Source: Chloroflexota bacterium
GTDB taxonomy: Bacteria > Chloroflexota > UBA11872 > VXNJ01
Assembly: GCA_965208775.1 (NCBI GenBank)
Contig: OZ242360.1
Coordinates: forward strand, 2,589,404-2,653,403
Reading direction: 5' to 3'
DNA length: 64,000 nucleotides
Shown here: positions 1-64,000 of the stretch, piece by piece
Numbering within the stretch: the stretch's first letter is position 1
Layout of the letters: each line of letters begins with the position of its first letter
The notes under the pieces: model-generated
What the model was told of the DNA's origin: nothing
Databases searched by the model: none
Seen by the model: the letters and a program-made list of their open reading frames with translations, nothing else
Program-made: the position numbers and the translations under genes

Positions 1-22
1 GCACATTGCCTCTAGTTTCGGT

Positions 23-364
23 ATGCCGTCTGTCGTTACGGTACTTCTCGACTATGGCGCGAACATCGAGGCGAAGGACGAGGCAGGTTCGACGCCCCTC
101 TTCCTGGCAGCATTGAACGGAGAGCTATCGGTTGTTACCGAATTGCTGGATCGCGGGGGTGACATTGTGGCGGAAAACAACTTCGGCGGCACACCTCTGC
201 ATGCTGCGGCTAGCAGTGGAGAGCTGTCGGTCATAGAGGCGCTGCTTGACCGCGGAGCGATCATTCACGCCCGAGACAACAACGGCCAGACTGCGCTGGA
301 CGTGGCAATCATTCGCAACAACACAGCGGCTATCCAAATGCTGCATGACTACGGCGGTCGGTAG
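23..364 (+). CDS. Ankyrin-repeat protein, 5'-truncated at window edge (tandem ~33-aa repeats with the TPLH.AA..G and LL..GA motifs)
   Basis: ORF translation shows 3+ canonical ANK repeats (GSTPLFLAALNGELSVVTELLDRGGDI; GGTPLHAAASSGELSVIEALLDRGAII; NGQTALDVAI). The N-terminus probably lies upstream of the window. Confidence 0.6.
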   Translation: MPSVVTVLLDYGANIEAKDEAGSTPLFLAALNGELSVVTELLDRGGDIVAENNFGGTPLHAAASSGELSVIEALLDRGAIIHARDNNGQTALDVAIIRNNTAAIQMLHDYGGR

Positions 365-759
365 GCAGGGGACTGCCGGCCTGAGCAACTCCTGTGAGCG
401 ACTAGACCAAGGCCGCCATTGCTTGGGCGGACGAAGGTAACAGGAAACACCCTCTCGGCCCGTCGTGGTGGCCTCGGTCAAACGCCGCTGCTCCTAACAA
501 CTCATAGAGCGCGAAATCGGGTGCGACTAGCTCATCAACGTCGCACTCGCCACCGATAGAATGCGAAGCCTCACAGTGCGTTTAACTTGGAATTTGTAAA
601 CAACTGTCCGATGAGAGCACCCGTCGCCGCTTCGATTTCCTTTAGATGGCCCTACAACTGATGAACTGGTTGGCGATTTGACGGTTTGCATGCTTGCTGA
701 CTTCGCTATCCAGTCGCCGCTGCGAGTTACCTGGCGAGACGCGCGAGGCTTGAGGAAGC

Positions 760-1563
760 TCAGTTTGGCGCTTCTTGGTACCCGTACGACTCGAAGGACA
801 GTATTAGTTTGCGCGGCCTTTCTGCCCGGAATCGATTATTTCGTTCTGCCAAGCGATTTCTGACCAATTCGACCGTGGCCTCGGGCGTTCGCTCAGTGTA
901 GAACACGCTTACGACCGCCCTGTTCGGTATTTGAAGCAGGTTCATGGGTTGCCCCAGCTGGTCCGCTGCGCCGGTGCCCATGGTCCTGCTCAATTCCACG
1001 ATCAAGCGCCATTCGTTTTCGTAGGACCAATGGCGACTCTTTATCGACAAGAGAATTGGTAAATTGGATTCTGGTGAAACTAAGACTCTCGGTCCCAGGA
1101 TCGGGGGTGGTCGGTCGGCGTATTCTACGGCTCGTAGGGACCCGTTCAGACCGGTGAGTTCCCTGAGCTCTTCAGTGTCGTAGCCAATGACGAAGCCGGA
1201 TCCGTCGGTCGTGTAGTGAGACCACATGAGAGGGTGGTGAGGATCGGTAGTAAACGAGATAACACCGAACCTAGTCGAAACTTGCTCCGTGAACAGTTGA
1301 CGTGTAAACAGGCTGCCGTGTTTTCGCCTGGCACGTTGCACATCTTCCTCAGTGACTGGTTTGCTGTCGTTGATCTCAGTGAGGACCTTCGCTAGTTGGC
1401 GATTCTCTTCCGCTTCGTTCGAAATGATGTAATCAGTCATAACTGCGCATTCAAAGGGATCGTTGAGGGCCGCCGGTTGAGTAGCGCGAAGAGTCCCGTC
1501 ACCGACCTCCGGGATGCAAGTGAGAACTCTCGCTGCGCTTACGTATTTGTAGAGGACGTCCAC
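760..1563 (-). CDS. DUF2971-family protein (LYKY...NDPFE motif family)
   Basis: N-terminal VLYKYVSAARVL...LNDPFE, central MWSHYT..GSGFVIGYD and C-terminal W.YENEWRL blocks match the DUF2971 architecture as I remember it. Not verified by search. Confidence 0.45.
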   Translation of the reverse strand: MDVLYKYVSAARVLTCIPEVGDGTLRATQPAALNDPFECAVMTDYIISNEAEENRQLAKVLTEINDSKPVTEEDVQRARRKHGSLFTRQLFTEQVSTRFGVISFTTDPHHPLMWSHYTTDGSGFVIGYDTEELRELTGLNGSLRAVEYADRPPPILGPRVLVSPESNLPILLSIKSRHWSYENEWRLIVELSRTMGTGAADQLGQPMNLLQIPNRAVVSVFYTERTPEATVELVRNRLAERNNRFRAERPRKLILSFESYGYQEAPN

Positions 1564-3050
1564 TTACATGATCCGAAGGCTGCCACCAACCGCTATGTTG
1601 GTCCTGTCCTGCTCCCATGGGTTGAAACACCGGCCATGTTAGTCCGATCAGTATTGGGACAGGTTCAGCAGGTAGGGTAGCCTCCAACGCCAGCGGCATG
1701 TAAGCTGGCGAGTTGCGTGTCCAGGTGCGGTGATACGTCTCCAGCACTGCGCGATCAGTTCGTATGGCTTCCGTAGCGTGAACTAGACTTCGCGGATGAA
1801 CCGCTCCTCCTGCGGCTCGGCGTTGAAGCTCTGCACATAGCCGTTTTCCCTGTGTGAGCTAGATTTGATGTAGAGCGTGCCGGCCCCCCCCTCGCCGGCC
1901 AGCCACCGAATACCTCGGCCGTAAATCCCGGGCCACTTTCGGAGCGGACGGGCGCGCGTACTCATAGTCCCATCATCAACTCGCCTAGAGTCTCAGGCGG
2001 GCTATGAGTTGGTAGGGAAGTTCGTTGGCGCGGTGGTGGGCGTGAGTGCACTGGCGGTTGGGTTTCAATTCATTTTCCAAGTTTCCAAAAAGGGCCTCGT
2101 GGACCTTGATCGAATCTGAGACATCGACGGCCCACTCATGGTCATCGGCGCTCGTCCAGCTGGTGGTCGGTTAACGTCTCAGACGCGCGGCGGGAAACGG
2201 CGGGGGCGGCATTACGCGCGAATACCTGGCAGCCAACGTGCTGCTATACGTTGCGGTGTTCTTGACCCTGTGGCTTCCGTGGAACTGGTTCGACTACCCG
2301 ACAATCGGCGATATCGTGCAGTCGGACGCACGCCGAGTCTTCTGGCCATTCATAGGTCCGCTGTACGTGCCGGTCGCGCGGACCGCCAGCCGTCGTCTCA
2401 GGGGTAGCGGATCGAGCGGATGGTTAGCTAAGTTTGCTCGTTGCCGAGATATCTCCACACCCACTCACCGTCTTGCAGGAGTGGTCTGAATTTGTGGCCG
2501 TGGTACACGAAGACCTCGTCTCCTTGGGCGCATCGAACGGCCTCACGTTCAAGCTTCGTAGTGTCTAGCCAAAGAAGGTCAGCCAGTTCATCGTTGGACA
2601 ACGGGTTCTCATCTTCAAGAGGCCAGAATGCGCCGCTTATGCGCTCATCCATGACCGACTCTCCATACGATCCCGCACTTGCCCGGCTCATTGCCGCACC
2701 GAGTCTTGGGCAAGTCTGCCCCGGTCCGTTTTCTGCATCCCGCCGACTCGATCGTTCTGCCGCACCAATCCCCGGGGCGTGAAGTCCGAGCCCTTGCGCC
2801 CCCTATATGGCCCCCATAGCAGGATGCAGTTCATGATGCCGTTTGCCCCACCCCGGGCGCACAACTGGATATGGTGGAGCTACATGGACTCGAGTTCCAG
2901 CACGCGCCTGCAGCCAGACTGTCCGGCGTTGCGTGGAAGTCGCACGACTTGCTGAAGGGTGCGTCTGTGGAGGTCAGGTGGACGGTTTCGGAGTTCATGC
3001 CGCGCAGGAAGTGTAGGTTGTCGCCGTTGTAGAGCCTTCGATTGAGGAAG

Positions 3051-3614
3051 TTAGGATTGCCCTGCACTCTGCGTTTCTTCGTGCAGTTCACCCAGCCTCT
3101 CAATCGTTTCCTTGTCCACCTTGCCTCTGAATTCCCTTCCAGCGGCTGATTTGAACCACACAGATTTGATGTCCGATGGCTTCTTACCAGCGGCCGCAAC
3201 TTTGCTGAGCAGCTCCGTCGTTTCAGTCCATTCAACTAGTGATTCACCAGCCCCCAGGTTCTGGGGGAACTGATGGTTGGGGTATAACTGCAATCGTGGA
3301 TCTTTGGCACGTCGAAAACGAACTCCAAACATCGTCACGGTCACAGGAATGAAGTTGTGCTGGTTTTGCGCCTCAAAGTAGACCATTTTCTCGCCGCGTG
3401 GACTCGCGACCATGCGCCCTTGAGAGTCCCACTTTACGCCTCCTAATCGCGCTGAAACTTCCAACTTAGGTCGCCCCGACTTCAACCTGAACAGTTCTCC
3501 CAGTACAACTGCCAATAACGAAAAGACACCGGCTGCCGCCCCGCCGCCGAATGCTGCCCAGAATACGTCATCCATACCAATGAACCTCGCTCTCAGGGTT
3601 GCCGAGAAGCTCAC
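3051..3614 (-). CDS. Hypothetical protein with an N-terminal hydrophobic anchor
   Basis: 187-aa ORF with coding-like composition and one predicted TM segment (AAFGGGAAAGVFSLLAVVLGELF). No recognisable domain. Confidence 0.3.
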   Translation of the reverse strand: MSFSATLRARFIGMDDVFWAAFGGGAAAGVFSLLAVVLGELFRLKSGRPKLEVSARLGGVKWDSQGRMVASPRGEKMVYFEAQNQHNFIPVTVTMFGVRFRRAKDPRLQLYPNHQFPQNLGAGESLVEWTETTELLSKVAAAGKKPSDIKSVWFKSAAGREFRGKVDKETIERLGELHEETQSAGQS

Positions 3615-4146
3615 GGCGCACCTGTTCGCTCATAGTTCTACGGCTTCCAAAACTTCACGCCGCCGCCATCAACCCCATCGACAAGAACACGACTAATGTT
3701 GCTGTCAGCTCCACGATGCCCTGCATGGCGACTCCCAGATCGTAAACCTAGCATTGCCGGTCTACAGAAATGCCGCAGCGTTCTATCACAGAAGTCGTGC
3801 TCCCAAGCCACATTGCATTTAATCGAGCCATCGTATCGTTCAACGATCGTGGCTCGCTGTATCCAACGCTCATCACAGGTAGTGCGGTCATCGGGTTCTT
3901 TGGCAGCTCTTAGCGGCTGTCTTGCGGGTACGTCCATCCCTTCCCCCCAATGCTCCTACTGGGTCTCAATCGGCCCAGCGGACGGCGTCGGCAGTCTTCT
4001 GAATGACCGAGGAGACCTCGCGGGCAGACTTAGGGTGTTGCGGCCAACCTGCCTAGCGAGCCAGTTCCGCGCAGTCCAGCTCGATACTTGTGCCTTCTGG
4101 AGTCGACTCACAAGATCAAGAGTCTCACTCCTAATTCAGACGGTAA

Positions 4147-5349
4147 TCAGGCGGCTCGATCCCGCGCTTCTGATTTCATGCTCTTGATCCGCTGCGCCAA
4201 CCGATCGATCTGTCCCAGGATTTCATCCGGCGACCCTCCCAGGTCAAGAGTCTCGATCAAGAGGCGCTTCCCCACGTGGACGATCTCGTGCGCGCCCCGC
4301 TCGCCTTCTCCCGCCGCATATATCAGGAGTCCCTGCGGCAGGTCGGCGGCGATCGTGTACGACAGAAGCTGGTATAGATCGGGGTGCTTGATTCCACGGG
4401 CTTCCAGGCGCTTGTATTTCACATCCCCGACGAACAGGCACTGGCTCAAATCCCACCAGCTCAAGTCAGGCTGCACCTTGATCTTGCCTGCCTCATCCAG
4501 ACCCAGCGATTCCCCCTGCCTTAAGGTGTGCATGGTCAATCCGAGCTTCTCTCGCAGCGCCGTCACAACGAAGTCCTCGAATACCCCGTTCATGTCGACC
4601 AGAAACGACGTCGACCGCACTTGCCCATGCCGCAGCTCGAACGAGCACGATTGCAGAATCAGCTTCGCCAGCTCTACCGCCGGGCGGTAGTGGCTGTTCA
4701 GGGGAGTCCAGGTGATATCGGGCAGCCTGGCGCGATGGAATTCAACGGCGCTCACCGAAGCCAGCGCCCCGTCAAACTCCCTGAGCAGGTTTCTCGTGGA
4801 CGGCAATCTATGCCGCATCCTGCGCAGCCGCCGTATCGCGGCCTTGATGAGCCGGTTGGGATCGATGTCCTCGGTGAACTCGTCGTAGCGAACCTCGATG
4901 GGCGGCGCGATGCCAAAGCGGTGGCGAATCTGGTCATCGAATCTGATCCGGCCGCGCACGGTCGCTAGAGCATCCTCCTCGACCCGATAGCCTTGCAGGA
5001 CGCCCCGGCGAAACGCGCGTCGGATTTGCCGCATAAATCCCGGAACGACGGCCTCGACGAGCGAGTCCTCCACTCCGAAGTCGAATCCCGAATCTCGCCA
5101 TTTCTTCGGGTCCAGCGCGTAGGAAATCAGGAACATCACCCTGTCGAGTGGAATCTTGGGTCTGATCTCGACGGCGAGTGAACCCGCGCTGAGCGCTCCG
5201 ATCCACGATCCGGGCGTCAGGTCGTACAGGCCCTGTGCGCCTTGGGTTGGAGCCACGTCGATCTTGTTGTCGCGGAGAAAGTCCCGCTCCTCTACCGAAA
5301 GCTCGACCGCGGACTCAGGTTTGTATTCAGTCAGTTGGAGATGGCGCAT
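4147..5349 (-). CDS. mcrC: McrC-like subunit of a McrBC-type restriction system (probable start at internal Met, 401 aa)
   Basis: Immediately downstream of a McrB-like GTPase and co-oriented with it. The tracked ORF runs to 5619, but that overlaps mcrB by ~290 nt; an ATG at 5349 (MRHLQLTEYKP...) gives a 23-nt overlap instead. Size and position fit McrC. The catalytic PD-(D/E)xK motif was not checked by eye. Confidence 0.5.
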   Translation of the reverse strand: MRHLQLTEYKPESAVELSVEERDFLRDNKIDVAPTQGAQGLYDLTPGSWIGALSAGSLAVEIRPKIPLDRVMFLISYALDPKKWRDSGFDFGVEDSLVEAVVPGFMRQIRRAFRRGVLQGYRVEEDALATVRGRIRFDDQIRHRFGIAPPIEVRYDEFTEDIDPNRLIKAAIRRLRRMRHRLPSTRNLLREFDGALASVSAVEFHRARLPDITWTPLNSHYRPAVELAKLILQSCSFELRHGQVRSTSFLVDMNGVFEDFVVTALREKLGLTMHTLRQGESLGLDEAGKIKVQPDLSWWDLSQCLFVGDVKYKRLEARGIKHPDLYQLLSYTIAADLPQGLLIYAAGEGERGAHEIVHVGKRLLIETLDLGGSPDEILGQIDRLAQRIKSMKSEARDRAA

Positions 5350-7750
5350 CGCCACTGCTTTCAGTCGCGGACTCAGGAGTTTCGGCGAGGCCAATCCGTT
5401 GGCGAACTTTCTCCAATTCGAAGTCCCGGTAACGGTCGCCCTCGCCGAGGAGTTGATCCTGAATATAGGGCAAGACCGAGTGCTTCCAGATACGCTCGAT
5501 CCACTCTTCATCCAGGTTATCGCGCATGAAGTGGCTTGGTCCCACGGCCGCCTGACGGTCGTCCAGTTCCCTATTGACCTGATCCACCGCATCGGCGATC
5601 CACTCGAGGTCTGACTCATTCTCTTTCAGCCATCGGTGCAGCAGTCCCTCGATGGGCTCTTCGTCCGGGAAGAACGGCACGAAATGGAACCTCCTCCGCA
5701 GCGCCGCGTCCAGCAGCGAAATCGTCCGGTCGGCGGTGTTCATCGTGCCGATGATCCACAGGTTCTCCGGCAGCGAGAACTCCCGTTCGGAATACTGGAG
5801 CTCGATGTTCTGGTCCCGATATTCGAGCAGGAAGTAAAGCTCGCCGAAGACCTTCGCAAGATTGCCCCGGTTGATCTCGTCGATGATCAGGACGTGTATC
5901 GCCTGCGAGTCGCTCCCGCGCGCTTGGTCGGCGAGCCGCCTCAGCGGCCCCTTCCGCAGCTTGAAGCCCGGCTGGCCACTATCAAGCTCGGCGGGACGAA
6001 ACCCCTCCACGAAATCCTCGTAGGCGTACGATGGATGGAACTGCACCAGCAGGACCGCCCCTGCGTCTCCCGCAACAGTCTCGGCAAACTTCCTCGCAAC
6101 GTACGTCTTCCCAGTCCCCGGTGGCCCATAGAAGATCACCTGCCGCTTGTCCTCGAGCAGGCGTTCTATCTCCTCCAAGTGGGCTACGTCGATGTGGACA
6201 TCGGCGGCGAGTTTCTCGAAGCTCGTCTCCTCCTTGCCATCCACTTCACCCTCGAATTCTTTATCGTCAGCGACATCGATCCCCCCTCGATACCGGCGGA
6301 ACGCTTCCCGCTCTGCCTCCGACAGCGGGAGGTCTTCGACGGGCCACTTGACCATTAGCCAGAGCAGCGATTGAGCGTCCAGCCTATCCCGCAGCTCTAG
6401 CCCTCGTTTCGATGCTTCCTCCAGAACCCTGTCGAAGAAGGCAAGCGCGTGGTCGTAGGTTTCGGCTTCGTCGGCCTCGCTTGGAGGATAGGAGTATCCA
6501 GTCAAGTCGAAGCCCTTTTCGAGAGCCGTGACTTGATAGGTCGGATAGTCGACAGCACTAACGCCCATCATGAGAAAGGCCATCAGGTTTAAGCGAGTAC
6601 CCCTTCCACTGAGAACGTCACGAGGAAGCCGCTTCGAGAACCCTCGCACCCGCTCATGAGCAGAAACGTCTGACATCCAAATCGCGGCCAGCGCCGCTTG
6701 AGCTTGCCTTGGTTCGTGCCTCAACCACCTTAGGAAGTTGTCGTACGTGAAAAATGGCACTAAGGGGTATTTGTGCTTGAATACTGGTTCGAGCGACTCG
6801 ACCCACTCCTTGCTCTGCCAATCTTCGATCGTCCGCCCCCTCCCAATCGGCCCCCTCTCTAATTGCTCGGCGATTTTGACCTTGTAGTCGCGCTCCGTCT
6901 CATCAAATCTCGGCCAGGTATACAGTCGTCTCGCCCAATGAATGAAGTGTGCCCACGGGTCTGCTTCCCACTTCCACAACGAGCCAACTGGCCTCTCATA
7001 GAAGCCAAAACCTTCCGCGTACCCGTAGACAGCGGTCAGCCGAGTGCGTATCTCGGCAATCTTCCTGTCGATGTCGTCAGTTGGCTTAATGAGCAGGTAA
7101 TCGAAAGCGCCAACGAACGCGCGCTTGTCGTTCTGGGTCACCATAGGCTCGAACACGTCGGGATATACCAGATGCAGGACGGCGTCGCGCTGAGTCTGAG
7201 ATCCGGGGGCGTTTACCTCATATAGTGCACTCTTGAAGGTATAAGGACGACGCAGTGCCTCGTCTTGCTCATCGTCACTAAGCCGCTTCCATTTCCTTAG
7301 GAACTGACCGATGAGAGATATCTGCCTATTTCTATTGCTGCCGAACGCTCTTCCGGGATGCACAATGCCAAAGTCAAGGACCTCGTCGAGGTCTTCGGGA
7401 ATGGCTATCGGACTGTCGGCCCAACGTTGCCCGCTGACAAGTTCCCGTTTTCTTCGGCCCCCCACCGCCTGGGGTACGGGAAGCAAGAGGTGGACATAGA
7501 GAATCTCTGCCGCCAGTTGAATCGTCTGGGGCGGAGCGCCGGCTAACAGCCGATTGAACTTGACTTCGAACGAATCGGACGATTCGTCCTCCTGTAACAC
7601 GAACCGGTTATAGAAGTCCTCGAGACTCGACTGGGACCAAATCGGTTCTCCCGGCGTAAAGAGCGAGTCATCACTCCTAAACGCCGCGTCCACCCATCGA
7701 CTTGCCGCCCAATAGACGGCTTCTGCTCCACGCCCGGTCTTCTTCGCCAT
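5327..7750 (-). CDS. mcrB: McrB-family AAA+ GTPase with a ~520-aa uncharacterised N-terminal domain
   Basis: C-terminal half contains GPPGTGKT (Walker A), LIIDEINRGN and GTMNTADRS, the McrB GTPase signatures. The N-terminal ~520 aa has no domain I recognise. Confidence 0.75.
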   Translation of the reverse strand: MAKKTGRGAEAVYWAASRWVDAAFRSDDSLFTPGEPIWSQSSLEDFYNRFVLQEDESSDSFEVKFNRLLAGAPPQTIQLAAEILYVHLLLPVPQAVGGRRKRELVSGQRWADSPIAIPEDLDEVLDFGIVHPGRAFGSNRNRQISLIGQFLRKWKRLSDDEQDEALRRPYTFKSALYEVNAPGSQTQRDAVLHLVYPDVFEPMVTQNDKRAFVGAFDYLLIKPTDDIDRKIAEIRTRLTAVYGYAEGFGFYERPVGSLWKWEADPWAHFIHWARRLYTWPRFDETERDYKVKIAEQLERGPIGRGRTIEDWQSKEWVESLEPVFKHKYPLVPFFTYDNFLRWLRHEPRQAQAALAAIWMSDVSAHERVRGFSKRLPRDVLSGRGTRLNLMAFLMMGVSAVDYPTYQVTALEKGFDLTGYSYPPSEADEAETYDHALAFFDRVLEEASKRGLELRDRLDAQSLLWLMVKWPVEDLPLSEAEREAFRRYRGGIDVADDKEFEGEVDGKEETSFEKLAADVHIDVAHLEEIERLLEDKRQVIFYGPPGTGKTYVARKFAETVAGDAGAVLLVQFHPSYAYEDFVEGFRPAELDSGQPGFKLRKGPLRRLADQARGSDSQAIHVLIIDEINRGNLAKVFGELYFLLEYRDQNIELQYSEREFSLPENLWIIGTMNTADRTISLLDAALRRRFHFVPFFPDEEPIEGLLHRWLKENESDLEWIADAVDQVNRELDDRQAAVGPSHFMRDNLDEEWIERIWKHSVLPYIQDQLLGEGDRYRDFELEKVRQRIGLAETPESATESSGDAPSPTD

Positions 7751-8410
7751 TCCCTTCCTCCCTCGAGCTGCTCGCTAGTTCGGTGCCGTAATGCCGTTGC
7801 ACGCGTGCACGGCGATCGCGTGGACACCGCCATTCAGCTGCCATCAAATGGGCGCCTCGAAGTATGAGGTCCCCAAGGCTATCCGAACCGACAGCTGCCG
7901 GGAACAGGCTGCCGACGAGCGAGTTTAGAAGGCTAATGGGATTGAGGCATTGAAGTACCCGAAGGTACAGGTTCAGTGTTGCAATGAGGAGTCCGGCTGC
8001 AGAACGGGCTGAAGGATTGACCGGAAGTGATGGCTCACGCCTGCGCGGCACGTACAGCGAAGCCAGAAACGGGAATCAGTACTCTCTCCAGTGAGTTTCC
8101 AATGACCCGAAACAAGCGAACTGCCGCGGGTCGTTTGGAGTCTCTACAGCCCGATTCGCCTTTTCCGTTCTTTACGATTTTCGGAGTGCAGAACTTGCAC
8201 GCAGGGATTGGGGGTAGGTGGTGTTCGTTGCACAATCAGTGGGCATTGTCGTGCGCAGATTTTCGAGTTCCCAGGAGCCGCCTTCCGTCCGAGCGACGAC
8301 GAGCCTCACTATGAGTTCTACTCATCTCTCACGGTTCAGGCGTGCGCAACGTCAGGTCTGCTCAACTACTTCGCGAACTCAACTCATAGGGTCGAGCCGA
8401 GTTTCGCTGG

Positions 8411-9294
8411 CTAGCCCTGCGGAAAACCAAGCTGACAATGACCGCACGCGCGCCCGATCGGGATGCGCCTACGCACCAACTCGCAGTAGCTGCAGCCATG
8501 TATTCCGAAGAACCAGAGCGCCGGGTCGAGCGCCGCACAGCTGCCCTGAATACCCGGTGGACCGCCGATGCGTGCCTTCGCAACCGCCCGGCGCCATGCC
8601 GACTGAATCACCGGTTTGGCCGCTCGGATCGAGCGGCCGCGCGTGTCGGCCACTCCCAGGTTCTCGGTCACGCGGCGCACATGCACGTCTACCGCGACGG
8701 GGATCGTATCCATACGGTCGATCTTCGCCCCACCGGGATTTGCGAGCATCCGCACCCACATCGGCCCGACCTTGGGACCGCGGAGTATCGGATAGCGGGA
8801 GCTACCGGCTTGGTCGACGGTCTTCAGGTCGACCAGCAAGTCCTGAGCATCTCCAACGCCCTGTTCGACGGCCGCGCTTACGGGACTGTTGCTAGACCCA
8901 AGGCTGCTTGCAATTCTGCTCCATGCGCGCGTATCCGGCCCGTGACGCTGGCTGACCCGGAAGGAAGATAAAACATCGCGGAGTTGATGGATCGGGATCG
9001 CCGCGGTGACTGCGGGATCGAAGAGCTCGGGATGCGAATCGTAGAGTGCCAAGCCAGCGTTCCACAGGCGGGCGGCGTCTCGGACACGGTCCATGGCGGC
9101 GATGAAGGTCAGGAACAGGCGCACGGTCCGGTCTGACGCGCCCGACTGCTTTAGGCGCCGGGTGGTTTCCACCTCCGGCAACTGAGACCACGGGCTGCTG
9201 GCGGCGTCGCGTCTCGCAGATAGGTCAAGGCGATTCTCGTAGAAGTCGCTGGCGATCAGCTCGGCGAGTCTGGAGGCGTCGGTAGGCTGGGTCA
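8411..9294 (-). CDS. Hypothetical protein with a C-terminal Cys cluster (CSYCE...CGHC); probable start at MTQPTDASRLAEL
   Basis: Coding-like ORF. The tracked ORF begins at 9412, but an internal Met at 9294 is more plausible. C-x2-C...C-x2-C cluster at the C-terminus. Confidence 0.35.
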
Positions 9295-10244
9295 TGCAAG
9301 GCAGTTTAGAGCCAATTGTCACGCATAATATACGAGGTGGTTCAAGAGCCGCACGACAGGAGGTCAAGATCATCCGTTTGTCGAACTTGAAGCGCTTTAT
9401 CTCCGTGATCATTCTTGCCGGAGGCTTGTCGGCAGTGGTTGGAACGGCTGCCGCTCACGAGGACGACAGGACCGACGAGTGGCCGATGACGTGTGTCGAT
9501 TTGAACGACATCGTCGAATAGCACCTCAGCAACCCCCACAACGTCGGCATCTATCAGAACACCATCGGCGACCAAGCCGAAGCCGCCTGCCAGAGCGACC
9601 ACCGCAACGACGTGCGCTCCGTCTTCGCCTGGGCTGTTGGGAGAACTGACGACGCTGCCGCGGCGCCACCGTCCCAAGCCTTCCTCGAATTGACGGTAAC
9701 GAGAGCCGACGCTCCGGCAGACCTACCGCGATGCGATCGCGACGAGTGGGGACGCTGGCGCGATGCCGACAGCGACTGCCAGGACACGTGACAAGAAGTC
9801 CTTGCTGACGAGAGCCTCGTGCCGGTCACGTACAAAACCGACCGGCAATGCAGAGTTGCAACCGGCGAGTGGTTCGGAGCGTTCACGGGAACGACGGTCG
9901 AGGAGCCGGGCACCTTGGACATCGACCACCTCGTACCGCTCGCGAACGCGCACAAATCAGGCGCTTGGGCGTGGTCAAAGGAAGGGAAACACGCCTATTA
10001 CAACAGCCTGGACGACGCAGACCACCTGATTGCGGTGACAGCGAGTGCCAACCGGTCCAAGGGTGCCCGAGGCCCGGACGAGTGGCGACCGACCAACGAA
10101 GCTTACTGGTGCGAATACGCGAGAGACTGGGTCAGGATCAAGGGGGCGTGGGGACTGACGGTGACCTCAGCCGAGGCGCAGGCGCTTGAAGAGATGCTGA
10201 GCCGCTGCGATGCGCCGACGCGAATCGTGATTACCCTGAGCTGA
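9294..10244 (+). pseudogene. Secreted DUF1524/HNH-type nuclease gene disrupted by two in-frame nonsense codons (TAG 9519-9521, TGA 9789-9791)
   Basis: One frame, read through both stops, gives a signal peptide (IILAGGLSAVVGTAAA), then ...RCDRDEWGRWRDADSDCQDT*QEVLADE... and the DUF1524 core DIDHLVPLANAHKSGAWAW...ASANRSKG..PDEWRP. The two stops split it into tracked ORFs 9294-9521 and 9819-10244. Confidence 0.55.
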
Positions 10245-10388
10245 CGGCGGTGGAACCGGGCGACGATGAGTGCGGGCTTCCTCCCGCCTTGCCGGTACAT
10301 TTTTACTCCGCCGTTTACACTGCGAAAAGGCAGCCGGCTGAGCGGCGTATTGATGGAGCCAAGAGTGGTGTGACTGCTTCGCAGCGGA

Positions 10389-11828
10389 ATGATCGGTAGT
10401 CGAGCGCGGCGGCTGGCGGAACCCGTTGGCCGGTTGCTGCTCCTGGCCGCCGTTGTGTTCTGGTGGGGCGCGATCGTCCTGCCGCAGCTCATCAGCTTGG
10501 CGTTTCCCGATCTGCTGCCCTGGACCACCCTTCCGCGGCAACTCAACCCGAATACCGAAGGATCGCTGGCGAACGCCGTGTCCGCACTCTCTTTGGCTGT
10601 CGTCGCATTCCTGGCGCTCGGAAATACCTCTCGCAGCCTCAGGACTCACAACGCCCGTAAAAAATTGATTGCCATCGGTGGTTGGACGTTGCTGACGGTG
10701 ACGGCTGTATATCTGACCGCAGATGAGATTTTCGATCCCAGAACCATGTCTGCCTTCGAACGCTTGGGGCATTTCCTGTTCGGCGAGGCCTACAACGAGG
10801 ACTTATGGCCCGTCGTGCTCAGTCCGCTGATTGTTGCGTTCGTTGTCGCGATGGGACTCTTCATCCTGAGGGGACCGTTGTATCGGAGGGTGCGAATTCT
10901 GTTCATATTGGGATTGATCGCCTGGTTGCTCGCTATCGCGCATGACGTGAGTCAAAAGCCCCTCTTTGAAGACTTCGTTACCCAGAGGGTAGGGCGACTG
11001 CTTGACGAGACCCTCGAGTTCAGCGGAAGTCTGCTGATCGGACTGGGTGCGGCAATCTCCTTGTGGGACAGGCGGGAGCCGCCATCCGACATGGGCGACT
11101 GGCGGAGCCGGTTCAACTCGGCGGTTTGGTCATTCGACAAGTTCGTCATAGCGGCCGTCGCCATCGTCGCCTGCATTGTCGCCGTCGGCGTCATGGCCCC
11201 TCGTCTCTACAAATGGCCCCTGGCCGACGCTCGCGCCGACACCCTTGCAGGCGCCTTTCAAATGGTCGTGGACGACCAGCACTCCATCGTCCAGGAACTG
11301 GGCGTGCTCCCCGTGCCTCCCTCCCGCTTGGATCTCCGCATTGCAAACCGTTCCGCTTCCAACCGCCCAGGCGTCTTGGCATGGCGTTTGATCCAGCCGG
11401 AAGAAGGGATCTCTGGGAAAACACTCCGCGAGGGACGCAAGGAGATCCCCGCCAGGGATCACCTGGACTGGGAGACTCTCGACATCTCTCCGCCTGTCCA
11501 ATCTGGAGGCCGCCCCTTCGCCTTGCAGCTGATAGCCGATGTGGGCCCCGATGCCCATCTACGGATCGGCGCGACGAAGACAAACCGCTACGAGGAAGGG
11601 CGGCTCTGGGTTGACGGAGCGCTGGGTTGGCCGGACCAGAATATCGAGTTTGCAGCCTACAGCGCGCCGGAACTGACACGCAGCAAGCTCTTGGCGATGT
11701 GGCACGCCTTCCTATCCGATTGGCGCTGGCCTGTTTTGGCCGCCGACCTGGCTATCGTCATGGCGCTGTTTGTTTTCGTCCCACTTCTGCTCGTAACCGC
11801 CGCCCCGCCGCGGCGTGCCGTGCGCTGA
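10389..11828 (+). CDS. Polytopic integral membrane protein, function unknown
   Basis: 479-aa ORF with about 8 hydrophobic helices; no catalytic motif recognised. Confidence 0.5.
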   Translation: MIGSRARRLAEPVGRLLLLAAVVFWWGAIVLPQLISLAFPDLLPWTTLPRQLNPNTEGSLANAVSALSLAVVAFLALGNTSRSLRTHNARKKLIAIGGWTLLTVTAVYLTADEIFDPRTMSAFERLGHFLFGEAYNEDLWPVVLSPLIVAFVVAMGLFILRGPLYRRVRILFILGLIAWLLAIAHDVSQKPLFEDFVTQRVGRLLDETLEFSGSLLIGLGAAISLWDRREPPSDMGDWRSRFNSAVWSFDKFVIAAVAIVACIVAVGVMAPRLYKWPLADARADTLAGAFQMVVDDQHSIVQELGVLPVPPSRLDLRIANRSASNRPGVLAWRLIQPEEGISGKTLREGRKEIPARDHLDWETLDISPPVQSGGRPFALQLIADVGPDAHLRIGATKTNRYEEGRLWVDGALGWPDQNIEFAAYSAPELTRSKLLAMWHAFLSDWRWPVLAADLAIVMALFVFVPLLLVTAAPPRRAVR

Positions 11829-11911
11829 CGGGGCGGTAGAGACGACCGTAGATCCATCCGTACTCCCCGGCCTGCTCTTCCTGCCGGCCGAGTTGGTCGC
11901 GCTCGCCGGCG

Positions 11912-12379
11912 TTGCGAGAGACCGACCACCGCGTCGCGCTGGCACAAGGCCTCGTCGTCGGACCGGCGATCTGGGGCGTCGTCGTCAACCTCGCGATGTA
12001 CGCGCTCCCGGGAATCCCCGGCGCGATCACCGGCTGGATAGTTGTGCTGGCGCTAGCCGCGGTTCTGATATGGCGCACTCCGAAATCGGTCCGCCCGCGG
12101 CTGCGCACGGCGGCGGTCATTATCGCCGAGCTCATAAGGATGAGATTGGGCGGGACCCCGTACCAGGTTGTCGACGGGAGACTAAGCTGTCTCCATCTGC
12201 CGGGGCACCCTTCAATCCGAGGACGACCGATGCAACTTCAGATCCCGTTGCTCACCGAACCTTCGCCTAGGCGATCGACATTCAGCAGACGTAGGCGCCT
12301 GTTTCGAAGCGCTGCTTGCGTAGCCGACGATGCCGATCGATCCAGACCAGGTCAAGCGACGCTATCGCTCGCTTGCTAA
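11912..12379 (+). CDS. Small membrane protein (hypothetical)
   Basis: 155 aa with 2-3 hydrophobic segments, directly after the 479-aa membrane protein gene. Weak. Confidence 0.25.
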   Translation: MRETDHRVALAQGLVVGPAIWGVVVNLAMYALPGIPGAITGWIVVLALAAVLIWRTPKSVRPRLRTAAVIIAELIRMRLGGTPYQVVDGRLSCLHLPGHPSIRGRPMQLQIPLLTEPSPRRSTFSRRRRLFRSAACVADDADRSRPGQATLSLAC

Positions 12380-12426
12380 AGGGTCGCATCCTGACTTCAA
12401 TCCGGGACTCCAACGGTCACAGGATT

Positions 12427-13628
12427 GGCAGACATAGAGTTGCGCTTGCAGGTGGTGAATCGTTCGATTCGAGCCTGTCAGCGCTGACCAATTCAAGCCA
12501 CCTCAACTGCATCAGTGGGCAGTCGATTCCAATGCGTCGTTCCAGTCCCGTCGTTTCCATTGGCGTTTCAAGGAGGCACGCAAGCAGACGTCACGCTTCC
12601 GTATGTTTCTTCGTCTCCCTCTTGGACGACCTGTAGCCGACCGGCATTTCAGTGAAGACTTAGGTACGGTTTTCGCCGTCATTGCCCAACTTGCGGCGCT
12701 GACTGCTTACCGCAGTACGCATGGTGCGAGCATCGGCGTAGGCCTGAAGGCCCCGGTCCCTGTTGATCATCGGGCGTCAGGCCGGTTCTGACGAAGTCCG
12801 GGGGCCTGCTCGACCTGCCCAGGGTCGTGATCACGCCGTTACCGGAGTCCGTCAACGCCCGGGCGCTCTCAACCACCTCCTGGAACACGGTGTCGAAATC
12901 GAGGCTCTCATTTACGCACAGGCCGGCCTCGCTAAGCCGCGGCAGCCGGTCTCTGAGAGCCTGACTCTCCAGATCTCGAAGGTCCTCTCGGTCTAACTAT
13001 AGGCCTCGATTGGGCGGCGAAAGGTCCGGTAATCCAGCTGATGTGAAACGCCAATTGTGGCTACCGATTGGGTGTTTCTAGAGCAATTATGCCGGCTTTT
13101 ACTGAAACTCACACTGATCTTATGCAAACGGGTCGCTATTCTCACGCCCATCTTATATACGACTTCTAGACTAAAGCGTCACTGACCCGCCGAGGGGAGG
13201 CAGCCGCTTGGCTTTCGACTTCGATGCGTCCGAGTTTGTGGACGCCGAGCGGTTCCCAAAAGTCGAGCGTGGTGCCGGCGTGTCACTAACCGGGACGTCC
13301 CCAACGGGAGTGCGGCGTGGCCACGAGGGTCCGGGAATGGCGTGAGTGGCATGAGAGCAACCGCCGGCATTTGCACTTGTCATCGGTGTTGCAGTCGTGG
13401 TCATCCGGCCATTCATCGTCTAACTCTTCCGGGCAAGCCGTTTCCCAGGGCTGATTGGCGCGCAACTCACCTGGCCCTGGTCACGGAGGGCGGGGCAGCG
13501 TCTCCCTGGTGCCTCTTCATCACTTAGCCAGCTGGCCGCCCCGCCCTTTTCAGAATGGAGCGCCATGCGGGAGCGAGACGTCGTTGTCCTGATCGCGGCT
13601 GTCCTGATAGTCCTGGTCCTGTTCTTCG
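12427..13628. repeat. Copy A of a ~1.2 kb imperfect direct repeat (~90% identity with 60558-61790)
   Basis: Alignment by eye: ...gttgcgcttgcaggtggtgaatcgttcgattcgagcctgtcagcgctgaccaattcaagccacc... through ...ggccgccccgcccttttcagaatggagcgccatgcgggagcgagacgtcgttgtcctgatcgcgg. Contains an AT-richer stretch (13000-13200) plus the promoter/5'UTR and first ~20 codons of the downstream lipoprotein gene. Confidence 0.85.
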
Positions 13629-15709
13629 TAGGTTGCGTGGATTCCTCCGAGCCTGCGTCACCTGAGCAAGGCGCCGTTCAGAAGTCGGTTCTCAGACCCG
13701 GTGCCATAACGCCGGCACCGAACCCCGATCATTTCACGCAGGTAGCGGTCGGCGAAGATCACTTTTGCGCCTTGCAACGGTACGGGAAGGTCATCTGCTG
13801 GGGCGAAAATGCTGACGGGCAACTTAACGTTCCCAGCGGTGCCAGGTTCAGCCAAATCACGGCCGGATACCGCTTTTCCTGCGGGATTCAGACGGACGGC
13901 CGAATCGCCTGTTGGGGCTCGAACGCGCATAACAAAACTGATGCGCCGGAAGGGACGTTCACGGCCATAGACGCCGGCTGGGACCACGCTTGCGCGCTTG
14001 ATGGCGACGCCGCAGTGTGCTGGGGTTGGGAAGTCGACGGACGCACGACATCCCCCGATGTCACCTTCACTGCAATCGAGTCCGGCGCCGAGCACAGTTG
14101 CGGCTTGACCCCAGACGGAGATTTGCGCTGCTGGGGGAAGAATGACAACGGGCGGGCCGATTCCCGCAGCGGCCCTTTTATCGCGCTGGCGGTCGGCATC
14201 GCGCACACGTGCGTTTTGCAAAGCGACGGCAGAGTCTCATGCCAGGGTGACAATGCGTTCGGCCAGTCCGATCCTCCCGACACGAAGTTCGCGCAAATCA
14301 CCGCCGGTTCGGAACACTCCTGCGGGATTTTGTCTAACGGCGCTCTTAAGTGCTGGGGAGGTTATCCAGACAGATACAGCAAGATCGAGAACCGCCAGTT
14401 GGATGCGCCGACCGGTATTTTCTCGTCGATAGATGCCGGATGGAGGAACACGTGTGTGGTGGCAGCTCAGGGCCACGCCGAGTGCTGGGAATACTCGTAC
14501 CGGACGATCCCGTTCCCGCCTTACGATCGCCTGAATTTCGAGGACGTGCTTCCGGGCCATAAGTCCCATCAACCGACTGAGGTCTTCCCCTGGCCGGCGG
14601 GCGGGCTGGCGGTGGCCGAAAGGGCTGGCACTATCGTTGCGTACGCCGCCGGCGGGGAGCCCATCCCCATCCTCGACTTGACGGATCGAACTGACTCCGA
14701 CGGCAGTGAGAACGGCTTGCTCAGCGCTGCGGTCGATCCGGACTTCAGCGAGTTTCCATTCCTCTATGTTTTCTACACGACGCCGGTTGAGAGCAGCGAG
14801 TACAAGACATCGACACGGCTTGCGCGCTTCCCGGTAGTCGACGGCGTTGCCGTGCGTGAAGAAGAACTAACTATCCTCGACCTACCTCAAATTAGGCCCC
14901 ACAACTACCACTATGGCGGAGCGATCAGGTTCGGACCGGACGGGATGCTGTACCTGGGACTAGGCGACGGCCACTGCTTTCTGTGCCCGCAAAGTCTGGA
15001 AAGTCTGCACGGAAAGATCATTCGCATCGATGTGCGCGGAGCATCGGCCGAGCAGCCGTATAGCGTGCCGGACGACAACCCGTTCGTCGGAGTGTCTAAC
15101 GCGCGGCCAGAGATTTGGGCGTACGGTTTGCGGAACCCGTGGCGCATGGCGTTCGATTCCCAAGACGGCAGGCTTTGGGTTGCCGACGTCGGCATGCATG
15201 CAGAAGAAGAAGTAACGATTGCGGCGGCGGGCGCAAACCTGGGATGGCCGCTATTCGAAGGCTTCGACTGCTTCACCGCCGATGACATCGTCATAAAGCA
15301 TGAGTACGAGATCGTTACGGAGTATGAGTGCAGCGAATTCGAAGACCTCACGTCGCCGGTTGCCAGCTATGGGCGCTTGCAGGGATGCGCCGTGGTCGGC
15401 GGGGTTGTATATCGGGGCGCCAAGATTCCCTGGCTGGACGGCGTTTATCTCTTTTCCGACTTCTGCAGCGGGCGGATTTGGGCGCTCGACCACAGCGTCG
15501 AGTCGGGCTGGCGAATGGTAGAGGTCGCGGATTTGCCCTTGCCTGTCAGTTCCTTCGGAACCGATGAGGTCGGCAACGTTTATGTGCTCACGTTTGCCGG
15601 CCCGATCCTCCGCCTGGTCGAGGCTGAGTCAGGATACGTGAATCCTCCTGCAAACACCCTATCGTCGCGGACTTTCACACCGCCTGCCGACCGAAATAGC
15701 GTCCCCTAG
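13565..15709 (+). CDS. Lipoprotein with a 7-blade RCC1-like propeller plus a C-terminal sorbosone/glucose-dehydrogenase-like (SGL) beta-propeller
   Basis: Signal peptide with lipobox LFFVGC. Seven repeats of the form ...HxCxL..dG.v.CWG.N..GQ (RCC1/BLIP-II-like). C-terminal GLRNPWRMAFD..DGRLWVADVG is typical of the PQQ/soluble-glucose-dehydrogenase-like fold. Confidence 0.65.
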   Translation: MRERDVVVLIAAVLIVLVLFFVGCVDSSEPASPEQGAVQKSVLRPGAITPAPNPDHFTQVAVGEDHFCALQRYGKVICWGENADGQLNVPSGARFSQITAGYRFSCGIQTDGRIACWGSNAHNKTDAPEGTFTAIDAGWDHACALDGDAAVCWGWEVDGRTTSPDVTFTAIESGAEHSCGLTPDGDLRCWGKNDNGRADSRSGPFIALAVGIAHTCVLQSDGRVSCQGDNAFGQSDPPDTKFAQITAGSEHSCGILSNGALKCWGGYPDRYSKIENRQLDAPTGIFSSIDAGWRNTCVVAAQGHAECWEYSYRTIPFPPYDRLNFEDVLPGHKSHQPTEVFPWPAGGLAVAERAGTIVAYAAGGEPIPILDLTDRTDSDGSENGLLSAAVDPDFSEFPFLYVFYTTPVESSEYKTSTRLARFPVVDGVAVREEELTILDLPQIRPHNYHYGGAIRFGPDGMLYLGLGDGHCFLCPQSLESLHGKIIRIDVRGASAEQPYSVPDDNPFVGVSNARPEIWAYGLRNPWRMAFDSQDGRLWVADVGMHAEEEVTIAAAGANLGWPLFEGFDCFTADDIVIKHEYEIVTEYECSEFEDLTSPVASYGRLQGCAVVGGVVYRGAKIPWLDGVYLFSDFCSGRIWALDHSVESGWRMVEVADLPLPVSSFGTDEVGNVYVLTFAGPILRLVEAESGYVNPPANTLSSRTFTPPADRNSVP

Positions 15710-16111
15710 AACCCAAATCTAGTCGGCACTTTCCCTCTGACGCCCTGCGAAAGGTCTCGAACGTTGGATTTCTCCCCTAGGCGACATCTAGCAGATATCG
15801 GCGAGCGCAACGAGGGCCAGATCGACATTGACGGAAGCCTGCTCCAGACTTCGCCAACCCAATTCAAATGCAAGCAAGTTCCTTCCATACTTCTCGAAGT
15901 ACTCGAACCTCGTCTTCGCCACCCAGATGTCGTCCGATCAACTCCATGGGGTCGCCCCACAATGCTCGACTTCGCTGCAACAGCCGGCAATTCGTCCTTC
16001 TCCGTAGGTGCCCCAGTGCGCATAATGCAGCCAAGAATCCACTCAACGGGTCGTAGAGGACCCCACACGCCGCTGTTCGGGACGGCCCCGCGACTGAACC
16101 GGACAATCGCT

Positions 16112-17344
16112 TTAGAGCGTTCCCCAGTCGACCCATTTGAGGGCGTCAACGGAGAAGCCTCGATCCCACACGCGGGTCTTTAGCGGATCTAAGAACGGTA
16201 CGTTCTTGAGCGCGAGTGGCCTTGAGTCAGCCAGAGTGATTACTTGAATGGGTACACGCCGGTGCCCCCAACGTGTTGCATCAGTCCGATCCTGATAGTC
16301 GACTAGCAGCCTGCCGAGCGCCTCGTACGCGTGGGTGTCGTAGTAGGGCATAGAGTACCCGATTACGACGATACAGGAGACTTCATTATGTGCCCGATGA
16401 AGATTCTCCCAAAGGTCCAGGATTGGCGCGTTTCCAAGCAGCTTGTCTTGCGCTGGCGGGAGAATGAACGGGACCACAGTTCCGAATCTACTTTCGATGG
16501 GGAAGTGCTCGACGTGATTTGGGACACGACGGACTCGGGACAGGATGTTCTTCCCAAATATCTCTGTAGGTCCCTTCGAGAGCGGCTCCGATGGTACTGA
16601 AGGCGCTGGACCGAAGATCGGATCCTCGTTGGGTACTTGGTCACCTTGCTCTTTGTGCCATGCCATGGACTCGTCAAGGTAGAAGCGGTCGTACCAGTCG
16701 ATCGATCCGTGGAGCTTTATTAGGTCGACGTACTTCGGTCGGAATTGAGCAGGATCGTCTTTGAGCCACCACTGAGGCGTAAGGCTGTAAGGCTTGCCAA
16801 TGTCATCAAGCGCCTGCTCCAAGAGGGAGTCGTAGTTGAATGTGAGCACAACGTCATCGGGACCCAGTTCCTCGGCGAAGTCCCTGAACAATTGCGGTGT
16901 GTCCATGGGAGTTGCCTTGATGAGTATCTCTTGAATCGCCCTTCGCGCGGCGACTATCGATCGGCTGCCATGATTGAAGTACTCTTCAGAACCAATCAGC
17001 CCCAGATAGTGCTTTCGATGACTGTACGCGAGCACCCGCTCAAGGTCGATCGGCCGGCCTGGATACAGCGTGGTCCACTCGGCTATTTCCTCTTCAAGGG
17101 GACCTTCCCAACCGAAGTCGCGGAAGTAACGCCGGAGGTCCTTTCGGACCAGATCAAGAAGCTCTTCGCCTAGTGGTAAGCCAGCTGGGGCCGAGAAGCC
17201 GGCGCCCAGTACAAATAGGCGATAAATGGGCCGGTCCATACTGTGGAGGTTCCCCCGCGCGACGGGCGGCTGTGTTTCGTGGAATTCGCCCGCCAAATGG
17301 TCAGCGAAAATGTTCATTCCCATTCTCATCCATGAAATCTGCAT
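16112..17344 (-). CDS. Standalone SIR2-like (SIR2_2/PF13289-type) protein, putative NAD+-depleting defense effector; true start probably near 17239
   Basis: LFVLGAGFSAPAGLPLG..., VVLTFNYDSLLEQAL, DLIKLHGSIDW and IVVIGYSMPYYD match the defense-associated SIR2-like family signatures (GAGxS ... TxNYD ... KLHGS ... IGYS). No other domain in 410 aa. Confidence 0.6.
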   Translation of the reverse strand: MQISWMRMGMNIFADHLAGEFHETQPPVARGNLHSMDRPIYRLFVLGAGFSAPAGLPLGEELLDLVRKDLRRYFRDFGWEGPLEEEIAEWTTLYPGRPIDLERVLAYSHRKHYLGLIGSEEYFNHGSRSIVAARRAIQEILIKATPMDTPQLFRDFAEELGPDDVVLTFNYDSLLEQALDDIGKPYSLTPQWWLKDDPAQFRPKYVDLIKLHGSIDWYDRFYLDESMAWHKEQGDQVPNEDPIFGPAPSVPSEPLSKGPTEIFGKNILSRVRRVPNHVEHFPIESRFGTVVPFILPPAQDKLLGNAPILDLWENLHRAHNEVSCIVVIGYSMPYYDTHAYEALGRLLVDYQDRTDATRWGHRRVPIQVITLADSRPLALKNVPFLDPLKTRVWDRGFSVDALKWVDWGTL

Positions 17345-17855
17345 GCGCTACTGGAAATGTCTACGGTGCCGTTATCGGCGAGCTCTCGGCATGGGCGTAC
17401 TCGCCGGTTGTGTCCGCATGGGGACTCTACTTGTTTGCGAATGGCTACATGGCTGGGCCATGGAATCTGGCCTCCGCGCGGCCTTGTGCCGCTGGGGTGG
17501 CGAGCAGTGGGCATCGAAAATGCGTGCTCACTGGCGATGGGGGGTCGAACTGCTGTGGGACGGGCGACCGACTGACTGCGTCGATCAGCTTGGAGTAACT
17601 CTATCTTCCAGTCATGACTGCTGCACAAGCTGAGGCAATCGGTCTGGTAGAGCCAAATTGGAGCGACGCTGCGGCCCGCTCAACTCTGGCGAGCCGATCC
17701 CGGCCAGCTCCGTTTCCAAAGTGAGTCGAGGACCGGAGATTCGCAACTTGTCCGGGGGCCAGTTGGGAGTTGGCCGACAGGAAGTCGCTACTCATCCCCC
17801 GATTGGCGTCTATCGCCATTCCCCTCATGTCATGAACAGAAGAGCGGGTGACTAC

Positions 17856-19358
17856 CTACTGGAGGGCCGCTCCAAAGACGTGTAGTGCAACTGCCAACGA
17901 TTCGTCGATCCACTCGTTGAACTGAGTGAGAACTTGATCGTTTCTGTCTCTTTCGGTGAACGTGAACGCTGTATCGCTGCAATCGACAGCCTGCTTATCG
18001 GGCCCCACGGCAGGTTCCTCGTCCCCGTTGTACCACCAAACCTCCCCGAAACAGGTAGCAGCCATTACGCCGGATAGTGGCGCTCCAACATGGTGTAGGG
18101 AGATAACGTAAACCAGACGCAGTTTCTCAAACGAAACATTTGCTTGAACCCAGTACCGAGCTTCGGATCGGTTCGCCCAATGTCCGAGTCGTTTTGCGGT
18201 GTTGACGATTTGGAACCACCAATAGTCCTCTTCGGCGGCACCGGGTCCTGCACTGCGCACCCAGTGAGCGAGTTCCAAGCCTTGCCGCTCAAACTCCCAC
18301 GACACGTCCTCCAACTTCTGTTCGAGGAAGTCGGTCGCATGGTTGTATAGCCAAGATGCGGCGTCGTTGACCTTTCGCAATTCCTCGAACTTCTCCATCT
18401 CCCTAGCTCGATGGCGACTAGCGAGAGCTGAGGCAACCTGATCGATTTTGCTTCGGCTGGGATCAGCCACCGTTACTTCTTCCGTGGCTGCTTTGGCAGT
18501 TTCTGAGACGGCGGTCAGCAGGTCCCGACGTTGCAGTTTCGCGAACAGATTTGTCAGAGTTACGAGGTCACCCGTGTCGGCCTCTTCCAGCGCGGTGATG
18601 TATTCATCGCGGTCCTCTCGATCGACGCGCAGAGGAAAGTAATCACCCTTGATCAAGACCATTGACGCTAAGGCGCGCGCGACGCGTCCGTTGCCATCCT
18701 GAAACGGATGAATGGCTACGAAGGCGTGGTGCAGCCAAGCAGCAGCCGCCGCAGGATGGAACCGAGAATTGAGCGTCCCAAAAATGTCAACGAGCCGCGT
18801 CATCTCGACACCCGTTTGCTCGGGTGGGGCATATTCGTGAACAGTGCCATTCGGCCGAGTCGGATTATTGGGATGCAGCTTGTACTGTCCGTGCTGCAGG
18901 CGCGTACTCACTCGCCCTCCGAATTGGTCGACACCTTCGACGTAGTCTTGGTGACGAGTGATTAGCGCGTGCAACTCCTTTATGAAGCCTTCGGTCAGGT
19001 CACGTGTTCCGCCCACAAAGTCCATCACGAAGTCCAACGACTCCCTTTGATCTCGAATCAGATCAATGGTGTTGGCAGAAACCACGCCTCCAACCCGGTC
19101 GATCGCGTCAGCTGTGATGCCATGAGCGATAATCGTCTCTGTGATGCCTCTGTCCAGCTCGTACAGCCCTTCGATAATCCCGGTCTCGATCGCGATGGAC
19201 CTGTAGAGGCGTTCCGTGAATCGCGAAAGCAGGGCTTCACTAAGTTCCGACTTAACCCCGACCCAGAGATCGCGGACGTGATCCAACCTCTCAAGATCGT
19301 CTGTTACCTGATGCCTGAATTGCTCCGATGGAGGGTCAATGGGTCTCCAGCCAGACAA
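17856..19358 (-). CDS. Fic/Doc-family protein (predicted AMP/NMP-transferase), 500 aa
   Basis: Canonical Fic motif HPFQDGNGRVARAL (HxFx[DE]GNGRxxR) in the middle of the protein. Long N- and C-terminal extensions. Confidence 0.8.
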   Translation of the reverse strand: MSGWRPIDPPSEQFRHQVTDDLERLDHVRDLWVGVKSELSEALLSRFTERLYRSIAIETGIIEGLYELDRGITETIIAHGITADAIDRVGGVVSANTIDLIRDQRESLDFVMDFVGGTRDLTEGFIKELHALITRHQDYVEGVDQFGGRVSTRLQHGQYKLHPNNPTRPNGTVHEYAPPEQTGVEMTRLVDIFGTLNSRFHPAAAAAWLHHAFVAIHPFQDGNGRVARALASMVLIKGDYFPLRVDREDRDEYITALEEADTGDLVTLTNLFAKLQRRDLLTAVSETAKAATEEVTVADPSRSKIDQVASALASRHRAREMEKFEELRKVNDAASWLYNHATDFLEQKLEDVSWEFERQGLELAHWVRSAGPGAAEEDYWWFQIVNTAKRLGHWANRSEARYWVQANVSFEKLRLVYVISLHHVGAPLSGVMAATCFGEVWWYNGDEEPAVGPDKQAVDCSDTAFTFTERDRNDQVLTQFNEWIDESLAVALHVFGAALQ

Positions 19359-19669
19359 AATCCAACTCCATAAGGCTCTTGATCGTTCCCGAACATGTAC
19401 CGTTCGCTATGTTAATCCGAGAATGCCGCGCTAGGTTCAATCAGCGGCAAGTTCTCTCCCAGTTATTTCTGAAACTGGCGGTGCTAGAGATCTTCGTGCC
19501 GAGCAGATGGCACTCAACCAGGATAGAAGTCGCCGCAATCTGCTCGACCCTATGAGTTGATCGTGCTTGCGATCCTCCCCGACTCTACGTCGGGGATACT
19601 TCTTGGAACGACTCCCTGCGAGTCTGGCACTGCACGGACCCGATCTTTGGTTCCGTTGCCAACTGCTGC

Positions 19670-21268
19670 CTAGACGAAGCCTCTGTCCTTGGCCAGTATC
19701 CAGATCAATACCACCGCATCTGCGCACACTCCCGTCAAATGTCTGACCACTTCAAATCCAAGAAATCGAGGTCGATGGCTTACCAGATTGCGAGCAGCCA
19801 CAGCTGCTACTAGTGTGCGGGCGACTGCTTCATCACACTTGACGTCAGATTCGTGCGTGGCCCTGACCAGATTCAAGGCGCGGTAGTCGAGATCACCCTT
19901 CTTGTCAGAAGTCTGGCCTGTGCTCTTCAGTTTCATGAAACAGGTGTGCCACGCGGTATTTTGACCAAGGACCTCGATAAGATCGGAGTAGCTCTTTCCA
20001 TGGTGAGCTACAGGCTCGCTATGGGATGCGTCTTCGATAGGGTCCCGCCGTGCACCCACGATGCCACGTAAGAGTTGCTCTCCGGCTAGCGCCAACGGTC
20101 GGAGTCTCCGATTGTGGAATCCCGGAAATCGATCGCGTCTTTGATCGCTTGTCGTGAAGGAGTAGTGCTGTAGGCTGAACAGAACTTCCAGCAGATCGTG
20201 GTCAAGGCAGAATCCCACGATCTCCTCCGCTACGTCGCCGAGATCGTCGCGACTCGAGATAACCCGAGTTACGGGGTCGCGCCCAAGTACAACATTCAGG
20301 CTCCGTCTCGCCTCGGAGGCCGCAACCTCAACCGGGTCATGCCGTTTGAGTTCGGCGACGAGCCCCCTCCCAACATGGCGGTCGGCAGCGGCGAGGAAAC
20401 TATCCCAGTCGTAGCTGAAGGCTAGACCGGCAAGGTTCTCCGCGTCCCGAAGGTACTCATCCGCATCCTCGGCGAGTGAGATGCGCTCGTTACGACGGTA
20501 TTTGGTGATCAGTCTGATTAGCTCGCCGAGAAAACTGAACAACGCAGGCTCCTCCAAGCCGGACATCGCCAGAGCTCGGCGTGCCCGCTTGGCGCGAACC
20601 GACTTTAGTCTGCTATACGCCGCGTCTGACAGCTCCTGTCCGCTAGAAAGCCCGTTAAACGCGTCGCGATAGGAGGCCTGATCTGCGAACCGAATGAGCT
20701 CCAGCGCATCGAAGCCGATCGCCATACCGCGAAGAGACCGAATTCGCTCAGTGTCTGTGGGGATGTAATGCGAAGTGTCCAAGTGTTGCCAAAACTGCGA
20801 ATGAGTGTAGTAGTAGCGGTTTTGGCGCAACAGTTCGACTGCATGCACTTGCCACGGAGCGTAGTAGCGATCGACTGTAGGCTCCTGAACTATGTTGCCG
20901 TCCGGCATGGTTACGGAGATGCGATGCGTTCCCCAAGGCGCGAATGTTGTGCAGTCCGGTGTTACCAGAAATCGGTTATTGCCACGCTCGAGGTCGAATA
21001 CGTGAAGACCGTCTATGTCCCTTCGCTGTAAACGCTGCCACTGTCCAGGGGGGTCGAGGTCATCGGGGTGATTTACTTCAACGCCAAGGTTGCGCTCGGT
21101 AACGGCAACGGCATGGGCGGTAGGCGCATGTGTTGCAAAAGCGGGCAACAGTAGGCAGTGCCGCTCGTAGAACTCCAGTTCCCTATCAGTAAGGAATCTC
21201 ACATTGAGAGCGTCAGCGTGACACCTGAACTGCCGGGTCTCGAGGAAGCGTCTACCATGCTGGTTCAA
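19670..21268 (-). CDS. Hypothetical 532-aa protein with a C-terminal HEPN-like Rx4H motif (AARNLVSHRP)
   Basis: Coding-like ORF with no similarity I recognise in the N-terminal 450 aa. The C-terminal RN...H motif is in the position typical of HEPN RNase / Abi-type proteins. Motif-level evidence only. Confidence 0.4.
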   Translation of the reverse strand: MNQHGRRFLETRQFRCHADALNVRFLTDRELEFYERHCLLLPAFATHAPTAHAVAVTERNLGVEVNHPDDLDPPGQWQRLQRRDIDGLHVFDLERGNNRFLVTPDCTTFAPWGTHRISVTMPDGNIVQEPTVDRYYAPWQVHAVELLRQNRYYYTHSQFWQHLDTSHYIPTDTERIRSLRGMAIGFDALELIRFADQASYRDAFNGLSSGQELSDAAYSRLKSVRAKRARRALAMSGLEEPALFSFLGELIRLITKYRRNERISLAEDADEYLRDAENLAGLAFSYDWDSFLAAADRHVGRGLVAELKRHDPVEVAASEARRSLNVVLGRDPVTRVISSRDDLGDVAEEIVGFCLDHDLLEVLFSLQHYSFTTSDQRRDRFPGFHNRRLRPLALAGEQLLRGIVGARRDPIEDASHSEPVAHHGKSYSDLIEVLGQNTAWHTCFMKLKSTGQTSDKKGDLDYRALNLVRATHESDVKCDEAVARTLVAAVAARNLVSHRPRFLGFEVVRHLTGVCADAVVLIWILAKDRGFV

Positions 21269-21470
21269 AGCAAATCAGGTCCGCTCCGTTCAGTTTGACC
21301 GGAAGTGCGTACATCGATCAGCCTACCCTACTTGCCAAAGATTCTGAGGTCGCAGCACGATGGCATTGGTCTCGACGCCCATCCAGGATGTGGCCGAATC
21401 CTGGCCGGTCTTCACATGACGTGATTAGCGGCCAATTTCCTCTCCCTAGGTCTGCATCGTGCGGGTCTAC

Positions 21471-24400
21471 AGTCTTTCCCCGTGTGTACGGGGCACTTCA
21501 CGTGTCGGCGATTCACTGGAAATGACCTCGAGGCTGTCCCCGCGTGTGCGGGGACAGCCACAGGTGGCCCATTTGCGCAGGCCGGAATGAGTCTATCCTC
21601 GCGCGTCCGGGGGAACCGTCACGCTGGCGGGATTCGTCCATCTCGGCTGAGGTCTATCCCCGCGCGTACGGGGGAACCACGATCTGCCCCAGCTGCCCGA
21701 TCTTTTGGACGAGTCTATCCCCGCGCGTACGGGGGAACCACCGGCTCGGAGGCCTGGCGAGCACCAAGGACCTGTCTATCCCCGCGCGTACGGGGGAACC
21801 ACCCTCTATCGCGACGGTCACGCGTTTCGCAACGGTCTATCCCCGCGCGTACGGGGGAACCGTCTCGCGAGCGCTCGCGGGCGCGGGCGCGTAAGGTCTA
21901 TCCCCGCGCGTACGGGGGAACCAAAACGGACTTCCAGCAACTGTCTGCCTCAATGGGTCTATCCCCGCGCGTACGGGGGAACCTCCAGATGCACGCGCCG
22001 ATAGTCGCAACGGTGAGGTCTATCCCCGCGCGTACGGGGGAACCTTGAACTTGCCTTCGTCCACAACCGTCCCATAGGGTCTATCCCCGCGCGTACGGGG
22101 GAACCCCGTCAAGGGGGCGGGGAAAGGCAACGACGAAAGGTCTATCCCCGCGCGTACGGGGGAACCCGCAGGTTGCTGCCAACTGCTGCAAGAGCCACAG
22201 GTCTATCCCCGCGCGTACGGGGGAACCACTGTCGAGCCGGGCGAATACTCGGCCGTGTCGGGTCTATCCCCGCGCGTACGGGGGAACCGACACGGCGGGC
22301 CGGTATCCAGCACGACCGAAGGGTCTATCCCCGCGCGTACGGGGGAACCCCGGGATTCCAGCACACACACGCGCTTGACCAGGGTCTATCCCCGCGCGTA
22401 CGGGGGAACCAGGTTCTGGTTGTACAGATGCGCCGAGCTGATCGGTCTATCCCCGCGCGTACGGGGGAACCGAGTACGGCGCCGTCCACATCATGCATGT
22501 CCCCGGTCTATCCCCGCGCGTACGGGGGAACCCCCGATGCCCACGACATGATGATCGGCGATTGGGGTCTATCCCCGCGCGTACGGGGGAACCTATACAC
22601 TACAAGCCCTCGGTCAGCTCCCTCAGGGTCTATCCCCGCGCGTACGGGGGAACCCACAGCCGTTGCATCAAGGCTCTGCCCAAACGCGGTCTATCCCCGC
22701 GCGTACGGGGGAACCAATCCGCCCTTCGCGCGTACCTTCGTTGACGGCGGTCTATCCCCGCGCGTACGGGGGAACCATCTGGTCTGCGGCAACTCATACT
22801 GGCTGAAGGGGTCTATCCCCGCGCGTACGGGGGAACCTCCTTGCTTGGCCGGATCAATCCCTGTATGGCGGGTCTATCCCCGCGCGTACGGGGGAACCCG
22901 ACGGCTGGTGGATGGGACTATTACCGCTGGTGGTCTATCCCCGCGCGTACGGGGGAACCAGCCTCAAAGTCTTTGCCATGCAGGGCAAACGAGGTCTATC
23001 CCCGCGCGTACGGGGGAACCAGTATCCATCGCTTACGAAGGCAAGGAAGGTAAGGTCTATCCCCGCGCGTACGGGGGAACCTTGAACAGGTCCCATGCAA
23101 TGGTCTCGAAGGCGGGTCTATCCCCGCGCGTACGGGGGAACCTGGCGACTCCCGCCGCGCCGCCTGAAACGGTGAGGTCTATCCCCGCGCGTACGGGGGA
23201 ACCGGCAGGCTGCGGCGGAACGGTGCTATTCTGCAGGGTCTATCCCCGCGCGTACGGGGGAACCATTCCAGGATGGTTGGCTCATCGCGCTTGGCTGGGT
23301 CTATCCCCGCGCGTACGGGGGAACCTCCAACTCCCGGCGGCCTATGAAGCCGACGCGGGGTCTATCCCCGCGCGTACGGGGGAACCTCAAGCGGAGCGCG
23401 GGAGGCTGGGCCTTCGGCGGGTCTATCCCCGCGCGTACGGGGGAACCGCCACGTGCGGCGTCTGCGGCGCCTCGGACGGGGGTCTATCCCCGCGCGTACG
23501 GGGGAACCCCGCAGAGAGCTAAAGAGACGATCAGGGAACCGGGTCTATCCCCGCGCGTACGGGGGAACCATGTGGAGATCCAGCAGACCGACGGCACGAC
23601 CGGGTCTATCCCCGCGCGTACGGGGGAACCGAGTCCGAGGTCGTGGCCGCTATGGGCGCCGCGGGTCTATCCCCGCGCGTACGGGGGAACCCGCTTGTAC
23701 GCGCGCTCGGTGTTGGGCAGGTCGGGTCTATCCCCGCGCGTACGGGGGAACCTCCGCCGGGCACCGCCGCCCGATTGATATCTAAGGTCTATCCCCGCGC
23801 GTACGGGGGAACCGCCATTTCGTACCTCCAGGTACTCCGATCCCAAGGTCTATCCCCGCGCGTACGGGGGAACCACGTCGCCATTGGCGCGGAGTGTCAG
23901 CGACCGGGGTCTATCCCCGCGCGTACGGGGGAACCACTGTCTTGCGCCGTTCGGGATCGCCCCATTGGGGTCTATCCCCGCGCGTACGGGGGAACCTCCA
24001 CCACCAGCTCTCCGGCCACTACTCCCTCCGGTCTATCCCCGCGCGTACGGGGGAACCATGTGGAGATCCAGCAGACCGACGGCACGACCGGGTCTATCCC
24101 CGCGCGTACGGGGGAACCGAGTCCGAGGTCGTGGCCGCTATGGGCGCCGCGGGTCTATCCCCGCGCGTACGGGGGAACCCGGCTCAGTCAGCGAGGTAGC
24201 CAATGAGTAGTGGGTCTATCCCCGCGCGTACGGGGGAACCGGTCCCGCGCCGCAACCCTTTGACACGCAGGCCGGTCTATCCCCGCGCGTACGGGGGAAC
24301 CTGGCAACGCCACCATTGACTCCGTCTCTTCTGGGGTCTATCCCCGCGCGTACGGGGGAACCGACCGCAAAAGATCTTCCCGATTAGGGTTTACAGGTCT

Positions 24401-25767
24401 ATCCCCGCGCGTACGGGGGAACCGCGTGCGGGGCCGGCGGGTGCCCGTCCATGGAGGGTCTATCCCCGCGCGTACGGGGGAACCATGCCCCATCGGTAGT
24501 CGCGCTTATCTGTCACCGGTCTATCCCCGCGCGTACGGGGGAACCCGGCGCGGCGCGCAACCGCGAGTGCTGCGCTGAGGTCTATCCCCGCGCGTACGGG
24601 GGAACCCCCGTTGCCGTTGCCGTTGCCGTTGCTGTAGACGGTCTATCCCCGCGCGTACGGGGGAACCTTAAGCGCGTAATCCTCACTGATGAGCGCATCC
24701 GGTCTATCCCCGCGCGTACGGGGGAACCGACGGCCGGCTCGATAGCGGGCGCCGTCTACAAGGTCTATCCCCGCGCGTACGGGGGAACCGTGAGCGTAGG
24801 CTCAACGAGCGAGGCTAGTGAGGGTCTATCCCCGCGCGTACGGGGGAACCACTTCTTCCCGCTGTTCTACGAGCCCACAGAGCGGTCTATCCCCGCGCGT
24901 ACGGGGGAACCATGAGGGTGAGTGGAAACCGCTGAGTGAGTAGGGGTCTATCCCCGCGCGTACGGGGGAACCCCCGCGTGTTCAAGGAGAACGGCCGGGC
25001 GTACGAGGTCTATCCCCGCGCGTACGGGGGAACCTAGCGTCCGTCAACCAGCAGCTCGAGAACGACAGGTCTATCCCCGCGCGTACGGGGGAACCAACCG
25101 GGGGCTTGGCGGTTCTGCTGGCCTAGAAGGTCTATCCCCGCGCGTACGGGGGAACCTTCTACCGCCGGGAGTCCGTCAACGACGGCGAGGGTCTATCCCC
25201 GCGCGTACGGGGGAACCCACCGTTTACCAGGGCTTTGATTGCTTGGGCGAGGTCTATCCCCGCGCGTACGGGGGAACCCCGAACTGCCTGGCACCTGCTC
25301 GGTATGCCTGAGGTCTATCCCCGCGCGTACGGGGGAACCGGATAGATTTGACGCTAGGTGTTATGTTGGTAGGGTCTATCCCCGCGCGTACGGGGGAACC
25401 ATCACCAAAGGCGAAGCTATCAAGCTGCTGCGAGGTCTATCCCCGCGCGTACGGGGGAACCGGAGTGTTGGGAGCGCTTGCACTGATCGCCTACGGTCTA
25501 TCCCCGCGCGTACGGGGGAACCCGCCAACTGGGCATCCAAGCCAAACAGGACCCAGGTCTATCCCCGCGCGTACGGGGGAACCTGCCATTTCGTACCTCC
25601 AGGTACTCCGAATCAAGGTCTATCCCCGCGCGTACGGGGGAACCGCGAGCGAGACCATCGAGGATACGCTGGACAGAGGTCTATCCCCGCGCGTACGGGG
25701 GAACCCTAAGGAAGCGATAGCGGCAGACTCTTTTGTGCGGTCTATCCCCGCGCGTACGGGGGAACCC
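21471..25767 (-). CRISPR. Type I-E CRISPR array: 68 canonical repeats plus 3 degenerate trailer repeats, ~70 spacers of 32-33 nt, transcribed on the minus strand
   Basis: Plus-strand repeat (N)GTCTATCCCCGCGCGTACGGGGGAACC with 61-nt periodicity (first canonical copy at 21651, last at 25740). Its reverse complement GGTTCCCCCGTACGCGCGGGGATAGAC aligns with the E. coli I-E repeat GAGTTCCCCGCGCCAGCGGGGATAAACCG in crRNA sense. Degenerate copies at ~21471, 21532 and 21591 mark the old (trailer) end; cas2 lies at the other end. Confidence 0.97.
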
Positions 25768-25816
25768 TTAGCGGCTGGACAGTTGACCCAGCCCATTTTC
25801 GACTCCGCGAACGCAG
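25768..25816 (-). promoter_or_regulatory. Putative CRISPR leader (~50 nt between the cas2 stop and the first repeat); unusually short, may extend into the cas2 3' end
   Basis: Position between the cas2 stop (25817-25819) and the leader-proximal repeat. No IHF-like or -10 motif confidently identified. Confidence 0.35.
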
Positions 25817-26104
25817 CTAGTTGTACTTTACTAAGTGCACTCCGTCTGCGTTTACGATTGTCTTCGGTGCCTCGCCCAGCGTCCGTATGCCCTGTCCTCC
25901 GGGGGCCTTGGGATCATGCCATGTCATCACAATCGCGCCCTGCCACAGCTGGTTGTACCAGTCTCTTAACACCCCCCAGATGCGATCCCGGATCCCACTC
26001 GTCATTTGCGGCGATGTGTATACGCCTGGCGCTATCTCCAGCATCGTTGATGCCAGGAAACCGCGGTAACGAGCCTCTACGTTTACAGTGACAACAACGG
26101 TCAT
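25817..26104 (-). CDS. cas2: Cas2 (type I-E)
   Basis: 95 aa, MTVVVTVNVEAR.RGFLA...EIAPGVY aligns with E. coli Cas2 [31 protein letters not shown]. Sits between cas1 and the array. Confidence 0.85.
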   Translation of the reverse strand: MTVVVTVNVEARYRGFLASTMLEIAPGVYTSPQMTSGIRDRIWGVLRDWYNQLWQGAIVMTWHDPKAPGGQGIRTLGEAPKTIVNADGVHLVKYN

Positions 26105-26139
26105 GTCCGCAGTCCTTCTGGATCGCCGGTTAGCACGGC

Positions 26140-27039
26140 TCAGTTCCCGCGCTCGACCGGCTTAACGTCTTCAAACAGCACCTTGATCCGATCGATCATC
26201 TTCGGGATCACGTTCTCAGTCCGGAGCATGTCCCCGGTGGTTCGTCGGGTCAGGCGTTCGATGTTCAAATACGGTTTTTCATCAGCCGTCCGAGCGGCCT
26301 TGAACGCGGCAGGCAGCAGAACCGTGTCTCGGAACAGATCGGCGATGTCGAGGGCAAAGGCGTCGCCACTGTGCTCGTGGATGAAGCCCAGCTGCGGAAT
26401 GGCGCCGACCGCAGTCACCGCGATCACCGCCGCCGAGGTCACTGCCACTGACGCGTGATTGATGGTTTGGTTTGGTATGTCAGCCGCCATCGGGTTGGCT
26501 CGATCATAACGTCGCCCCTGCCATGTGATGCCGTGCCGGCGGGCCAGGTTCTTGTACGTCTGCTTCATGCGAGCGCCCTCGACCCCCCGAAGGGCGTCTA
26601 AGCTCTGATGCGGCAATACCTCGCCTAGCCGCAGCGCATACATCTTGCGGGCGATCGTGATGCGGCTGTCCTCGGAGTCGGCCCAAGCGCGCATTTGCCT
26701 GCGGGCAATCTCGGACGTGTCAGGGAGCAGGGGTGGGGCGGTGTAACAGCGGACGCCATCCTCACCGACCGCCACCAGCGCCGTGCCGTGCCGCGCCATT
26801 AGTCGCAACGCGTCGTGACTCACAGTCGAGCCCGGTCCCAGGAGGATCATCGAGAGTGCTTGAAAAGGGATTCCATACTCGCCGCCTTCGAGTGGGTCCG
26901 TGTCATCACGGTCGGCGCGGCGCTCGAAGCGCAGCGTGCCATCTCGGACCGTCAGCGCCCCCCGACTCAGCCACAGCAGGCCATGACGGTCCGCGTGCGG
27001 GATTCTTGCGGTCTCTAACCCGAGTCTGCCTCTCAGCAT
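26140..27039 (-). CDS. cas1: Cas1 (type I-E)
   Basis: 299 aa; size and position fit, and several blocks (GVTWQGRRYD ~ GVTWNGRRYD; FIHEHSGDAFALDIADLFR ~ FVHTGKPLSFVYDIADIIK) match E. coli Cas1. Confidence 0.9.
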   Translation of the reverse strand: MLRGRLGLETARIPHADRHGLLWLSRGALTVRDGTLRFERRADRDDTDPLEGGEYGIPFQALSMILLGPGSTVSHDALRLMARHGTALVAVGEDGVRCYTAPPLLPDTSEIARRQMRAWADSEDSRITIARKMYALRLGEVLPHQSLDALRGVEGARMKQTYKNLARRHGITWQGRRYDRANPMAADIPNQTINHASVAVTSAAVIAVTAVGAIPQLGFIHEHSGDAFALDIADLFRDTVLLPAAFKAARTADEKPYLNIERLTRRTTGDMLRTENVIPKMIDRIKVLFEDVKPVERGN

Positions 27040-27275
27040 TTCAAATCACCTCCTGCCACCACGGCAGTCCGAACGCCCGCCGCGCGCACTCGCAATCCCC
27101 CGGACTCCAACCCAGCTTCCCCCTGACTGCCGAGCATTCTGTGGTCTCCGGCTCACGCTGCGACGGTAATTCGAAATTATGGATCTATTCAGTTGTTAAG
27201 GTGCGACCACGCTGCCAGAGGGCAGCGTGGTTTGTTCGGAGGCTGGAAAGGGTTCGAAGCCTGCGTCGCGGCCTC

Positions 27276-28010
27276 CTAGGAGGCTGCTGTTGTTTGCCGA
27301 CGGGCCGGACGCAGGAGCAGCATGCCGTATCCGTAGGCCCGGTGCCGTCCAACTCCCCGAGCCAAGAGATCAGCGAACGCCCCCGCATCGGTGACGGTCA
27401 TGGTTCCTTGCATCAGGGCGCGAGGCCCTTCGCTCGCGCGTGCTCCGAGCTTCCTGACCGTACGCACGCGTTGGAAGGACTTGAGCGTCGCCGCCTCCAG
27501 CCGAGCTCCACTCCGTTCCAACCTTTGGCCCAGCCAGTCCGTGTAGACCTCCTCCCGGCTGCGCTCCATGCCTCCCTTCAGATGGCGCTCGGCTTCTACC
27601 TGGAATGCATCACGCTCCTTGCCTGCCATTTGGGATCCCCTCGCGTGCCGGACGATCGGACGGACCAGCACCTCAAACCCCAACCGCCGCCCAGTGTCCC
27701 ATACGCTGGGCATCTCTTTGCTGTCGATCCCTGAAGAAGGCAGTACTTTGGCTTGCAGCGGATCGGCGTAAGCGGCCGCGGCTTGGCGCAAATCGTCCGC
27801 CGTTGCCAGGGAGTAGCCGTACACGACTCCGAGCCGACCGCGGCTATCGCGGGCAATTATCACGCGAAACGGCTTGGGTGCGAGGTCGCCAAAACTCTCC
27901 ACAAACATGCAGTGCATGGCGAACCCCTCATCAAAGGCGCTTCGGCTGATCAGCCCCCTCGAACCCGCCCAGCGATTGAAGGCTCGTACGTCGAGGTCAG
28001 CGCGGATCAT
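27276..28010 (-). CDS. cas6e: Cas6e (CasE); start taken at internal Met (MIRADLDVRAF...)
   Basis: C-terminal GVGRHRAYGYGMLLL resembles the Cas6e glycine-rich loop GIGPAKSMGCGLLSL. Lies between cas5 and cas1. The tracked ORF extends to 28067 but overlaps cas5. Confidence 0.75.
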   Translation of the reverse strand: MIRADLDVRAFNRWAGSRGLISRSAFDEGFAMHCMFVESFGDLAPKPFRVIIARDSRGRLGVVYGYSLATADDLRQAAAAYADPLQAKVLPSSGIDSKEMPSVWDTGRRLGFEVLVRPIVRHARGSQMAGKERDAFQVEAERHLKGGMERSREEVYTDWLGQRLERSGARLEAATLKSFQRVRTVRKLGARASEGPRALMQGTMTVTDAGAFADLLARGVGRHRAYGYGMLLLRPARRQTTAAS

Positions 28011-28063
28011 GTGGAGCGGTTGGGAGTCGGGATCGGATGGACGGACCGGCTGGCTCGCCGCTG

Positions 28064-28825
28064 TCACGACTGCATCTCGGAATGGCGCACGCCGCTTTCT
28101 GCGATGCTCTCGACCGAGACCGTTCCTTCGCAGACAGCCCGTCCGCCTCCATGGAGACCTGATATCCAGTTTCGCTGATCGGTGACCATGTACTTTCTGG
28201 TGGCTTCGATTGTGTTCACTCCCTCACCTTCGGGCCACATGAGCCTGGCAGCACGCTCTGCTTGGCCTGACTGCATCGGCGTGTTGACCAGGGCTGCGAG
28301 CACGGTATCGCCTTTTGCGAAGCCGCCGAATAGCCGGCCGGAGGGCAAGCAGGGCTTTCGTCCTATAGACAACGGTCGCGCGGGAGCCTCCAGCGCCACC
28401 TGGAGATCATCGAGCGTGGGCCCCTCATCTTGCGGTTGTAACCGCAGGGCGACCGTGACGTGCATGTCGGCCCAGTAGTCGCGATAGCGGAGATTGGGCG
28501 CCTCGTAGGTTGCTGCTGCGCCGGCACGCCCCTCGGGCCTTCCCCGGGTGGTCCACCCTCGATCGGCTCCACCGATCTGCGCCGTCTGAAAGTCTTGCAG
28601 CCGCAATCCCCCCGCCGGCTCCCGGTCGATGCGGGCAGCAAACACTAGGCGGTCCTGCAGACGCTGATGTCGCTCGCGCTCGATCCGCCGCCAGCCGAGC
28701 GCATTGGCCAGCAGTCCGGTCAGCATCGACGCCGAGGGGAACCGGCGCACCACGCCATAGTTGTCGATAGTCTCTCCTCCGAAGGCCATCAAGGGAGCCT
28801 CGAGACTCAGGATCAGATGACGCAT
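28064..28825 (-). CDS. cas5: Cas5e (CasD); start at internal Met (MRHLILSLEAPLMAFGG...)
   Basis: The N-terminal M..L.L.L.apL.SFG motif is characteristic of Cas5. The tracked ORF (to 29041) overlaps cas7 by 200 nt; the ATG at 28825 sits 4 nt after the cas7 stop. Confidence 0.8.
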   Translation of the reverse strand: MRHLILSLEAPLMAFGGETIDNYGVVRRFPSASMLTGLLANALGWRRIERERHQRLQDRLVFAARIDREPAGGLRLQDFQTAQIGGADRGWTTRGRPEGRAGAAATYEAPNLRYRDYWADMHVTVALRLQPQDEGPTLDDLQVALEAPARPLSIGRKPCLPSGRLFGGFAKGDTVLAALVNTPMQSGQAERAARLMWPEGEGVNTIEATRKYMVTDQRNWISGLHGGGRAVCEGTVSVESIAESGVRHSEMQS

Positions 28826-28829
28826 TCGC

Positions 28830-30011
28830 TCACGCAACCTCGGCATCCCGTACTGCGTTGGCCGCCCAGCGCGCCAGTCCGTCGAGATCAAGGAGTTCGG
28901 CGCGTGGGACCTCGCAGGGTTCAAGGGACATCGCACGGCGAGACTCGTGTGCCCCGTAGGCGGCGTCGAGCTTGCCGATGTGCTTGACCATGGCTTGGAC
29001 GGCCTGTTCCGTCTGTGGCTCAATAGCCTCCCGGAACGCATTGGCGAGGCTGCGCGGCTGACGCGATCCGGCCTCGATCAGCATCATGTCGGCGTAAGCG
29101 TACGGCGCCGTCGAGCCCAGCTTTGCTCCGGGCGACACTGTAGCTATGAGATGCGTAAGGTACTCGACCACCTTCCCGGCAAGTATGCGGTCGGCGCTCT
29201 CCCACTCGTCGGCAGCACAGCCTTCCAGGTTCGAAACCAATCCAGGTACGTCCACCACCACGTATCCGTAGAACAATCCGGCGGTGAGCTCCATGTCGCC
29301 GATGTGCGCTGCCCCAGGGTCCTCATCGTCGGGCTGCAGGTCGTCCACCACCGAGAAATAATCGCTCTCGCTCTCTTCCGGATGAACCGTAAAGGCGTGC
29401 GCTACATGGACGGCGGCGTCGATGTTAGCGGCGGGATCGGACGTGACCATTCGCCCGAACAACGCGCCGACCAGACCGCCGGGAAGTTTCGTGTTCTCCC
29501 TAAACGCCCTGAAGTTGTGGCGCTGCTCGTTGCTCAGCTTCCTGCTCAGGAGGGTCTGCGCGGCCTCACCCGCGGCCTTAGGGTCATCTGGATGCGCAGC
29601 GCAAATTCTGGCAGCCTGGTCGCGCAGGTATTCGATCTCTGGCAGTCCCAGCAACAACGGCTGGCGAGCCCTTCTGTCGGCGCCTCTTTCTCCATAGACG
29701 CCCTTCTGGAACTCTTCCTCGACAGCCTCCAACACCTCCGGGGAGACGCCGTCGATTTCGCCCAGTGGCCCCATCACGCGCCGCGTGACGATGTCGCGGG
29801 AGCGGATGGCGTGACGGGTTGTATCAATGTTTCGCACCGAGTATTCGTCGTCGGCCATGCGCCAATGCCGCTTCAGGCATTGGGACGAAACGCGCGTCCG
29901 CACGCTTCCGCCGAACGGCATTCGCTTGGCCAGGCCGCTGTCGTCCCGGTTGAGCAACGCCGCCGGATACGAGTGCAGCGTGTGAATCTGCAAAAATCTC
30001 GGAATCGTCAA
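28830..30011 (-). CDS. cas7: Cas7e (CasC / Cse4)
   Basis: 393 aa, N-terminal FLQIHTLHSYPAALLNRDDSGLAKRMPFGG is the conserved Cas7e start. Operon position. Confidence 0.85.
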   Translation of the reverse strand: MTIPRFLQIHTLHSYPAALLNRDDSGLAKRMPFGGSVRTRVSSQCLKRHWRMADDEYSVRNIDTTRHAIRSRDIVTRRVMGPLGEIDGVSPEVLEAVEEEFQKGVYGERGADRRARQPLLLGLPEIEYLRDQAARICAAHPDDPKAAGEAAQTLLSRKLSNEQRHNFRAFRENTKLPGGLVGALFGRMVTSDPAANIDAAVHVAHAFTVHPEESESDYFSVVDDLQPDDEDPGAAHIGDMELTAGLFYGYVVVDVPGLVSNLEGCAADEWESADRILAGKVVEYLTHLIATVSPGAKLGSTAPYAYADMMLIEAGSRQPRSLANAFREAIEPQTEQAVQAMVKHIGKLDAAYGAHESRRAMSLEPCEVPRAELLDLDGLARWAANAVRDAEVA

Positions 30012-30053
30012 TCGAGTACTCCTTCTAACCTCTTCCCAGTTCCCGGTTGAAAC

Positions 30054-30638
30054 TTACGTCTGTGGCCGGTTTGCCCGGCTCTCCGCCCGGTAGTATTCGC
30101 GGGCAATGTTCCGTCGAACTGATTCCGCCCGCTTCTCGTTGTGACCATCGTTCAGGATCAACTGCGTCATCTGGTACCAGTCGAAGCTCTGGCCGGCAGT
30201 CGCCATCATGCGGAACACGCGCACGAGCAAGGTCATCAGCATCGATCCGCGCGCCGTAAGAAGGCGGTTCAAGCGCGACTCGCTGTAGAAGGCGGTCGCT
30301 CGGGCGGAGTCGCCGCCCTCGAACAGCGCTCGTCCGATCGGCATGTGCCTGTCGTGCGCGGACCGCCCGGTAGCGTCCGTTCCCGCGGTGCGGGTCATGA
30401 GTGCGAGGCCGTTCAGGACCAGCGCCCACTTGCGTTCGACGACCGGACTCCCGACCAGTTCTGCCTGCGTCGTGAGCCGCCAGAATGCGGCCGCACTGGG
30501 GGCATCTGGGCCCATCCGGCGGAGTTGGGCAAGGTCGCCAGGCGGAAAGCCTTCCGCTGCCAGATCGTTTGCAAACCCTATGGCAATTTCGCCCCATGAT
30601 CGGGGACGCGTCGACTGCTCAGCCGTTTCGGTCGTCAC
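30054..30638 (-). CDS. casB: Cse2 (CasB), small Cascade subunit
   Basis: 194 aa, alpha-helical, overlaps cse1 by 20 nt; position between cse1 and cas7. Confidence 0.7.
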   Translation of the reverse strand: MTTETAEQSTRPRSWGEIAIGFANDLAAEGFPPGDLAQLRRMGPDAPSAAAFWRLTTQAELVGSPVVERKWALVLNGLALMTRTAGTDATGRSAHDRHMPIGRALFEGGDSARATAFYSESRLNRLLTARGSMLMTLLVRVFRMMATAGQSFDWYQMTQLILNDGHNEKRAESVRRNIAREYYRAESRANRPQT

Positions 30639-32205
30639 TGGTCGTCTCCTGTTCGCCGAATAACCATGGGAATCCGTTGTCGCCGCGTATGCGCCCCTGA
30701 AAAATGCTGTCGGCTCGCACGCGAGCTCGATATCGCCGGTTCACTGGGCATGGCAGCGATTCTTCTGCGTCGCGGAGAATCTGCCGGGCATCGTCTAGCA
30801 CTCCGCGCAGCCACGCGTCACGGACGGTCTGACGCTCCGCCGGATCGTCGACTTCAAACTCTTCCTGAAGGTCTTCGAAGAAGCTGGCGTCAACGATTTC
30901 GTCGAGCTTGTTGGCCCATGGGTTCGCGCGGGTCCGATGCTCGTCACCAATGTTGTCGGTTGCACCGCCGGCTGCAAACGCGGAAACCGCGTGGCGAAGA
31001 ATCCGCTGCGCCTTGCGTATGTGCTCAATACGCTTGCTGGCCACCTCGCCGAGATCTTCAGTTCCGCTTCTGCTACCAATCGTCCTTATCACCTTCGATC
31101 TGACGGGAATTGTGCGCTCGTGATAGCCTTCCGTGCCGCCTTGTCCGCGCACCATTCCGCGGGCGACTAGCTGCATGGCGCTGTCCGTACGCTGCTCTGC
31201 GGCTAGTGGTCTGAGCAGGTATGGTCGCTGCCAATCGGCGGAAGTGAGACCATCAACGACTCTCTCGTACCCCAGTCTTCTCGGCCCAAGAAACGCGGTG
31301 GGCGTTCCTGTGGGGCTGGTTCGAATGCTAGTCGGAGCCCAAGGGTCTCCTGTTAGACCCTTCGCGTCGACAATCCGCTTGGACTTGGAATTCGCGCAAC
31401 CCGCTGTGTAAGCTCCGGCCTCATGTCGAATCCGGACTCGGCGGCAGATTTCGATATAGAAGGGGTCGAGCGCTGAGAGGGGCAGAGCTTCCGCTTTGGC
31501 ACCGTCCCAGAGAAGAGTCCAGACCACACCTATGCCTGAATCAGCCATAGGATAGTCGTCAAGGAGAGACTCTCGACATTCGAGCAGCGCTACGATATCG
31601 CGCCGAATGTGAGCGCCGTTTCGGACAGAGGGTGAGATGCTGAACGCCGGTCGGTTGCCGTAACCGCTGGGCATCCGCGAGATTCCATAGTTATCCCGCC
31701 CAGAATATCCCTCCATTGTTTGGAGTGTGACAATTGCAAAGACCCAGTCTTCGGCGTTTCCGGACCATGCGGTCGACCTCTTGATGTCGTGGTTGTTCGA
31801 AGTCACCAGCATGTCCAGCGCGTCAGGCGTTTCGACCGTGTTCTTGTAGTCGCTGAGCTTGTCGGTCGCTGACGCCGGCGGCTGCATAAACGCCGGTTTG
31901 GTGATGTCCGCGACGACAAGCCTCCAAGGCTCGTCGTCCGGCCAGTCGGGGGTTAGACGGCGGATCAACCGCAGCCAGTCAGCGGCATCATCTGGCGGCT
32001 CATTCACCCCAGCACGCTGCATTGCCATGGCCCCCAATTGCACGAGGAACGCATGCCACGGATGGCGCTGGTGCGGCCGAAGCGCCGGGAAGCTGTCGAC
32101 CTCGTCCCGCATTAGCAATGCAAACGTTTCTGGCAATGACTTCCGAAAGCTGGAAGCGCCGACAGCATTGACGCGTATCAGTTCGTCAGCCAGCAGATTA
32201 TCCAC
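30619..32205 (-). CDS. casA: Cse1 (CasA), large Cascade subunit
   Basis: 528 aa, immediately downstream of cas3 and upstream of cse2; size and order fit Cse1. Confidence 0.8.
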   Translation of the reverse strand: MDNLLADELIRVNAVGASSFRKSLPETFALLMRDEVDSFPALRPHQRHPWHAFLVQLGAMAMQRAGVNEPPDDAADWLRLIRRLTPDWPDDEPWRLVVADITKPAFMQPPASATDKLSDYKNTVETPDALDMLVTSNNHDIKRSTAWSGNAEDWVFAIVTLQTMEGYSGRDNYGISRMPSGYGNRPAFSISPSVRNGAHIRRDIVALLECRESLLDDYPMADSGIGVVWTLLWDGAKAEALPLSALDPFYIEICRRVRIRHEAGAYTAGCANSKSKRIVDAKGLTGDPWAPTSIRTSPTGTPTAFLGPRRLGYERVVDGLTSADWQRPYLLRPLAAEQRTDSAMQLVARGMVRGQGGTEGYHERTIPVRSKVIRTIGSRSGTEDLGEVASKRIEHIRKAQRILRHAVSAFAAGGATDNIGDEHRTRANPWANKLDEIVDASFFEDLQEEFEVDDPAERQTVRDAWLRGVLDDARQILRDAEESLPCPVNRRYRARVRADSIFQGRIRGDNGFPWLFGEQETTSDDRNG

Positions 32206-32231
32206 GGTAGCGCATATCCCTTAAGCCCCGT

Positions 32232-34778
32232 TCACGAGCGTTGATGAAGGCCCATGCGGTCGTATCCAAATCTGCGTGTGCCAACAGCGAAGTCAAATCC
32301 GTCCTCAGTCTCGATGGGTTCGATCTCGTCATCGGAAGCGATCCCACGCGACATGTGCTCGGGGATAACGAGTTTGGAGATTCGGCGTTCCACGTCGAAC
32401 GGACTCGCCGGCCGCGGATTGAATCTCACCTCGATGCCCTCCCCACCCAGCCTGGTCCTGATTTCCTCCTCGGCGTCTGCGAACACCACGTCACAGTCTA
32501 GGAAGGATACGTCTCGTCTGATTACCACGTTTCGCGCGGTGAGTTGGTCAGCAATCCCCACTCCCTCAACCTCGTTGCGATGGCCAGTCCAGTCTCCCCC
32601 CAGGTCCTCGACGAGTTCGCCAAGCGTGTCAGGATGAGTTGTTCGCTCTACAAGCTCGCGGTTCATCTCCGGAATGTGCCACGCCTCGCCCGTGTTCGAG
32701 ACATCGACCACGAACCGACGGGTTAATTCTAACACTCTCAGGTCGGGATAGACGTATCCACCAAGTCCGTTGCGTGCTAAGCCGCCAGCCCTCTTCGAAA
32801 GGAAGGGAGACAGATCGTCATGCGGCGGCAGCAGGACGATGCATCGAGGTTCTCCATAGCCACTGGGCCGTTCCTCGCGGACATGTCGATGAAGACGGCC
32901 GATCCTTTGCAGCAGTACGTCCATGGGACAGAGGTCCGTAATCAGCAGGTCGGCGTCGATGTCCAGCGACTGCTCAAGCGTTTGCGTCCCGACGACGACG
33001 CGTCCGCCTCCTTCCCTCCGCTTGCCGAGCTGCCGCTCGACTTCGGCGTCCAACAGCAGGCGGTCTTCGGCTGCGAACCTGCCTGTGTGCAGCGTGGGCC
33101 TGCCGTTGCATCGGAACATCAGGTGTTCTTCGCCCGCCTTGGCGCTAGTTTCTATCGCGCGCTGTGTTTCCACGGCGTAGTCGACGGTATTCCGGATGAG
33201 GAGGACCTTTGCACCTAGACGGGCGGCTCCAAGAGCAAGACCGGCTACGTGATCGAAGTCGTGCATTGAGGGATTTGCGTCTACGGATACCACTTTGTTC
33301 TGGTCGTTCTCGCCGGCCCCTACGACACGTTCAATGCGGTCGCTACATGTGCTAATCGCGGGATAAGCCGTCTCAATCGCTTCATGGAGGGATTGGCTCG
33401 GTAGATCAGTTGCCCGCTTGGGTCGCAACAGCCATTGTCGCCGCGCTGCAGAGCCGAGCGTGGCGGACATCAGCAGCGCGTAGCCGCCAGCCCCGAGGTG
33501 TGCGTTGAGCAACGCCTCCAGCACCACACGCATGTATGGATCGGATGCGTGCACCTCATCGACTACGAGCAAGCTGCGGGCCAAGCACGACGCGCGCAGA
33601 TGGGCATGCCGGACTTGCAGCGCCGCCATCATCGCCTGGTCGACAGTACCTACGGCGATCTGAGCCGCCAGAAACCGTTTGTTGCTCTCAGCCGCCCAAC
33701 GGCGTTTTCCGGTTCCGAGGTCCGGGTTGTCATCCCACAACACCTGAAACCCGGGCAGGTGTTGACCGGTGAAGTCGCCGGCCCGGACGTACCCCGGCAC
33801 CGCCAACACGGACTCAGGTCTGCGGTCGGCCGGAAACAGATTCGCCGCGAAGGCCGTTACCCGAGCGTGGAGCTGTTTGGCGGCGGCGCGGGTCGGCAGC
33901 GCGAAATAGAGACCGTCGACTAGCCCCGCCTCGTACATCCGGGCGAAGCGCCACAGCGCAGCCTCTGTCTTTCCCGACCCCGTTTCGGACTCGATGATGA
34001 CGAGGTGCTCCTCCAGGGGAGTCTTCCAGGCCGATTGCTCCTGGATCGCGTTTGGCTGTGGCGAGCCTTCAATATCGAACAGCTCTCCAAAAGCGGGTAG
34101 GTCAGGCAGACACTCCCGTTGAGCTTCGATATTGAGGGCCAGCGCCTTGATCGCCTCAGTTGCCTGCTCGCGGGCAGTCTGCATGTAGTCGTCGTCAGGT
34201 TCGTCGACGAAGCAGAAGAGATCCTCGTCGGAGCCGATCCAGTCGGCCAGGTTGCATAGGCCCAGAAACATGTGCTGAAAACGGGGATCGGATGGCAGCG
34301 ACAGGGCGTTCGGGGAGAAGGCGATCGGGAACCAGTCCCTCGCCAGTCGGCCTATACGTTCGACGAAACGCCGCGGACTGTGACTTCGGAAGGCTCGCCA
34401 GATCTGCGGGTTCTTCGGTAGGGGGTCATGCAGATTCAGAGGACGACCGTGGTGCGACAGCGCGGCGATAAAAAGGGCTGAAGCCGTATGGCCCCCGTCG
34501 GCATCCCATGTTGAGAAGTACTGATCCCAGCCCAAGGCTTCAAGCAACCATTCACTGGTTTCTTGGTCGTCGCCAAGTAGTACTGGGACCAGATTAGACG
34601 TGTGACCCGCCCTGCTTGGCTTTTGCCATCCATCTAGCTCTTCGTCCCGCCAGATCTGAGTTTGGAACCGCTTGTTCACCTTTCCAATGTCGTGGAGGGC
34701 CGCAAAGACGGCCAGCCGCGCCACCGTCACGTCGTCGAGATCGGGGAGGTCGGCCGTCTGCGCCAGCCTCCGTCTCAC
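32232..34778 (-). CDS. cas3: Cas3 HD nuclease / SF2 helicase
   Basis: N-terminal HD motif (FAALHDIGK), helicase motifs (ESETGSGKTEAAL Walker A; VVDEVHASD DEVH box). 848 aa. First gene of the cas operon. Confidence 0.9.
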   Translation of the reverse strand: MRRRLAQTADLPDLDDVTVARLAVFAALHDIGKVNKRFQTQIWRDEELDGWQKPSRAGHTSNLVPVLLGDDQETSEWLLEALGWDQYFSTWDADGGHTASALFIAALSHHGRPLNLHDPLPKNPQIWRAFRSHSPRRFVERIGRLARDWFPIAFSPNALSLPSDPRFQHMFLGLCNLADWIGSDEDLFCFVDEPDDDYMQTAREQATEAIKALALNIEAQRECLPDLPAFGELFDIEGSPQPNAIQEQSAWKTPLEEHLVIIESETGSGKTEAALWRFARMYEAGLVDGLYFALPTRAAAKQLHARVTAFAANLFPADRRPESVLAVPGYVRAGDFTGQHLPGFQVLWDDNPDLGTGKRRWAAESNKRFLAAQIAVGTVDQAMMAALQVRHAHLRASCLARSLLVVDEVHASDPYMRVVLEALLNAHLGAGGYALLMSATLGSAARRQWLLRPKRATDLPSQSLHEAIETAYPAISTCSDRIERVVGAGENDQNKVVSVDANPSMHDFDHVAGLALGAARLGAKVLLIRNTVDYAVETQRAIETSAKAGEEHLMFRCNGRPTLHTGRFAAEDRLLLDAEVERQLGKRREGGGRVVVGTQTLEQSLDIDADLLITDLCPMDVLLQRIGRLHRHVREERPSGYGEPRCIVLLPPHDDLSPFLSKRAGGLARNGLGGYVYPDLRVLELTRRFVVDVSNTGEAWHIPEMNRELVERTTHPDTLGELVEDLGGDWTGHRNEVEGVGIADQLTARNVVIRRDVSFLDCDVVFADAEEEIRTRLGGEGIEVRFNPRPASPFDVERRISKLVIPEHMSRGIASDDEIEPIETEDGFDFAVGTRRFGYDRMGLHQRS

Positions 34779-35093
34779 GGTCGGCTGCGCGAGCAGCGCT
34801 TCAAAACAGGCGCCAACGTCGGCAAGGTGGTGCTCAAGCAGGTGAACTCGTTGAGGAGCGTGCCGATCAGACTTACCCCAAAAGTGGCGTATGTATGCGG
34901 GCGTGAGATTGATTTCTGTTACCTCACTGCAGGTGTTGTCAAACTATCTCGCAGATCGTTACTTCGAGGCAACCGCAGTTTGCTCGGGCTTGAAGCCAAT
35001 GGGACTTCGGAGAAGTCATTCTCAGAGCACCAGGACGGCCCTATTCACACATCGTCTCGGATGAACTCGGAGCCGACGGATGAGTAATACCGT

Positions 35094-35498
35094 CTACGAG
35101 AACGGATTTAGCGTCGGGACCCCAGTCGGTTCGAAGTGTTGGACGTTGCCGGTCACGACCGTCAGGCCGTGTTCCAGCGCCGTGGCGGCGATCAGCAAGT
35201 CTGCGCCGTCATGCCCGAGTGTCGCCGACAACTGGCCCCAGCGCCGCGCGGCGGCGGCGTCGATTAGCAGGATGCGGTCACCGTACCAAACCAGTACGCG
35301 GTCCAACCAGCTGGCCAGTTCGTCGGCGAAGGCCGGGTCGCGTCGCCGCTGCTGCGTAATGCCCCGCTCTATTTCTCCAACCGTAACGACACTCAGGTAC
35401 AGATCCGCCGTGCGCTGAGCAGCCACCCACGCGACCGTTTTGAGATTTCGCTCGCGCCTGCGTAGCGCCGAAAGCACGTCGGTATCGAGCAGAAACAC
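35094..35498 (-). CDS. vapC: VapC-type PIN-domain toxin
   Basis: 134 aa, starts MFLLDTDVLSAL (PIN acidic residue), later conserved D (LLIDAAA) and D..L.AA.A...G.TVVT; overlaps the upstream antitoxin gene by 1 nt. Confidence 0.8.
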   Translation of the reverse strand: MFLLDTDVLSALRRRERNLKTVAWVAAQRTADLYLSVVTVGEIERGITQQRRRDPAFADELASWLDRVLVWYGDRILLIDAAAARRWGQLSATLGHDGADLLIAATALEHGLTVVTGNVQHFEPTGVPTLNPFS

Positions 35499-35755
35499 TA
35501 GAAGCCCAGTGGCCTGTCCGGGATGGACAGCCGCTCGAACTCCTGGTCGTCCTGTGGGATTTCAAGGAGCAGTTCACCGAGCGTCGCAGCGTTGGACCTC
35601 TCCAGGTTACAAAGTCGCTCGTACTCCTCCGTCGCCAACACGACCACCGCGGGCTGCCCCCGCCGGGTAACCAGCTGGGGTTCGCCCGCCACGGCGGCGC
35701 TGACCAGCGCACTGAATTTGTTCTTCGCGTCCTGTAGGGGCCACTCCGCCATCAC
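35498..35755 (-). CDS. vapB: Phd/YefM-fold antitoxin paired with VapC
   Basis: 85 aa, N-terminal W.L.DAKNKFSALV..A..G.PQ.VTRRG.PAVVVL is the Phd/YefM signature. Translationally coupled to vapC. Confidence 0.75.
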   Translation of the reverse strand: MMAEWPLQDAKNKFSALVSAAVAGEPQLVTRRGQPAVVVLATEEYERLCNLERSNAATLGELLLEIPQDDQEFERLSIPDRPLGF

Positions 35756-36263
35756 GACCTCCGGCTAGCTATCCTAGCTAGATTTTACCGCAGCTCGACA
35801 TCCGATGACTCCGGTAGCAAGTTACCGATCCCTTCTTAAGGGTCAGGCTTCACGATCCGAGCTCAGGTGTGGCCAGGCGACGCTCACGGATCAACCGTTG
35901 CTCGACAGCTTCGTCTGGTGGGCACAGCTTGACTGAGATATGCTACCGGCGTCCAAGCCGCCGGTACTTCTACTGGCACTCCACGCGAGACGTGACTTCG
36001 CGTCCTCTCGCGGTCTGCCAGAAGTGGCGGCTTGGACACCGATCACGTCTCACATGCTGCGAGGGGACACCCATGCCGCCGTTGATCCAGAGCCCTGCTC
36101 GATTGGGCCAACGGGTGGATGCAAGCAACACGAAGCTCGGCTGCCTGACTCCCCTTAAGCCGCGCTTCTTCGTACACAAGGCGTCCTGGCACGAGGCGAG
36201 CAACTCCGACGTGCACTCTCTGGAGTCCGAAGGCCCTGGACCACCTCTCCCGAATGCCACGCC

Positions 36264-37238
36264 ATGAAGGCTATGGACGCGGCCGCGATCGTCCTCAGAG
36301 ACGCCGACGAGCCGCTGCACTATCGCGAGATCACGCAGCGGATGCTTTCGCGAAAGCTATGGACCACCGAAGGGAAGACGCCCTGGGACACCGTAAGGAA
36401 GCAGCTGGCCGAGCACATCAGGACCCGGGGCTCCGCATCCCGCTTCGTCAAACACGGTCCCGGCGTGTTCGCGCTGAGCACGAATGTAGTTGCCGCCAAC
36501 CTGTCCTTTACGGATGCGGCAGAACAGATCCTGAGCCAGTGCACGGAGCAGCAGCCGCTGCACTACACGGAGATCACGCGACGCGCGCTCGAACGCGGTC
36601 TGATTCGCACGCAGGGTCGCACGCCGGCTGCGACGATGTACTCGGGGATCTTGACCGAGATCCGGAGCCGCGCGACACGCGGCGACTCACAGCGCTTCGT
36701 TAGACACGGTCGCGGCATGTTCGGCTTGGCTGCCTGGCTGCCCGTCGGGGTGGCCGGGCAGATCGAGAAACAGAACCGAGAAGTCCGAAGGTTGTTGCTC
36801 GAACGCGCGCGCACCGCTTCCCCTACCGACTTCGAAAACCTGGTAGGCGAGCTACTCGTGGCGATGGGATTTGAGGACGTCGAAGTCACGAAAACGTCCG
36901 GGGACGGCGGCATCGACGTTCGTGGAACACTCGTGGTGGCCGACGCGGTCCGCATCCGCATGGCGGTGCAGGCCAAGCGCTGGAAACGGAACGTCCCGGC
37001 GCCGGTCGTCCAACAGCTTCGCGGTTCGTTGGGAGCGCACGACCAAGGACTCATCATCACGACCAGCGATTTCAGCCGGGGAGCGACGAGAGAAGCAAAC
37101 CGTTCCGACGCCGCACCAGTCGCACTCATGAGCGGAGAGCAGATCGCCGCGCTACTGGCCGAGAACCAGATTGGTGCGCGTGTCACGAGCTACGATCTGT
37201 ACACACTTGACCCCACAGAAAGTCCAAGCAGTCAATGA
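36264..37238 (+). CDS. mrr: Mrr-like type IV (modification-dependent) restriction endonuclease with two N-terminal winged-helix (HARE-HTH-like) modules
   Basis: C-terminal Mrr_cat block FENLVGELLVAMGFEDVEVTKTSGDGGIDVRG...VQAKRWKRNV..PVVQQLRGSL (PD-(D/E)xK). Two repeated ~100-aa N-terminal modules (PLHYREITQRML / PLHYTEITRRAL). Confidence 0.75.
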   Translation: MKAMDAAAIVLRDADEPLHYREITQRMLSRKLWTTEGKTPWDTVRKQLAEHIRTRGSASRFVKHGPGVFALSTNVVAANLSFTDAAEQILSQCTEQQPLHYTEITRRALERGLIRTQGRTPAATMYSGILTEIRSRATRGDSQRFVRHGRGMFGLAAWLPVGVAGQIEKQNREVRRLLLERARTASPTDFENLVGELLVAMGFEDVEVTKTSGDGGIDVRGTLVVADAVRIRMAVQAKRWKRNVPAPVVQQLRGSLGAHDQGLIITTSDFSRGATREANRSDAAPVALMSGEQIAALLAENQIGARVTSYDLYTLDPTESPSSQ

Positions 37239-37483
37239 GGTGTCGCCCCCACAGGCCCCTCGGGCACTTCGTAGGCGACCTCCAGCAGCTTGTCGAGCTC
37301 CTCGTCGGGCATTGAGTACTCTTCGCAGTAGCCGCGAGCAATGATCGACTGAAATCTGAACGGCTGGTGCAGAACGCCGTTGTCCAGCACTCGGGCGTTT
37401 CCCGTCTCGGGATCAAAGCCGTCCTTTTCGACGAGCAGATAGACACCCCGCCCTCGGGTAGCGATGACCTTGTAGTCGCTCAA
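37232..37483 (-). CDS. Small hypothetical protein (83 aa)
   Basis: Coding-like ORF, convergent with and slightly overlapping the mrr end. No motif. Confidence 0.25.
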   Translation of the reverse strand: MSDYKVIATRGRGVYLLVEKDGFDPETGNARVLDNGVLHQPFRFQSIIARGYCEEYSMPDEELDKLLEVAYEVPEGPVGATPH

Positions 37484-38170
37484 CAGACAAACCTCCTGTA
37501 GTGACCCAGCCTAAGCTAAGCCGCCCTCTGGCGGAAGGCAGCCGGGGCGCATGTGCGGTAAGTCAAGGGGGCTCGATACACCGATCTTCCTACATCCGAT
37601 CGCACACGGTGCCGACGGGCATGCCAACGCCGATTCCATTGATCTCCACGACCGTGTAAATGCTCAAGGCACCGACTTCAACACTCGCCTCCACTTATCG
37701 CGAATCCGCGCCTGCACGAGGGTCATGATTCACGCGCGACCGATTGACAGGCTTCGCCGGACTCTGCAGAGCGCTCTATTTATCGATCCGAACTTTAGTG
37801 TTAGACAGTGCCCGGAGAGGTTCGCGGGTGTGCCGCGCCATGACCGAGTTGGACACATCCCGGACGATCTTGCCTGGCCTGACCACCTTCGAGCGGAAAA
37901 GGGATTTAAGTCCGCGCTCGCCCCTGCGGGCGTTCGCAGCCAACTCCGGATCAGAAACCGTCTCGTCGGTGGCCGGATCGTCGAGCACCCAGTCCTCAAT
38001 TGTCTCGGCCTCGCAAAGGCAGTTCCATGAGACGACTCTATGTTCGAGCCCGGCATCGATTGCTGCGGCGGTTTCGGGATAGATTCCGGAGGCTGACAGG
38101 GTCTCGGAGTCGGCCGGCGAGGTTACACTGCGGTCCGCTCAAGGAAACGGTCACACCGCACAACGTCCGT

Positions 38171-39820
38171 TCACCGCGAGAGGATTTCATCCAAAATCTG
38201 GTCGTACAGTTGCTTGGCAGCAAACGCCTCGCCCATGGACTCGACGGCCTCGCAGCGCGCTTCGAGGACGATCTGGCGGACCATGCGCTCGGCGAGATGA
38301 AGGATGTTCTTTTCGATTCGCTCGATGGCATCCCGCTCGTCGAGAGAACAGGCGGACTCGCGGTTTTGCGGGCAGATACGATCATCGAAGTATGCCTGCA
38401 ACGGTTCGCGCTTCTCAGACAGCGTGTCGAACGACCGGACGAGATTGCGGAGTTTGGTGCGGCAGAAATCCAGGTATCCGGGGCACTCGATTGGGACCAT
38501 CTCGTGGCCTCGGAAATGAGCTGTCGAAATACTCTCCGCTGCGGCGGCGACGCCCTCGGCCGCGGTGACGGCATCCTCGGCGAGGCGCCGCCAGCGGATT
38601 CGAGCCTGTTCCCCCGCGTCGCTCTCCGATCCGCCCAAGGCCGAGAACCGGAGATCTTGCAACAGCATTGTCCGGTACGTTTGCAGGCGGCGCGCCGTGC
38701 GGTTGTCGTGCACAGACCACACTTCGGGATCTTGCAACGGTTCGATCGGCTCCGCCCAGCAGCCCGCCAGAGCGACATCGCGTCCCTGGCTCTTGAGCCA
38801 GTCGTTCCAGGAGGAAACGCGGAAGCCGTGTTCGGTCAAGGCATCGAGGCGGACGCCGAGTGTGCGTGCGCGCCAACGCTGATAGAGGGAGAGATTGACA
38901 TAAGGTCGACGGCCAAAGCGGCGGCACCTGCCGCGATAGGAGCGAACGCGGTCGGTTGCGGCCTGGCGGGCGTCATGCCAGGAAGCGTCGTCGACCGGCG
39001 AGGGTCTTCCCTCGGGGTCGGCTTGGACGAAGTGTTGAAAGGCGAGCGGGTGAGAGTCGTCCGTGGCCTGGGGAGTCCAGCCGCGGTCATTGAGGATGAC
39101 GCCGAACTCGGCCAGTTCGAGGACAGTGCGATCCACCCAGCGGCCATCGAGGAGTGGCGCGTTGCGGAGGAACGGGATCGGCACGGCGGGTAGAGAGACG
39201 AGCTTTCCCGCGGGAACTTCCTTGGAGCGAACGAGGCGTCGGAATTCTCGCTTGATCGTCGAGGAGATTCTGGTCCGCCGCTCGCGCAAATCCTCGTCGC
39301 CGCTGTGCCGGAGCGCCGAGCAGTCCCACTCCCGGAAGGTGCTCGGATCGTCGAGAGAGACCCAGGATTGGATTTGGTTCATGAGAGCCGCCTCGACGGC
39401 TGCGGCGGTGTGGGAATCGAGCGGATATGCGAACCAGTTTGTTACGCTGGACAGCTCATCGTGGATGCAGAGGCGGCGAAACTCGCTGTAGAGGAGATTG
39501 ATGTTTCGTTCCGCCATCTGGAGCTCCTGCCAGATAAGTTCTTTCAGCTTGAGATACATCCTCCACAGGAAGAGGACCTCGCGCTCGGCCTCGTCAGCTT
39601 GTATATCTATCGCTTCTCGTGGGAGACCCTGCATGGATTTTTCGGCCGCTCGTCGCGCCTGCTCACTCAATCGATTGAGCGGCGGATCGGGCGGCTTCAG
39701 GCTCTCCAGGTACTCATTGGTAGAACGAAACCGGGCCATTCTCTGGAGCTCGCGGAGGACGATATCGGTGGGCGAGAGACAGTCTTCCAGGTCCTTGAGG
39801 GTCTTGCCGCGTGAGCTCAC
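38171..39820 (-). CDS. Hypothetical 549-aa protein, last gene of the HTH-STAND / ParB-MTase operon
   Basis: Long coding-like ORF. Its start overlaps the stop of the upstream 151-aa gene by 4 nt (translational coupling). No domain recognised. Confidence 0.45.
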   Translation of the reverse strand: MSSRGKTLKDLEDCLSPTDIVLRELQRMARFRSTNEYLESLKPPDPPLNRLSEQARRAAEKSMQGLPREAIDIQADEAEREVLFLWRMYLKLKELIWQELQMAERNINLLYSEFRRLCIHDELSSVTNWFAYPLDSHTAAAVEAALMNQIQSWVSLDDPSTFREWDCSALRHSGDEDLRERRTRISSTIKREFRRLVRSKEVPAGKLVSLPAVPIPFLRNAPLLDGRWVDRTVLELAEFGVILNDRGWTPQATDDSHPLAFQHFVQADPEGRPSPVDDASWHDARQAATDRVRSYRGRCRRFGRRPYVNLSLYQRWRARTLGVRLDALTEHGFRVSSWNDWLKSQGRDVALAGCWAEPIEPLQDPEVWSVHDNRTARRLQTYRTMLLQDLRFSALGGSESDAGEQARIRWRRLAEDAVTAAEGVAAAAESISTAHFRGHEMVPIECPGYLDFCRTKLRNLVRSFDTLSEKREPLQAYFDDRICPQNRESACSLDERDAIERIEKNILHLAERMVRQIVLEARCEAVESMGEAFAAKQLYDQILDEILSR

Positions 39821-40272
39821 TGTCGTGAAGGCTCCAAGGGGAGTTCGACTTTGGGCAGGTCGTCATCGAAGGACGAGTCAAGATCACCGGCGGCGACGGC
39901 GGCCTTGACGTCGGCGAGGTCTTGGGCGAGGTTGCCAGTTTCCATCAATTCGCGAGCCTCGCGCACGACCCGGAGCAAGGCGTTGGTGCGGGCGATGGAG
40001 GGCTTCATGCCGAGGAGATCCTTGGTGGTGATGTCGAGGAGTCGGGAGATGCCGCCGGTCGAGTCGAGGCTCTCGGGGAGGTCGTAGGCGCCCTCGATGG
40101 CCTTCTCGCGGCGGCGGCGCCGGCCGCCGAGTCGCCTGGCCTCGGCGGCCTCCGCCTCGTAATCGGGGTGGTGCCAGAAGCAGAACGGCTCGCCGCCCAT
40201 GGGGCTGAAGCCGCAGGGCGAGCCGCCGGCGTTGCTGGCAGTACAGGAGCGTTTGCGAGCGCGGTCTAGCAT
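39817..40272 (-). CDS. Small Cys/His-rich protein (putative zinc-binding), 151 aa
   Basis: N-terminal C-x9-C-x10-C-x2-HH cluster (CTASNAGGSPCGFSPMGGEPFCFWHH). Overlaps both neighbours by 4-7 nt. Confidence 0.4.
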   Translation of the reverse strand: MLDRARKRSCTASNAGGSPCGFSPMGGEPFCFWHHPDYEAEAAEARRLGGRRRRREKAIEGAYDLPESLDSTGGISRLLDITTKDLLGMKPSIARTNALLRVVREARELMETGNLAQDLADVKAAVAAGDLDSSFDDDLPKVELPLEPSRQ

Positions 40273-41561
40273 TTGCGGGCTCCTTGGTTCTCGAATTGAT
40301 TCGCGTCGTTCTGCCGGTAAGCCGTGCCTCCCGTGAACGCCTCCCAGCGCTTGACCGCGACGTCCACGTACGAAGGCTCTCGCTCGATAGCGAAGCAGAC
40401 GCGGCCCGTGCGTTCGGCCGCGATGATCTGAGTGCCGGAGCCCGAGAACGGCTCATAGACGATGTCTCCCGGCTCGGTGTGGTACTCGATTGGGCGGATG
40501 AACAGCTCCACCGGTTTCTGGGTGGGATGGATGCCGAAGCTCTCGAAGCGCTGGTCCACGTTCCATATGGTGGAGACGTTGCTCGGCGGCTTTCGTTTCG
40601 GCATCTTGCCCTCCACCCAGCCCACAAAGCAGGGCTCGTGCTGCCAGAGGAAGAACGAGTGGGTCAGCACGCCCCGAGCCTTCATCCAGATGACCTGCTG
40701 GTGGACCAGGAGACCTGCTTTCTTCCAGGCTTCCTCCACGAGCGCCTGCCGGCGGTGGGCATGCCATTGATATACAGCGGAGTGCGAGACGAGATGGGCG
40801 AGACCGGCGGACAGAAACTTGAAGAAGAAGTCCACCGACGACTCCGGGTCGTGGTAGTCGTCCCAGTGCTTGTCGCGGTTCGCATCGCCCTTGTTCGACT
40901 TGCTGGCCGGATGCTGGCCCCCTGAGTAATCGACGAGATAGGGCGGATCGGTGGCCATGAGTGAGGCCCGCTTCTCTCCGAACAGGCTCCCCACGTCGGC
41001 CACGTCGGTCGAATCGCCGCACAGCAGCCTGTGATCGCCCAGGCACCAGACATCGCCGGGTTGCGTGACCGGGTCGGACTGCGCGTCTTTGAAGGCGGCA
41101 TCCGGATCGAAGTGCTCGATGCGCTCGCGCTTATCCTGGGCGTCGAGCGACTTGAGCAGCTTGGCCACCTCGTCATCGTCGAAGCCAGAGAGCGAGACGT
41201 CGATATCGGGAGTAGCGTCCAACTCCGACAACAGTCGAGCCAGCAACTCACTGTCCCACGACCCCGAGATCTTGTTGAGGGCCAGATTCAGCAACCGAGC
41301 CTGGTCGCCAGACAGATCCAGCAAGATCACCGGGACCGAGGCCAGTCCCAACCTGCGAGCGGCGACCAAGCGTTGGTGCCCGCCGATGACTTTTTTGTCC
41401 TCGCGACGCGCGATGACCGGATCGACGAAGCCGAACTGCCGCATGGAGCGCGTGAGCGAGTCCAGTTCGGCGTCCGAGACGCGTCTGGGGTTGGCGGGAT
41501 CGGGATGCAGGTCGTCGATCGGGAGGTGGACGACAGAGAGTCTCCTGTCAGCGAGTTTCAC
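40266..41561 (-). CDS. ParB-like nuclease domain fused to an N6A/N4C DNA methyltransferase
   Basis: N-terminal ParBc signature (LHPDPANPRR...GGHQRLVAARRLG), C-terminal MTase motif IV DPPY (LMATDPPYLVDYSG) and an AdoMet motif-I-like segment near the C-terminus (EPFSGSGT). Confidence 0.8.
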   Translation of the reverse strand: MKLADRRLSVVHLPIDDLHPDPANPRRVSDAELDSLTRSMRQFGFVDPVIARREDKKVIGGHQRLVAARRLGLASVPVILLDLSGDQARLLNLALNKISGSWDSELLARLLSELDATPDIDVSLSGFDDDEVAKLLKSLDAQDKRERIEHFDPDAAFKDAQSDPVTQPGDVWCLGDHRLLCGDSTDVADVGSLFGEKRASLMATDPPYLVDYSGGQHPASKSNKGDANRDKHWDDYHDPESSVDFFFKFLSAGLAHLVSHSAVYQWHAHRRQALVEEAWKKAGLLVHQQVIWMKARGVLTHSFFLWQHEPCFVGWVEGKMPKRKPPSNVSTIWNVDQRFESFGIHPTQKPVELFIRPIEYHTEPGDIVYEPFSGSGTQIIAAERTGRVCFAIEREPSYVDVAVKRWEAFTGGTAYRQNDANQFENQGARKC

Positions 41562-41732
41562 GGAAAATCTCCTTTACGGCTTGCGAGTAGCAGCGCCCAG
41601 GACGGGCTCGAACTCCGGGGTTTCGGGTCTGTGCATCGCCGGCCGCTGCTCTTGCAGCTGTCCGGCTCGCCACCGCGCTGATGACATCGTGCCTCGGGGA
41701 CCATGGACGCAGATCAACTCTCGGCCGCTCGG

Positions 41733-44700
41733 CTACAGAGACCACTGTGCCTCTCGCTCCTCGTCCTGCTTTCGCGCCGCATCGATTTGCTGGTCGAGTC
41801 TGCGGAGCATGGTTCTGGCCCAGCGGCGCACCTTCGGCCGTTTGTGTTGCAGCAATTCCTGCAGCGGCTGCTTGTAGCACGCGAAATAGGTTGTCTTCGA
41901 CCCTCTCCACCCGAAATTGTGGATGTTGGTGTCCACGCCTTGCAGCACATCGTCGCGGTCTCCGAACTCGTCGAGAAGTCTGACGATGATCGGATGCAGC
42001 GAGGGGTTCCCAGTTGCGTCTGCTCCAGGAGTCAGGACAGGCACGTGCTCCGCCACGAAAGCCGGCGCATGATCGGGGTTGCCGTGACACCAGCCGACGA
42101 GAGCAGACTCAGGGAGACTGAGCAGCGGCGCGTTCCTATCCGGCAGCGAGTACGAATGTCCGAGGATGAGGCCCAGATGCCAGGCTCGCCGGCGGTCAGA
42201 GACGATAGCCTGCCCTATGATCGGCCACGAGACCTCCGGAAGGTCCGAGAGTATCCGGGGAAGGACCGGCTGGAGAAGGACCTGGTGCTCGATTCCTTCG
42301 GCCTTCACCACGGCCTTGGCCAAGGCTATTGCAGCGGCCCATGCATCGGTATCCTGCTTGCCTTTGCGGAGCAGCCAGCCGACGACAAGCCGGAAAGAGT
42401 CCTTGCATTCACCGTGGGTTCCGGGAACCTTCCACCTGGAGGAATGCTCCGCCAGCATAAGGACCTGAGGCCGTAAGTCTTCGAGCCTGTCGCGATCGTG
42501 ATGGCTGAACCTCTCCATCAGGTGCGCTGCTACAGCAAACCCTTCTGGGCTGTGGACGAGCAAAGTGTCGAACAACGCTGCGAGGTGCTGCGGGGGAACA
42601 TCAGCCAGCTTCTGACCGAATGACCAGGCATTCAATAGAGAAGGATTCAACAGGCCGTCTTCAAGTGAGCCGATTACCAGTTGAATGTCGTCTGGAGTGA
42701 TACCGAGCCGCCAGCAAAGCCAGGGAAGCGCGGGTGCAAGCTCAGTCGAGCGAGCAGCCTTCCGCTTGAATGCATCCACCTTTTCGAAATTGTCGTGTGC
42801 CAGACCGACGGCGAAGCCCGTTAGCAGATCGTGGTTGCGTTCCTCCACGGGCGCTGCTTCGACGGCCTTAACGATTGGTTCGAGCCACTCGAGCGGCGAC
42901 TGAGCCAATTCGGCGATCGCCGTTCCAAATGCCTGGGACATCGCGTGCCGGCCGCGGCTGAGTTGGGGCAAGTGCTGTATGAGCACCTTTGGCCGCTTTG
43001 CTAACCACTCGGCCAAGCGGCGCACCTCTTGAACTCGAAGTTCGAAACGCGAGTCGGAATCCAATTCGCTACCTCCAGGGCCGTCCCACGAGACCTCGGT
43101 CACGAGAGAGCGTATGCGTGCCTCCGGACTCTTCGGCTGCAATACCGCGGCCAGCTGCTTTATCCGCGCGGAGATCTCAGGATCGAGGTCCTCCGCGTAG
43201 ACGTCGTTCAGCCTCCATAGGCATTTCAATGCCTCGGGCCAGTAATCCACAGCGTTCCCCACCTGGCGCACGACCTTTGCGACCGCGTCGATAAAGCCCG
43301 CTTGGACCAGGCGAAACAGCTCGTCGCCGAGCAGCGAGCGCGCCCCGAGGCTAGGCTCATCATCCTTCAGGGCGAGTCGGGCCAGGCGCAGCGCACACTC
43401 CTCGACGTATCTGTGCACGTCGCCTCCAGTAGCGGGCTGCCAAGGCGTCAACGCCGGGCGAGGACCCTGTGCCTCGGGCCTCCCCATTTGCCAGAGGTAG
43501 CTAGTCTGAAGGCCGGTTGCCAGAGCCTGGGCAACAATCTCGCGCTCAATCGGGTTGTTGAAGTCCGGAACCTCATCTAGGAATAGCAGCCGCTCGTTGC
43601 CATCCGCCTCGGTTCCACCCAGGTGTATCGAGAAGAGTCTGCAGAACGTTTTGGCGGCCTGCTTGAGTCGTCCGAACTCGCGGCTTACGGTGCTCCGCGA
43701 CTGCAGCTCATCCGCGGTAGCCAGACGGAGCAGATGACGCGCCCCGTCGTGGAAATGTGTCCGATGGGAGGCGATCTTCTCCAATGCCCATACGAGTTGG
43801 CGCCGTACGTCGTCCGTAAGAGTCGACAGGTCTTCGACCTGCGCGATTGAGTCGTTGATCCGTGACAGGACGACAGCCGGGTGGATCTCGGCCAGGGACG
43901 ACAGCACCCTCGCGTGGCCGTCCTGCGAAATGCCGTCGATGCCGTCGAATGGCCCTTCCTGGCGACAGACCTGCGCTGTCACCTCTTGGGCGATGTCGGT
44001 GCCGTCAAGACGTGCGAGTTGCTCGGCAGCCGAGAGCTTCAGGGGGGTGCTGGCGTCGCCGGAGAGCACGCGGTCCCACGTGTCCGGGGACCACTCTCGC
44101 CACTGGCGCTCCGCCAGTTTCATGGCAATGGGGAGAGGCTTGAGGGTGACGAGGTCTCCGTGCCGCTGTGCCACACCGCCGTCGACAACCTGCATGACCG
44201 CGGCATGAAAATCCCGGTAGGCCAATGCACCGTCCAACTTGGCGATCTCGCACAGTTGACCGTCCCTCCGAGGCTCGATCCTCACCAGGCCGAAGACAGC
44301 CAGCAGAGCTGCGGACTTCGTCATCGAACCTCGATCCCGACATGTGCGTCCGGCAACGTAGGCGTCGACCAGCTGATCGCTCGTAGCGTCGACGACAGAT
44401 ATCGATGCATTCCAGGCCTGTGCAAGCCGTACCGCCATTTCCGGGAAGCCAGCGGACAGGTGAGTAAGCCGAATCCGGTCACCGTCCGGTAGGCTCGGCA
44501 CCAGTGCGCGAAGGATGCCCTCGGTGACCGACGGATCCGCCTCCCCGATCTTGTGAGCATTGCCGCCGAGCGCTCCGGTGGGAACCTCGTTGTCGATAGT
44601 CACCATCGACAGACGGCTCCGCCGGTGAAGTGCGATTCTGGCGAGGACTTGATGCGTCTCAGGATCGCAGTCGTCAATGACGACCACGGCACGGGTGCCG

Positions 44701-45755
44701 GCGTCCGCCAGGATCTGGACGACCCTGCTTATGTACCGGGAGCCGGCTTCCGACCGAACCGTGTACATCACGCTGTGGTGGAGATCCAGACCTCCGTCAG
44801 GCCCCAGGGCCTCAAGCGTGAGGCGCGACTTACCCACGCCGTAGAGGCCGACGATCCGGATGACGGTACGCGGCTCCGTAACGTGCTCGCGCAGGTGATT
44901 GCATAAGGCCCCCAAGCGTTCATCCTGCACCCAGGGCGAAGCGTAGTGCTCGGAGCGCTCGGCCCAGTGGCTCCAAGTCCGAAACGGCCCCATGGTTCCG
45001 GGTTGGGTCCGTTCCTTCAGCCATGTTGCGACAGCGGGGTGATGGTTCACCCAGCCGGCGATCTGATCCGCGTCTCGAAAGGCGACTTGGTCTCTATCGA
45101 GGACCAGACCCGCCGATGCAAGTGCCTTACGAATCCTGGATTCTCGCTTTTCGATTTGGTTCTGTGTGTAGGGCTGCGCGCAGATCAGTATGTAGCTGCC
45201 ACCCGCGGCGAGGGCCGTCCTCACCCAATCCTTCACGGCACCGTCGCTGTTAAGGACCGCCCTAGCCGCAGCGGCCGGCGATATGTTTCCGGATTTCAAC
45301 TGGAACAGATTGGGCCCAGAGGGAAGGAACTGTGTCGAATCCGGACCTGCATTCCACTCGATGCGTCCGTCCTCTCGTCCGTCAGGTGCCTGAAAATTGC
45401 TGGCGACCTGTCGTCGATCGAGGGGGAGGCCGTGTTCCCACTCTTCAGCATGGAGCAAGAGCCTCAACAATTCTGGAAGGAGTGTTTCTGCAAGAGCCGA
45501 GACATTGGCGCCGGTCACATCGAACGGCGAGGCTGCTCCGAATAGTCTGGGGTGAGACGCCCGTCCTCGCAGACTGGCCAGTGCCGTTGGATTGGCTTCC
45601 AAGAGCTTCAGCAGATGGAACACGGAAGCGTTTGGCGTGACGGTTCCGGCCTCGTACTTGGTAAATGCACGCGGTCCGCCGCCAATCAGTTCACCCGCCT
45701 CGACCTGCGACAGGCCGAGCCGTTGTCGAACACTGCGAATTTCTTCAGGAGTCAT
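41733..45755 (-). CDS. 1340-aa protein: N-terminal XRE-type HTH + STAND/NB-ARC-like P-loop NTPase + long helical C-terminal region
   Basis: HTH_XRE (RQRLGLSQVEAGELIGGGPRAFTKYEAG). Walker A IVGLYGVGKSRLTLEAL ~350 aa in, Walker B VVVIDDCD, followed by ~850 aa predicted helical repeats. Confidence 0.7.
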   Translation of the reverse strand: MTPEEIRSVRQRLGLSQVEAGELIGGGPRAFTKYEAGTVTPNASVFHLLKLLEANPTALASLRGRASHPRLFGAASPFDVTGANVSALAETLLPELLRLLLHAEEWEHGLPLDRRQVASNFQAPDGREDGRIEWNAGPDSTQFLPSGPNLFQLKSGNISPAAAARAVLNSDGAVKDWVRTALAAGGSYILICAQPYTQNQIEKRESRIRKALASAGLVLDRDQVAFRDADQIAGWVNHHPAVATWLKERTQPGTMGPFRTWSHWAERSEHYASPWVQDERLGALCNHLREHVTEPRTVIRIVGLYGVGKSRLTLEALGPDGGLDLHHSVMYTVRSEAGSRYISRVVQILADAGTRAVVVIDDCDPETHQVLARIALHRRSRLSMVTIDNEVPTGALGGNAHKIGEADPSVTEGILRALVPSLPDGDRIRLTHLSAGFPEMAVRLAQAWNASISVVDATSDQLVDAYVAGRTCRDRGSMTKSAALLAVFGLVRIEPRRDGQLCEIAKLDGALAYRDFHAAVMQVVDGGVAQRHGDLVTLKPLPIAMKLAERQWREWSPDTWDRVLSGDASTPLKLSAAEQLARLDGTDIAQEVTAQVCRQEGPFDGIDGISQDGHARVLSSLAEIHPAVVLSRINDSIAQVEDLSTLTDDVRRQLVWALEKIASHRTHFHDGARHLLRLATADELQSRSTVSREFGRLKQAAKTFCRLFSIHLGGTEADGNERLLFLDEVPDFNNPIEREIVAQALATGLQTSYLWQMGRPEAQGPRPALTPWQPATGGDVHRYVEECALRLARLALKDDEPSLGARSLLGDELFRLVQAGFIDAVAKVVRQVGNAVDYWPEALKCLWRLNDVYAEDLDPEISARIKQLAAVLQPKSPEARIRSLVTEVSWDGPGGSELDSDSRFELRVQEVRRLAEWLAKRPKVLIQHLPQLSRGRHAMSQAFGTAIAELAQSPLEWLEPIVKAVEAAPVEERNHDLLTGFAVGLAHDNFEKVDAFKRKAARSTELAPALPWLCWRLGITPDDIQLVIGSLEDGLLNPSLLNAWSFGQKLADVPPQHLAALFDTLLVHSPEGFAVAAHLMERFSHHDRDRLEDLRPQVLMLAEHSSRWKVPGTHGECKDSFRLVVGWLLRKGKQDTDAWAAAIALAKAVVKAEGIEHQVLLQPVLPRILSDLPEVSWPIIGQAIVSDRRRAWHLGLILGHSYSLPDRNAPLLSLPESALVGWCHGNPDHAPAFVAEHVPVLTPGADATGNPSLHPIIVRLLDEFGDRDDVLQGVDTNIHNFGWRGSKTTYFACYKQPLQELLQHKRPKVRRWARTMLRRLDQQIDAARKQDEEREAQWSL

Positions 45756-46675
45756 GAGAAACTTTCCTCAGGATTGCTGTGACCTCAAGTGAATTATACT
45801 GAATTATATCCCATTGAAGGCGGTTTGATAGCTAGTGGAAAAAATACACCATTAAGATCGGACTGGAAGCTAAACTTGGAACGGACAGCCGTTCGCGCCG
45901 CCTGGCTCTGATCGAGTCAGCGTTTCGGCCTAGGGCGACCTGCTCGGTTTCGGGCGTGCAGTCAGTAGTCGGACAGCGATGGAACGTGTCTGCAGAACTG
46001 ATCAAATAGGAGAGTTAGAGAATGGCGACATGGTACGGATGGCAACGGGGCGTGCAGCGCGCAGTCTTGGTCAGCAGACGCGATCGGGTTTCTGATGGAA
46101 GTATTGAGGGCCGATACCGGCTAACAGCCGTCGAGCTTACTTAAGGTGAGTGTTCGGGTACTAGCAACCGTTACCAAACGTTACCTTTGGTAGCAAAAAA
46201 AGATCTCCTATGGGATTTCTGACAGGGAAAAAAGATTTTCGGGCGGATTTGACGCGATTCGGCCATCGGGGAGGCGCACGAGGACGACAGGATCGTATGT
46301 CGAGCCCCAAGGTCACCAGCTCCACGATCCCCGCGAACATGCGGTTTGTAGCGCGTCTCATCGAAACTGGCCGCAACCCGATCCATGTTCAATCAATCTC
46401 TCTAACTCACCGTGTGGCGCGACGGGTGCGAACCGTGCGGTGATGAGGGCGTCGTCGCCGGGACCGAAAAACTCGACGGCAAGCGGCGGCGCTTATATAT
46501 AGAAAGTAATCATCAGTAGAAGCGCTCTCTGAAAGGTGTCGTCGGAAGCCCGGAGCGGGTCTTGGGAGCTGACCTGCTGGGCTCGATCCGCCAAGGACCT
46601 AGTTTGGAAACTGGAGCTAGGAGTGGGGCGCCCGGAGTTGAAGTTCGAGACGGTCCGGGGCGCGAGAATTAGGCG

Positions 46676-48283
46676 TCAGACGGCGAAGATTCTCTGGAGT
46701 GTGTAGCAGAAGCTGGCAGCGATGCGGGTGGCAGTCGCCTCAGCACTAGGGAACCTGTAATCGATGACGACCTCGACCCGCTTGGGCCCGTTATCGGGCT
46801 TGGTCGTGTGGACCGTGATGCGGCGCACCAGCAGCTTAACGATCTCGTGTCGTTCCTCGTCCGAGAGGTCCTGAGCGAGGCGTTCACGCAGCTCCGCCAG
46901 CACCTCCTCCGAGAGAGCAACGTCAGGAGAGTCCCGTTCGGCATCCAGATCGGCCAGCCGCGCATCCAGCGAGTTGAGTTCCTCATCCACCTCGGCGGCG
47001 ATGGAGTCGAACTCGGGCTGGGAGATCATGGCGCGGACGTAGAGGTCGATGGCGCGCTTGCGGCGGTCCTGGACTGCCGAGCGGGCTTCCAGGAGCGAGT
47101 CACGTTCAGGCTGAGCGACAGAGCAGTCCTCCAACTTCCCGTTCTCGACCGCAAGCTCGTCGACGAGAGGCTGGGGATCGGTGAGGAAGCGGCAGACATC
47201 CGACCAGACGACGGCCTCCAACCTGTCGCCCTTGATGGAAGCGCCGATGCACTTACCCGGGAAGGGGCCGCGTTCGACCATGGCGCCGTTGCAGCGATAG
47301 CGCGGCTTGGACCTGGCCCAGGTACCGCAGAAGGACAGGCCGCATACGGCGCAGCGGATGAGGGAGCGGAGGAGGTAGAAGCGGCGGGAAGAGGTCGCCG
47401 AGATGCGGTTGCGCTTGAGAGCGGCGATCGCGGCGTCCCAGGTTTCCTCAGAGACCAGGGCGGGCACAGAGGCCGAGATCACCTCCCTGCCATTGGGACG
47501 AGTCGATCGACGTCCGAACTGGAGGACGCCCTTGTAGACCGTGTTGTGGACGAGGTTGCGGATGTGGCCCGACCGCCAGAGGCCCTGTGTGCGCTTACCG
47601 CGAACGCCACGGCCAGCGCGGCGATACGAAGTGGGGATGCCCAGCGAGTTGAACTCGTCCGCGATCCGCCTGCAGCTCCAGCCGTCCGACGCGAGGTGGT
47701 CATAGATCCGTCTAATCACGTCAGCCGCAGACAAGTCCCCCCACATGATGGAGTCGTCCGGCACGAGATACTTGGCGCCCCTATCGCCCGAGACCCGGTA
47801 GCCAAGCGGGACGATCCCACCCGTATAGCGCCCCTCACGCGCCGCCCGGTTCATACCTTCTGCTGAGCGTTCGAGGAACTTACGCCGCTCATTGGCGGCG
47901 ATGACAGCATGGATATCGAAGTAGAACGGGTCGTCGATATTCTCGTCCGTAGCACGTAAAGAGACGCCGATCGACTCGAACACCCTCCAGATGCGGAGGA
48001 GTTCGAAGGCGTCGCGCCCCAGGCGATCCGAGCGGACCACCCAAAGCTGGGAGAAGCGGCCCGCGCCGGCATCACGTACCAGAGCGGCGCCCATAGGTCG
48101 CTGTTCCAGGGGGATCGTCCCCGACACCCCATCGTCCTCGTAATTGCGGAACACGACGACACCAGACTCAGAAGCCAGGCGGCGAGACAGCGCCGCGCGC
48201 TGGTTGAGGACCGTATGGCGGTCGCGCTGTTCGTCAGACGAGACGCGGGCATAGGTAGCGATGCGGACCATTGGACTGGTCAT
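46676..48283 (-). mobile_element. Large serine recombinase (resolvase-domain + recombinase + zinc-ribbon type)
   Basis: IATYARVSSDEQ catalytic Ser motif, GRYTGGIVPLGYR recombinase domain, C-terminal CxxC...C and a coiled-coil. Confidence 0.85.
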
Positions 48284-48514
48284 ATGACCTCCCTAGGTAA
48301 GGGGTAAAGGAGCGGTACCTATGAACGCTCTGGAGGCCGAATAGATCAAGGCGGACCGGCGTCCCGCGGGAGTGATGCCATAGCAACGACGCCGATCCGT
48401 CCGAAGGGCGGGGCACCCCCCTGGATGCGCGCAGACGTGGAAGAAGGCTGCGCAGCCACCCCGCCGGAACAGATTCTAGACTTGCGAGACCAGGACTCGA
48501 AGAGGCGGGACCTG

Positions 48515-49522
48515 CTAGCTCAAGCCGAGGACGGTGGCGACACCCTGCCAAGCGACGTCGCGCTGCCCCTCCAGCCTGCGGAGATAGGTGGTGGTGACCG
48601 CCAGCGAGCTGTGGTCGAGGAACTGGCTGACCGACTCCACCGACTCGCCCACGTCCCGGCGCAGCTTGGCGGCGGTGTGGCGGAGGACGTGAAGGCCCGA
48701 GGGAGGCAGACCGGCCAGACGGAGGTAGGTACGGAATCGGTTGTAGAAGGTAGAGGCCGTTACTCCCGAAGGACCAGCAGCCGCCTGCCAGAGCGACTCG
48801 CTGGGCTGCATCGACGAAAGGTCCTTGCCGACATCACTAAGCGAGCGCTGAATGGCGACCAGGGCTGGAGTGGGTAGTTCACGCCTGCCCCGCACGCCGC
48901 CCTTACCGATGTAGCGATAGAAGACAGCCGAGTCATCGAAGGAGACATCGCCGACCTTGAGGTTAATCACCTCCGACCTGCGTCTGGCCGTAAGAATGAG
49001 AGTGATGACGATCGCGCGGTCCCGCCTGCCCTTCACGGTGTCCGGTATGGCCCCAAGGAGCAACTGCACCTGGGAAGCGGTTAAGCCTCTAGGGGCGCTG
49101 GGTTGAATCTTGGGGCGTTCGACGGGATCGCAGGGATTGGATTTGAGGACATCCAGCCTGATGAGGAACTTGTAGAACGAAGAGATACAGCAGATACGAC
49201 CACTGACGGTAGAGGGAGACGGCTCACGACCAGACAGGCCTATGCCATGGGCGAAGGAAAAGACATCCTGAGCAGACACCTGATCCGGCGACTTCTGGGT
49301 AGAGCCGAAGAAATGGCGGAGAATGCGGTAGTAAGAGTCAGGGGTTCGCAGAGAACCGGAGCGGCGTTGCTTCTCGGCCAGGAAGGCATAGAGCGAGGCA
49401 TCCCAGCCCGACGCAGAGCCGGAGAAGACAGTGGGGAGAGTGGTTGGACCGGCGGTCATGGTGGTCTCCTTGAAGATGGAGAAGTTCCGCATGACGATTG
49501 CTCTGGTTGGCAGAATGATCAA
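48515..49522 (-). mobile_element. Tyrosine recombinase / phage-type integrase (XerC/D-like)
   Basis: Box I/II: RRSEV, LRHTAAKLRR, DHSSLAVTTTYL (catalytic R..HxxR..Y). Divergent from hsdM. Confidence 0.85.
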
Positions 49523-49626
49523 GCACTATGTGTGAATAGGAATGAGCCGTTGCAGACGCTCGGAGCACAGCCAAGACGCCGTCAATCACTCAGTGACTCA
49601 CGGAGCGACACTGTTATAATGCAGAT

Positions 49627-51467
<1,841 letters not shown>

Positions 51468-51471
<4 letters not shown>

Positions 51472-52805
51472 ACAGTGCATGGACATGGCGTCCCCTTGGA
51501 GAGTTGTTCGAGATCGGCGCGGGCAAGACGATGTCCGCCGCCGCGCGTCGGGGCCCCGACAAGACGCCTTTTCTTCGAACGTCGAACGTCCTCTGGGACG
51601 AGATTGACCTGTCGACCGTCGATGAGATGTCCATCCCGGAGCGCGAGTTGCCCGCCAAGCTGTTAACGCGAGGCGACCTGCTCGTCTGCGAGGGCGGCGA
51701 GATAGGACGTGCGGCAATCTGGGATGGTCAGATCGAACCGATGTCGTTCCAGAACCACCTGCATCGGCTGCGGCCAATCGATTCGAACGTCGAGCCGCGC
51801 TTTTACGTGTTCTTCCTGCAATCGGGTTTCACGCAGCTAGGCATCTTCGAAGGCGCAGGCAACAGAACGACGATCCCCAACCTGTCCCGTAGCCGCTTGG
51901 CGGGGCTGGACGTGCCTCAGCCCCCGTTAGCTGAGCAACAGGCAATCAGCGCGGCGCTCAATACGGTGCGCGACGCACTCAAAGTACAGGACCGGAGTAT
52001 CGAGATCTCACAAGACTTGAAACGCACCGCCATGCAGGCCCTCTTCGCCCGCGGCCTGCGCGGCGAACCTCAAAAGCACACCGACATCGGCCCCATCCCG
52101 GAGAGTTGGGAAGAGGCAACGCTAGGAGAATTGTGTGACATCACTAGTGGGGGGACTCCTCGGAAATCAGTCGCCGGGTTTTGGGGGGGAGTCATCCCTT
52201 GGGTCTCCGGCAAGGACCTGAAATGGCCTGTACTACATGATGCAATTGACCACGTTACGGATGAAGGAGTCCGAGCAGGTAGTCGATTGGCCTCCAAAGG
52301 ATCTGTCTTGTTGCTGGTTCGAGGAATGGGGCTGGCGAAGGACCTTCCAGTCGCCGTGATTAGTCGGCCAATGGCATTCAATCAGGATATAAAGGCACTC
52401 CTCCCTCGCGGCGAATGTCCGGGAAGCTTCTTGAGATCGGCGATCTACGCCGGTAAACAGCGGATGCTAAATCAGGTCGTGACGTCCGCACATGGGACGA
52501 TGACATTGAACCTCCATGATGTGCGGAACTTCAGAATCGCATGTCCGTCCGACCCGACCGAGTCCAACGAGATCGTTGCGATCCTCGACACGATCGACCG
52601 CAAGATAGACCTCCACCGCCGCAAGCGCGCCACCCTCGACGACCTCTTCAAATCCCTCCTCCACAGGTTTATGACGGGTGAGCTCAGTGTGATCGAACTG
52701 GATTTGACCGCGATTCCCACTCTAGGTCCAAAGGACGGAGGCGGAATCACTGAACCAATCATTGAAAAAGGAGAATTTGATGACATCCACCGGTATTCCC
52801 ATTGA
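51468..52805 (+). CDS. hsdS: Type I R-M specificity subunit HsdS (two TRDs)
   Basis: Starts in an ATGA overlap with hsdM. Central and distal conserved helices ([18 protein letters not shown]... and [22 protein letters not shown]). Confidence 0.85.
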
Positions 52806-53337
52806 GAGATTTCTCTTCGGGAATGAACATTGGAGATCCAACCGCGCCATAGACGAGATATGCGTTTACAGCGACTTGCTAGAAGAACTGCAAGACACGA
52901 TAGATGCTTTGGAAGTGCGCGGCAAAGATGAAGAGACTGCATTGGTCAACGCACAGGCAGTCATAAGTAGCTATGCGGTTGAAATCGCTATGAAATCCCT
53001 CTGGGCATTGGACAACTCTCCTGCAACCGTACCCCGTGGACGTCAGGGACATAACCTGCTCAGGATGTTCGACCGTCTGAAGCAAGAGACAGTGGAATCG
53101 CTTGGGCGACTTCAGCTGACCAGGACAGTCCTCGAAGAATGCCCTTCACCTTTCCCTAGTAACAGATACTCGATGGAATGCGGCAGTAGAGACATCGTGG
53201 TCTACGATGCGGGGTTCCTTAGGCAGCTTGCACAGGTGCTTAGAGAGAAGCTGGATCAAACGAGGACGCAATCACTCTCCCCCACCGCAAACGCGCCATC
53301 CTCGACGAACTCTTCAAGCCCCTCCTCCACAAGCTAA
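52762..53337 (+). CDS. Small helical protein inserted after hsdS; possible HEPN-like (RGRQGH, Rx4H) protein
   Basis: 191-aa ORF whose last ~25 codons (..APSSTNSSSPSSTS) are an off-frame reading of a duplicated hsdS 3' tail, so the real C-terminus is uncertain. The Rx4H motif alone is weak evidence. Confidence 0.35.
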   Translation: MKKENLMTSTGIPIERFLFGNEHWRSNRAIDEICVYSDLLEELQDTIDALEVRGKDEETALVNAQAVISSYAVEIAMKSLWALDNSPATVPRGRQGHNLLRMFDRLKQETVESLGRLQLTRTVLEECPSPFPSNRYSMECGSRDIVVYDAGFLRQLAQVLREKLDQTRTQSLSPTANAPSSTNSSSPSSTS

Positions 53338-53415
53338 TGACCGGCGAAATCCGCGTTGATGATCTCGACTTGCACGTGATCAAGCAACCGCTTCACCTCG
53401 ATGGAGAGATCCCTT
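53242..53415 (+). repeat. Second copy of the hsdS 3' conserved tail (gene-fragment remnant; frame-0 segment ...HRKRAILDELFKPLLHKLMTGEIRVDDLDL...)
   Basis: Direct nucleotide repeat of 52604-52690 (caccgcaaacgcgccatcctcgacgaactcttcaagcccctcctccacaagctaatgaccgg). Preceded by stops in frame and has no start codon. Confidence 0.7.
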
Positions 53416-53485
53416 GAGTGTGAAAGCCACCGCCCATTTGCCCACCTCCGCCGAAGCCAAATGCCAATGAAGATAAGGAGAACAG

Positions 53486-53947
53486 ATGATCGACCCGAAT
53501 TCTAGGGCAGCCGGCTCGACCGACGACGACAAGCAGGTCTTTACATTGCCACTTGGCGACGATGTGGATAGGCAACTCTACGCACTTGAGAAAGCACAGA
53601 AGGCTGTGTATGCGTTAGCCACAAAGCAAGGAGACCTCAAGGACCGGCTTGCTGAAGCCTTCACTGAACTCATTCGAATTGATGTATCGGCTGTTCCTGC
53701 TCACCTCCAGTCCGACTACAAGTGGATCAAGAACTCTCTGACAAGCAAGTCTGCCAAGCAACGCGCTTTTGCCCAGGGTAGATGGGTTGAAGGTGTCGAA
53801 GGTCGAATCGGCGCAACTCTGGCGTATATGCGACGGAAGAAGACGGAGGAAATAGCCGACCGCATCACCCAATTCGCGTCTCAACTAGAGGACGCAGTAA
53901 GCGCACCATCCTTGACGACCCCTTCAAGTCCCTCCTCCACAAGCTAA
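53486..53947 (+). CDS. Small hypothetical protein (153 aa) between hsdS-tail copies 2 and 3
   Basis: Coding-like, helical. The C-terminus (..APSLTTPSSPSSTS) again runs into an off-frame hsdS-tail repeat. Confidence 0.3.
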   Translation: MIDPNSRAAGSTDDDKQVFTLPLGDDVDRQLYALEKAQKAVYALATKQGDLKDRLAEAFTELIRIDVSAVPAHLQSDYKWIKNSLTSKSAKQRAFAQGRWVEGVEGRIGATLAYMRRKKTEEIADRITQFASQLEDAVSAPSLTTPSSPSSTS

Positions 53948-54048
53948 TGACCGGTGAGATACGGGCAGAAGAGCATGACCTCTCAGCAATCGGAAGACCA
54001 GCCGGCCGTAAGCTCGGTGAGATGAGACGACCACGCATATGTCAATAG
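53890..54048 (+). repeat. Third copy of the hsdS 3' conserved tail (frame-1 open segment ...KRTILDDPFKSLLHKLMTGEIRAEEHDL...), ending 10 nt into the helicase gene
   Basis: Direct repeat (aagcgcaccatccttgacgaccccttcaagtccctcctccacaagctaatgaccggtgag). No start codon. Confidence 0.7.
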
Positions 54049-56012
54049 AAAACCAGCCAACACCATGGCTCGAAGGGATCGAGGGCAGCGTTGCCCACGA
54101 GCTAATTGAGTCGGATGCACAGGTCATCCGCGTGGTAGCGGGACCTGGATCAGGGAAGACGACCTGTCTCAAGCGCCGACTCCAGCGTCTAATCCAGAAG
54201 GACGAGATCGATCCAAAGACGGTGTTCGTTGGAACGTTCACGAGGGCGATCTCAAGAGAGTTGAGAGAGGCGCTTGGTACGGAAGTTCGAATTTCGACGC
54301 TCCATTCACTAGCTTACGGACTGCTTCGAAAGTACCCGGCTGCGTGTCAGGGGATGCAATTGCGTTTTCTTCTGAGATTTGAAGAGGATGCATTGCTATA
54401 TGACGTCGAAGGGGTCGCCAAGTCGATAGGCAACATACACAAGCGCCGAGAAGCGCTTCGGATGTTACAGGCCAGTAGGTCGCAACGGGCAAAGTACGCG
54501 AATGCCAGATTTGATGGTGCCGTTAGACGTTGGTTGCAACGGCACCGAGCAATGTTAATAGGGGAGGTTGTCCATCTTTGTGTAGTCGGACTGGAGAGCG
54601 ACGACATTCCTTCCGGGTCTTTTGGTCACGTGGTGATCGACGAATATCAGGACCTCACTGCCGCAGAGCAGGAACTGGTGCGTCTCGTCTGGTCCACGAC
54701 GGGATCTCTGACAGTGTTAGGGGATAACGACCAATCGATATACGGCTTTCGATTTAACCATCCTGACGGGATTGCAGACTTCCATCTAGCTTGGCCTCAA
54801 TGCAAAGACTTGACATTCATTGATAACCGCCGTTGTGGAGAACGTATCCTCGACGTAGCTAACTTGATGATGGCCGAAGCCAGTGGCACGAAACCGCCGA
54901 TGAACTCAAAGAGTGCGCGTGTTGGCGAACTGAAGGCCGTTCAGTGGAACACTCTCGATGACGAGATTACTGGTCTGGCAAATGTCATCAACTCCTATGC
55001 AGACGAGTCGTTTCTCGTCCTCGTTCCTCGTCGCTTCATCGGCTATCGCTTGGCTGACGCAATTGGAAGTGACGCGAGAACGACGTTTTCTGAGCAGGCG
55101 TTAGAACACTCCATCGCGCAGGAGTGCTTTGCTACCGTGTCACTATTGGCCAACCCGGAAGACTTCGTAGCGGCTCGCGCCTATCTTGGATTTCATGGTA
55201 CGAGTCGAAAGCAGGCACCGGGTCGTAATGCGGAAGCCTACGCTAGTCTGCCGACAAACATTGGCGGCCACGAGATGATCCGGCAGATTGCAACTCAGAA
55301 GGTCAACATCTCTGGGACAGGACAGAGCCATATTCAGGAACGAGCGAAGAAGGCAGTTCAACTAATTGACTGCTCCTTGACACCAACAGAGACCATAGAC
55401 CTTGCGTTCAATGATTCACTGGCAAACGAAGAACAGGATGATGAAAAGCGGCGCTGGTTGGCCGAACACCTGCGAGAGCTTAGGGACGCGGCGCACGAAT
55501 TGTTGATGCGACCAGACACGCCTACCTTGTCGAAGGTCATTGAGACGATGAGGTACCAGATTGCTACTCGCGCACCTTTGCAAAGTTCCGATGACGAGGA
55601 GCCTCGCGTGAAAATCATGACACTTCATTCAGCTAAGGGACTCGAAGCCGACAACGTCGTAATTGCAGGTGTTGCCGATCAATTCATGCCGGGTACTGAA
55701 ACCGATCAAAATGTCATTGCGGAACAGAGACGACTGCTTTACGTGGCGGTTACACGTGCCAGAGACCGTCTGATCATTTCGTGGCCTCGAAGAATCAGGA
55801 CAGCCGACCTGATGAAGAATATGGGACGCCGAGGCCAGGTAACCACCACGAACGGCGAAAAATGGGGCATCACGTCACGCTGTTCCCTGCTTCCTCAAGG
55901 TCTGAGCGGCGTCATAACTGGTTCCCAGCTACTTGCCTCAGCGATTGAGGAAGCGGCGAGCCGTGGAGAAAGCCGTGCGCGCCACGCTCTCAAACATGCT
56001 GCCCCAGGTTAG
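54039..56012 (+). CDS. UvrD/PcrA/Rep-like SF1 DNA helicase, embedded between hsdS and hsdR
   Basis: Walker A VVAGPGSGKTTCL, motif II VIDEYQDLT, motif V/VI IMTLHSAKGLEADNVVIAGV ... LLYVAVTRARDRL. 657 aa with no nuclease domain recognised. Confidence 0.85.
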   Translation: MSIENQPTPWLEGIEGSVAHELIESDAQVIRVVAGPGSGKTTCLKRRLQRLIQKDEIDPKTVFVGTFTRAISRELREALGTEVRISTLHSLAYGLLRKYPAACQGMQLRFLLRFEEDALLYDVEGVAKSIGNIHKRREALRMLQASRSQRAKYANARFDGAVRRWLQRHRAMLIGEVVHLCVVGLESDDIPSGSFGHVVIDEYQDLTAAEQELVRLVWSTTGSLTVLGDNDQSIYGFRFNHPDGIADFHLAWPQCKDLTFIDNRRCGERILDVANLMMAEASGTKPPMNSKSARVGELKAVQWNTLDDEITGLANVINSYADESFLVLVPRRFIGYRLADAIGSDARTTFSEQALEHSIAQECFATVSLLANPEDFVAARAYLGFHGTSRKQAPGRNAEAYASLPTNIGGHEMIRQIATQKVNISGTGQSHIQERAKKAVQLIDCSLTPTETIDLAFNDSLANEEQDDEKRRWLAEHLRELRDAAHELLMRPDTPTLSKVIETMRYQIATRAPLQSSDDEEPRVKIMTLHSAKGLEADNVVIAGVADQFMPGTETDQNVIAEQRRLLYVAVTRARDRLIISWPRRIRTADLMKNMGRRGQVTTTNGEKWGITSRCSLLPQGLSGVITGSQLLASAIEEAASRGESRARHALKHAAPG

Positions 56013-56406
56013 ATTCCGCGTCCTTCATCACGATTCCCGCGCCCACTACGGCTTGCAGGTAGCGGATTACTGCTGCTGGGCGATCTTCAGGAAACACGAG
56101 CGGGGAGATTCGGCCCACTTCAACATAATCGGGAGCGCAGTGCGCAGCGAGTTCGACATCTTTCGGACAGGATCGACGTATTGCTACTGAATATGCCGAT
56201 TTGCAGACAAAAAACGACCTCCCCGACTACTCCGTTTCCGCGGAGAGCACCCGTGACTCTCTTGTCATCGGGGAGGGACCTTTGATCGACGATAACGCGC
56301 AAATGCAGGATGCGGCCAACAAACGCAAGACGCGGCCAACTTCCAGCCGGGCATTCAAAGAAGCCGCTGAGACTCACGCCGCCCCGCTCGAAGTGAGGAA
56401 ACGGCA

Positions 56407-56718
56407 ATGAACCCACGTATCTTCATCCCGAGGGACGCCCTTGCCACATTCTGCCGAGAAAATGGGATAGGGCGCTTGGCCGTCTTCGGCTCTGCGCTGC
56501 GCGAAGACTTCGGACCCGAAAGCGACATCGACCTGCTGGTCGAGTTTGAGCCGGACCGCGTTCCCGGGCTTTTCGGGCTGGCCGGTTTGGAGTTGCAATT
56601 GTCCGAACTGTTCGGCAGGCAGGTAGACCTTGTGACGCTCTCCGCCATTGAGCAGAGTCGGAACTATATCCGCCGAAAAGCTATTCTCGATTCCGCCGAG
56701 GAAGTCTATGCGGCGTGA
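56407..56718 (+). CDS. mntA: MntA-like minimal nucleotidyltransferase (antitoxin of a HEPN/MNT pair)
   Basis: 103 aa; GSALREDFGPESDIDLLVEF = the GS..D[ID]D nucleotidyltransferase motif. Confidence 0.75.
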   Translation: MNPRIFIPRDALATFCRENGIGRLAVFGSALREDFGPESDIDLLVEFEPDRVPGLFGLAGLELQLSELFGRQVDLVTLSAIEQSRNYIRRKAILDSAEEVYAA

Positions 56719-57073
56719 CGACGCATACCTGCTGGACATGCTCCTGTCGTCCCGGGACGCGGTCGAGTTTGCCTCCGATATCACCTACGCGGAGTTCTGG
56801 GAGAGCCGTCTTCACCGGAATGCAATCTTGAAGTCGATTGAAATAGTCGGCGAGGCCGCGTCTCGCGTAAGCGCTGGAGCTAGAGAGGCCCACAACGAAA
56901 TTCCATGGGGCGAAATTATCGGAATGCGCAATCGCATCGTGCACGCCTATTTCGAAATTGATATCGAGCTTGTTTGGAGAGTCGTAAAGGACGATCTGCC
57001 GAAGCTCATTACCCGGCTTGATAGAATAGTGCCTCCCGACCCGAGTCGTAAGCGGACCAGTGAAGATAACTGA
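56708..57073 (+). CDS. hepT: HepT-like HEPN toxin (DUF86); start taken at internal Met overlapping the mntA end by 11 nt
   Basis: C-terminal RNRIVHAY (Rx4HxY HEPN RNase motif). Its 3' end overlaps the hsdR start by 14 nt. Confidence 0.75.
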
Positions 57074-60002
57074 AGCGGACGTCGCGCAGTTTCCGATGGT
57101 CCGCCACGCGGCGGAGATCGGCTGGACCCCCATCCCGCCAGGTGCCGCCAAGCGAAAGCGCGGCGGCGAAACCGGGATGCTCTTACGTGGCGAGCTCGAA
57201 GCCAGACTGGCCGCCTTCAATCCGTGGATGTCGTCCGACGCCATACGCCAAGTCGTCGAGCGGATCGAGGCCCTGCCGCCCACCATCGAGGGCAACTGCG
57301 AGATGCTCGGCTGGCTGCGCGGCGAGCGGCAGTCGCACGACGAAACCGAGAACCTGAATCGGCGCGTCCGGCTGATCGACTTCGACTCGCCCGCCGCCAA
57401 CAGGTTTCACGTCACCTGGGAATGGCGGCTCAAGCCCCCCGCGCGCAAGGCCAACCGCGCCGACGTGATGTTCGTCGTCAACGGCGTTCCTGTCGCCATC
57501 GTCGAGCACAAGAACCCCAAGGACGCCAACGCCATCGAACGCGGCGTCAAGCAGCTCAAGCGCTACGAGATAGAGACCCCCGAGCTACTCGGCTCCCCGC
57601 AGCTGTTCAACGTGACCCACGTTCTCGACTACTGGTACGGCGCTACCTGGAACGCCAACCGGCGCTACATGGCGCGCTGGAAACGGCAACGAGAGGAAAC
57701 CTACAGGTTCGCCGTTCAGTCGTTCTTTGAGCCGACCGACTTCCTGCGCACGCTGCGCGACTGGATTCTGTTCTACGTCGAGGACGGCGAGACTCGAAAG
57801 TCGGTCTTGCGCCAGCATCAGCGCCGCGCCATCGACCGCATAGTCGAGCGCTGCTCCGAGCCTGACAGGCGGCGCGGACTCATTTGGCACACCCAGGGTT
57901 CCGGCAAGACCTTCACCCTCCTCACCGCCGCCCGCCTGATCCTGGAGCGTAAGGCGGAGTTCCAAACGCCTACGGTGGTGGTGGTCGTCGACCGTACCGA
58001 GCTCGAGGGTCAGCTTGAAGGTTGGGTCGAGAGGCTGCTCGGGGAGATGAAGCAGCAGGACATTCCGGTCTGGCGCGCCGGCTCAAGAGCCGAGCTCCGT
58101 GAGATTCTCGCGACCGACAAGCGCGGCCTGGTCATCTCGATGATCCACAAGTTCGAGGGAATCCAGAAGAACGCCAACGTCCGCGGCAACATTTTCGTCT
58201 TCATCGACGAAGCGCACCGCTCCGTCGCCAGGGACCTCGGGACCTATCTCATGGCGGCCCTGCCCAACGCTACGATCATCGGCTTTACCGGCACGCCCAT
58301 AGACAGGACGCAGCACGGACAAGGCACTTTCGTGATTTTCGGTGCCGACGACGACCGGGGCTATCTCGACAAGTACACCATCGCCGAGTCGATAGAAGAC
58401 GAGACCACCCTGCCGATCCGGCATACGATGGCATCGAGTGAGATGACTGTCCCGACCGAGAGGCTGGACAAGGAGTTCTTCGAACTGGCCACGGCCGAGG
58501 AAGTCACCGACGTCGAACAGCTCAACAGGGTCCTCGACCGGGCGGTAGACCTCCGCGCGTTTCTGACCGCCGACGACCGAATCGAGAAAGTCGCCGCGTT
58601 CGTTGCCAAGCACTTCAGGGAGAATGTACAGCCCCTGGGCTACAAGGCGTTTCTGGTCGGAGTCAACCGCGAAGCCTGCGCCAAATACAAGCAAGCCCTC
58701 GACAGGTTTCTGCCGCCCGAATGGTCAATGCCGGTCTACTCCGCAAACCCAGACGACATAGTCGACCGCCCGCTTGTCGCCGAGCTCCAGCTATCGCGTG
58801 CCCAGGAGTCGGACGTCCGGCTCTTGTTCAAGAGGGCCAACGAAAACCCGAAGATTCTGATCGTCACCGACAAGCTCCTTACAGGCTACGACGCGTCATT
58901 GCTCTACTGCATGTATTTGGACAAGCCGATGCGCGACCATGTGCTCCTGCAGGCGATAGCCAGAGTGAATCGCCCCTACGTGGACGCGAACGGCGTCCGC
59001 AAGCCCATAGGCTTGGTCATCGACTTCGTGGGCGTTCTGCGCGAGTTGAAGAAATCGCTGCGGTTCGACAGCTCCGACGTTGAAGGTGTGATCCAAGACC
59101 TCGATCTGCTGTTCAGGGACTTTGTCACGAAGATTCATGAGGTGGCGGTCGGATATCTCCACGACCTGCCGGAAATTACCGATGATGAAGCCTTGGAAAA
59201 GGTCGTCTTCGGGCGATTTCTCGACCCCGAGCAGCGCAAGGAGTTCTTCGAGAAATTCAAGCAGATCGAGGCGCTCTGGGAAATCCTCTCGCCCTCGCCC
59301 GAGTTGCGCGATTACATCGATTCGTTCCGGCAGCTTGTCGCCTTGTACGCCGCCGTGCGCGGTGCCTATGCGCCCGGAGTCAGTTTCAGTGCAGATCTGG
59401 CTAACAAGACGAGATCCATGGTGCAGGCGCGCACTGCCCAGGATGGTCCCGACTACTTCACAAAGTCCGTTACGTTCGACTTGCCCACCCTCAAAGCGCT
59501 GCGAGAAGAGCCGGGATCAGACGAGGCCAAGATATTCAATCTTGTGCGGGGTCTACGAGTAGAAATCCAACGCGACCGGGACATGGCGCCCGTGCTTCAA
59601 ACCCTTAAGGAACGCGCTGAGCGCATCCTTCAGGAATTCCAAAACCGCAACGTGGACAGCCTTGCCGCGATGAACCTGCTGGAGCAATTGGCAGACGAAA
59701 AGGAAGCCGCAGTCGAAGCCGCGAACGATAGCGGTCTGTCGTCTCGGGGATTCGGCGTTTACTGGACTCTCAGGGAAGACAGCGCTCTGGAAGCGGCAGG
59801 GATTCCCGCCGCGGAGCTGGCCGAAGAGGCGGAAACGCTATCTGCCCGCTTTCCGAACGCCGCCGTAAACGCCGACGAGGCGCGTAGACTCCGAGCCGCC
59901 CTGTATCTTCCGCTTCTCAAACTTGACAACGAGGAGCGTATCCGAATCATCGATGCGATACTCGGAATCCTGCTTGACGTGGACTCGGATGCGCATAGCT
60001 GA
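57060..60002 (+). CDS. hsdR: Type I restriction enzyme R subunit HsdR
   Basis: 980 aa. Walker [18 protein letters not shown] box [10 protein letters not shown], helicase motif [11 protein letters not shown]-terminal nuclease region present. Confidence 0.9.
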
Positions 60003-60297
60003 GGAGCGCCGCCGGGTCATTCGTGATCGCGTCGAATACTGGACTCAACGACTCAGCGTCGCCCCCAGGGTTGTTCGCGTGCAGCACATGACTCGCAAGT
60101 GGGCTTCCTGCTCAACATCTGGTGTTCTCACATTCGCGATCGATCTGGCTGAACAGGAACCCGGATTTCGAGACTTCGCCATAGTCCACGAGCTATTGCA
60201 CCTGCGCGTTCCCAACCACGGAAAGCTGTTCAAGGCGTTGATGACCGTTCATGTACCAGACTGGAGAAAGTATGAAGTGGGCAGGAACCATTTGTGA
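59923..60297 (+). CDS. DUF45/YgjP-like zinc metallopeptidase (WLM-type HExxH), short form, overlapping the hsdR 3' end
   Basis: HELLHL (HExxH) motif. This family commonly follows hsdR. Likely starts at an internal Met ~59986. Confidence 0.55.
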
Positions 60298-60557
60298 CCT
60301 GCGCTCCAAAATCTGTCCCCGGACATAAATCGGGATTTGCGGCCGGAGTCTGCTTCCCTAGCTGACTGCTGAATACCGCGACCAAGTCAGCTGCCGCGCG
60401 GAGCCAACGAGCATTCGTGAAGCCGACTCGATCTAGGTGGACGAGTAGAGACTCCTACCGGTCAATCACGCTGCTTTCTCGGATTGGAGGGCGCCAATCT
60501 GGTTTGGCCATGGGCAGGTTTCAGGCACCGTTCGACGCCGCCTTGATCCTCACTAAG

Positions 60558-61790
60558 CAGACTTAGGGTTGCGCTTGCGGGTGGTGAATCGTTCGATTCG
60601 AGCCTGTCAGCGCTGACCAATTCAAGCCACCTCAACTGCATCAGTGGGCAGTCGATTCCAATGCGTCGTTCCAGTCCCGTCGTTTCCATTGGCGTTTCAA
60701 AGAGGCACGCGAGCAGACGTCACGCTTCCGTCTGTTTCTTCGTCTCCCTCTTGGACGACCTGTAGCCGACCGGCATTTCAGTGAAGACATAGGTACGGTT
60801 TTCGCCGTCATCGCCCAACTTGCGACGCTGACTGCTTACTGCAGTACGCATGGTACGAGTACCGGAGTTCGCCTGAAGGCGCTGGTCCCTGTTGATCATC
60901 AGGCGTCAGGCCAAAGCTGACGAAGTCCGAGGGCCTGCTCGACCCGTCCAGGGTCGTGATCACGCCCTAACGGGAGTCCGTCAACGCCAGGGCGCTCTCG
61001 ACCACCTCCTGGAGCACGGTGTCGAAATCGAGGCTCTCGTTTACGCGCAGGCTGGACTCGCTAAGCCGCGTCAGCCGGTCTCCGAGAGCCTGACTCTCCA
61101 AGTCTCGAAGATCCTGTCGGTCTATCTATAGGCCTCGATCAGGCAGCAGAAGGTCCGGTAAACCAGCCGATGTGAAACGGCAATTGCGGGTCCGGATTGG
61201 GTGTTTCCAGAGCAATTATGCCGGATTCGACTGAAACTCACACTGATCTTATGCAAACGGGTCGCCATTCTCACGCCCATCTTATACACGACTTCTAGAC
61301 TAAAGCGTCACTGACCCGCCGAGGGGAGGCAGCCGCTTGGCCTTCGACTTCGATGGTTTCGACGCGTCTGGACCTTTGGATGTCGAACGGTCTTCAAGGT
61401 TGAACGCGGTGCGGCCTTGTCACTAGCCCGGGCGTCCCGAACGAGAGTGGGGCGGTGCCGGAGAGGATCGGGAGTGGCGTGAGTGGTGTCAGGCCAATCG
61501 CCGGCAGTTGCACCTGTCATCCGTGTTGCAGTCGTGGTCATCCGGCCATTCATCGTCTAACTCTTCCGGGCAAGCCGTTTCCCAGGGCTGATTGGCGCGC
61601 AACTCACCTAGCCCTGGTCACGGAGGGCGGGGTGAGCCCCCTGGCTAGCCCTCTACCCAACTTAGCCAGTTGGCCGCCCCGCCCTTTTCAGAATGGAGCG
61701 CCATGCAGGAGCGAGACGTCGTTGTCCTGATCGCGGTCGTGCTGATCGCGGCTGTCCTGATTGTCCTGGCCATGTTCTTGACGACCGTGT
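60558..61790. repeat. Copy B of the ~1.2 kb imperfect direct repeat (pairs with 12427-13628)
   Basis: See copy A. Has a 15-nt internal tandem duplication (gatcgcggtcgtgctgatcgcggctgtcctga) relative to copy A. Confidence 0.85.
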
Positions 61791-61828
61791 GGCCGGTGAG
61801 CGCGGCTACGAGCTGCCCGCCCTGTTAG
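61703..61828 (+). pseudogene. Truncated duplicate of the lipoprotein gene 5' end (41 codons, MQERDVVVLIAVV...)
   Basis: Shares the RBS/start and first ~20 codons with the gene at 13565, then diverges to a stop. Lies inside repeat copy B. Confidence 0.4.
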
Positions 61829-62051
61829 GGAACAGACCGGCGCTCCGTGTGGACTCCGCCGCCGCCCCGGACTGTTTTCGGGTACCGCGGCGACATCGCC
61901 GCCTGATCGGTATATCGATGTTCCAAAGACAACAGTCAAGCCCTCAAAACCGGCTGCGGCCGCGTCTGGTCGCACATGCGCTCTGAGCCACACTGGTCTA
62001 TGAACTAGGTCTCGTTTGCGACTGATTGCCGTAATTCTCGCATTGGTCGGC

Positions 62052-64000
62052 ATGGGGCTGTTCGCAAGCCTGCTGCCTCAGACTAGCTTCGTCTCGCGGT
62101 CTTCCGGCGAGGTTGTCGACGCTATCGGTCCCGTCTGGCCCAGTTTCGCCGTCGAGCAGGTCCTGGACGATGTAGACATCATTTCGGAAGTCCGCATTTG
62201 GGCTGCGGCCGGCTTCGATCGCGGGGAAGCCCCAATTGCCGCCTCGCTACTCCGCCAGGCCGACAGGGAACCGGTGCGTCAGTACCAGGCTCGGATACGC
62301 TCCAGTAAAGTCCTCCTCCCATACGTTCTCGTCTTTCCGCCGTATGAGCCCACGCCCGGTGAGAAACTGGTATTGCAACTCTGGGTCTCCACCGAGCGGG
62401 AAAACAGCGCCATATTCGGCACAACCAAGCCAAAAGAACACGTAACCCCGCCAACGCTCGCCGGTGGACCCGCGGACAAGGGCACTCTCGCTTACGAAGT
62501 GATTTGGAGAGGAACCGGTTGGCAGGCCGCTCTCGAGGGATCTACGCCAGACCTTGCGCGCCTGGCAGGAGCGCTGGCGGGTACGACGCTAGCCGTTGCG
62601 TTAGCATTACTGTCGTACACCCCCCCCCGCGTCTCCCGACCTCTACGCAACGCCACGCGGAGGGTGCGAGTTGGGCTTCTGTCCCTGGCCAGCCGCCTAC
62701 CCGTCGTGCCGAGAGCATGGCACGGTGACCTCGGTGAGCAAGCGTCGGATTTTCAGACTTCAACCGCGCGGCGCGCCTTGTACGTCTTTCCGTGGCTAAT
62801 CCCCGCTTTCGCGATACTGCACTATCTCTCCAGCAACCTAATCCTGTTTCGCGTCTCCGAGTCGATTGCGGTCTTCGTCGTCACCATGGCGACCGTCACG
62901 GTCGCCTTCGTGGTTTGTCGGCTGATATTCAAGACGGCCGCTGTCGCGGCGGCGCTCACGGGGCTGCTCGGAATCGTGTTCTTCTCTTACGGCCATGTGT
63001 ACATTGCGCTCGGCGATCGCGCCGACGATAGATTTCTTCTTGGACTGGGACTGCCGATCATGCTCGGCCTCGGGGCCCTACTGATACGACGACGTGAACT
63101 AGCGCGCAAGATTAGGATGTCCCTCAACGTGGGCAGCGTTTTGCTTGTTCTCTTGCCCATTTACCAGATCGCCACCGACTTCCACGCAGGCAGCCGACCG
63201 CAAGACGTTGACCCTTTCGACGGTTTCCCGGGACTCGACGAACGGCTCGCCGAAGCCAGGGACAGACTCTCAAGAGATCAACTTAGAGACATCTATTACA
63301 TCATCCTGGATGAATATCCCAGGAGCGGTTCGCCTCCGGAGTTCGACAACAGCGAATTCGTGCAGCAACTGGAAAACCGCGGCTTCTACGTGGCCCCACA
63401 AGCTCGCAGTAACTACATGCGCACGTACCAGTCGATTCCCTCATCCCTGAACATGGGTTACGTCCACGAGGAGCGTTCCAGTTCCGGCGGCGAATTACGC
63501 CGACGATTGCTGGCGCGGGCAGGCGACAACGCGCTGGGCAGAATCATGGCGGCCCTGGGATATCGATACGTGCATGTCGCCTCCGGATCCGACTGGACGA
63601 ACACAAGCCGCAACGCCGCGGTCGTCGTGGAGTTCACGCCCGCCGGGGTTGCTCTTGCGGGAGATGAATCCGAGGACCCGTTTGCATTCGATAGGGCCAG
63701 GAGGCTGTCGGGTAGATTCACGGACGCATTCCTGCGAACGACTACCGCCAGACCGTTCCTTCCGAGGAGATTCGACATTCAGCCGGAGGACCCCTACGCG
63801 TACCCTCCAGGTCATCCGTTCCGGACGCTCGCGTGGCTGGATTTCATGAAGACCGTTGGGACCATGGAAGGTCCCAAGTTCGTCTTCGCACACCTGCTAA
63901 AGCCGCACGGGCCGTATTCGTTCGACAGGCACGGAAACATCACTTTCGACAGTTGGGGCTGGCCTGACGATCATGATCCAACGGTGTCCGAAGCCTTCTA
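62052..64000 (+). CDS. Partial CDS running off the window end: polytopic membrane N-terminus + sulfatase/alkaline-phosphatase-superfamily (LtaS/MdoB-like) domain
   Basis: Open frame from the stop at 62001-62003 to the window end, first ATG at 62052; not in the ORF track because no stop is reached. ~5 TM helices, then DIYYIILDEYPRSGSPPEFDNSEFVQQLENRGFYVAPQARSNYMRTYQSIPSSLNMGY, resembling the N-terminal metal-binding region of membrane sulfatases. Confidence 0.45.
   Translation, partial: MGLFASLLPQTSFVSRSSGEVVDAIGPVWPSFAVEQVLDDVDIISEVRIWAAAGFDRGEAPIAASLLRQADREPVRQYQARIRSSKVLLPYVLVFPPYEPTPGEKLVLQLWVSTERENSAIFGTTKPKEHVTPPTLAGGPADKGTLAYEVIWRGTGWQAALEGSTPDLARLAGALAGTTLAVALALLSYTPPRVSRPLRNATRRVRVGLLSLASRLPVVPRAWHGDLGEQASDFQTSTARRALYVFPWLIPAFAILHYLSSNLILFRVSESIAVFVVTMATVTVAFVVCRLIFKTAAVAAALTGLLGIVFFSYGHVYIALGDRADDRFLLGLGLPIMLGLGALLIRRRELARKIRMSLNVGSVLLVLLPIYQIATDFHAGSRPQDVDPFDGFPGLDERLAEARDRLSRDQLRDIYYIILDEYPRSGSPPEFDNSEFVQQLENRGFYVAPQARSNYMRTYQSIPSSLNMGYVHEERSSSGGELRRRLLARAGDNALGRIMAALGYRYVHVASGSDWTNTSRNAAVVVEFTPAGVALAGDESEDPFAFDRARRLSGRFTDAFLRTTTARPFLPRRFDIQPEDPYAYPPGHPFRTLAWLDFMKTVGTMEGPKFVFAHLLKPHGPYSFDRHGNITFDSWGWPDDHDPTVSEAF

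Follow-up and report, generated by a model that had tools for sequence, protein, structure and literature searches.

A pair of diverged 1.2-kb direct repeats in a Chloroflexota defence-gene region, read as probable paralogous copies of one decayed locus

Composition of the two repeats

Analysis of the 64-kb window (the whole stretch of DNA considered here, 64,000 nucleotides) revealed two direct repeats, copy A at 12428-13626 and copy B at 60557-61779, with 88.0% identity over 1227 aligned columns (E = 0; MAFFT, repeat search and self-BLAST agree). The original prediction of direct repeats of about 1.2 kb and ~90% identity at 12427-13628 and 60558-61790 was thus essentially right. Both copies have a common left boundary in the MAFFT alignment, and homology extends on the right to ~13628 and 61796, respectively, if a 15-18-nt slippage-type indel in an internally repetitive stretch coding for a transmembrane (TM) segment is allowed. 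No other long repeat occurs in the window, if the CRISPR array (21548-25500) and three hsdS pieces of 81 nt are set aside. Inverted repeats of at least 60 nt are absent from the window (0 pairs in the repeat search), neither copy contains a transposase-like ORF, and neither terminal inverted repeats nor a target duplication were found at the module ends. A composite transposon or IS-flanked unit was rejected, as the repeats carry neither a transposase nor terminal inverted repeats.

Table 1 Features of the repeats and their surroundings (window coordinates)
Feature	Position	Strand	Remarks
DUF2971 gene	760-1563		Outside copy A, defence-type (Pfam)
McrC/McrB-type restriction genes	4147-7750	-	Outside repeats, left of copy A (Pfam)
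GmrSD-like gene	9338-10244		Outside copy A, defence-type (Pfam); homologue in L010
Truncated 5' gene fragment	11912-12121	+	From a family of membrane proteins of ~927 aa; directly adjoins copy A on its left
cas3 N-terminus relic	12261-12332	+	~24 codons, in-frame stop; inverted relative to resident cas3 5' end at 34776-34847
Repeat copy A (derived)	12428-13628		Joined to unrelated sequence at either end; 88% identity to copy B
Left ~200 nt of repeat, copy A	12429-12560	-	42 codons (METTGLERR...), weakly similar to Ig-like repeats found in surface proteins
Pseudogene C-terminal remnant, copy A	12630-12734	-	Trans_reg_C end; matches residues 762-796 of L003 protein
Pseudogene N-terminal remnant, copy A	12760-12996	-	GAF-domain start; start codon lost
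Divergent intergenic region/leader, copy A	13000-13564	+	~560 nt; three-way alignment with L008
Chimeric lipoprotein gene, copy A	13565-15709	+	Small-ORF codons 1 to ~20, then RCC1-repeat/glucose/sorbosone-dehydrogenase (GSDH) body from the lipobox on (Pfam)
Interior defence/mobility mosaic	15710-60556		SIR2, Fic, CRISPR array (65 units), I-E cas genes, PIN/PhdYeFM, Mrr (Pfam, repeat search)
Interior, further genes	15710-60556		ParB-methylase, 1340-aa HTH protein, type I R-M and extra hsdS pieces, UvrD-like helicase, MNT/HepT, YgjP
Tyrosine and large serine recombinase pair	about 46676-49530	-	Conserved end of a separate integrative element
Copy B equivalent of METTGLERR... ORF	60462-60689	-	Ig-like match
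Repeat copy B (native-like)	60557-61828		Drawn to include the complete small ORF; L008 match to 61810, past the A/B homology end
Pseudogene C-terminal remnant, copy B	60759-60857	-	Equivalent of copy A remnant
Pseudogene N-terminal remnant, copy B	60889-61125	-	In-frame stop
Divergent leader, copy B	61130-61702	+	Equivalent of copy A leader
Complete small membrane ORF, copy B	61703-61828	+	41 codons; MQERDVVVLIAVVLIAAVLIVLAMFLTTVWPVSAATSCPPC
Right-flank membrane protein	62016-63998	+	Sulfatase-like family, multi-paralog; runs off window

About half of each repeat is taken up, on the minus strand, by a pseudogene of a hybrid sensor kinase/regulator that has suffered an internal deletion (Table 1). 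The reference for this assignment is an 805-aa protein (L003) with the domain order GAF-PAS-HisKA-HATPase-REC-Trans_reg_C, whose residues 18-85 align with the N-terminal remnant at 51-55% identity (tblastn). Roughly 675 codons are missing between the N- and C-terminal remnants. The deletion junction is common to both copies (12760/12734 in copy A, 60889/60857 in copy B) and the sensor-gene start codon is absent from both; the copies thus appear to carry derived characters older than the duplication. Within the left ~200 nt of the repeat, which also takes in a tract of 121 nt without differences between A and B, the 42 codons match Ig-like repeat proteins with library-wide E-values of 2e-6 to 1e-5. 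This match runs 6-8 codons beyond the left repeat boundary in copy B only, and from these few codons of weak similarity copy B may keep some of its native left flank.

Between the pseudogene and a small membrane ORF lies a divergent leader. Alignment of A, B and a homologous module in another Chloroflexi metagenome-assembled genome (MAG; L008) delineates two conserved blocks, at 13075-13212 and 13376-13495 in copy A. A candidate upstream ORF (uORF) at 13208-13345 of copy A has a Shine-Dalgarno sequence (GAGGGGAGG) and a TTG start, and its copy B version at 61337-61426 is frameshifted. A terminator-like hairpin (13485-13550 in A, 61622-61688 in B) ends 10 nt upstream of a GGAG ribosome-binding site and shows one C-G / U-G / U-A pair across the three sequences. 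Compensatory pairs number 3 of 71, from 3 sequences, the fold z-score of the leader is -0.24, and Rfam gave no leader match at the gathering threshold, with best E-values of 0.16 (a miRNA) and 3.4. Assignment to a known structured RNA leader (riboswitch or attenuator family) was accordingly rejected for want of an Rfam family and of significant stability or covariation.

The small ORF is complete in copy B and has a 43-codon homologue in L008 with 70% identity over 37 aa. In copy A its 5' end runs in frame into the RCC1/GSDH body. The joint lies at ~13620-13630, on a TGTT.T microhomology just ahead of the lipobox cysteine, and the fusion forms an intact 714-codon reading frame; P0001 is 100% identical to this lipoprotein. 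The nearest RCC1/GSDH homologues (71-79% amino acid identity; L001, L007) match 13620-15638 only, have a different signal peptide and reside in a conserved UvrA...UvrB/tRNA-Leu/AHSA1/PIN context in other genomes. Judged from these comparisons, copy A is the derived copy, in which the small-ORF 5' end was joined to a foreign body. The junction itself is present in the sequence, and the lipoprotein presumably uses the promoter, leader and signal-anchor of the module. Each repeat had been described as a non-coding stretch with the promoter, 5'UTR and start of a lipoprotein gene, complete in copy A and truncated in copy B. The leader and ORF start are indeed present, but about half of the unit is the sensor pseudogene, and the polarity is reversed, with copy B holding the complete 41-codon ORF and copy A a chimera.

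Relatives of the module and mosaic divergence

Contrary to what had been implied, the module is not limited to the two copies at this interval. A third copy, known as a 67-aa coding fragment (P0122) and not as DNA, lies outside the window on the same 3,239,824-bp contig and shares 82% identity with A and 79% with B, so that this sponge-type Chloroflexota genome would contain the module at least three times. The L008 module is 77-78% identical at the nucleotide level over 930 nt, comprises an ATG-started sensor gene and the 43-codon small ORF, and matches copy B beyond the end of A/B homology, to 61810. Its sensor gene seems to be intact, as judged from the 85 codons preceding the contig end. 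The leader and small ORF were found in this one other genome only. Generally, the window proteins checked are all singletons or near-singletons at 90% identity, relatives of window genes come from sponge metagenomes (MKWU, LXNI, LXNJ) and the closest genomes differ from the window in gene order.

Divergence between A and B is patchy, 0-3% in some tracts and 25-32% in others. Perfect tracts of 121 nt (from 12451), 56 nt (12604), 54 nt (13159) and 87 nt (13386) contrast with tracts of 54-72% identity at 13203-13370 and 13469-13518. Sliding distances with L008 as outgroup, combined with runs and longest-run permutation tests, indicated that the mosaic is non-random (runs test p<5e-5; longest run of A = B sites 19, p=0.0004 by permutation). 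The pattern fits gene conversion among paralogues, with uneven constraint as a partial alternative. It should be noted that the tracts with 25-32% divergence exceed the presumably neutral pseudogene part (~10%), an excess that simple duplication and drift does not explain. They would call for conversion from a more distant paralogue or for rapid evolution, unless they reflect alignment noise.

A defence-gene region on both sides of copy A

The repeat ends abut pseudogene fragments. The truncated gene fragment left of copy A is 77% identical to residues 33-102 of a protein encoded at 18021-20804 of L009, after which homology stops, and the neighbouring cas3 relic has a 44-nt inverted match of 88.6% to the resident cas3. 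The sulfatase-like protein on the right flank is unrelated to the RCC1/GSDH protein.

Pfam scans bore out that the DNA between the copies is accessory, including SIR2, Fic, type I-E cas genes and CRISPR, PIN/PhdYeFM, Mrr, recombinases, type I R-M and MNT/HepT, and identified no replication or transfer genes in the interior. Interior GC content ranges from 0.536 to 0.677 per 2-kb window, with several internal steps. The claim that the repeats bracket an island did not hold, since McrBC, GmrSD-like and DUF2971 genes lie outside copy A and GC content, which the original prediction had put forward for comparison inside versus outside, is ~0.60 on both sides of each repeat with no step at either. 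ARAGORN detected no tRNA or tmRNA genes in the 64 kb. The region as a whole qualifies as a defence island, with McrBC, GmrSD-like, SIR2, Fic, I-E CRISPR-Cas, PIN/Phd, Mrr, ParB-methyltransferase, type I R-M and MNT/HepT genes clustered. Sponge symbionts are reported to be enriched in defence genes (PMC5649159, PMC5099237), and the dense clustering of R-M, CRISPR-Cas, toxin-antitoxin, Mrr/Mcr and SIR2 genes seen here is similar. The cargo itself is nothing unusual, and the repeats are incidental to the region.

The two recombinases do lie inside the interval but, contrary to their listing as island content, belong to a separate element that is multi-copy in this genome and ends inside the interval, at ~46723, where homology to L091/L092 stops. 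On the source contig, the serine recombinase cluster at 90% identity has three members, and the recombinase C-terminal tails vary with insertion site. The pair adjoins neither repeat, with copy B 11 kb and copy A 33 kb away, and its conserved homology excludes the module.

Origin of the repeats

In our judgement, the repeats are probably old, partly homogenised paralogous copies of one decayed locus, situated inside a larger defence patchwork and not at island ends. We see in them a dispersed duplication of an ordinary kind, within a defence region that is plastic. The copies are not one sequence placed twice, because about 12% of positions differ, in addition to indels. The ancestral locus would have consisted of a GAF-PAS-HisKA-HATPase-REC-Trans_reg_C sensor/regulator gene divergent from the leader and a 41-43-codon membrane ORF. 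The sensor gene would first have lost its ~675 internal codons, and the remnant locus may next have been copied to new sites by segmental duplication or illegitimate recombination. In copy B the small ORF would have stayed complete, along with a few additional native codons at the left side. Copy A would have been cut at both ends, its left end coming to abut the fragments of the 927-aa membrane protein gene and cas3 and its right end joining ~20 small-ORF codons in frame to the RCC1/GSDH body via microhomology. Later, the copies would have exchanged or retained sequence in patches. The 47-kb interval would be part of a larger rearrangement-prone defence region built by several independent assembly events, including that of the tyrosine and serine recombinase element, and the repeats would be landmarks within this region, not att sites or ends. 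The original prediction of a segmental duplication later filled by insertions comes close to this reading, but that the duplication preceded the defence genes is an order of events that we infer only.

Dispersed segmental duplications or paralogous repeats such as duplicated tuf genes, rrn operons and Rhs elements are subject to gene conversion and can cause deletions or duplications. The repeats described here are similar in being kilobase-scale direct repeats tens of kilobases apart, with mosaic identity, near-perfect tracts and the potential for RecA-dependent deletion. They differ in that the unit is a dead locus plus leader instead of a conserved functional gene, and in that no rearrangement product was observed. 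Islands inserted by integrases at att sites likewise have accessory or defence cargo, recombinases in the interval and direct repeats on both sides. However, their repeats are tens of base pairs long and exact, whereas those found here measure 1.2 kb at 88% identity, which bears out the earlier remark that they are too long for an att duplication and adds that they are too diverged. Further, there is no tRNA, the recombinases belong to another element and are 11-33 kb away from the repeats, and the defence cargo continues outside. A site-specific att-flanked island was therefore rejected, with short exact repeats, an adjoining integrase, a tRNA or conserved-gene 3'-end site, and confined cargo or a compositional step all lacking.

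Campbell-type integration, which corresponds to the first option of the original prediction and in which a circular element with a diverged module recombined with a resident copy, would make the 47 kb one insert and the repeats hybrids. We regard this as unlikely. Long direct repeats of a common segment around an insert are what such an event should leave, and here they do bound accessory DNA, share their left boundary and contain long identical tracts that could be heteroduplex or crossover footprints. However, divergence of ~12% would strongly depress homologous integration. The interior is a patchwork in composition and function that lacks replication or transfer genes in Pfam scans, defence genes continue outside copy A, copy A meets gene fragments at both ends through illegitimate junctions, without native continuation on either side, and the module is present at least three times, with extra copies elsewhere.

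Still less probable is that the module itself was mobilised, either as a portable promoter, leader and signal-anchor cassette or as the terminal repeat of a larger element, so that its copies mark successive insertions. At least three copies with a common derived deletion, one of which joins a foreign gene body precisely at the signal peptide, would agree with this, as would the repetitive TM-coding stretch and its slippage-type indel; the match between three module copies and three serine recombinases may be coincidence. Against it, a transposase, terminal inverted repeats and a target duplication are missing, no more than one fusion was observed, the two recombinases do not adjoin copy A and their conserved homology leaves out the module, and the leader with the small ORF was found in one other genome only. 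An assembly artefact (a chimeric join or duplicated collapsed region) is very improbable, for although the source is a metagenome-derived 3.24-Mb contig and no second genome confirms the arrangement, the copies differ at ~12% of positions and by indels and have distinct, coherent flanks, and copy A forms an intact 714-codon frame.

Recombination between the two copies, as proposed originally, is physically plausible given the perfect tracts and the conversion-like mosaic. Were a RecA-type crossover to occur within the identical 121-nt or 87-nt tract, 48 kb would be lost and with it the lipoprotein body, an event of which there is no sign. The chimeric gene also invites comparison with 5'-end or signal-peptide capture in surface lipoprotein families, such as the expression-site-like arrangements of Mycoplasma and Borrelia. 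The similarity lies in a conserved upstream region and signal-peptide start joined to a different mature body. The present case differs in being a single static fusion without a silent cassette array or tied recombination machinery. As a speculation to which we give only a small chance, the module could be a lineage-specific expression and secretion cassette, composed of promoter, uORF-plus-terminator leader and signal anchor, that is repeatedly copied and lends itself to joining with new protein bodies, the RCC1/GSDH lipoprotein being one such case. The module copies, partly homogenised by conversion, might then act as homology arms for the loss, regain or swap of a 48-kb defence block in the symbiont population.

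Sensor pseudogene carried by the direct repeats

Pairwise alignment of repeat copies A (12428-13626) and B (60557-61779) with MAFFT gave a long similarity of 88.0% identity over 1227 columns. A repeat finder and sensitive self-BLAST concur, confirming the direct repeats of about 1.2 kb in the original prediction. Homology reaches approximately 13628 and 61796, respectively, once an indel of 15-18 nt in a repetitive stretch is permitted. Besides the CRISPR array and three 81-nt hsdS pieces, the repeat finder and self-BLAST identified this pair as the sole long repeat in the window.

The repeats had been described as AT-richer non-coding DNA followed by a gene start, which proves too simple. When translated, the minus strand shows a sensor-protein N-terminus (…RLSEAGLCVNESLDFDTVFQEVVESARALTD…), and the plus strand carries a leader of about 560 nt followed by the start of an ORF. 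The sensor pseudogene has no start codon in either copy, and copy B contains an in-frame stop. A full-length relative, the 805-aa protein L003 from a Tepidiformaceae genome, shows a GAF-PAS-HisKA-HATPase-REC-Trans_reg_C architecture and matches each copy in two separate pieces. The resulting internal deletion of about 675 codons is identical in A and B and is thus older than the duplication. Within the last 200 nt or so of the repeat, 3' of the pseudogene stop, 42 codons are weakly similar to Ig-like repeats of surface proteins. The 75-aa ORF downstream of the pseudogene has only weak matches, to Ig-like repeat proteins, and these serve as no more than a hint as to which copy keeps the native flank.

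Protein searches with the pseudogene fragment identified a third relative, P0122 (67 aa), which is 82% identical to copy A and 79% to copy B and ends at the deletion junction. P0122 is encoded outside the window, on the 3,239,824-bp contig that also carries the window proteins; the decayed locus is therefore present at least three times in the genome. A scan with the peptide alignment recovered 99 relatives of the sensor N-terminus in sponge metagenomes, several per contig, none of which carries the leader or the small ORF. The N-terminal motif (RLSEASLRINESLDFDTVLQEVV) marks a family strongly expanded in sponge microbiomes (L011-L090: MKWU, LXNI, LXNJ and Ga0209... contigs), the accession prefixes of these relatives being confirmed in PMC5649159 and PMC5099237. 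Scanning genome contigs with the sensor N-terminus returned only relatives at 44-52% from other phyla or families, none with the repeat module (pseudogene, divergent leader and start of the small membrane ORF). The only carrier of leader and small ORF found outside the source genome is L008, a contig of 3.8 kb from a different Chloroflexi MAG (GCA_026708165.1).

The leader contains a candidate uORF of 45-48 codons with a strong Shine-Dalgarno sequence; its start (MAFDF...) and end (...GPGMA) are kept in copy A and L008, copy B being frameshifted. Next comes a long hairpin, rich in G+C and accompanied by a T-run, 10 nt ahead of the ribosome-binding site and with one C-G/U-G/U-A pair. This layout resembles an attenuator, a likeness that has no statistical support and is kept here as a note rather than a claim. 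Folding of the leader revealed no excess stability, the promoter/terminator consensus scan gave nothing exceeding the shuffle background, and no match was found in Rfam for the leader or in the metagenomes for the conserved hairpin pattern.

Positions of features in the window (L003, L008 and L010 are related loci; L091 and L092 carry relatives of the recombinase pair)
Feature	Position	Strand	Remarks
DUF2971	760-1563		left of copy A
McrC/McrB	4147-7750		left of copy A
GmrSD-like gene	9338-10244	+	left of copy A; compared with 421-aa homologue, L010 7370-8635
5' fragment, gene of a ~927-aa membrane-protein family	11912-12121	+	77% identical to residues 33-102, no match beyond
cas3 N-terminus relic	12261-12332	+	~24 codons, stop codon; 44-nt match, 88.6%, inverted relative to resident cas3 34776-34847 (-)
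Match to L003 residues 18-85	A 12963-12760; B 61080-60889	-	tblastn against window
Match to L003 residues 762-796	A 12734-12630; B 60857-60759	-	tblastn against window
Candidate uORF	A 13208-13345; B 61337-61426		GAGGGGAGG Shine-Dalgarno, TTG start
Leader hairpin and T-run	A 13485-13550; B 61622-61688
Copy A lipoprotein gene	13565-15709	+	RCC1 repeats and GSDH domain (Pfam)
cas3 ORF	32232-34778	-
Tyrosine and large serine recombinase pair	46676-49530	-	84-91% nt identity in OXG11 MAG (L091 7753-11561; L092)
Serine recombinase	46676-48283
Extra partial hsdS frames	52623-53979	+	after main hsdS
Complete small ORF, 41 codons	61703-61828 (copy B)	+	homologue in L008
Sulfatase-like gene	62016-63998	+	right flank

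Native-like and chimeric copies

The module in L008 is 77-78% identical at the nucleotide level over about 930 nt. Its sensor gene begins with ATG, and on the opposite side lies a complete ORF of 43 codons for a membrane peptide, a homologue of the small ORF of copy B. Its match to copy B reaches 61810, past the end of the A/B homology. Copy B, which keeps the whole small ORF, is thus native-like. In copy A, the first 20 or so codons of the lipoprotein gene correspond to the small ORF, while the sequence from the lipobox onward matches RCC1/GSDH homologues. The DNA homology of these homologues to the window is confined to 13620-15638; they have a different signal peptide and, in two related assemblies, a conserved UvrA…UvrB/tRNA-Leu/AHSA1/PIN-Phd context. 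Judged from these alignments, copy A is a chimera whose junction falls within about 13620-13630, where there is a short TGTT.T microhomology. The earlier view of a full gene in A and a truncated one in B is therefore inverted. Copy A neatly illustrates how gene fusion can provide a lipoprotein with a promoter, leader and signal peptide of foreign origin. Lipoproteins with RCC1 repeats and a GSDH domain make up a very large family (more than 2000 matches at E ≤ 1e-10), of which Chloroflexota genomes each have several paralogues, and the nearest relatives of the copy A lipoprotein have a UvrB/tRNA-Leu neighbourhood in common.

To the left of copy A lie fragments of two genes, one of a membrane-protein family and one of cas3, the latter probably left behind by an earlier cas locus or by a rearrangement. 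Together with the chimeric junction on the right, these fragments indicate that copy A is flanked by illegitimate junctions at both ends. Copy B has a native continuation on its right side, namely the small ORF, and a weak continuation over 6-8 codons on its left. The gene following copy B was considered as an RCC1/GSDH paralogue and rejected, BLASTP similarity being nil. For this sulfatase-like gene the collection contains no protein at 90% identity or above, though it does for other proteins encoded on that contig; the gene may have been annotated as a pseudogene, or it may be interrupted past the window end. The window proteins checked are singletons or near-singletons at 90% identity. In a related genome (L009 12453-20804), three tandem paralogues of the 927-aa family lie beside two tandem sulfatase-like genes. 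Since the left-flank fragments and the right-flank gene belong to multi-paralogue families whose order varies among genomes, no ancestral "empty" arrangement can be reconstructed from the nearest genomes.

Mosaic divergence of the two copies

The mean identity of A and B conceals a mosaic, as perfect tracts of 121, 56, 54 and 87 nt occur alongside others at merely 54-72% identity. Distances were determined by tract with L008 as third sequence. At 13075-13225 and 13376-13495, A and B differ by 0-3% and both are 13-40% from L008. The A-B distance is about 10% in the pseudogene and 25-32% at 13225-13375 and 13466-13555; in these last two tracts A, B and L008 are equally distant from one another. 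The differences cluster significantly (p=0.0004 for the longest run, p<5e-5 for the runs test). Such strong tract-wise variation indicates that the duplication was not recent. We read the mosaic as gene conversion among paralogues, for which uneven constraint would be a partial alternative. The 121-nt and 87-nt perfect tracts still offer substrates for homologous recombination, and recombination between A and B, which would delete the defence block, is plausible.

Defence region and probable sources of its mobility

The gene content listed for the interval between the copies is correct. The repeats do not bracket the island. Further defence genes occur to the left of copy A, GC content changes stepwise at several points inside the interval and at neither repeat, and no tRNA gene is present in the 64-kb window. 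The match of the GmrSD-like gene to its homologue is split into two overlapping segments that lie in different frames; only a 141-codon ORF remains, and the gene is probably a frameshifted pseudogene. In cas3, the first 40 or so Cas3 HD residues are encoded upstream (34779-34900) of the first ATG/GTG/TTG, and the Pfam Cas3_HD match begins at profile position 45, suggesting either a non-canonical start or 5'-end damage. The partial hsdS frames are marked by three 81-nt repeats of 74-80% identity, whose direct rather than inverted orientation rules out a classical invertible shufflon.

The tyrosine and serine recombinase pair looks like a separate multi-copy integrative element with variable defence cargo and its own end inside the interval. 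The serine recombinase has two further copies at 90% or above on the source chromosome (three in total) and one in the OXG11 MAG, where the pair has variable defence cargo on one side and a truncated ComM-like gene on the other. The stretch homologous to the window ends at 46723, 47 nt ahead of the stop codon, and the recombinase C-terminal tails vary with the insertion site (a ComM-like target in L091). The 920 nt adjoining the end of the serine recombinase (45756-46722) were searched for an interrupted target gene and showed no readable ORF. This element is a more likely mobility vehicle of the region than the repeats, and mobility of the defence region is better explained by elements other than the repeats.

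The observation of the repeats is thus correct, and a bracketed mobile island is not supported as stated. The best-supported reading is that a dead sensor-gene locus underwent an old dispersed duplication specific to the lineage, that both copies lie inside a larger patchwork defence region, and that one of them was co-opted through fusion to form the 5' end of a lipoprotein gene. The repeats would matter if they defined a new insertion or excision route for the 47-kb defence island; the evidence suggests an ordinary process. With 1.2-kb paralogues 48 kb apart and evidence of continued exchange, loss of the defence block at the population level is testable. The setting is a sponge-type Chloroflexota chromosome, in a region that is plastic and rich in defence genes.

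Follow-up and report, generated by a model that had tools for sequence, protein, structure and literature searches.

ApeA is a single-protein HEPN anticodon nuclease with the HEPN domain at the C-terminus (10.64898/2026.01.26.701840). DARNA (PD-T7-3) is a single all-helical protein of 456 aa that combines a HEPN RNase, located at the N-terminus (R117x4H122), with a non-catalytic sensing domain (10.64898/2026.02.22.705581). Sofic is a single-gene Fic defence (PMC12249575). The SIR2_2 catalytic core with its Asn/His pair occurs in SIR2-HerA (Nezha), ThsA, DSR1/DSR2 and SIR2-APAZ/pAgo. The sole-Sir2 protein (CRISIS) is a single-protein NADase of ~440 aa with a C-terminal Sir2 domain; its gene is found inside type I-C cas operons and is controlled by a crlRNA, and one homologue gives protection from T2 and T4 (10.1101/2024.12.27.630466). 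Regulation by crRNA-like RNA, sole-Sir2 included, was described for type I-C systems in the same report.

Layout of the locus

In this study, a locus of three genes beside a CRISPR array was compared with these systems. The window, which is the whole stretch of DNA that was analysed, covers 64,000 nucleotides of a Chloroflexota bacterium (contig OZ242360.1). The three open reading frames were found on the minus strand, consecutive and co-oriented as predicted: a 532-aa protein with a TTG start (19670-21268), a 500-aa Fic protein (17856-19358) and a 410-aa SIR2 protein (16112-17344), the last being open up to 17344. Every motif cited in the original prediction was present in the translations. 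The TTG start of the 532-aa gene was confirmed by a conserved N-terminus, MNxHGxRF...ELEFYE.

The CRISPR array (21471..25767, minus strand) has 71 repeats of 29 nt with 32-nt spacers. Its repeats are type I-E-like, and its direction is minus-strand transcription from 25767 to 21471. The trailer end (21471-21618) is degenerate, with 4, 9 and 9 mismatches in the last three repeats, and the three genes sit downstream of it on the same strand. A type I-E-like cas operon (25817..34778, minus strand) runs from cas3 to cas2; Cas3 has HD and helicase domains, and the other cas genes are putative assignments from ORF order and repeat type. Defence genes in the window include McrBC, Mrr and Cas3, and its island carries an integrase and a serine recombinase. 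The predicted position beside the trailer is true in the window, but it is not kept in any homologue.

Translation of the SIR2 gene almost certainly begins at M36 (17239), which gives a predicted protein of ~375 aa (16112..17239), because homologues are ~384 aa long and DNA homology to L024 and L026, two loci at 70-73% identity, ends at 17221 and 17238. With the start moved, the gap between the Fic and SIR2 genes is ~616 nt. The gap between the 532-aa and Fic genes is 311 nt.

Gaps between the genes

The gaps were searched for promoters, terminators and small genes. Promoter and terminator scans, as had been proposed, detected nothing beyond shuffle expectation. A stable hairpin was found 3' of the 532-aa gene. 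This GC-rich 8-bp hairpin (19576..19596, minus strand) lies 74 nt past the stop codon and has a folding energy of -18.4 kcal/mol (z = -4.0). A hairpin with a different stem sequence occupies the same place in L028. The terminator scan listed the 19576..19596 hairpin on the plus strand only, and it is likely a terminator without a U-tract. Since the scans stayed at shuffle level, the trio may be co-transcribed by read-through in this genome.

An Rfam search of the gaps gave no match. Two gap ORFs, 17326-17628 (100 aa) and 19437-19727 (96 aa), were conserved at the DNA level only and not in frame. A non-coding leader 5' of the SIR2 gene (17240..17655, minus strand) was common only to the nearest relative (L029/L030), with 72% identity and indels, and tblastx favoured no frame.

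The 532-aa protein

The 532-aa protein belongs to an unannotated family of ~540 aa with 81 close clusters. At E<=1e-3, 269 representatives (clusters at 50% identity) were collected from several phyla, and nearly all are full length. From its N-terminus, the protein consists of an alpha/beta domain (~residues 1-150), a helical middle part and, at the C-terminus, a further helical domain; its AF2 model has a pLDDT of 86.6. In the N-terminal domain, P42, Y136 and Q140 are invariant in the family, and ELEFYE and W112 are nearly invariant. E397 is also invariant. No match to the protein was found in Pfam, PADLOC, NCBIfam or PDB, and a search of IMG/VR for a phage origin found no member of the family. 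The homologues are solo genes, often with restriction genes alongside. Their next-door genes are mostly Eco57I, Mrr, type I R-M, McrBC, MADS components, recombinases and transposases.

The original prediction had proposed a C-terminal HEPN-like motif. The candidate catalytic motif, RNLVSH (R493-N494-L-V-S-H498; 19775..19792, minus strand), has strictly invariant R493, N494 and H498 in 45/45 diverse members, down to 15% identity, and agrees with the HEPN pattern of a conserved R-x4-6-H with a polar N/D/H after the Arg. In the AF2 model, it closes the penultimate helix (478-498) at its C-terminal end, with the last helix (505-528) after it. A bare R-x4-6-H is not evidence by itself, because it occurs seven times in the 532-aa protein, three times in the Fic protein and four times in the SIR2 protein; of the seven, only that at 493-498 is conserved and the other six are not.

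The HEPN assignment found no HMM or fold support. The Pfam, PADLOC and NCBIfam scans took in the window protein, 28 close members, 45 diverse members and 21 C-terminal domains. The HEPN profiles did not match the window protein, nor did they match the 21 C-terminal domains scanned alone. One weak Ribonuc_2-5A match (E = 0.012) was obtained among the 45 members. Searches of PDB with the family by phmmer and hmmsearch gave no match, and the best HEPN entries in Foldseek with the model, 4nqf and 7ae6, had E about 1 and TM 0.22-0.24.

Compared with ApeA, the 532-aa protein is likewise a single, mainly helical protein in the range of ~530-580 aa, with an N-terminal region without known homology. 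The R...H motif of the 532-aa protein would, as in ApeA, be on the penultimate core helix of the C-terminal domain, and in both cases the gene stands alone in defence islands. However, the 532-aa protein has no PADLOC match at E<=1, the 45 members give two weak unrelated models only, and no fold match was found. It stops 34 residues past the motif, while ApeA carries further insertions. DARNA is similar in being one helical protein with catalytic and sensing parts, but its HEPN domain is at the opposite end, its chain is shorter and it has no sequence match to the 532-aa protein.

The family may reasonably be regarded as a candidate for a HEPN-like effector of a new kind that acts as a single protein. 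A more specific reading, to which we give somewhat less than even credence, is that its members are widespread single-protein immune effectors analogous to ApeA and DARNA, in which a new N-terminal alpha/beta sensor would control a highly diverged C-terminal HEPN-like RNase (E397, R493, N494, H498); current HMM libraries and Foldseek would miss them. In the likely function of the 532-aa protein, sensor and effector would be joined in one chain. R493, N494 and H498, probably with E397, would form a HEPN-type metal-independent RNase site in the C-terminal helical domain. The analogy of ApeA and DARNA suggests that such a site may cleave tRNA or mRNA and arrest translation once the N-terminal and middle domains have sensed an infection cue.

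The Fic protein

The predicted Fic domain with an intact active site was borne out. Pfam Fic matched the 500-aa protein with 66.9 bits (cutoff 24, 3e-18), and the active-site loop is the canonical HPFQDGNGRVAR (H217 to R228, residues 217-228; 18675..18710, minus strand), which is invariant in 21 family members except for F219 and A227. The segment T59-G-I-I-E63-G64 (19167..19184, minus strand) fits (S/T)xxxE(G/N), the auto-inhibitory helix motif of Fic proteins (PMC3667792). E58, T59, G60, I61 and E63 are invariant in the family. Since the TxxxEG inhibitory motif is N-terminal in the same chain, the protein is classified by sequence as a class II Fic. The best PDB matches were 3cuc (1.4e-23) and FICD (7e-14).

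SoFic (PMC12249575) and FICD share the class II arrangement, the N-terminal TxxxEG inhibitory helix and the canonical active site with the window Fic, and PADLOC matched its SoFic model at 1.6e-18 and PDC-S04 at 2.6e-19. However, the SoFic family NCBIfam NF046030 scored 28.2 bits (cutoff 550), and the match covers the core loop only; thus, the window Fic is not a SoFic orthologue. It is also 140 aa longer than SoFic and has a different conserved C-terminal domain. The family is full-length, with invariant residues in this ~200-aa domain, which would be a likely regulator or sensor. A small conserved AS1-like gene or antitoxin was looked for downstream of the Fic gene and was not found. The protein may act as a self-inhibited class II AMP-transferase that modifies a host or phage target after displacement of the Glu63 helix.

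The SIR2 protein

The SIR2-like assignment was supported by Pfam SIR2_2 (PF13289), which scored 36.2 bits (cutoff 24.5, 7.6e-9). The motifs are GAGFS (47-51), TFNYD (168-172), KLHGS (210-214) and IGYS (328-331). The catalytic N170/H212 pair and D172 are invariant in the family, and G47, A48, G49 and F50 are nearly invariant. The features of a SIR2_2 defence-type NADase, namely PF13289, a Rossmann GxG and the Asn and His residues, were all present. The protein would be a standalone NAD+ hydrolase that depletes NAD+ on activation.

The family has >120 and up to >600 clusters at 62-79% identity. Such high conservation is unusual in a defence gene. The homologue is a solo gene in six different contexts, where its neighbours are type IIG and type I R-M genes, transposases, an ICE and TA genes. 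IMG/VR gave a single weak match to the family.

As predicted, no HerA, TIR (ThsB) or Argonaute partner was found in the window or in the six homologue contexts. Nearly the whole chain is SIR2 core, and it has no SLOG, APAZ or long C-terminal sensor domain. The catalytic core is shared with the multi-part systems, but in SIR2-HerA, Thoeris and SPARSA there is an adjacent partner or a fused SLOG/APAZ domain. PADLOC matches were weak: Aga_SIR2 at 1e-9, SIR2 at 1.4e-7, ThsA at 0.006 and Dsr2 at 0.06. The best PDB match was 8w9l, a 381-aa SIR2-like protein (E = 1.2e-3).

The statement that a standalone SIR2 protein has no close described counterpart is out of date, as the sole-Sir2 NADase has been described (10.1101/2024.12.27.630466). 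Both are standalone Sir2-like proteins that lie beside CRISPR-Cas and have no partner gene. Compared by description only, they differ in that the window protein is ~375 aa, its Sir2 motifs begin 12 residues past the start, and no crlRNA target was found for it.

Defence role or other cargo

Alternatively, one or more of the trio might have no defence role and be cargo of a mobile element, such as a regulatory AMPylase/deAMPylase, a protein deacylase or ADP-ribosyltransferase, or an element-maintenance toxin. In L027, the Fic orthologue is surrounded by housekeeping genes (rplT, pheST), and its family is thus not necessarily one of defence genes. SoFic is reported both to AMPylate and deAMPylate EF-Tu (10.64898/2026.07.09.737422). 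The strong conservation of the SIR2 family also fits cargo, as does the fact that all three genes travel with integrases or transposases. However, the neighbourhoods consist mostly of restriction and other defence genes. SIR2_2, unlike the classical sirtuins, is a defence-type NADase family, and PADLOC SIR2 models were matched. Cargo without a defence role is considered improbable.

Relation to the CRISPR array

A CRISIS-like arrangement was considered, in which a degenerate repeat-spacer unit of the trailer produces a crRNA-like RNA and Cascade represses the promoter of one or more toxic genes next to it. The trio follows immediately 3' of the trailer, whose last three repeats are degenerate, and shares its strand; type I-C systems offer a precedent that includes sole-Sir2 (10.1101/2024.12.27.630466). 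The spacer between degenerate repeats 70 and 71 (21530-21500) agrees in 13 of the first 16 nt with a site at ~17335-17365, upstream of the SIR2 start. However, this match is at chance level, as 8/20 shuffled spacer sets reach 13-14/16 there. Its mismatches at spacer positions 3, 4 and 6 fall in the seed. AAG is the PAM reported for type I-E systems, but the flanking trinucleotide is CAC. The matched site is not conserved in L029, and the upstream region of the 532-aa gene has no spacer match better than shuffles.

When the 71 spacers and pseudo-spacers were compared with four intergenic regions and shuffled controls, nothing rose above chance. No CRISPR array or cas genes were found near homologues of any trio gene. 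Control of the trio by crlRNA was rejected because spacer matches were at shuffle level, and such an arrangement is judged very unlikely. The SIR2 gene is a single gene like sole-Sir2, but it does not show the CRISIS arrangement: no spacer or pseudo-spacer target exceeded shuffles, and the domain order differs.

Probable independence of the three genes

For the 532-aa family, flanks of 8-10 kb were covered at 22 loci in genomes and 12 in metagenomes. In the 22 genome loci (+/-10 kb), tblastn of the Fic and SIR2 proteins gave no match, and ORF clustering found no conserved neighbour of the 532-aa gene. The 12 metagenome loci, from a distant clade of the family, contained neither Fic nor SIR2 and no conserved neighbour. 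Each gene had unrelated neighbours in its closest relatives, at 72-85% identity: P0003 for the 532-aa protein (72%, L028), P0083 for SIR2 (79%, L029/30), and P0203 and P0204 for Fic (84-85%, L031, L032 and L027). DNA homology to the relatives stopped at the gene borders, covering 19542-21267 for the 532-aa gene, 17854-19417 for Fic and 16034-17655 for SIR2. L031, a related island that bears a recombinase, has an integrase, a serine recombinase, a 1340-aa protein and Fic in common with the window, but in L031 the Fic gene is placed elsewhere, between the recombinase and the 1350-aa protein.

The different neighbours, the breaks at gene borders, the gaps of 311 and ~616 nt and the stable hairpin behind the 532-aa gene agree with one of the two readings first offered, that of independent single-gene defence or toxin genes. 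Very probably, each gene of the trio is a unit of its own, transcribed and mobilised separately, and the three have gathered in a large defence island; the element that holds it bears an integrase and a recombinase, and the island also has McrBC, Mrr and type I-E CRISPR-Cas. The other reading offered, in which sensor, modifier and NADase would work together as a three-gene defence system not yet described, is hardly credible: the genes are adjacent and co-oriented, each with an effector-type domain, but it is refuted by the orthologues, which never co-localise in 34 loci of the 532-aa family, six SIR2 contexts and four Fic contexts, even at 72-85% identity, and the gaps are long and the homology breaks at gene borders.

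Implications

The independent single-gene units are horizontally shuffled, and as a trio they represent ordinary defence-island stacking. The lesson of this locus is that a position next to a CRISPR trailer is weak evidence, as is an R-x4-6-H match by itself. The very large, tightly conserved family of partner-less ~380-aa SIR2 proteins extends the sole-Sir2 idea, and raises the question of how a NADase with neither sensor domain nor partner stays off. The 532-aa family, with its invariant RNxxxH and neighbourhoods rich in restriction genes, can be put forward as a concrete candidate for screens of defence activity.

Gene Arrangement and Start Sites

The SIR2-like, Fic and 532-aa genes were found at 16112–17344, 17856–19358 and 19670–21268 on the minus strand, exactly where the original prediction had placed them, as open frames of 410, 500 and 532 aa. 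Every motif cited for the three proteins was present. Upstream on the same strand, from 25767 to 21471, is a CRISPR array in which a 29-nt repeat occurs 71 times, preceded by predicted cas genes from cas2 through cas3 (25817–34778), with Cas3 domains detected. The last three repeats of the array had 4, 9 and 9 mismatches; the trio therefore follows the trailer, and the claimed position beside it was correct, with the degenerate array end (21471) preceding the 532-aa gene.

The TTG start of the 532-aa gene was right, and the N-terminus MNxHGxRF...ELEFYE was kept among homologues; the sole exact-match record in the protein collection was a truncated call of 412 aa. The TTG start of the Fic gene was also right, with W4 invariant in the family, and its sole exact-match record was 476 aa long. 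The true start of the SIR2 gene is most likely the inner codon M36 (window position 17239), because homologues are about 384 aa long and the DNA similarity to loci of 70–73% identity ends at 17221 and 17238.

Independence of the Three Genes

The trio had been read as either an undescribed multi-gene system or a stack of independent single-gene units. The first reading was refuted by the absence of co-localization. By tblastn, the Fic and SIR2 proteins had no match in any of 22 loci of the 532-aa family, taken with 10-kb flanks from GTDB species genomes (Acidimicrobiia, Dehalococcoidia and Tepidiformaceae MAGs). All-against-all clustering of the flanking ORFs of these loci showed that, apart from the anchor, none was common to more than a few. 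The 12 metagenome loci of a distant 532-aa clade likewise had neither Fic, SIR2 nor a conserved neighbor. The nearest available relatives of each gene also had unrelated neighbors: P0003 for the 532-aa protein (72% identity; locus L028), P0083 for SIR2 (79%; L029/L030), and P0203 and P0204 for Fic (84–85%; L031, L032 and L027).

The second reading was supported by nucleotide homology to the nearest relatives, which was limited to each gene with short flanks (19542–21267, 17854–19417 and 16034–17655). The gaps within the trio were 311 nt and about 616 nt. Consensus scans for promoters and terminators were uninformative; the gaps contained no Rfam family, and none of their ORFs kept its frame among relatives. 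The stop codon of the 532-aa gene is followed by a stable hairpin (−18.4 kcal/mol, z = −4.0). A hairpin with a different stem sequence occupies the equivalent place in L028. The trio is an ordinary defense-island stack.

The leader of about 400 nt 5′ of the SIR2 gene (17240–17655) had 72% identity, with indels, to that of the nearest relative, and no coding signal was detected in this comparison. It may act as a long 5′ UTR or a regulatory element.

Relation to the CRISPR Array

According to a recent preprint, promoters of toxic immune genes, sole-Sir2 among them, are repressed by crRNA-like RNAs encoded beside type I-C cas genes (10.1101/2024.12.27.630466). Such control was considered for the trio. 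All spacers, those flanked by the degenerate repeats of the trailer, and a 32-nt stretch past the last repeat were slid along four intergenic regions on both strands, with shuffled spacers as the control. The best spacer matches covered 11–13 of the first 16 nt, which was the shuffle level. One case was suggestive: the spacer bounded by degenerate repeats 70 and 71 (21500–21530) matched about 17335–17365, 5′ of the SIR2 start, at 13 of the first 16 nt (10 contiguous). This match had seed mismatches and a non-canonical CAC flank, was equaled or exceeded in 8 of 20 shuffled sets, and its target site was not conserved in L029. Control by crRNA-like RNAs was rejected, since the matches were at chance level. 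No CRISPR array or cas homologue was found in the 47 fetched loci. From these two results, the CRISPR adjacency looks like island clustering.

Within the array, spacers 27 and 35 (24120–24151 and 23632–23663) were identical, CGCGGCGCCCATAGCGGCCACGACCTCGGACT. Tandem Repeats Finder gave periodicities of 122 and 183 nt around 23540–24300, which indicates that spacer-repeat blocks were duplicated internally.

The Surrounding Island

The window and L031, a fetched locus from the same metagenome of origin as L029/L030, have four elements in common at 74–82% nucleotide identity: a tyrosine integrase-like gene (48436–49532, minus), a large serine recombinase of 535 aa (46652–48267, minus), a 1340-aa MqsA/HTH-headed protein (41742–45751 within 41733–45755, minus; 11840–15892 in L031) and Fic. 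The integrase and recombinase are also shared with L032. The Fic gene of L031 is placed between the recombinase and the 1350-aa protein of that locus, whereas that of the window is 22 kb off, past the cas operon and the array. This difference in placement shows that the island was rearranged gene by gene. The recombinase and integrase (46676–49522, minus) probably mark one end of an integrative island with the CRISPR-Cas locus and the defense genes.

In the 1340-aa protein, only the N-terminal 60 aa or so were recognizable, as an MqsA-antitoxin/HTH domain, leaving some 1280 residues; its L031 counterpart, at 76.6% nucleotide identity, is directly 3′ of the Fic gene. A GmrSD_C-like segment (9476–10222) was 78% identical to 8373–9104 of L029, in a gene that adjoins SIR2 in L029/L030. 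About 6 kb, with the RCC1/GSDH gene included, lies between their counterparts in the window, which suggests an insertion. The 714-aa protein at 13565–15709 (plus), encoded between defense genes, is an unusual fusion in which a hydrophobic stretch at the N-terminus is combined with RCC1 repeats and a beta-propeller of the glucose/sorbosone-dehydrogenase type.

In a McrBC-type restriction pair (4147–7750, minus), the McrC-like protein has 490 aa and the McrB-like AAA_5 protein 807 aa; the McrB part has a homologue, at 69% nucleotide identity, that adjoins a 532-aa family member in L001. Just past cas3, a gene at 36264–37238 (plus) encodes a restriction endonuclease with HARE-HTH and Mrr_cat domains, and elsewhere Mrr_cat genes rank with the most frequent neighbors of the 532-aa family. 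The ORFs at 8411–9412 (minus), 10389–11828 (plus) and 38171–39820 (minus), of 333, 479 and 549 aa, lie inside the island and matched nothing in Pfam at E ≤ 1e-5; high GC content may have produced some of them as spurious frames.

The 532-aa Protein Family

The 532-aa protein had no match in Pfam, PADLOC, NCBIfam or PDB sequences. It belongs to a real, coherent family of 81 close clusters, with 269 representatives at E ≤ 1e-3 in a library of 1.84 billion proteins, almost all of 500–590 aa and aligned end to end. In an alignment of 45 members, with identities as low as 15%, the invariant columns numbered only eight: P42, Y136, Q140, E397, R493, N494, H498 and W523.

The bare R-x4-6-H motif is by itself no evidence, with 7, 3 and 4 matches in the 532-aa, Fic and SIR2 proteins, respectively. 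The match at 493–498 was the sole conserved one in the 532-aa protein, and R-N-x3-H was present in 45 of 45 members. The AF2 model (pLDDT 86.6) starts with an alpha/beta domain at the N-terminus and is helical both in its middle part and in its C-terminal domain, where RNLVSH is at the end of the penultimate helix (478–498), followed by one final helix. The catalytic residues of ApeA and other HEPN domains are reported to occupy this position, in helix H3 (10.64898/2026.01.26.701840). HEPN profiles did not support the assignment; the sole hint among the 45 members was one weak match, to Ribonuc_2-5A at 0.012. Neither the whole model nor the C-terminal one had a significant Foldseek match in the PDB or among viral structures, and 4nqf and 7ae6, both HEPN entries, appeared only at E of about 1 and TM of 0.22–0.24. 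The HEPN-like motif of the original prediction thus stood as a conserved feature, and the profile and fold support did not follow. HEPN membership is unproven, the predicted motif and modeled topology being consistent with it.

The genomic context of the family is defense-like. Among the two nearest ORFs per side at 20 loci, the commonest Pfam families were Eco57I, Mrr_cat, N6_Mtase, ResIII, Methylase_S, McrBC, EcoEI_R_C, HsdM_N, resolvases and transposases, and PADLOC found type I and type IIG R-M and MADS components around the homologues. One Acidimicrobiales genome (OZ220743.1) had two full copies (L004 and L006). Several loci looked decayed: L015, L019 and L020 matched in separate pieces, and the internally deleted copy in L021 kept only residues 1–38 and 497–532. 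Double and decayed copies are a common mark of genes that are costly and dispensable. IMG/VR contained no member of the family.

The Fic and SIR2 Proteins

The claim of a Fic protein with an intact active site held: Pfam Fic matched at 66.9 bits (cutoff 24), and the loop H217-PFQDGNGRVA-R228 was invariant in the family. Also invariant was the N-terminal E58-T-G-I-x-E63-G, which fits the (S/T)xxxE(G/N) inhibitory helix. These features place the protein in class II, that of self-inhibited Fic proteins, as the classes are defined in PMC3667792. The last 200 residues or so are conserved (N396, E399, R414, S420, H422 and others), and no match was found for them. The protein is not an orthologue of SoFic (NCBIfam model, 28 bits; cutoff 550), although its core was matched by the SoFic and PDC-S04 models of PADLOC. 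The nearest solved structures were 3cuc and FICD. Contexts of the orthologues vary; two adjoin an integrase and recombinase, whereas a third has rplT and pheST around it.

The SIR2-like assignment was confirmed by Pfam SIR2_2 at 36.2 bits (cutoff 24.5). The family, with more than 600 clusters, is unusually well conserved (62–79% identity). Its members are about 380 aa, essentially a bare SIR2_2 core with a conserved Rossmann GAGF motif, N170, D172 and H212. The gene was solo in six independent contexts: the window, an ICE with a type IV secretion system and Eco57I-like enzyme, a transposase/MmeI/AAA_13 region, a GmrSD/HicB region, a reverse-transcriptase/IS/type I R-M region and a recombinase/transposase region. 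No HerA, TIR or Argonaute gene adjoined it in any of the six, consistent with the partner-less state that had been claimed. The nearest solved structure, 8w9l, a 381-aa SIR2-like protein, was a weak match. The standalone SIR2, for which no close described counterpart had been recognized, has a precedent: sole-Sir2 is likewise a partner-less Sir2 effector, but its domain order differs.

Proposed Functions

Most plausibly, each gene product would be sensor and effector in one and would halt growth upon infection. The 532-aa protein would cleave RNA through its HEPN-like site, as the analogy to ApeA and DARNA suggests; the Fic protein would AMPylate a target once the Glu63 helix is released; and the SIR2 protein would deplete NAD+. 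These three activities are inferred; what the analysis shows is domain identity and catalytic-residue conservation. The Fic and SIR2 genes belong to kinds already known, and the 532-aa family is the only part of the trio that current libraries do not recognize. If the RNxxxH site of this unannotated family is that of a HEPN RNase, the family would add a new form to the HEPN effectors that act as single proteins.

Follow-up and report, generated by a model that had tools for sequence, protein, structure and literature searches.

A solitary SIR2_2 gene near a type I-E CRISPR array in a Chloroflexota bacterium: a candidate single-protein NADase module

The 64,000-nucleotide stretch of Chloroflexota DNA analyzed here (the window) contains a real and intact SIR2 gene, which is located 4.2 kb past the trailer end of a type I-E CRISPR array. 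The product of this gene belongs to the SIR2_2 ("SIRim") class by its profile match, its GxGxS, Asn and His motifs and its SIR2 fold without a Cys4 module, and it represents a widespread family of uncharacterized proteins of ~380 aa encoded as solitary genes. The best explanation for this gene is, in our judgement and by a modest preference, a one-protein abortive-infection or phage-defense module with an NADase effector, in which both the NADase activity and the defense role are putative.

The SIR2 gene, its family and its predicted fold

The SIR2-like ORF of 410 aa at positions 16112-17344 of the minus strand was confirmed in the window, and its 621 database homologues, with E-values down to 1e-259, identify it as a real gene and not a chance ORF. 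Pfam SIR2_2 (PF13289) matches the ORF with E=7.6e-9 (36.2 bits against a cut-off of 24.5); the match is limited to residues 165-225 in the 410-aa numbering, equivalent to profile positions 2-60 of 141. A precomputed match to the same profile is present in 120 of the 120 homologues listed. The length was initially put at ~375-410 aa, and the lower figure is the one that holds, as the 410-aa ORF includes an unconserved extension of 35 codons. Conservation of both protein and DNA begins at the ATG at 17239 with nothing conserved upstream; the homologues start with M(N/D)LP..RLF(V/I)LGAGFS, and the N-terminal extensions found at other loci are unrelated to that of the window ORF. This ATG is thus the likely true start on sequence grounds, giving a protein of 375 aa, and residue numbers below refer to this form unless stated otherwise.

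An exact-sequence look-up of the 410-aa product gave no database match, no NCBIfam model matches the protein, and Pfam SIR2 (PF02146) gives no match at E<=0.1. PADLOC yields no full-length match either, the best being Aga_SIR2 with E=1e-9 over ~70 residues; with no full-length coverage by PADLOC or NCBIfam, searches built on these two model sets would miss the family or leave it unclassified. Clustering at 50% nevertheless gives 1183 representatives, and nearly every full-length one has a length of ~360-410 aa, with a few longer proteins of 469-593 aa. Members of the clade share 62-80% identity with the window protein, a degree of conservation that also fits a conserved cellular role. A single-sequence search of genome contigs recovered one locus, L001, in a Chloroflexota MAG. 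Searches recovered no family member among 50,697 phage genomes and a single one among 72,556 plasmids; three members lie on IMG/VR viral contigs.

Table 1. Features of the SIR2 gene and of its surroundings in the window.
Feature	Position	Strand	Basis or remark
Solitary SIR2_2 CDS (probable), 375 aa plus stop	16112..17239	-	homologues of 375-390 aa align over 99-100%; nucleotide conservation from the start codon; Pfam SIR2_2
5' extension of the longest ORF, 35 codons, probably untranslated	17240..17344	-	conserved in no homologue
G12-A-G-F-S16, Rossmann NAD-binding GxGxS motif after strand beta1	17192..17206	-	G12, G14, F15 and S16 invariant; aligns to GAGFS of KomC
N135-Y136-D137 (FNYD), catalytic Asn of SIR2 NADases	16829..16837	-	N135 and D137 invariant; aligns to TNYD of PsSIR2 and KomC
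H177-G178-S179 (KLHGS), catalytic His	16703..16711	-	invariant; aligns to KLHGS/KFHG of PsSIR2 and KomC
Insertion specific to the family, residues ~185-288, separating the His strand from the GYS strand	16376..16687	-	H177-to-IGYS spacing of ~115 residues against ~40 in KomC
C-terminal part, residues 289-375, within the SIR2 Rossmann fold	16112..16375	-	core strands 289-293 (IVVIGYS), 331-334 and 355-358; IGYS strand aligns with KomC
RCC1/GSDH protein with lipobox-like N-terminus	13565-15709	+	convergent with the SIR2 gene
Fic-domain protein, 500 aa (context only)	17856..19358	-	Pfam Fic E=3e-18; PADLOC PDC-S04 and SoFic matches
532-aa protein, no known domain (context only)	19670..21268	-	no Pfam, NCBIfam or PADLOC match
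Type I-E CRISPR array, 69 repeats (context only)	21591..25766	-	transcribed toward the 532-aa, Fic and SIR2 genes
cas operon	26140-34778	-	cas1, cas6e, cas5, cas7 and cas3 by Pfam

In an alignment of 46 family members with 25-69% identity to the window protein, residues G12, G14, F15, S16, N135, D137, H177, G178 and S179 are invariant. Both catalytic residues that the initial annotation had marked for checking, the Asn and the His, are therefore present, as Asn135 and His177, and held constant across the family. The 375-aa sequence contains one Cys, so the protein lacks the Cys4 zinc module of deacylating sirtuins. Judged by these residues, the protein is predicted to be catalytically competent, probably with the chemistry of an NADase.

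The AlphaFold2 model of the protein (pTM 0.84) displays a single compact SIR2 fold that begins at residue 7, with strand beta1 and GAGFS at residues 7-16 and no N-terminal domain. The initial annotation had raised the prospect of a separate sensor domain in the C-terminal 150 aa. The predicted structure contradicts it, because this part supplies three core strands of the Rossmann fold, among them the GYS strand that is common with KomC; the pLDDT of the C-terminal part is 78-95 by block up to residue 370 and 65 for the last five residues. Alignments by Foldseek to SIR2 chains of 340-400 aa extend over 360-430 columns, and the model is a SIR2 fold without an extra domain. Searched against the PDB, it matches many SIR2 structures with a probability of 1.00. 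The top matches are all antiphage SIR2 NADases, first the SIR2 of SIR2-HerA (E=2e-8) and then KomC, DSR2, ThsA and SPARSA, with the canonical deacylases CobB and SIRT2 ranking below them.

What sets the ~380-aa SIR2_2 family apart is an insertion of ~100 residues (~185-288) within this fold. It is strongly conserved, with the stretches PIFGP, RVFRVPNH and VVPFILPPAxDKLLG and with P257 and K266 invariant, and is a candidate regulatory, sensing or oligomerization element. The pLDDT of the insertion ranges from 47 to 87 by 10-residue block. It is the least confident region of the model, and this coincidence with the proposed sensor counts against the idea of an internal sensor.

Genomic contexts and the search for a partner

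In the window the SIR2 gene is flanked, as first described, by a Fic gene and by an opposite-strand lipoprotein gene, here an RCC1/GSDH protein. The Fic gene lies 511-616 nt upstream on the same strand. The 532-aa protein encoded beyond it has 81 homologues of about 530 aa and forms a conserved solitary family of its own; at the three homologue loci examined its neighbors vary and include neither Fic nor SIR2. We take the orientation of the array repeats from a comparison with the E. coli I-E repeat. Defense-type genes in the window comprise McrBC, a GmrSD_C protein, Fic, type I-E CRISPR-Cas, Mrr, a ParB-methylase and type I R-M; HerA, TIR, pAgo and STAND do not occur among its annotated large ORFs.

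The contexts of the homologues are diverse. Type I R-M, MmeI and a transposase accompany the gene at locus L002, and type I R-M, a reverse transcriptase and an IS at L003, part of which consists of metabolic genes; the ICE at L004 carries T4SS genes and encodes an Eco57I-like enzyme, L005 has recombinases and transposases, and L006 holds ordinary metabolic genes. The copy on a Thalassospira plasmid, WP_007092476.1, adjoins Abi and RES-Xre genes. No two loci are syntenic in the position of the SIR2 gene, and its frequent flanking genes are transposases, integrases, R-M, TA and Abi genes. The homologues are thus often found in defense islands or mobile elements, an association that is qualitative.

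The SIR2-like protein had been described as standing alone without a sensor partner, and this description can now be extended from one gene to the family. Among 30 non-redundant homologous loci, whose SIR2 proteins share 27-80% identity with that of the window, no neighbor protein family is common to more than two, and a Pfam census of 130 neighbors found no family with more than two members. Neither HerA, pAgo/Piwi and STAND nor Fic recur in these sets, and HerA adjoins the SIR2 gene neither in the window nor at L001-L031. TIR_2 occurs in 2 of the 130 neighbors. The located copy, L017:3963-4853(-), which shows a TIR-type motif, is encoded on the other strand, ~1.7 kb away from the SIR2 gene and separated from it by a further gene. 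Homologues consistently placed beside HerA, TIR or pAgo genes, the arrangement that the initial annotation had named as decisive against its proposal, were accordingly not encountered in the neighborhood census. Nothing supports a partner that is encoded non-adjacently.

The flanks of the gene gave the same picture: a search of the 700 nt to each side revealed neither a small ORF nor a DNA element that is conserved. All stop-to-stop segments of at least 25 aa in these flanks were clustered for 34 loci and only the SIR2 termini were recovered, on which ground a hidden small partner ORF was rejected. A conserved upstream leader or RNA was likewise discarded, as the 450 nt upstream of six close homologues hold nothing conserved before the start codon. 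Blastn of the flanks between loci returned only the SIR2 gene's own ends, Rfam gave no RNA match, and a scan for promoters and terminators produced counts no higher than in shuffled sequence.

Proposed function and rival explanations

The defense reading draws on the SIR2_2 match, the antiphage NADases that come first among the structural matches, the invariant catalytic residues and the lack of a zinc module; it draws equally on the size and uniform length of the family, the lack of a recurrent neighbor, the defense and mobile contexts, and the precedents of sole-Sir2 and FAM118B. We envisage that the presumed defense role, its trigger and its gating by oligomerization would operate as follows. 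The SIR2 protein would be held inactive in uninfected cells until an infection cue engaged the SIR2 fold directly; the best candidate sensing surfaces are the ~100-residue insertion between His and GYS and the helical segment that links strands beta1 and beta2. A probable effect of the cue would be a change in the oligomeric state of the protein; the active site (GAGFS, N135 and H177) would then hydrolyze NAD+ to ADP-ribose and nicotinamide, and the loss of NAD+ would starve the infected cell and the phage. A further step, which we propose tentatively and with some doubt, is that the family is a minimal complete SIR2 immune module in which the insertion both senses the cue and switches the predicted NADase on, for example by ring or filament assembly.

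Several observations count against the defense reading, namely the metabolic contexts (L006), the absence of the family from phages and its near-absence from plasmids, and the lack of a full-length PADLOC match and of any NCBIfam match.

The first alternative is a non-immune NAD-dependent enzyme, such as an ADP-ribosyltransferase that modifies proteins or small molecules, a deacylase or an NAD-sensing regulator, that serves in physiology or in the maintenance of mobile elements and lies in defense islands incidentally. We consider it unlikely. A deacylase is difficult to reconcile with a single Cys, no zinc module and no PF02146 match, and the nearest structures are all antiphage NADases; the gene moreover lacks synteny and has transposases, integrases, R-M, TA and Abi genes as frequent neighbors, a pattern typical of accessory defense genes and not of housekeeping ones. 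The alternative does accommodate the high sequence conservation, the metabolic genes at L006 and in part of L003, and the scarcity of the family in sequenced phages and plasmids, and SirTM-type sirtuins are known to be ADP-ribosyltransferases (PMC12700824).

A system specific to the window, whether a three-gene one with Fic and/or the 532-aa protein or a CRISIS-like supervision by type I-E through a crRNA-like RNA, is very improbable. The SIR2, Fic and 532-aa genes share a strand and lie downstream of, and co-directional with, the CRISPR array, but intergenic gaps of 311 nt and 511-616 nt do not amount to a tight operon, and neither the Fic nor the 532-aa family accompanies the SIR2 homologues, the 532-aa family being solitary elsewhere. 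Fic and the 532-aa protein were rejected as partners on the neighbor census and the variable contexts of the latter. For CRISPR supervision there is a precedent in the CRISPR-supervised sole-Sir2 (10.1101/2024.12.27.630466), and a 13-nt repeat-like sequence, GCGCGGGGGAACC, is situated at 17248-17260, just upstream of the start codon. A 13-mer match of this kind, with one mismatch allowed, however also arose by chance in 24 out of 100 shuffled sequences. The 13-mer runs antisense to the strand from which the array is transcribed, and its score against the full repeat is below 17 of 27. The only solitary repeat units outside the array are decayed trailer repeats, and the spacers match the rest of the window no better than chance, the SIR2 region giving one exact 13-mer against about 3 expected. 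CRISIS-like supervision of the gene was discarded for these reasons: a chance-level 13-mer, its antisense orientation and chance-level spacer matches.

The least probable explanation is that of an orphaned component of SIR2-HerA/Nezha, Thoeris, SPARSA, Kongming or Avs5 whose partner was lost or is encoded at another genomic site. In its favor, the SIR2 subunits of SIR2-HerA, the nearest solved structures, are of similar size (340-400 aa), and TIR_2 is found in two neighbors, including the L017 copy; but the census, in which no partner recurs, largely refutes it, the window has no HerA, TIR or pAgo among its annotated large ORFs, identity to the SIR2 of SIR2-HerA is only 12-18%, and the uniform length of ~380 aa with end-to-end conservation and 62-80% clade identity indicates a functional stand-alone gene rather than decaying remnants.

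To our knowledge, every mechanistically understood SIR2 defense couples its NADase to a separate sensor, be it SLOG plus a TIR signal, HerA, pAgo, STAND, the DSR C-terminus or KomA/KomB. A partnerless single-domain family therefore poses the question of how a toxic activity is kept off, and then switched on, in one fold. If the family were indeed a minimal immune module, sensing would be built into the sirtuin fold itself, and the vertebrate FAM118 sirtuins would gain a bacterial counterpart amenable to experiment. Adding the family to the models in use would improve the annotation of defense islands, especially in little-studied phyla for which MAGs are the main source of genomes. In practical terms the gain would be modest, as the chemistry is probably the familiar depletion of NAD+ and a standalone Sir2 defense has already been reported once.

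Comparison with known systems

The best structural match is to the SIR2 of SIR2-HerA (Nezha; PDB 8wld, 8w9l and 8sub), with a TM of ~0.5, and the TNYD...KLHGSxxW catalytic core is common to both. That system is defined by its partner HerA, which serves as the allosteric activator and is absent from all loci examined here, and the low identity noted above sets the two SIR2 proteins further apart. DSR1 and DSR2 resemble the window protein in being single-gene SIR2 NADase defenses with an N-terminal SIR2 (Foldseek E~4e-6), and N133 and H171 of DSR2 have a spacing similar to that of N135 and H177. The DSR proteins are, however, ~1000 aa or more in length, with a large C-terminal sensor domain (>600 aa) that binds phage proteins; the window protein has nothing after the SIR2 fold, which closes at residue 375, and its PADLOC Dsr2 match has E=0.06.

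ThsA, KomC and SIR2-APAZ are all NADase effectors of the SIR2_2 class and match the window protein in structure. Each depends on further components: ThsA on the ThsB TIR and its SLOG domain, KomC on KomA/KomB, and SIR2-APAZ on a short pAgo and APAZ. In contrast to Thoeris, the window protein has no SLOG or Macro domain, its PADLOC ThsA match reaches only E=0.006, and the located TIR_2 copy at L017 is neither adjacent to the SIR2 gene nor on its strand. KomC (~265 aa) shares the GAGFS, TNYD, HG and IGYS motifs, but Kongming (KomABC) differs in that the family has no recurrent neighbors and in that the insertion after the catalytic His is ~75 residues longer in the window protein. As to SPARSA, the Aga_SIR2 models match only residues 153-225 of the 410-aa ORF, and Piwi is not among the recurrent neighbors. 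Avs5/AVAST SIR2-STAND proteins are distinguished by an NTPase domain, which is missing from the single SIR2 fold of the model, and CobB/Sir2 deacylases (PF02146) by their profile and their Cys4 zinc ribbon, neither of which the window protein possesses.

Closest in organization is sole-Sir2 (CRISIS), in which one small Sir2-like protein is the whole system and converts NAD+ to ADPR in vitro (Shu et al., bioRxiv 10.1101/2024.12.27.630466). It is a protein of ~440 aa whose N-terminal part forms a distinct substructure, the proposed sensor, ahead of a C-terminal Sir2 domain, and its gene sits inside type I-C cas operons that carry a solitary repeat unit, in defense loci that include CRISPR-Cas; a close homologue without a CRISPR link protects E. 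coli against T2 and T4 (10.1101/2024.12.27.630466). The window protein is likewise a small Sir2 protein encoded by a single gene with CRISPR-Cas nearby, and is solitary across its family. As compared by description only, it differs in having 375 aa, an internal insertion and no N-terminal substructure, and in lying near a type I-E array with no repeat unit (crlRNA) outside the array, the 13-mer being at chance level.

A second standalone case is provided by FAM118B and FAM118A, which are about 350 aa in length. They form a vertebrate-specific clade, and no FAM118 structure is among the top 50 PDB matches by Foldseek. These proteins (SIRal) are standalone SIR2_2 proteins without a zinc module whose weak NAD processing is controlled by self-assembly into filaments, and antiphage sirtuins and FAM118B alike are gated by multimerization (PMC12700824). 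The novelty implied by the initial annotation is lessened by sole-Sir2 (10.1101/2024.12.27.630466) and by the self-regulating, filament-forming FAM118B (PMC12700824). For the family described here, FAM118B and FAM118A provide a model of how a sensor-less SIR2 may be gated.

Extent, motifs and predicted fold of the SIR2 protein

The SIR2-like ORF singled out by the initial annotation is a genuine gene. Its product matches SIR2_2 (PF13289) above the curated Pfam cut-off (36.2 bits, E=7.6e-9), the match being limited to the catalytic core at residues 165-225 of the 410-aa ORF. From 5.8 billion proteins, 621 homologues were recovered; the top 120 are 62-79% identical to the window protein, mostly cover 99-100% of its 375 aa and, almost without exception, have lengths of 375-390 aa. 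As the homologues are numerous, full-length and uniform in size, the gene is both genuine and intact. The PADLOC SIR2 models gave weak, partial matches (the top one, Aga_SIR2, with E=1e-9 over ~70 residues), those for ThsA and Dsr2 gave no significant match to the ORF, and NCBIfam has no model for its product. The family N-terminus reads M(N/D)LP..RLF(V/I)LGAGFS in the protein alignment, the long ORF shows no conservation over its first 35 codons, and conservation of the upstream DNA among six close homologues begins exactly at the family start codon. Given this onset in both protein and DNA, translation very probably begins with the ATG at 17239 and yields a 375-aa protein, to which the residue numbers below refer.

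The catalytic Asn and His residues, a check proposed in the initial annotation, are present as N135 and H177. Both are invariant in the close clade, together with GAGFS (12-16), D137 of the FNYD motif and the KLHGS motif around H177, and the same invariance extends across a wider family alignment of 46 sequences, 25-69% identical to the window protein, which includes a RefSeq "SIR2 family protein" encoded on a Thalassospira plasmid. These motifs align with those of PsSIR2 (SIR2-HerA) and KomC (Kongming), both solved antiphage NADases. The window protein has one cysteine, and the Cys4 zinc module of the deacylating sirtuins is therefore absent.

An AlphaFold2 model (40 homologues as input; mean pLDDT 79, pTM 0.84) contains six core strands (7-11, 130-133, 171-175, 289-293, 331-334 and 355-358) with helices between them. 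The top Foldseek matches in the PDB were the SIR2 subunits of SIR2-HerA (8wld, 8w9l and 8sub; E down to 2e-8, TM ~0.5, 12-18% identity), followed by KomC, DSR2, ThsA and the SPARSA SIR2, all with probability 1.00, and the alignments, of 360-430 columns, span the entire protein. The suggestion that the C-terminal 150 residues might form a separate sensor domain is contradicted, as this region carries core SIR2 strands: its IVVIGYS strand aligns to the IGYS strand of KomC, and two more core strands are modelled at high confidence. A distance of ~115 residues separates H177 from the GYS strand, compared with ~40 in KomC, and the resulting insertion at ~185-288 is what sets the family apart. Its sequence shows high conservation, P257 and K266 being invariant across the family, and it is the least confidently modelled part of the protein. 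HMMER, run in full against 1.84 billion representatives, yielded 1183 relatives (E<=1e-3); fragments aside, nearly all are ~360-410 aa and only a few are longer, so fusions to sensor domains are rare.

Genomic setting of the gene and its homologues

Pfam annotation identifies the window as a defence island.

Principal features of the island
Feature	Position	Strand	Basis or remark
McrC	4147-5619		Pfam
McrB-like AAA_5 ATPase	5327-7750		Pfam
Small GmrSD_C-type protein	9819-10244		Pfam
SIR2 ORF	16112-17344	(-)	410 aa as longest ORF
Fic protein, 500 aa	17856-19358	(-)	Pfam; PADLOC best matches PDC-S04 (candidate system) and SoFic
532-aa protein, function unassigned	19670-21268	(-)	No Pfam, NCBIfam or PADLOC match
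Type I-E CRISPR array, 69 repeats	21591-25766
cas1 through cas3	26140-34778		Pfam
Mrr-like endonuclease	36264-37238		Pfam
ParB-methylase	40266-41561		Pfam
Serine recombinase	46676-48283		Pfam
Type I R-M with embedded UvrD-like helicase	49627-60002		Pfam

Several further features of the island were observed. In the Fic protein, the Fic domain (residues 121-235) is followed by an unannotated C-terminal half of ~250 residues. A 1340-aa protein (41733-45755, minus strand) adjoins the ParB-methylase and the serine recombinase; nothing in it could be recognised beyond an N-terminal DNA-binding domain of MqsA/HTH_31 type (residues 2-63). Within the type I R-M locus, an 81-nt segment is present in three copies (52623-53979; 74-80% identical to the reference copy) downstream of an ORF at 51468-52805 that follows hsdM, which suggests multiple or shuffling specificity-gene (hsdS) fragments; the UvrD-like helicase gene (54039-56012) sits between these copies and hsdR. 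A direct repeat of ~1.2 kb (12428-13621 and 60557-61759, 86-96% identity) brackets about 47 kb containing a lipoprotein gene, SIR2, Fic, CRISPR-Cas, Mrr, the serine recombinase and the type I R-M system. In the second copy, just ~27 codons from the start of the lipoprotein gene survive before the frame breaks down, and the repeats may mark island boundaries or the junction of a segmental duplication.

Homologous loci were drawn from five long MAG contigs with close homologues (L002-L006), one Chloroflexota MAG (L001), one plasmid, three IMG/VR loci and 80 metagenome loci, about 24 of the last with full-length members (27-57% identity to the window protein). The L001 copy (8001-9065, 72% identity) matches only from residue 26, its longest ORF begins at residue 66, and it is possibly disrupted. 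Accessory settings of comparable variety surround the homologues, which lie near type I R-M, MmeI, an AAA_13 ATPase and a transposase in L002; a reverse transcriptase, an IS and type I R-M with Fic/RhuM in L003; an Eco57I-like enzyme within an ICE with T4SS genes in L004; recombinases, transposases and a Gp49/HTH pair in L005; an Abi_C protein in L015, and an "abortive infection family protein" and a RES-Xre pair on the Thalassospira plasmid. No member turned up in 50,697 phage genomes, and among 72,556 plasmids just one carries the family. That the protein is a non-immune NAD-dependent enzyme is the main rival to an immune role, and we consider it possible though rather improbable; some loci, such as L006, look ordinary, and the individual loci listed here are, qualitatively, suggestive of a link to defence genes.

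Search for a partner

The genes for the 532-aa protein, Fic and SIR2 all lie on the minus strand downstream of the CRISPR array and are co-directional with it. Since CRISPR-supervised immune systems have been described, including the standalone "sole-Sir2" in the published account (bioRxiv 10.1101/2024.12.27.630466), a crRNA-like unit was sought. The 13-mer GCGCGGGGGAACC (17248-17260, minus strand) lies directly upstream of the SIR2 start codon and is similar to the 3' portion of the CRISPR repeat in its plus-strand reading. This resemblance is probably coincidental, because 24 of 100 shuffles gave an equal match with one mismatch allowed; the 13-mer is also antisense to the transcribed repeat strand, scores <17/27 against the full repeat, and may simply act as a ribosome-binding site. 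The sole degenerate repeat beyond the array is trailer decay (21472-21498), and partial matches of spacers to the genome were at chance level. With a chance-level, antisense 13-mer, no repeat unit and spacers at chance, CRISPR supervision of the SIR2 gene was rejected. The array itself has an E. coli-like, minus-strand orientation, its leader (25767-26139) adjoining the cas genes; it ends in a degenerate terminal repeat at 21591, and one pair of consecutive spacers occurs twice, at 23570-23664 and, eight units away, at 24058-24152.

The 532-aa protein was likewise rejected as a missing SIR2 sensor. Its family, conserved and ~530 aa in length (81 matches, 43-76% identity), is solitary in three other genomes, where transposases, methylases and an AbiEi-like gene lie nearby and neither Fic nor SIR2 adjoins it; this independent, uncharacterised module may itself be a candidate for a single-gene defence.

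Non-overlapping ORFs within 4 kb on each side were clustered all-against-all across 30 non-redundant loci, and no neighbour cluster extended beyond two loci; three clusters reached that number, namely reverse transcriptases, tyrosine integrases and one family without a Pfam match. All stop-to-stop segments of 25 aa or longer in the 700 nt flanking the gene on each side were also clustered, and the flanks compared by blastn; no small partner ORF or common flanking DNA emerged, the only shared sequence being the SIR2 gene's own ends. No Rfam families were found in the window. A local or CRISPR-linked partnership is very unlikely. Among 130 neighbour proteins, Pfam assigned 142 families with at most two members each; HerA, Piwi and STAND families did not recur, and TIR_2 was seen twice, one instance (L017) lying on the opposite strand to the SIR2 gene with another gene intervening. 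The claim that the gene lacks a sensor partner thus holds up, as no consistent HerA, TIR or pAgo neighbour was seen in the 30 loci. The solitary state is a family-wide property rather than an accident of the window copy, and an orphaned component of a multi-gene SIR2 system is very unlikely.

Proposed function and relation to known systems

We lean towards a self-contained SIR2 NADase immune effector as the best-supported reading, given the SIR2 fold, the invariant NAD-binding and catalytic residues, the lack of a zinc module, extra domain or partner, and an accessory genomic position that is often rich in defence genes. By analogy with known SIR2_2 systems, the enzyme would remain inactive until a cue shifts its assembly state, and would then hydrolyse NAD+ to ADPR and nicotinamide, leading to abortive infection. 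Precedents for such assembly are ThsA filaments, the SIR2-HerA dodecamer, DSR2 tetramers, KomBC filaments and, as outlined for the vertebrate SIR2_2 protein, FAM118B filaments (PMC12700824). As no partner is available, the cue would have to be read by the SIR2 polypeptide itself, the obvious candidates for this being its conserved insertion (185-288) and the long helical stretch that separates beta1 from beta2.

By profile, motifs and modelled fold, the window protein is placed in the SIR2_2/SIRim class. It lacks the defining HerA of SIR2-HerA, the SLOG domain and ThsB of Thoeris, the C-terminal sensor of DSR, the APAZ domain and pAgo of SPARSA, the STAND domain of Avs5, and KomA and KomB of Kongming. 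We classify the family as uncharacterised, widespread, minimal solitary SIR2 proteins; the likely chemistry is familiar and there is one standalone precedent, and the testable question that the family raises is how a lone sirtuin fold senses infection. Single-gene SIR2 defences (DSR1/DSR2 and especially sole-Sir2) would be the closest in working. As far as its published description goes, however, sole-Sir2 differs in architecture and context, being a protein of ~440 aa with a C-terminal Sir2 domain and an N-terminal putative sensor, encoded inside I-C cas operons (bioRxiv 10.1101/2024.12.27.630466).

Follow-up and report, generated by a model that had tools for sequence, protein, structure and literature searches.

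The window analysed here, a stretch of 64,000 nucleotides from a Chloroflexota bacterium (GCA_965208775.1 OZ242360.1:2589404-2653403), carries on its minus strand four intact open reading frames which, by ORF listing, encode proteins of 1340, 431, 151 and 549 aa in 5' to 3' gene order (Table 1). Direct reading of the junctions showed that the methylase and p151 genes overlap by 7 nt (ATGCTAG), with an AAGGAG ribosome-binding site 8 nt upstream, and that the p151 and p549 genes overlap by 4 nt (GTGA). The p151 gene as such overlaps both of its neighbours, and is translationally coupled on both sides. The same overlaps were seen again in homologous loci, and among metagenome p151 loci a ParB-methyltransferase gene lies upstream in 25 of 28 and a p549-family gene downstream in 42 of 59, with the exact 4-nt overlap in at least 30 of the latter. 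This recurrence in homologous and metagenome loci indicates that the overlaps are not due to chance. Four minus-strand genes with overlaps of 4 and 7 nt had been described in an earlier note on this DNA, and the ORF list and the junctions bear this description out; the gap that it placed before the methylase gene is also present, although it measures 171 nt rather than 170 nt. No terminator-like or promoter-like site was found in this gap, which separates the methylase gene from that of the 1340-aa protein, and co-transcription of the latter with the three downstream genes is therefore possible in the window. The conserved unit is the three-gene block of methylase, p151 and p549 (the trio), not the four-gene block.

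Table 1. Features at the locus, with positions counted from the first letter of the window.
Feature	Position	Strand	Basis and remarks
HTH-Avs8-like STAND antiviral sensor, 1340 aa	41733..45755	-	PADLOC PD-Lambda-4_A match; variable slot 1 cargo
MqsA/XRE-type HTH, aa 2-63 of Avs8-like protein	45567..45752	-	Pfam, PDB matches
Putative nuclease effector region, aa ~78-260	44976..45524	-	Inside PD-Lambda-4_A match; invariant columns
ParB_N + beta-class N6/N4 DNA methyltransferase, 431 aa; trio gene 1	40266..41561	-	Pfam, phrog_498, PDB
p151, CCCH zinc-knuckle protein	39817..40272	-	Homologues, alignment, AF2 model
p549, helical protein with central alpha/beta domain	38171..39820	-	Homologues, profile search, AF2 model
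Relic of second, tandem p549 paralogue	37863..38081	-	hmmsearch, blastn
Conserved sequence right after p549 stop codon	38074..38170	-	blastn; common to L015, L016, L021, L024
Large serine recombinase, 535 aa, backbone	46676..48283	-	Pfam Resolvase, Recombinase, Zn_ribbon_recom
XerC/D-like tyrosine recombinase, 335 aa, first backbone gene	48515..49522	-	Pfam Phage_integrase
ORF-free ~470-bp segment, serine recombinase gene to slot 1	46040..46509	.	blastn, alignment
HARE-HTH + Mrr_cat type IV restriction gene, slot 2	36264..37238	+	Pfam, tblastn, blastn

The Avs8-like protein

The PADLOC model PD-Lambda-4_A (PDLC03991) matched the 1340-aa protein over its full length in one colinear stretch (E 9.7e-71; aa 78-1337 aligned to profile positions 4-1281 of 1283), running from the N-terminal effector region through the P-loop STAND NTPase into the long helical sensor arm. 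On sequence grounds, the protein belongs to the known defence family Avs8 (PD-Lambda-4_A). The earlier note had taken it for an Avs-type anti-phage sensor, and the full-length match agrees with this. The same match places the protein in a known defence family and so speaks against the view that its HTH makes it regulator-like. The order of domains is an MqsA-type HTH, a putative PD-(D/E)xK-like effector region, the P-loop NTPase and the helical-repeat sensor arm. Across 20 homologues, G303, G306, G308 and K309 of the Walker A motif GLYGVGKS are invariant, as are the HTH motif GGGPRAFTKYE.G and, in the effector region, D125, E128-D129-G130 and Q152-x-K154, while D361 in the VVVVDDC stretch of the Walker B region is nearly so. 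The HTH matches Pfam PF15731 MqsA_antitoxin (E 3.8e-13), HTH_31 (E 1.6e-7) and, in the PDB, MqsA (3fmy, E 3.4e-9), and PF15731 is present in all of more than 120 full-length homologues of ~50% identity. Translation, Pfam and PDB thus agree with the earlier note in finding the Walker A motif, an N-terminal XRE-type HTH and, in the next gene, ParB and methyltransferase domains.

Avs8 is a characterised nuclease-STAND defence, and E. coli Avs8 senses the HK97-fold major capsid protein. The system was described in E. coli as PD-lambda-4 (Vassallo et al. 2022) and has since been renamed (bioRxiv 10.1101/2025.07.02.662641; 10.64898/2026.01.04.697583); the N-terminus of Avs8A has been described as a Mrr-family nuclease, and E. 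coli Avs8A defends alone, Avs8B being reported dispensable (bioRxiv 10.1101/2025.07.02.662641). The window protein aligns with the Avs8 profile over its putative effector region, P-loop STAND NTPase and sensor arm, and it shares the defence-island setting. It differs in its Chloroflexota host and in the additional MqsA-type HTH at its N-terminus, ~65 aa that a large subfamily conserves. No Avs8B partner was detected, the PD-Lambda-4_B (Avs8B) model of PADLOC matching none of the three downstream proteins, and similarity to the E. coli protein is distant (237 bits over 1260 aa). The effector region of the window protein has no Pfam Mrr_cat match and, compared by hhalign with the Mrr_cat proteins of the islands, gave a probability of 0.08. 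By homology, it would be a single-gene antiviral sensor that recognises a conserved phage protein, expected from Avs8 to be the major capsid protein, through its C-terminal helical-repeat arm; binding would lead to NTP-dependent oligomerisation and switch on the putative N-terminal PD-(D/E)xK-like nuclease, which would then degrade DNA and abort infection. The extra HTH most likely autoregulates its own gene or tethers the protein to DNA.

Methylase, p151 and p549

The first protein of the trio matches the Pfam families N6_N4_Mtase (E 1.5e-18; 68.0 bits against a cut-off of 26.7) and ParB_N (E 3.2e-11; 43.5 bits against 26.3) as well as phrog_498 (E 5e-121), its PDB matches are CcrM, DpnA and Spo0J/ParB, and its translation carries the catalytic TDPPY and SAM-binding FSGSGT motifs. 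Phage orphan ParB_N-methyltransferases of phrog_498 have in common with it the two-domain architecture and the beta-class motif order (DPPY before FxGxG), and they likewise lie in a mobile element after replication genes, without a recognisable cognate nuclease; in phages, the gene stands between the replication and packaging modules. The earlier note's view of ParB-methyltransferase fusions as mobile-element genes is supported. The window protein is, however, ~35-41% identical to its best phage and plasmid matches, and phages and plasmids lack the coupled p151/p549 pair that always trails the window-type methylase. M.EcoGIX and M.BceJIII, single-strand-specific anti-restriction methylases of plasmid leading regions, are functional analogues (PMC7736820). 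A cognate restriction endonuclease, as a type II R-M system would have, was not recognisable in either p151 or p549 when these were searched with Pfam, NCBIfam, PADLOC, PHROGs, PDB profile search and Foldseek against the PDB.

As judged from their homologues, p151 and p549 belong to large families without assigned function. In p151 (141 homologues, with relatives at 284 metagenome loci), a CCCH zinc-knuckle is followed by three long helices and an invariant core, ARRLGG..RRRRE...GAYD, is found; its AF2 model (pLDDT 81) has no fold match in the PDB, terminase subunits included. Some relatives weakly match DUF5763 or zf-primase; apart from the weak DUF5763 matches, searches of Pfam, PHROGs, NCBIfam, PADLOC and PDB sequences gave no significant match to p151, which is also absent from the phage and plasmid collections. 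In p549, a helical domain at the N-terminus (~aa 1-125) precedes a central alpha/beta domain (~aa 200-340), and the C-terminal domain, also helical, is variable. There are 50 close homologues of p549, and a profile search with a threshold of E<=1e-3 retrieved 1009 representatives, most of the family being 'mini' relatives of ~265 aa that consist of helices only and lack the central domain. No significant match to p549 was found in Pfam, PHROGs, NCBIfam, PADLOC, PDB sequences or the phage and plasmid collections, its AF2 model (pLDDT 66) has no significant fold match in the PDB or BFVD, and neither protein contains a recognisable nuclease, NTPase or other effector domain. Downstream of p549 lie 73 codons of a further copy, recognised in a six-frame translation by hmmsearch (profile positions 142-215, E 7e-23) and aligning by blastn with the interior of p549 genes at five loci; an intact tandem p549 pair is present in L005/L018.

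Island backbone and wider family

The trio is always located downstream of a pair of genes for a tyrosine integrase and a serine recombinase, in the order tyrosine recombinase, serine recombinase, slot 1, ParB-methyltransferase, p151, p549, slot 2. This gene order is shared by the window and 10 further distinct loci (nine chromosomal and one contig, L004), the serine recombinase holding the same place in nine island copies, and eight copies lie on one 3.8-Mb Chloroflexota chromosome. All copies retain an intact, conserved trio. The contents of the slots vary, and include DUF4276+AAA_21, HTH+M78, NYN+M78, PARIS-like, Avs8, GmrSD, SIR2, Mrr and type I R-M genes; slot 1, which holds the Avs8-like gene in the window, elsewhere contains DUF4276+ATPase, HTH+M78, NYN+M78 or unknown genes. 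A Mrr-type gene also lies downstream of the trio in five other copies, in the opposite orientation, and the placement of the block between Mrr and the recombinases inside an island, as proposed earlier, is supported. Median pairwise identity is 92% for the methylase (83-99% among island copies), 88% for the tyrosine integrase, 86% for the serine recombinase, 68% for p151 and 57% for p549, so that p151 and p549 evolve much faster than the methylase. By blastn, backbone homology between copies begins at window position 49540, and past the p549 stop codon the homologous blocks extend as far as window position 38074. The ORF-free segment is conserved in eight island copies (74% mean column identity in the alignment), with no Rfam match and no covariation support. 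Slot junction sequences differ between copies. Replication, transfer or packaging genes were not found in the Chloroflexota islands, nor were att-like repeats bounding them, and as such their mobility is deduced only from recombinases and copy number.

In L015, L019 and L020, a repressor and M78 peptidase pair is divergent from a TTGACA/TAGAAT promoter overlapped by palindromes. An XRE repressor and M78 peptidase are likewise carried by L001 and L003, divergent from the trio promoter and with overlapping palindromes, as in the ImmR/ImmA (ICEBs1, phage phi105) and CapH/CapP switches. The window lacks such a pair, and the Avs8-like gene holds that position. This clue is ambiguous, because such switches regulate defence operons too.

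Among wider relatives, the module comprises the methylase, p151 and, in most cases, a 'mini' p549, and primase or helicase genes lie directly upstream of it. In the long contigs that were read, the module stands at the end of integrase-bearing elements without virion or conjugation genes, and the downstream flanking genes are host-like. The earlier note had named structural or conjugation neighbours as evidence for ordinary mobile-element housekeeping; only integrases, primases or helicases and an occasional small terminase gene were found.

Two probable units and their possible roles

We consider it likely, with a probability of about 0.6, that the region comprises two independent units: an Avs8-family sensor carried as cargo, and the methylase trio, which would form the conserved backbone of a group of related integrative elements whose two slots gather defence genes. 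The earlier note had thought of the module of a degenerate integrative element; the integrative-element part of this proposal is better supported than its defence or anti-defence alternative, whereas the intactness of the trio argues against degeneracy. The methylase would shield element DNA from restriction, as orphan methylases of phages and plasmids do. p151 may be a nucleic-acid-binding zinc knuckle and p549 a helical scaffold with a swappable central domain, the two forming a complex that would act together with the methylase, or downstream of it, when the element is induced or becomes established, and possibly having a fast-evolving function in anti-defence or helper interaction.

A single system of all four genes, with the trio for example replacing Avs8B as an accessory, modification or immunity partner of the Avs8-like sensor, is very improbable. 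The genes are co-directional across a gap devoid of terminator or promoter signals, and the arrangement is repeated in three related contigs (L024, in which Avs8 is 73% identical to that of the window, the P0172/P0054 contig and the P0174/P0009 contig). However, the slot holds other genes in nine of the ten other distinct island loci. HTH-Avs8 homologues (606 hits) far outnumber the close p549 family (50), and one of them lies, with no trio beside it, in an unrelated defence island. E. coli Avs8A is active on its own (bioRxiv 10.1101/2025.07.02.662641), and the window and L024 share no conserved sequence upstream of the methylase gene. The four-gene operon or module of the earlier note does not therefore stand, the STAND gene occupying a variable slot and HTH-Avs8 occurring elsewhere without the trio; nor is the four-gene block conserved in other genomes, where the trio is mostly found without an Avs8-like gene. 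It is also unlikely that the trio is itself a methylation-based defence, either R-M-like with p549 (and p151) as effector, or of a 'mark-and-cut' kind in which p151/p549 direct the methylase to invading or replicating DNA, whose methylation then licenses cleavage by the type IV nucleases nearby (Mrr, GmrSD). The trio is always embedded among defence genes, with Mrr or GmrSD immediately downstream in the window, L001, L003/L004, L005, L007, L016, L020 and L022, the rapid diversification and tandem duplication of p549 recall specificity or sensor components, some copies have a CapH/CapP-like HTH+M78 switch upstream, and promiscuous m6A methylation of single-stranded DNA is known to make DNA vulnerable to Mrr (PMC7736820). 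Against this, p151 and p549 match no PADLOC model and contain no recognisable effector domain, most of the family are all-helix 'mini' forms, the wider-family module follows primase or helicase genes in integrase elements rather than in defence islands, and eight copies with such similar methylases in one genome would be redundant for R-M.

Phage satellites of the P4-like and PICI types carry defence hotspots, and share with the island family integrases, defence-filled variable slots between core genes and multiple related copies. That the trio is a helper-exploitation (packaging or late-control) module of such satellites, with p151 resembling a small terminase or Ogr/Delta-type zinc-finger activator, p549 interfering with a helper phage protein and the Chloroflexota islands being satellite-derived defence carriers, is nonetheless doubtful. 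The wider relatives are small, have an integrase and primase or helicase and no virion genes, and Terminase_4 small-terminase genes adjoin the methylase gene in three distant loci (L071, L057, L084); in phages, the place after the methylase is taken by small and large terminase genes of similar sizes, and those of AcaML1 have the same 4-nt overlap. In contrast, neither p151 nor p549 resembles terminase subunits or any viral protein in sequence or fold, both are absent from 50,697 phage records, an IMG/VR scan yielded two p151 loci only and no p549 relatives, and there is no known helper phage. The window island furthermore has two recombinases (tyrosine and large serine), with neither a primase nor a helicase gene separating them from the trio and no recognisable packaging or capsid-hijack gene in the window, and the core genes of its family, which has no primase gene, are unrelated to those of known satellites.

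It is similarly unlikely that the scaffold from tyrosine recombinase to p549 is an undescribed self-propagating platform that captures and shuffles defence genes, with p151 and p549 a new machine working with the methylase. No repeat family, as in an integron-like platform, flanks the slots (window 35500-54000). If such a platform exists, p151 and p549 could for example mark or select DNA for the recombinases or for neighbouring modification-dependent nucleases. The observations cited for it are the fixed slots, the cassettes in either orientation and the eight diverged copies in one genome.

The HTH-STAND gene

The best-supported reading divides the block into two independent units: a single-gene sensor-nuclease of the Avs8 type, carried as cargo, and a three-gene backbone module (the trio) of a family of integrative elements, comprising a ParB-methyltransferase, the 151-aa zinc-knuckle protein p151 and the 549-aa helical protein p549. 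The four minus-strand ORFs lie exactly where the earlier note had placed them. For the 1340-aa HTH-STAND protein it had suggested both an anti-phage sensor of the Avs kind and a more regulator-like role, and the former has held up, as the protein matches the PADLOC profile PD-Lambda-4_A colinearly and over its full length (E 9.7e-71; aa 78-1337 on profile positions 4-1281 of 1283). PD-lambda-4 is now named Avs8; Avs8A combines an N-terminal Mrr-family nuclease, a STAND NTPase and a TPR-like sensor, degrades dsDNA on binding the HK97-fold major capsid protein, and has a dispensable partner, Avs8B (bioRxiv 10.1101/2025.07.02.662641, 10.64898/2026.01.04.697583). In an alignment of 20 homologues of the window protein the Walker A residues are invariant, as are D125, E128-D129 and Q152-x-K154 in the effector-equivalent region. 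An hhalign profile comparison of its N-terminus with the canonical Mrr proteins of the island was negative, so that the nuclease fold, and with it the putative effector role of the N-terminal region, is taken from the match to the family and from published annotation.

The single region seen by Pfam is an MqsA/XRE-type HTH (aa 2-63), for which the best match in a PDB sequence search is MqsA. This HTH is carried by all of more than 120 full-length homologues (~50% identity), and its GGGPRAFTKYE.G motif is invariant in the 20-homologue alignment. One HTH-Avs8 homologue has no trio close by; it is found in an unrelated defence island, beside HsdR, a PIF1-like helicase and a FitAB toxin-antitoxin pair. 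The HTH and the family evidence together identify the supposed regulator-like STAND protein as a defence protein of an established type in an HTH-fused form, and, judged from its sequence, the gene is a new Chloroflexota variant of the known Avs8 family. This identity clears a false lead, the protein being neither a regulator nor an unknown system, and reveals a large HTH-fused Avs8 subfamily that was previously unexamined. A tandem direct repeat 5' of the start codon may be a -10 element, or an operator bound by the HTH of the protein itself.

Features of the window and of homologous loci (L numbers), in window or locus positions
Feature	Position	Strand	Remarks
HARE-HTH+Mrr gene	36264-37238		
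83-aa ORF	37232-37483	minus	no family match
Relic of second tandem p549 paralogue	37863-38081	minus	73 codons, profile positions 142-215, E 7e-23
549-aa ORF (p549)	38171-39820	minus	ORF read from sequence
151-aa ORF (p151)	39817-40272	minus	ORF read from sequence
431-aa ParB-methyltransferase ORF	40266-41561	minus	ORF read from sequence
1340-aa HTH-STAND ORF (Avs8-like)	41733-45755	minus	ORF read from sequence
Tandem direct repeat TATAATTCA-G-TATAATTCA	45790-45815	minus	~35-60 nt 5' of Avs8-like start codon
ORF-free ~470-bp segment	46040-46509		3' of serine recombinase gene; 66-84% identity in eight island copies
hsdM	49627-51471		N-terminal XRE HTH, aa 12-66
104-nt direct repeats	52611-52714, 53277-53380, 53887-53990		66-75% identity; 3' ends of hsdS and two small ORFs
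UvrD-like helicase gene	54039-56012		between hsdS and hsdR
Trio promoter region, sister copies	L015 ~8150-8277; L019, L020 ~8130-8256		TTGACA, 17-bp spacer, TAGAAT or TACACT
p151-p549 fusion-like gene call	L007 10001-12103		700 aa (151+549 aa)
Terminase_4 genes	L071 5527-6051 and 6267-6758; L057 2577-3050; L084 182-661		elements without large terminase or capsid genes

The trio and its island in Chloroflexota

The entire window is a large island of defence genes, with McrBC, SIR2, Fic, a type I CRISPR-Cas locus with Cas3, Mrr and type I R-M, and contains no tRNA gene as an integration site. Read from the sequence, the methylase and p151 genes overlap by 7 nt at ATGCTAG, with AAGGAG ahead, and those of p151 and p549 by 4 nt at GTGA; no terminator-like or promoter-like site was found in the 171-nt gap 5' of the methylase gene. 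The 50 close homologues of p549 are all unannotated and, where named, come from Chloroflexota MAGs, several sharing one genome-length contig. Homologue contexts and a reference-genome scan, confirmed by tblastn, gave a constant order of tyrosine recombinase, large serine recombinase, a variable stretch of 1.7-5 kb (slot 1), ParB-methyltransferase, the ~150-aa and ~550-aa proteins, and a second variable stretch (slot 2), and eight such islands reside on one 3.8-Mb Chloroflexota chromosome (OZ253578.1). Across copies slot 1 holds DUF4276+AAA_21, an XRE repressor with an M78 peptidase, NYN+M78, a PARIS-like fusion or unknown genes, and in the window and one further copy (L024) the Avs8-like gene; slot 2 holds GmrSD, SIR2, Mrr, type I R-M, HSDR_N or a second p549. 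Since the trio is fixed and the slot contents change, it is the trio that is conserved as a unit, with the STAND gene as cargo, and the four-gene module proposed earlier reduces to three.

DNA homology between copies extends from 18 bp 5' of the tyrosine recombinase gene to ~100 bp past the p549 stop, and mosaic patterns indicate exchange between copies. Among the proteins, median pairwise identity falls from 92% in the methylase through 88% and 86% in the tyrosine and serine recombinases to 68% in p151 and 57% in p549. No convincing att-like or cassette repeats were found around the slots. The ~470-bp segment, whose placement relative to the cargo varies among copies, contains a promoter-like TTGCCAGCAAAGGTAATGTTTGGTAATGGTTGCTAG with direct GGTAATG repeats. 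A structured RNA was rejected here, there being no Rfam match and a positive (unfavourable) covariation term; candidate roles of the segment are promoter/operator, origin and recombination site. A strong promoter of the TTGACA/TAGAAT type, which palindromes overlap (e.g. ACACT-N7-AGTGT), precedes the trio in sister copies and lies opposite a divergent XRE repressor and M78 peptidase pair that resembles an ImmR/ImmA- or CapH/CapP-type switch; this switch is absent from the window.

Past the trio, the window keeps a relic of a second p549, the undamaged tandem pair being found in L005/L018. The HARE-HTH+Mrr gene is kept 3' of the trio in five other copies (L016, L019, L020, L022 and L004; 65-76% aa identity), with its orientation opposite in the window and no inverted repeats found flanking it, and the 83-aa ORF recurs beside the trio in L002/L017 (66% aa identity), also in opposite orientation. 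The apparent p151-p549 fusion in L007 may be an assembly frameshift, as the contig has 4x coverage and a split methylase gene. The multi-copy, two-recombinase scaffold appears to be undescribed, with no match in the libraries used and nothing from literature searches. Present in up to eight diverged copies per genome, which carry different defence cargo at the same pair of slots, these islands offer a clean natural system for studying defence-island assembly and exchange in an uncultured phylum.

The wider p151 and p549 families

The p151 and p549 proteins are large uncharacterised families, and the trio is now defined as a three-gene module that is widespread and lacks annotation. Searching with a profile of the p549 alignment returned 1009 cluster representatives at E<=1e-3 (~1,000 clusters at 50% identity), ten distant members of which carried no Pfam or PHROG annotation when scanned. 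Hundreds of metagenome loci, well beyond the island copies, encode relatives of p151, whose near-invariant core is a C-x8-C-x(10-11)-C-x2-H knuckle followed by EAAEARRLGGLRRRRE...GAYD. Among 80 metagenome p151 loci, a same-strand ParB-methylase is present in 25 of the 28 with sufficient upstream sequence, and a p549-family gene follows in 42 of the 59 that extend downstream; the exact 4-nt overlap is present in at least 30 of the 42. Many of the p151 partners are mini proteins of ~265 aa in which the helical parts at the two ends of p549 are retained and its central alpha/beta domain is missing.

That both partners were unannotatable, as first supposed, was borne out by PDB sequence profiles and by Foldseek searches with AlphaFold models built on family alignments, which gave no significant match in PDB for either protein, nor in BFVD for p549. 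The p151 model (pLDDT 81) consists of the zinc knuckle and three long helices; that of p549 (pLDDT 66) has long helices at both termini and a central alpha/beta domain at ~aa 205-335, in which the polar residues D230 and E238 are invariant and D255 and H257 nearly so. A large terminase was rejected for p549, which has no P-loop and no terminase match and whose model is mostly helical.

Upstream of the methylase, the wider elements encode Prim-Pol/D5, Toprim-AAA_25, DnaG-like or DnaB-type replication proteins and integrases, and host-like genes lie downstream of the module in the long contigs read. The earlier note would have taken the block for ordinary mobile-element housekeeping had it turned up beside structural or conjugation genes; no virion or conjugation gene was seen with the module or in the wider-family elements. 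Homologous ParB-methylases occur in bona fide phages between the replication and packaging modules, and p151 and p549 had no tblastn match in 50,697 phage and 72,556 plasmid records; IMG/VR contained no relative of p549 and only two p151 loci, both of the primase and integrase type. Small proteins with a RAMA (restriction enzyme adenine methylase associated) domain follow the ParB-methylase in L008-L010, L056, L057 and L084, and in L029 lie elsewhere within the element; all of these are distant members of the module. Literature searches on DUF5763 and ParB-methyltransferase modules returned nothing relevant.

Possible roles of the trio

That type IV nucleases come after the trio in most copies makes it attractive to regard the trio as a defence system, for instance one that marks DNA to be cut by the adjacent Mrr or GmrSD (mark-and-cut). 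Against this speak the mini forms, which consist of helices only, and the wider family, in which the module is linked to primases. A dedicated platform for defence cassettes with a new methylase-associated machine seems improbable to us, and a single system of all four genes is unlikely because slot content changes so freely. A phage-satellite module fits the wider family, and the Terminase_4 (P27-type small terminase) genes beside the methylase in three distant loci are hints of phage-satellite biology, but p151 and p549 have no similarity to terminase or viral proteins.

For the trio as backbone module, the methylase is ordinary, and its role is most likely to protect the element, whose own DNA it would methylate by analogy with the orphan methylases of phage and plasmid (PMC7736820, PMC11541004). 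From the strict translational coupling, the co-variation in presence and the fast divergence with tandem duplication, we infer that p151 and p549 form a complex, which would be under diversifying pressure and would act on nucleic acid together with the methylase while the element is induced or becomes established. That this coupling is so strictly conserved suggests that the proteins form a real complex acting together with an orphan methylase in mobile elements, which bears on how such elements become established or counter restriction.

Two further observations concern the type I R-M locus of the window. The 104-nt repeats near hsdS were considered as silent hsdS cassettes and rejected, as BLASTP shows that the small ORFs are not HsdS fragments. 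HTH fusion is seen in two unrelated defence genes of this island, those of the Avs8-like protein and HsdM.
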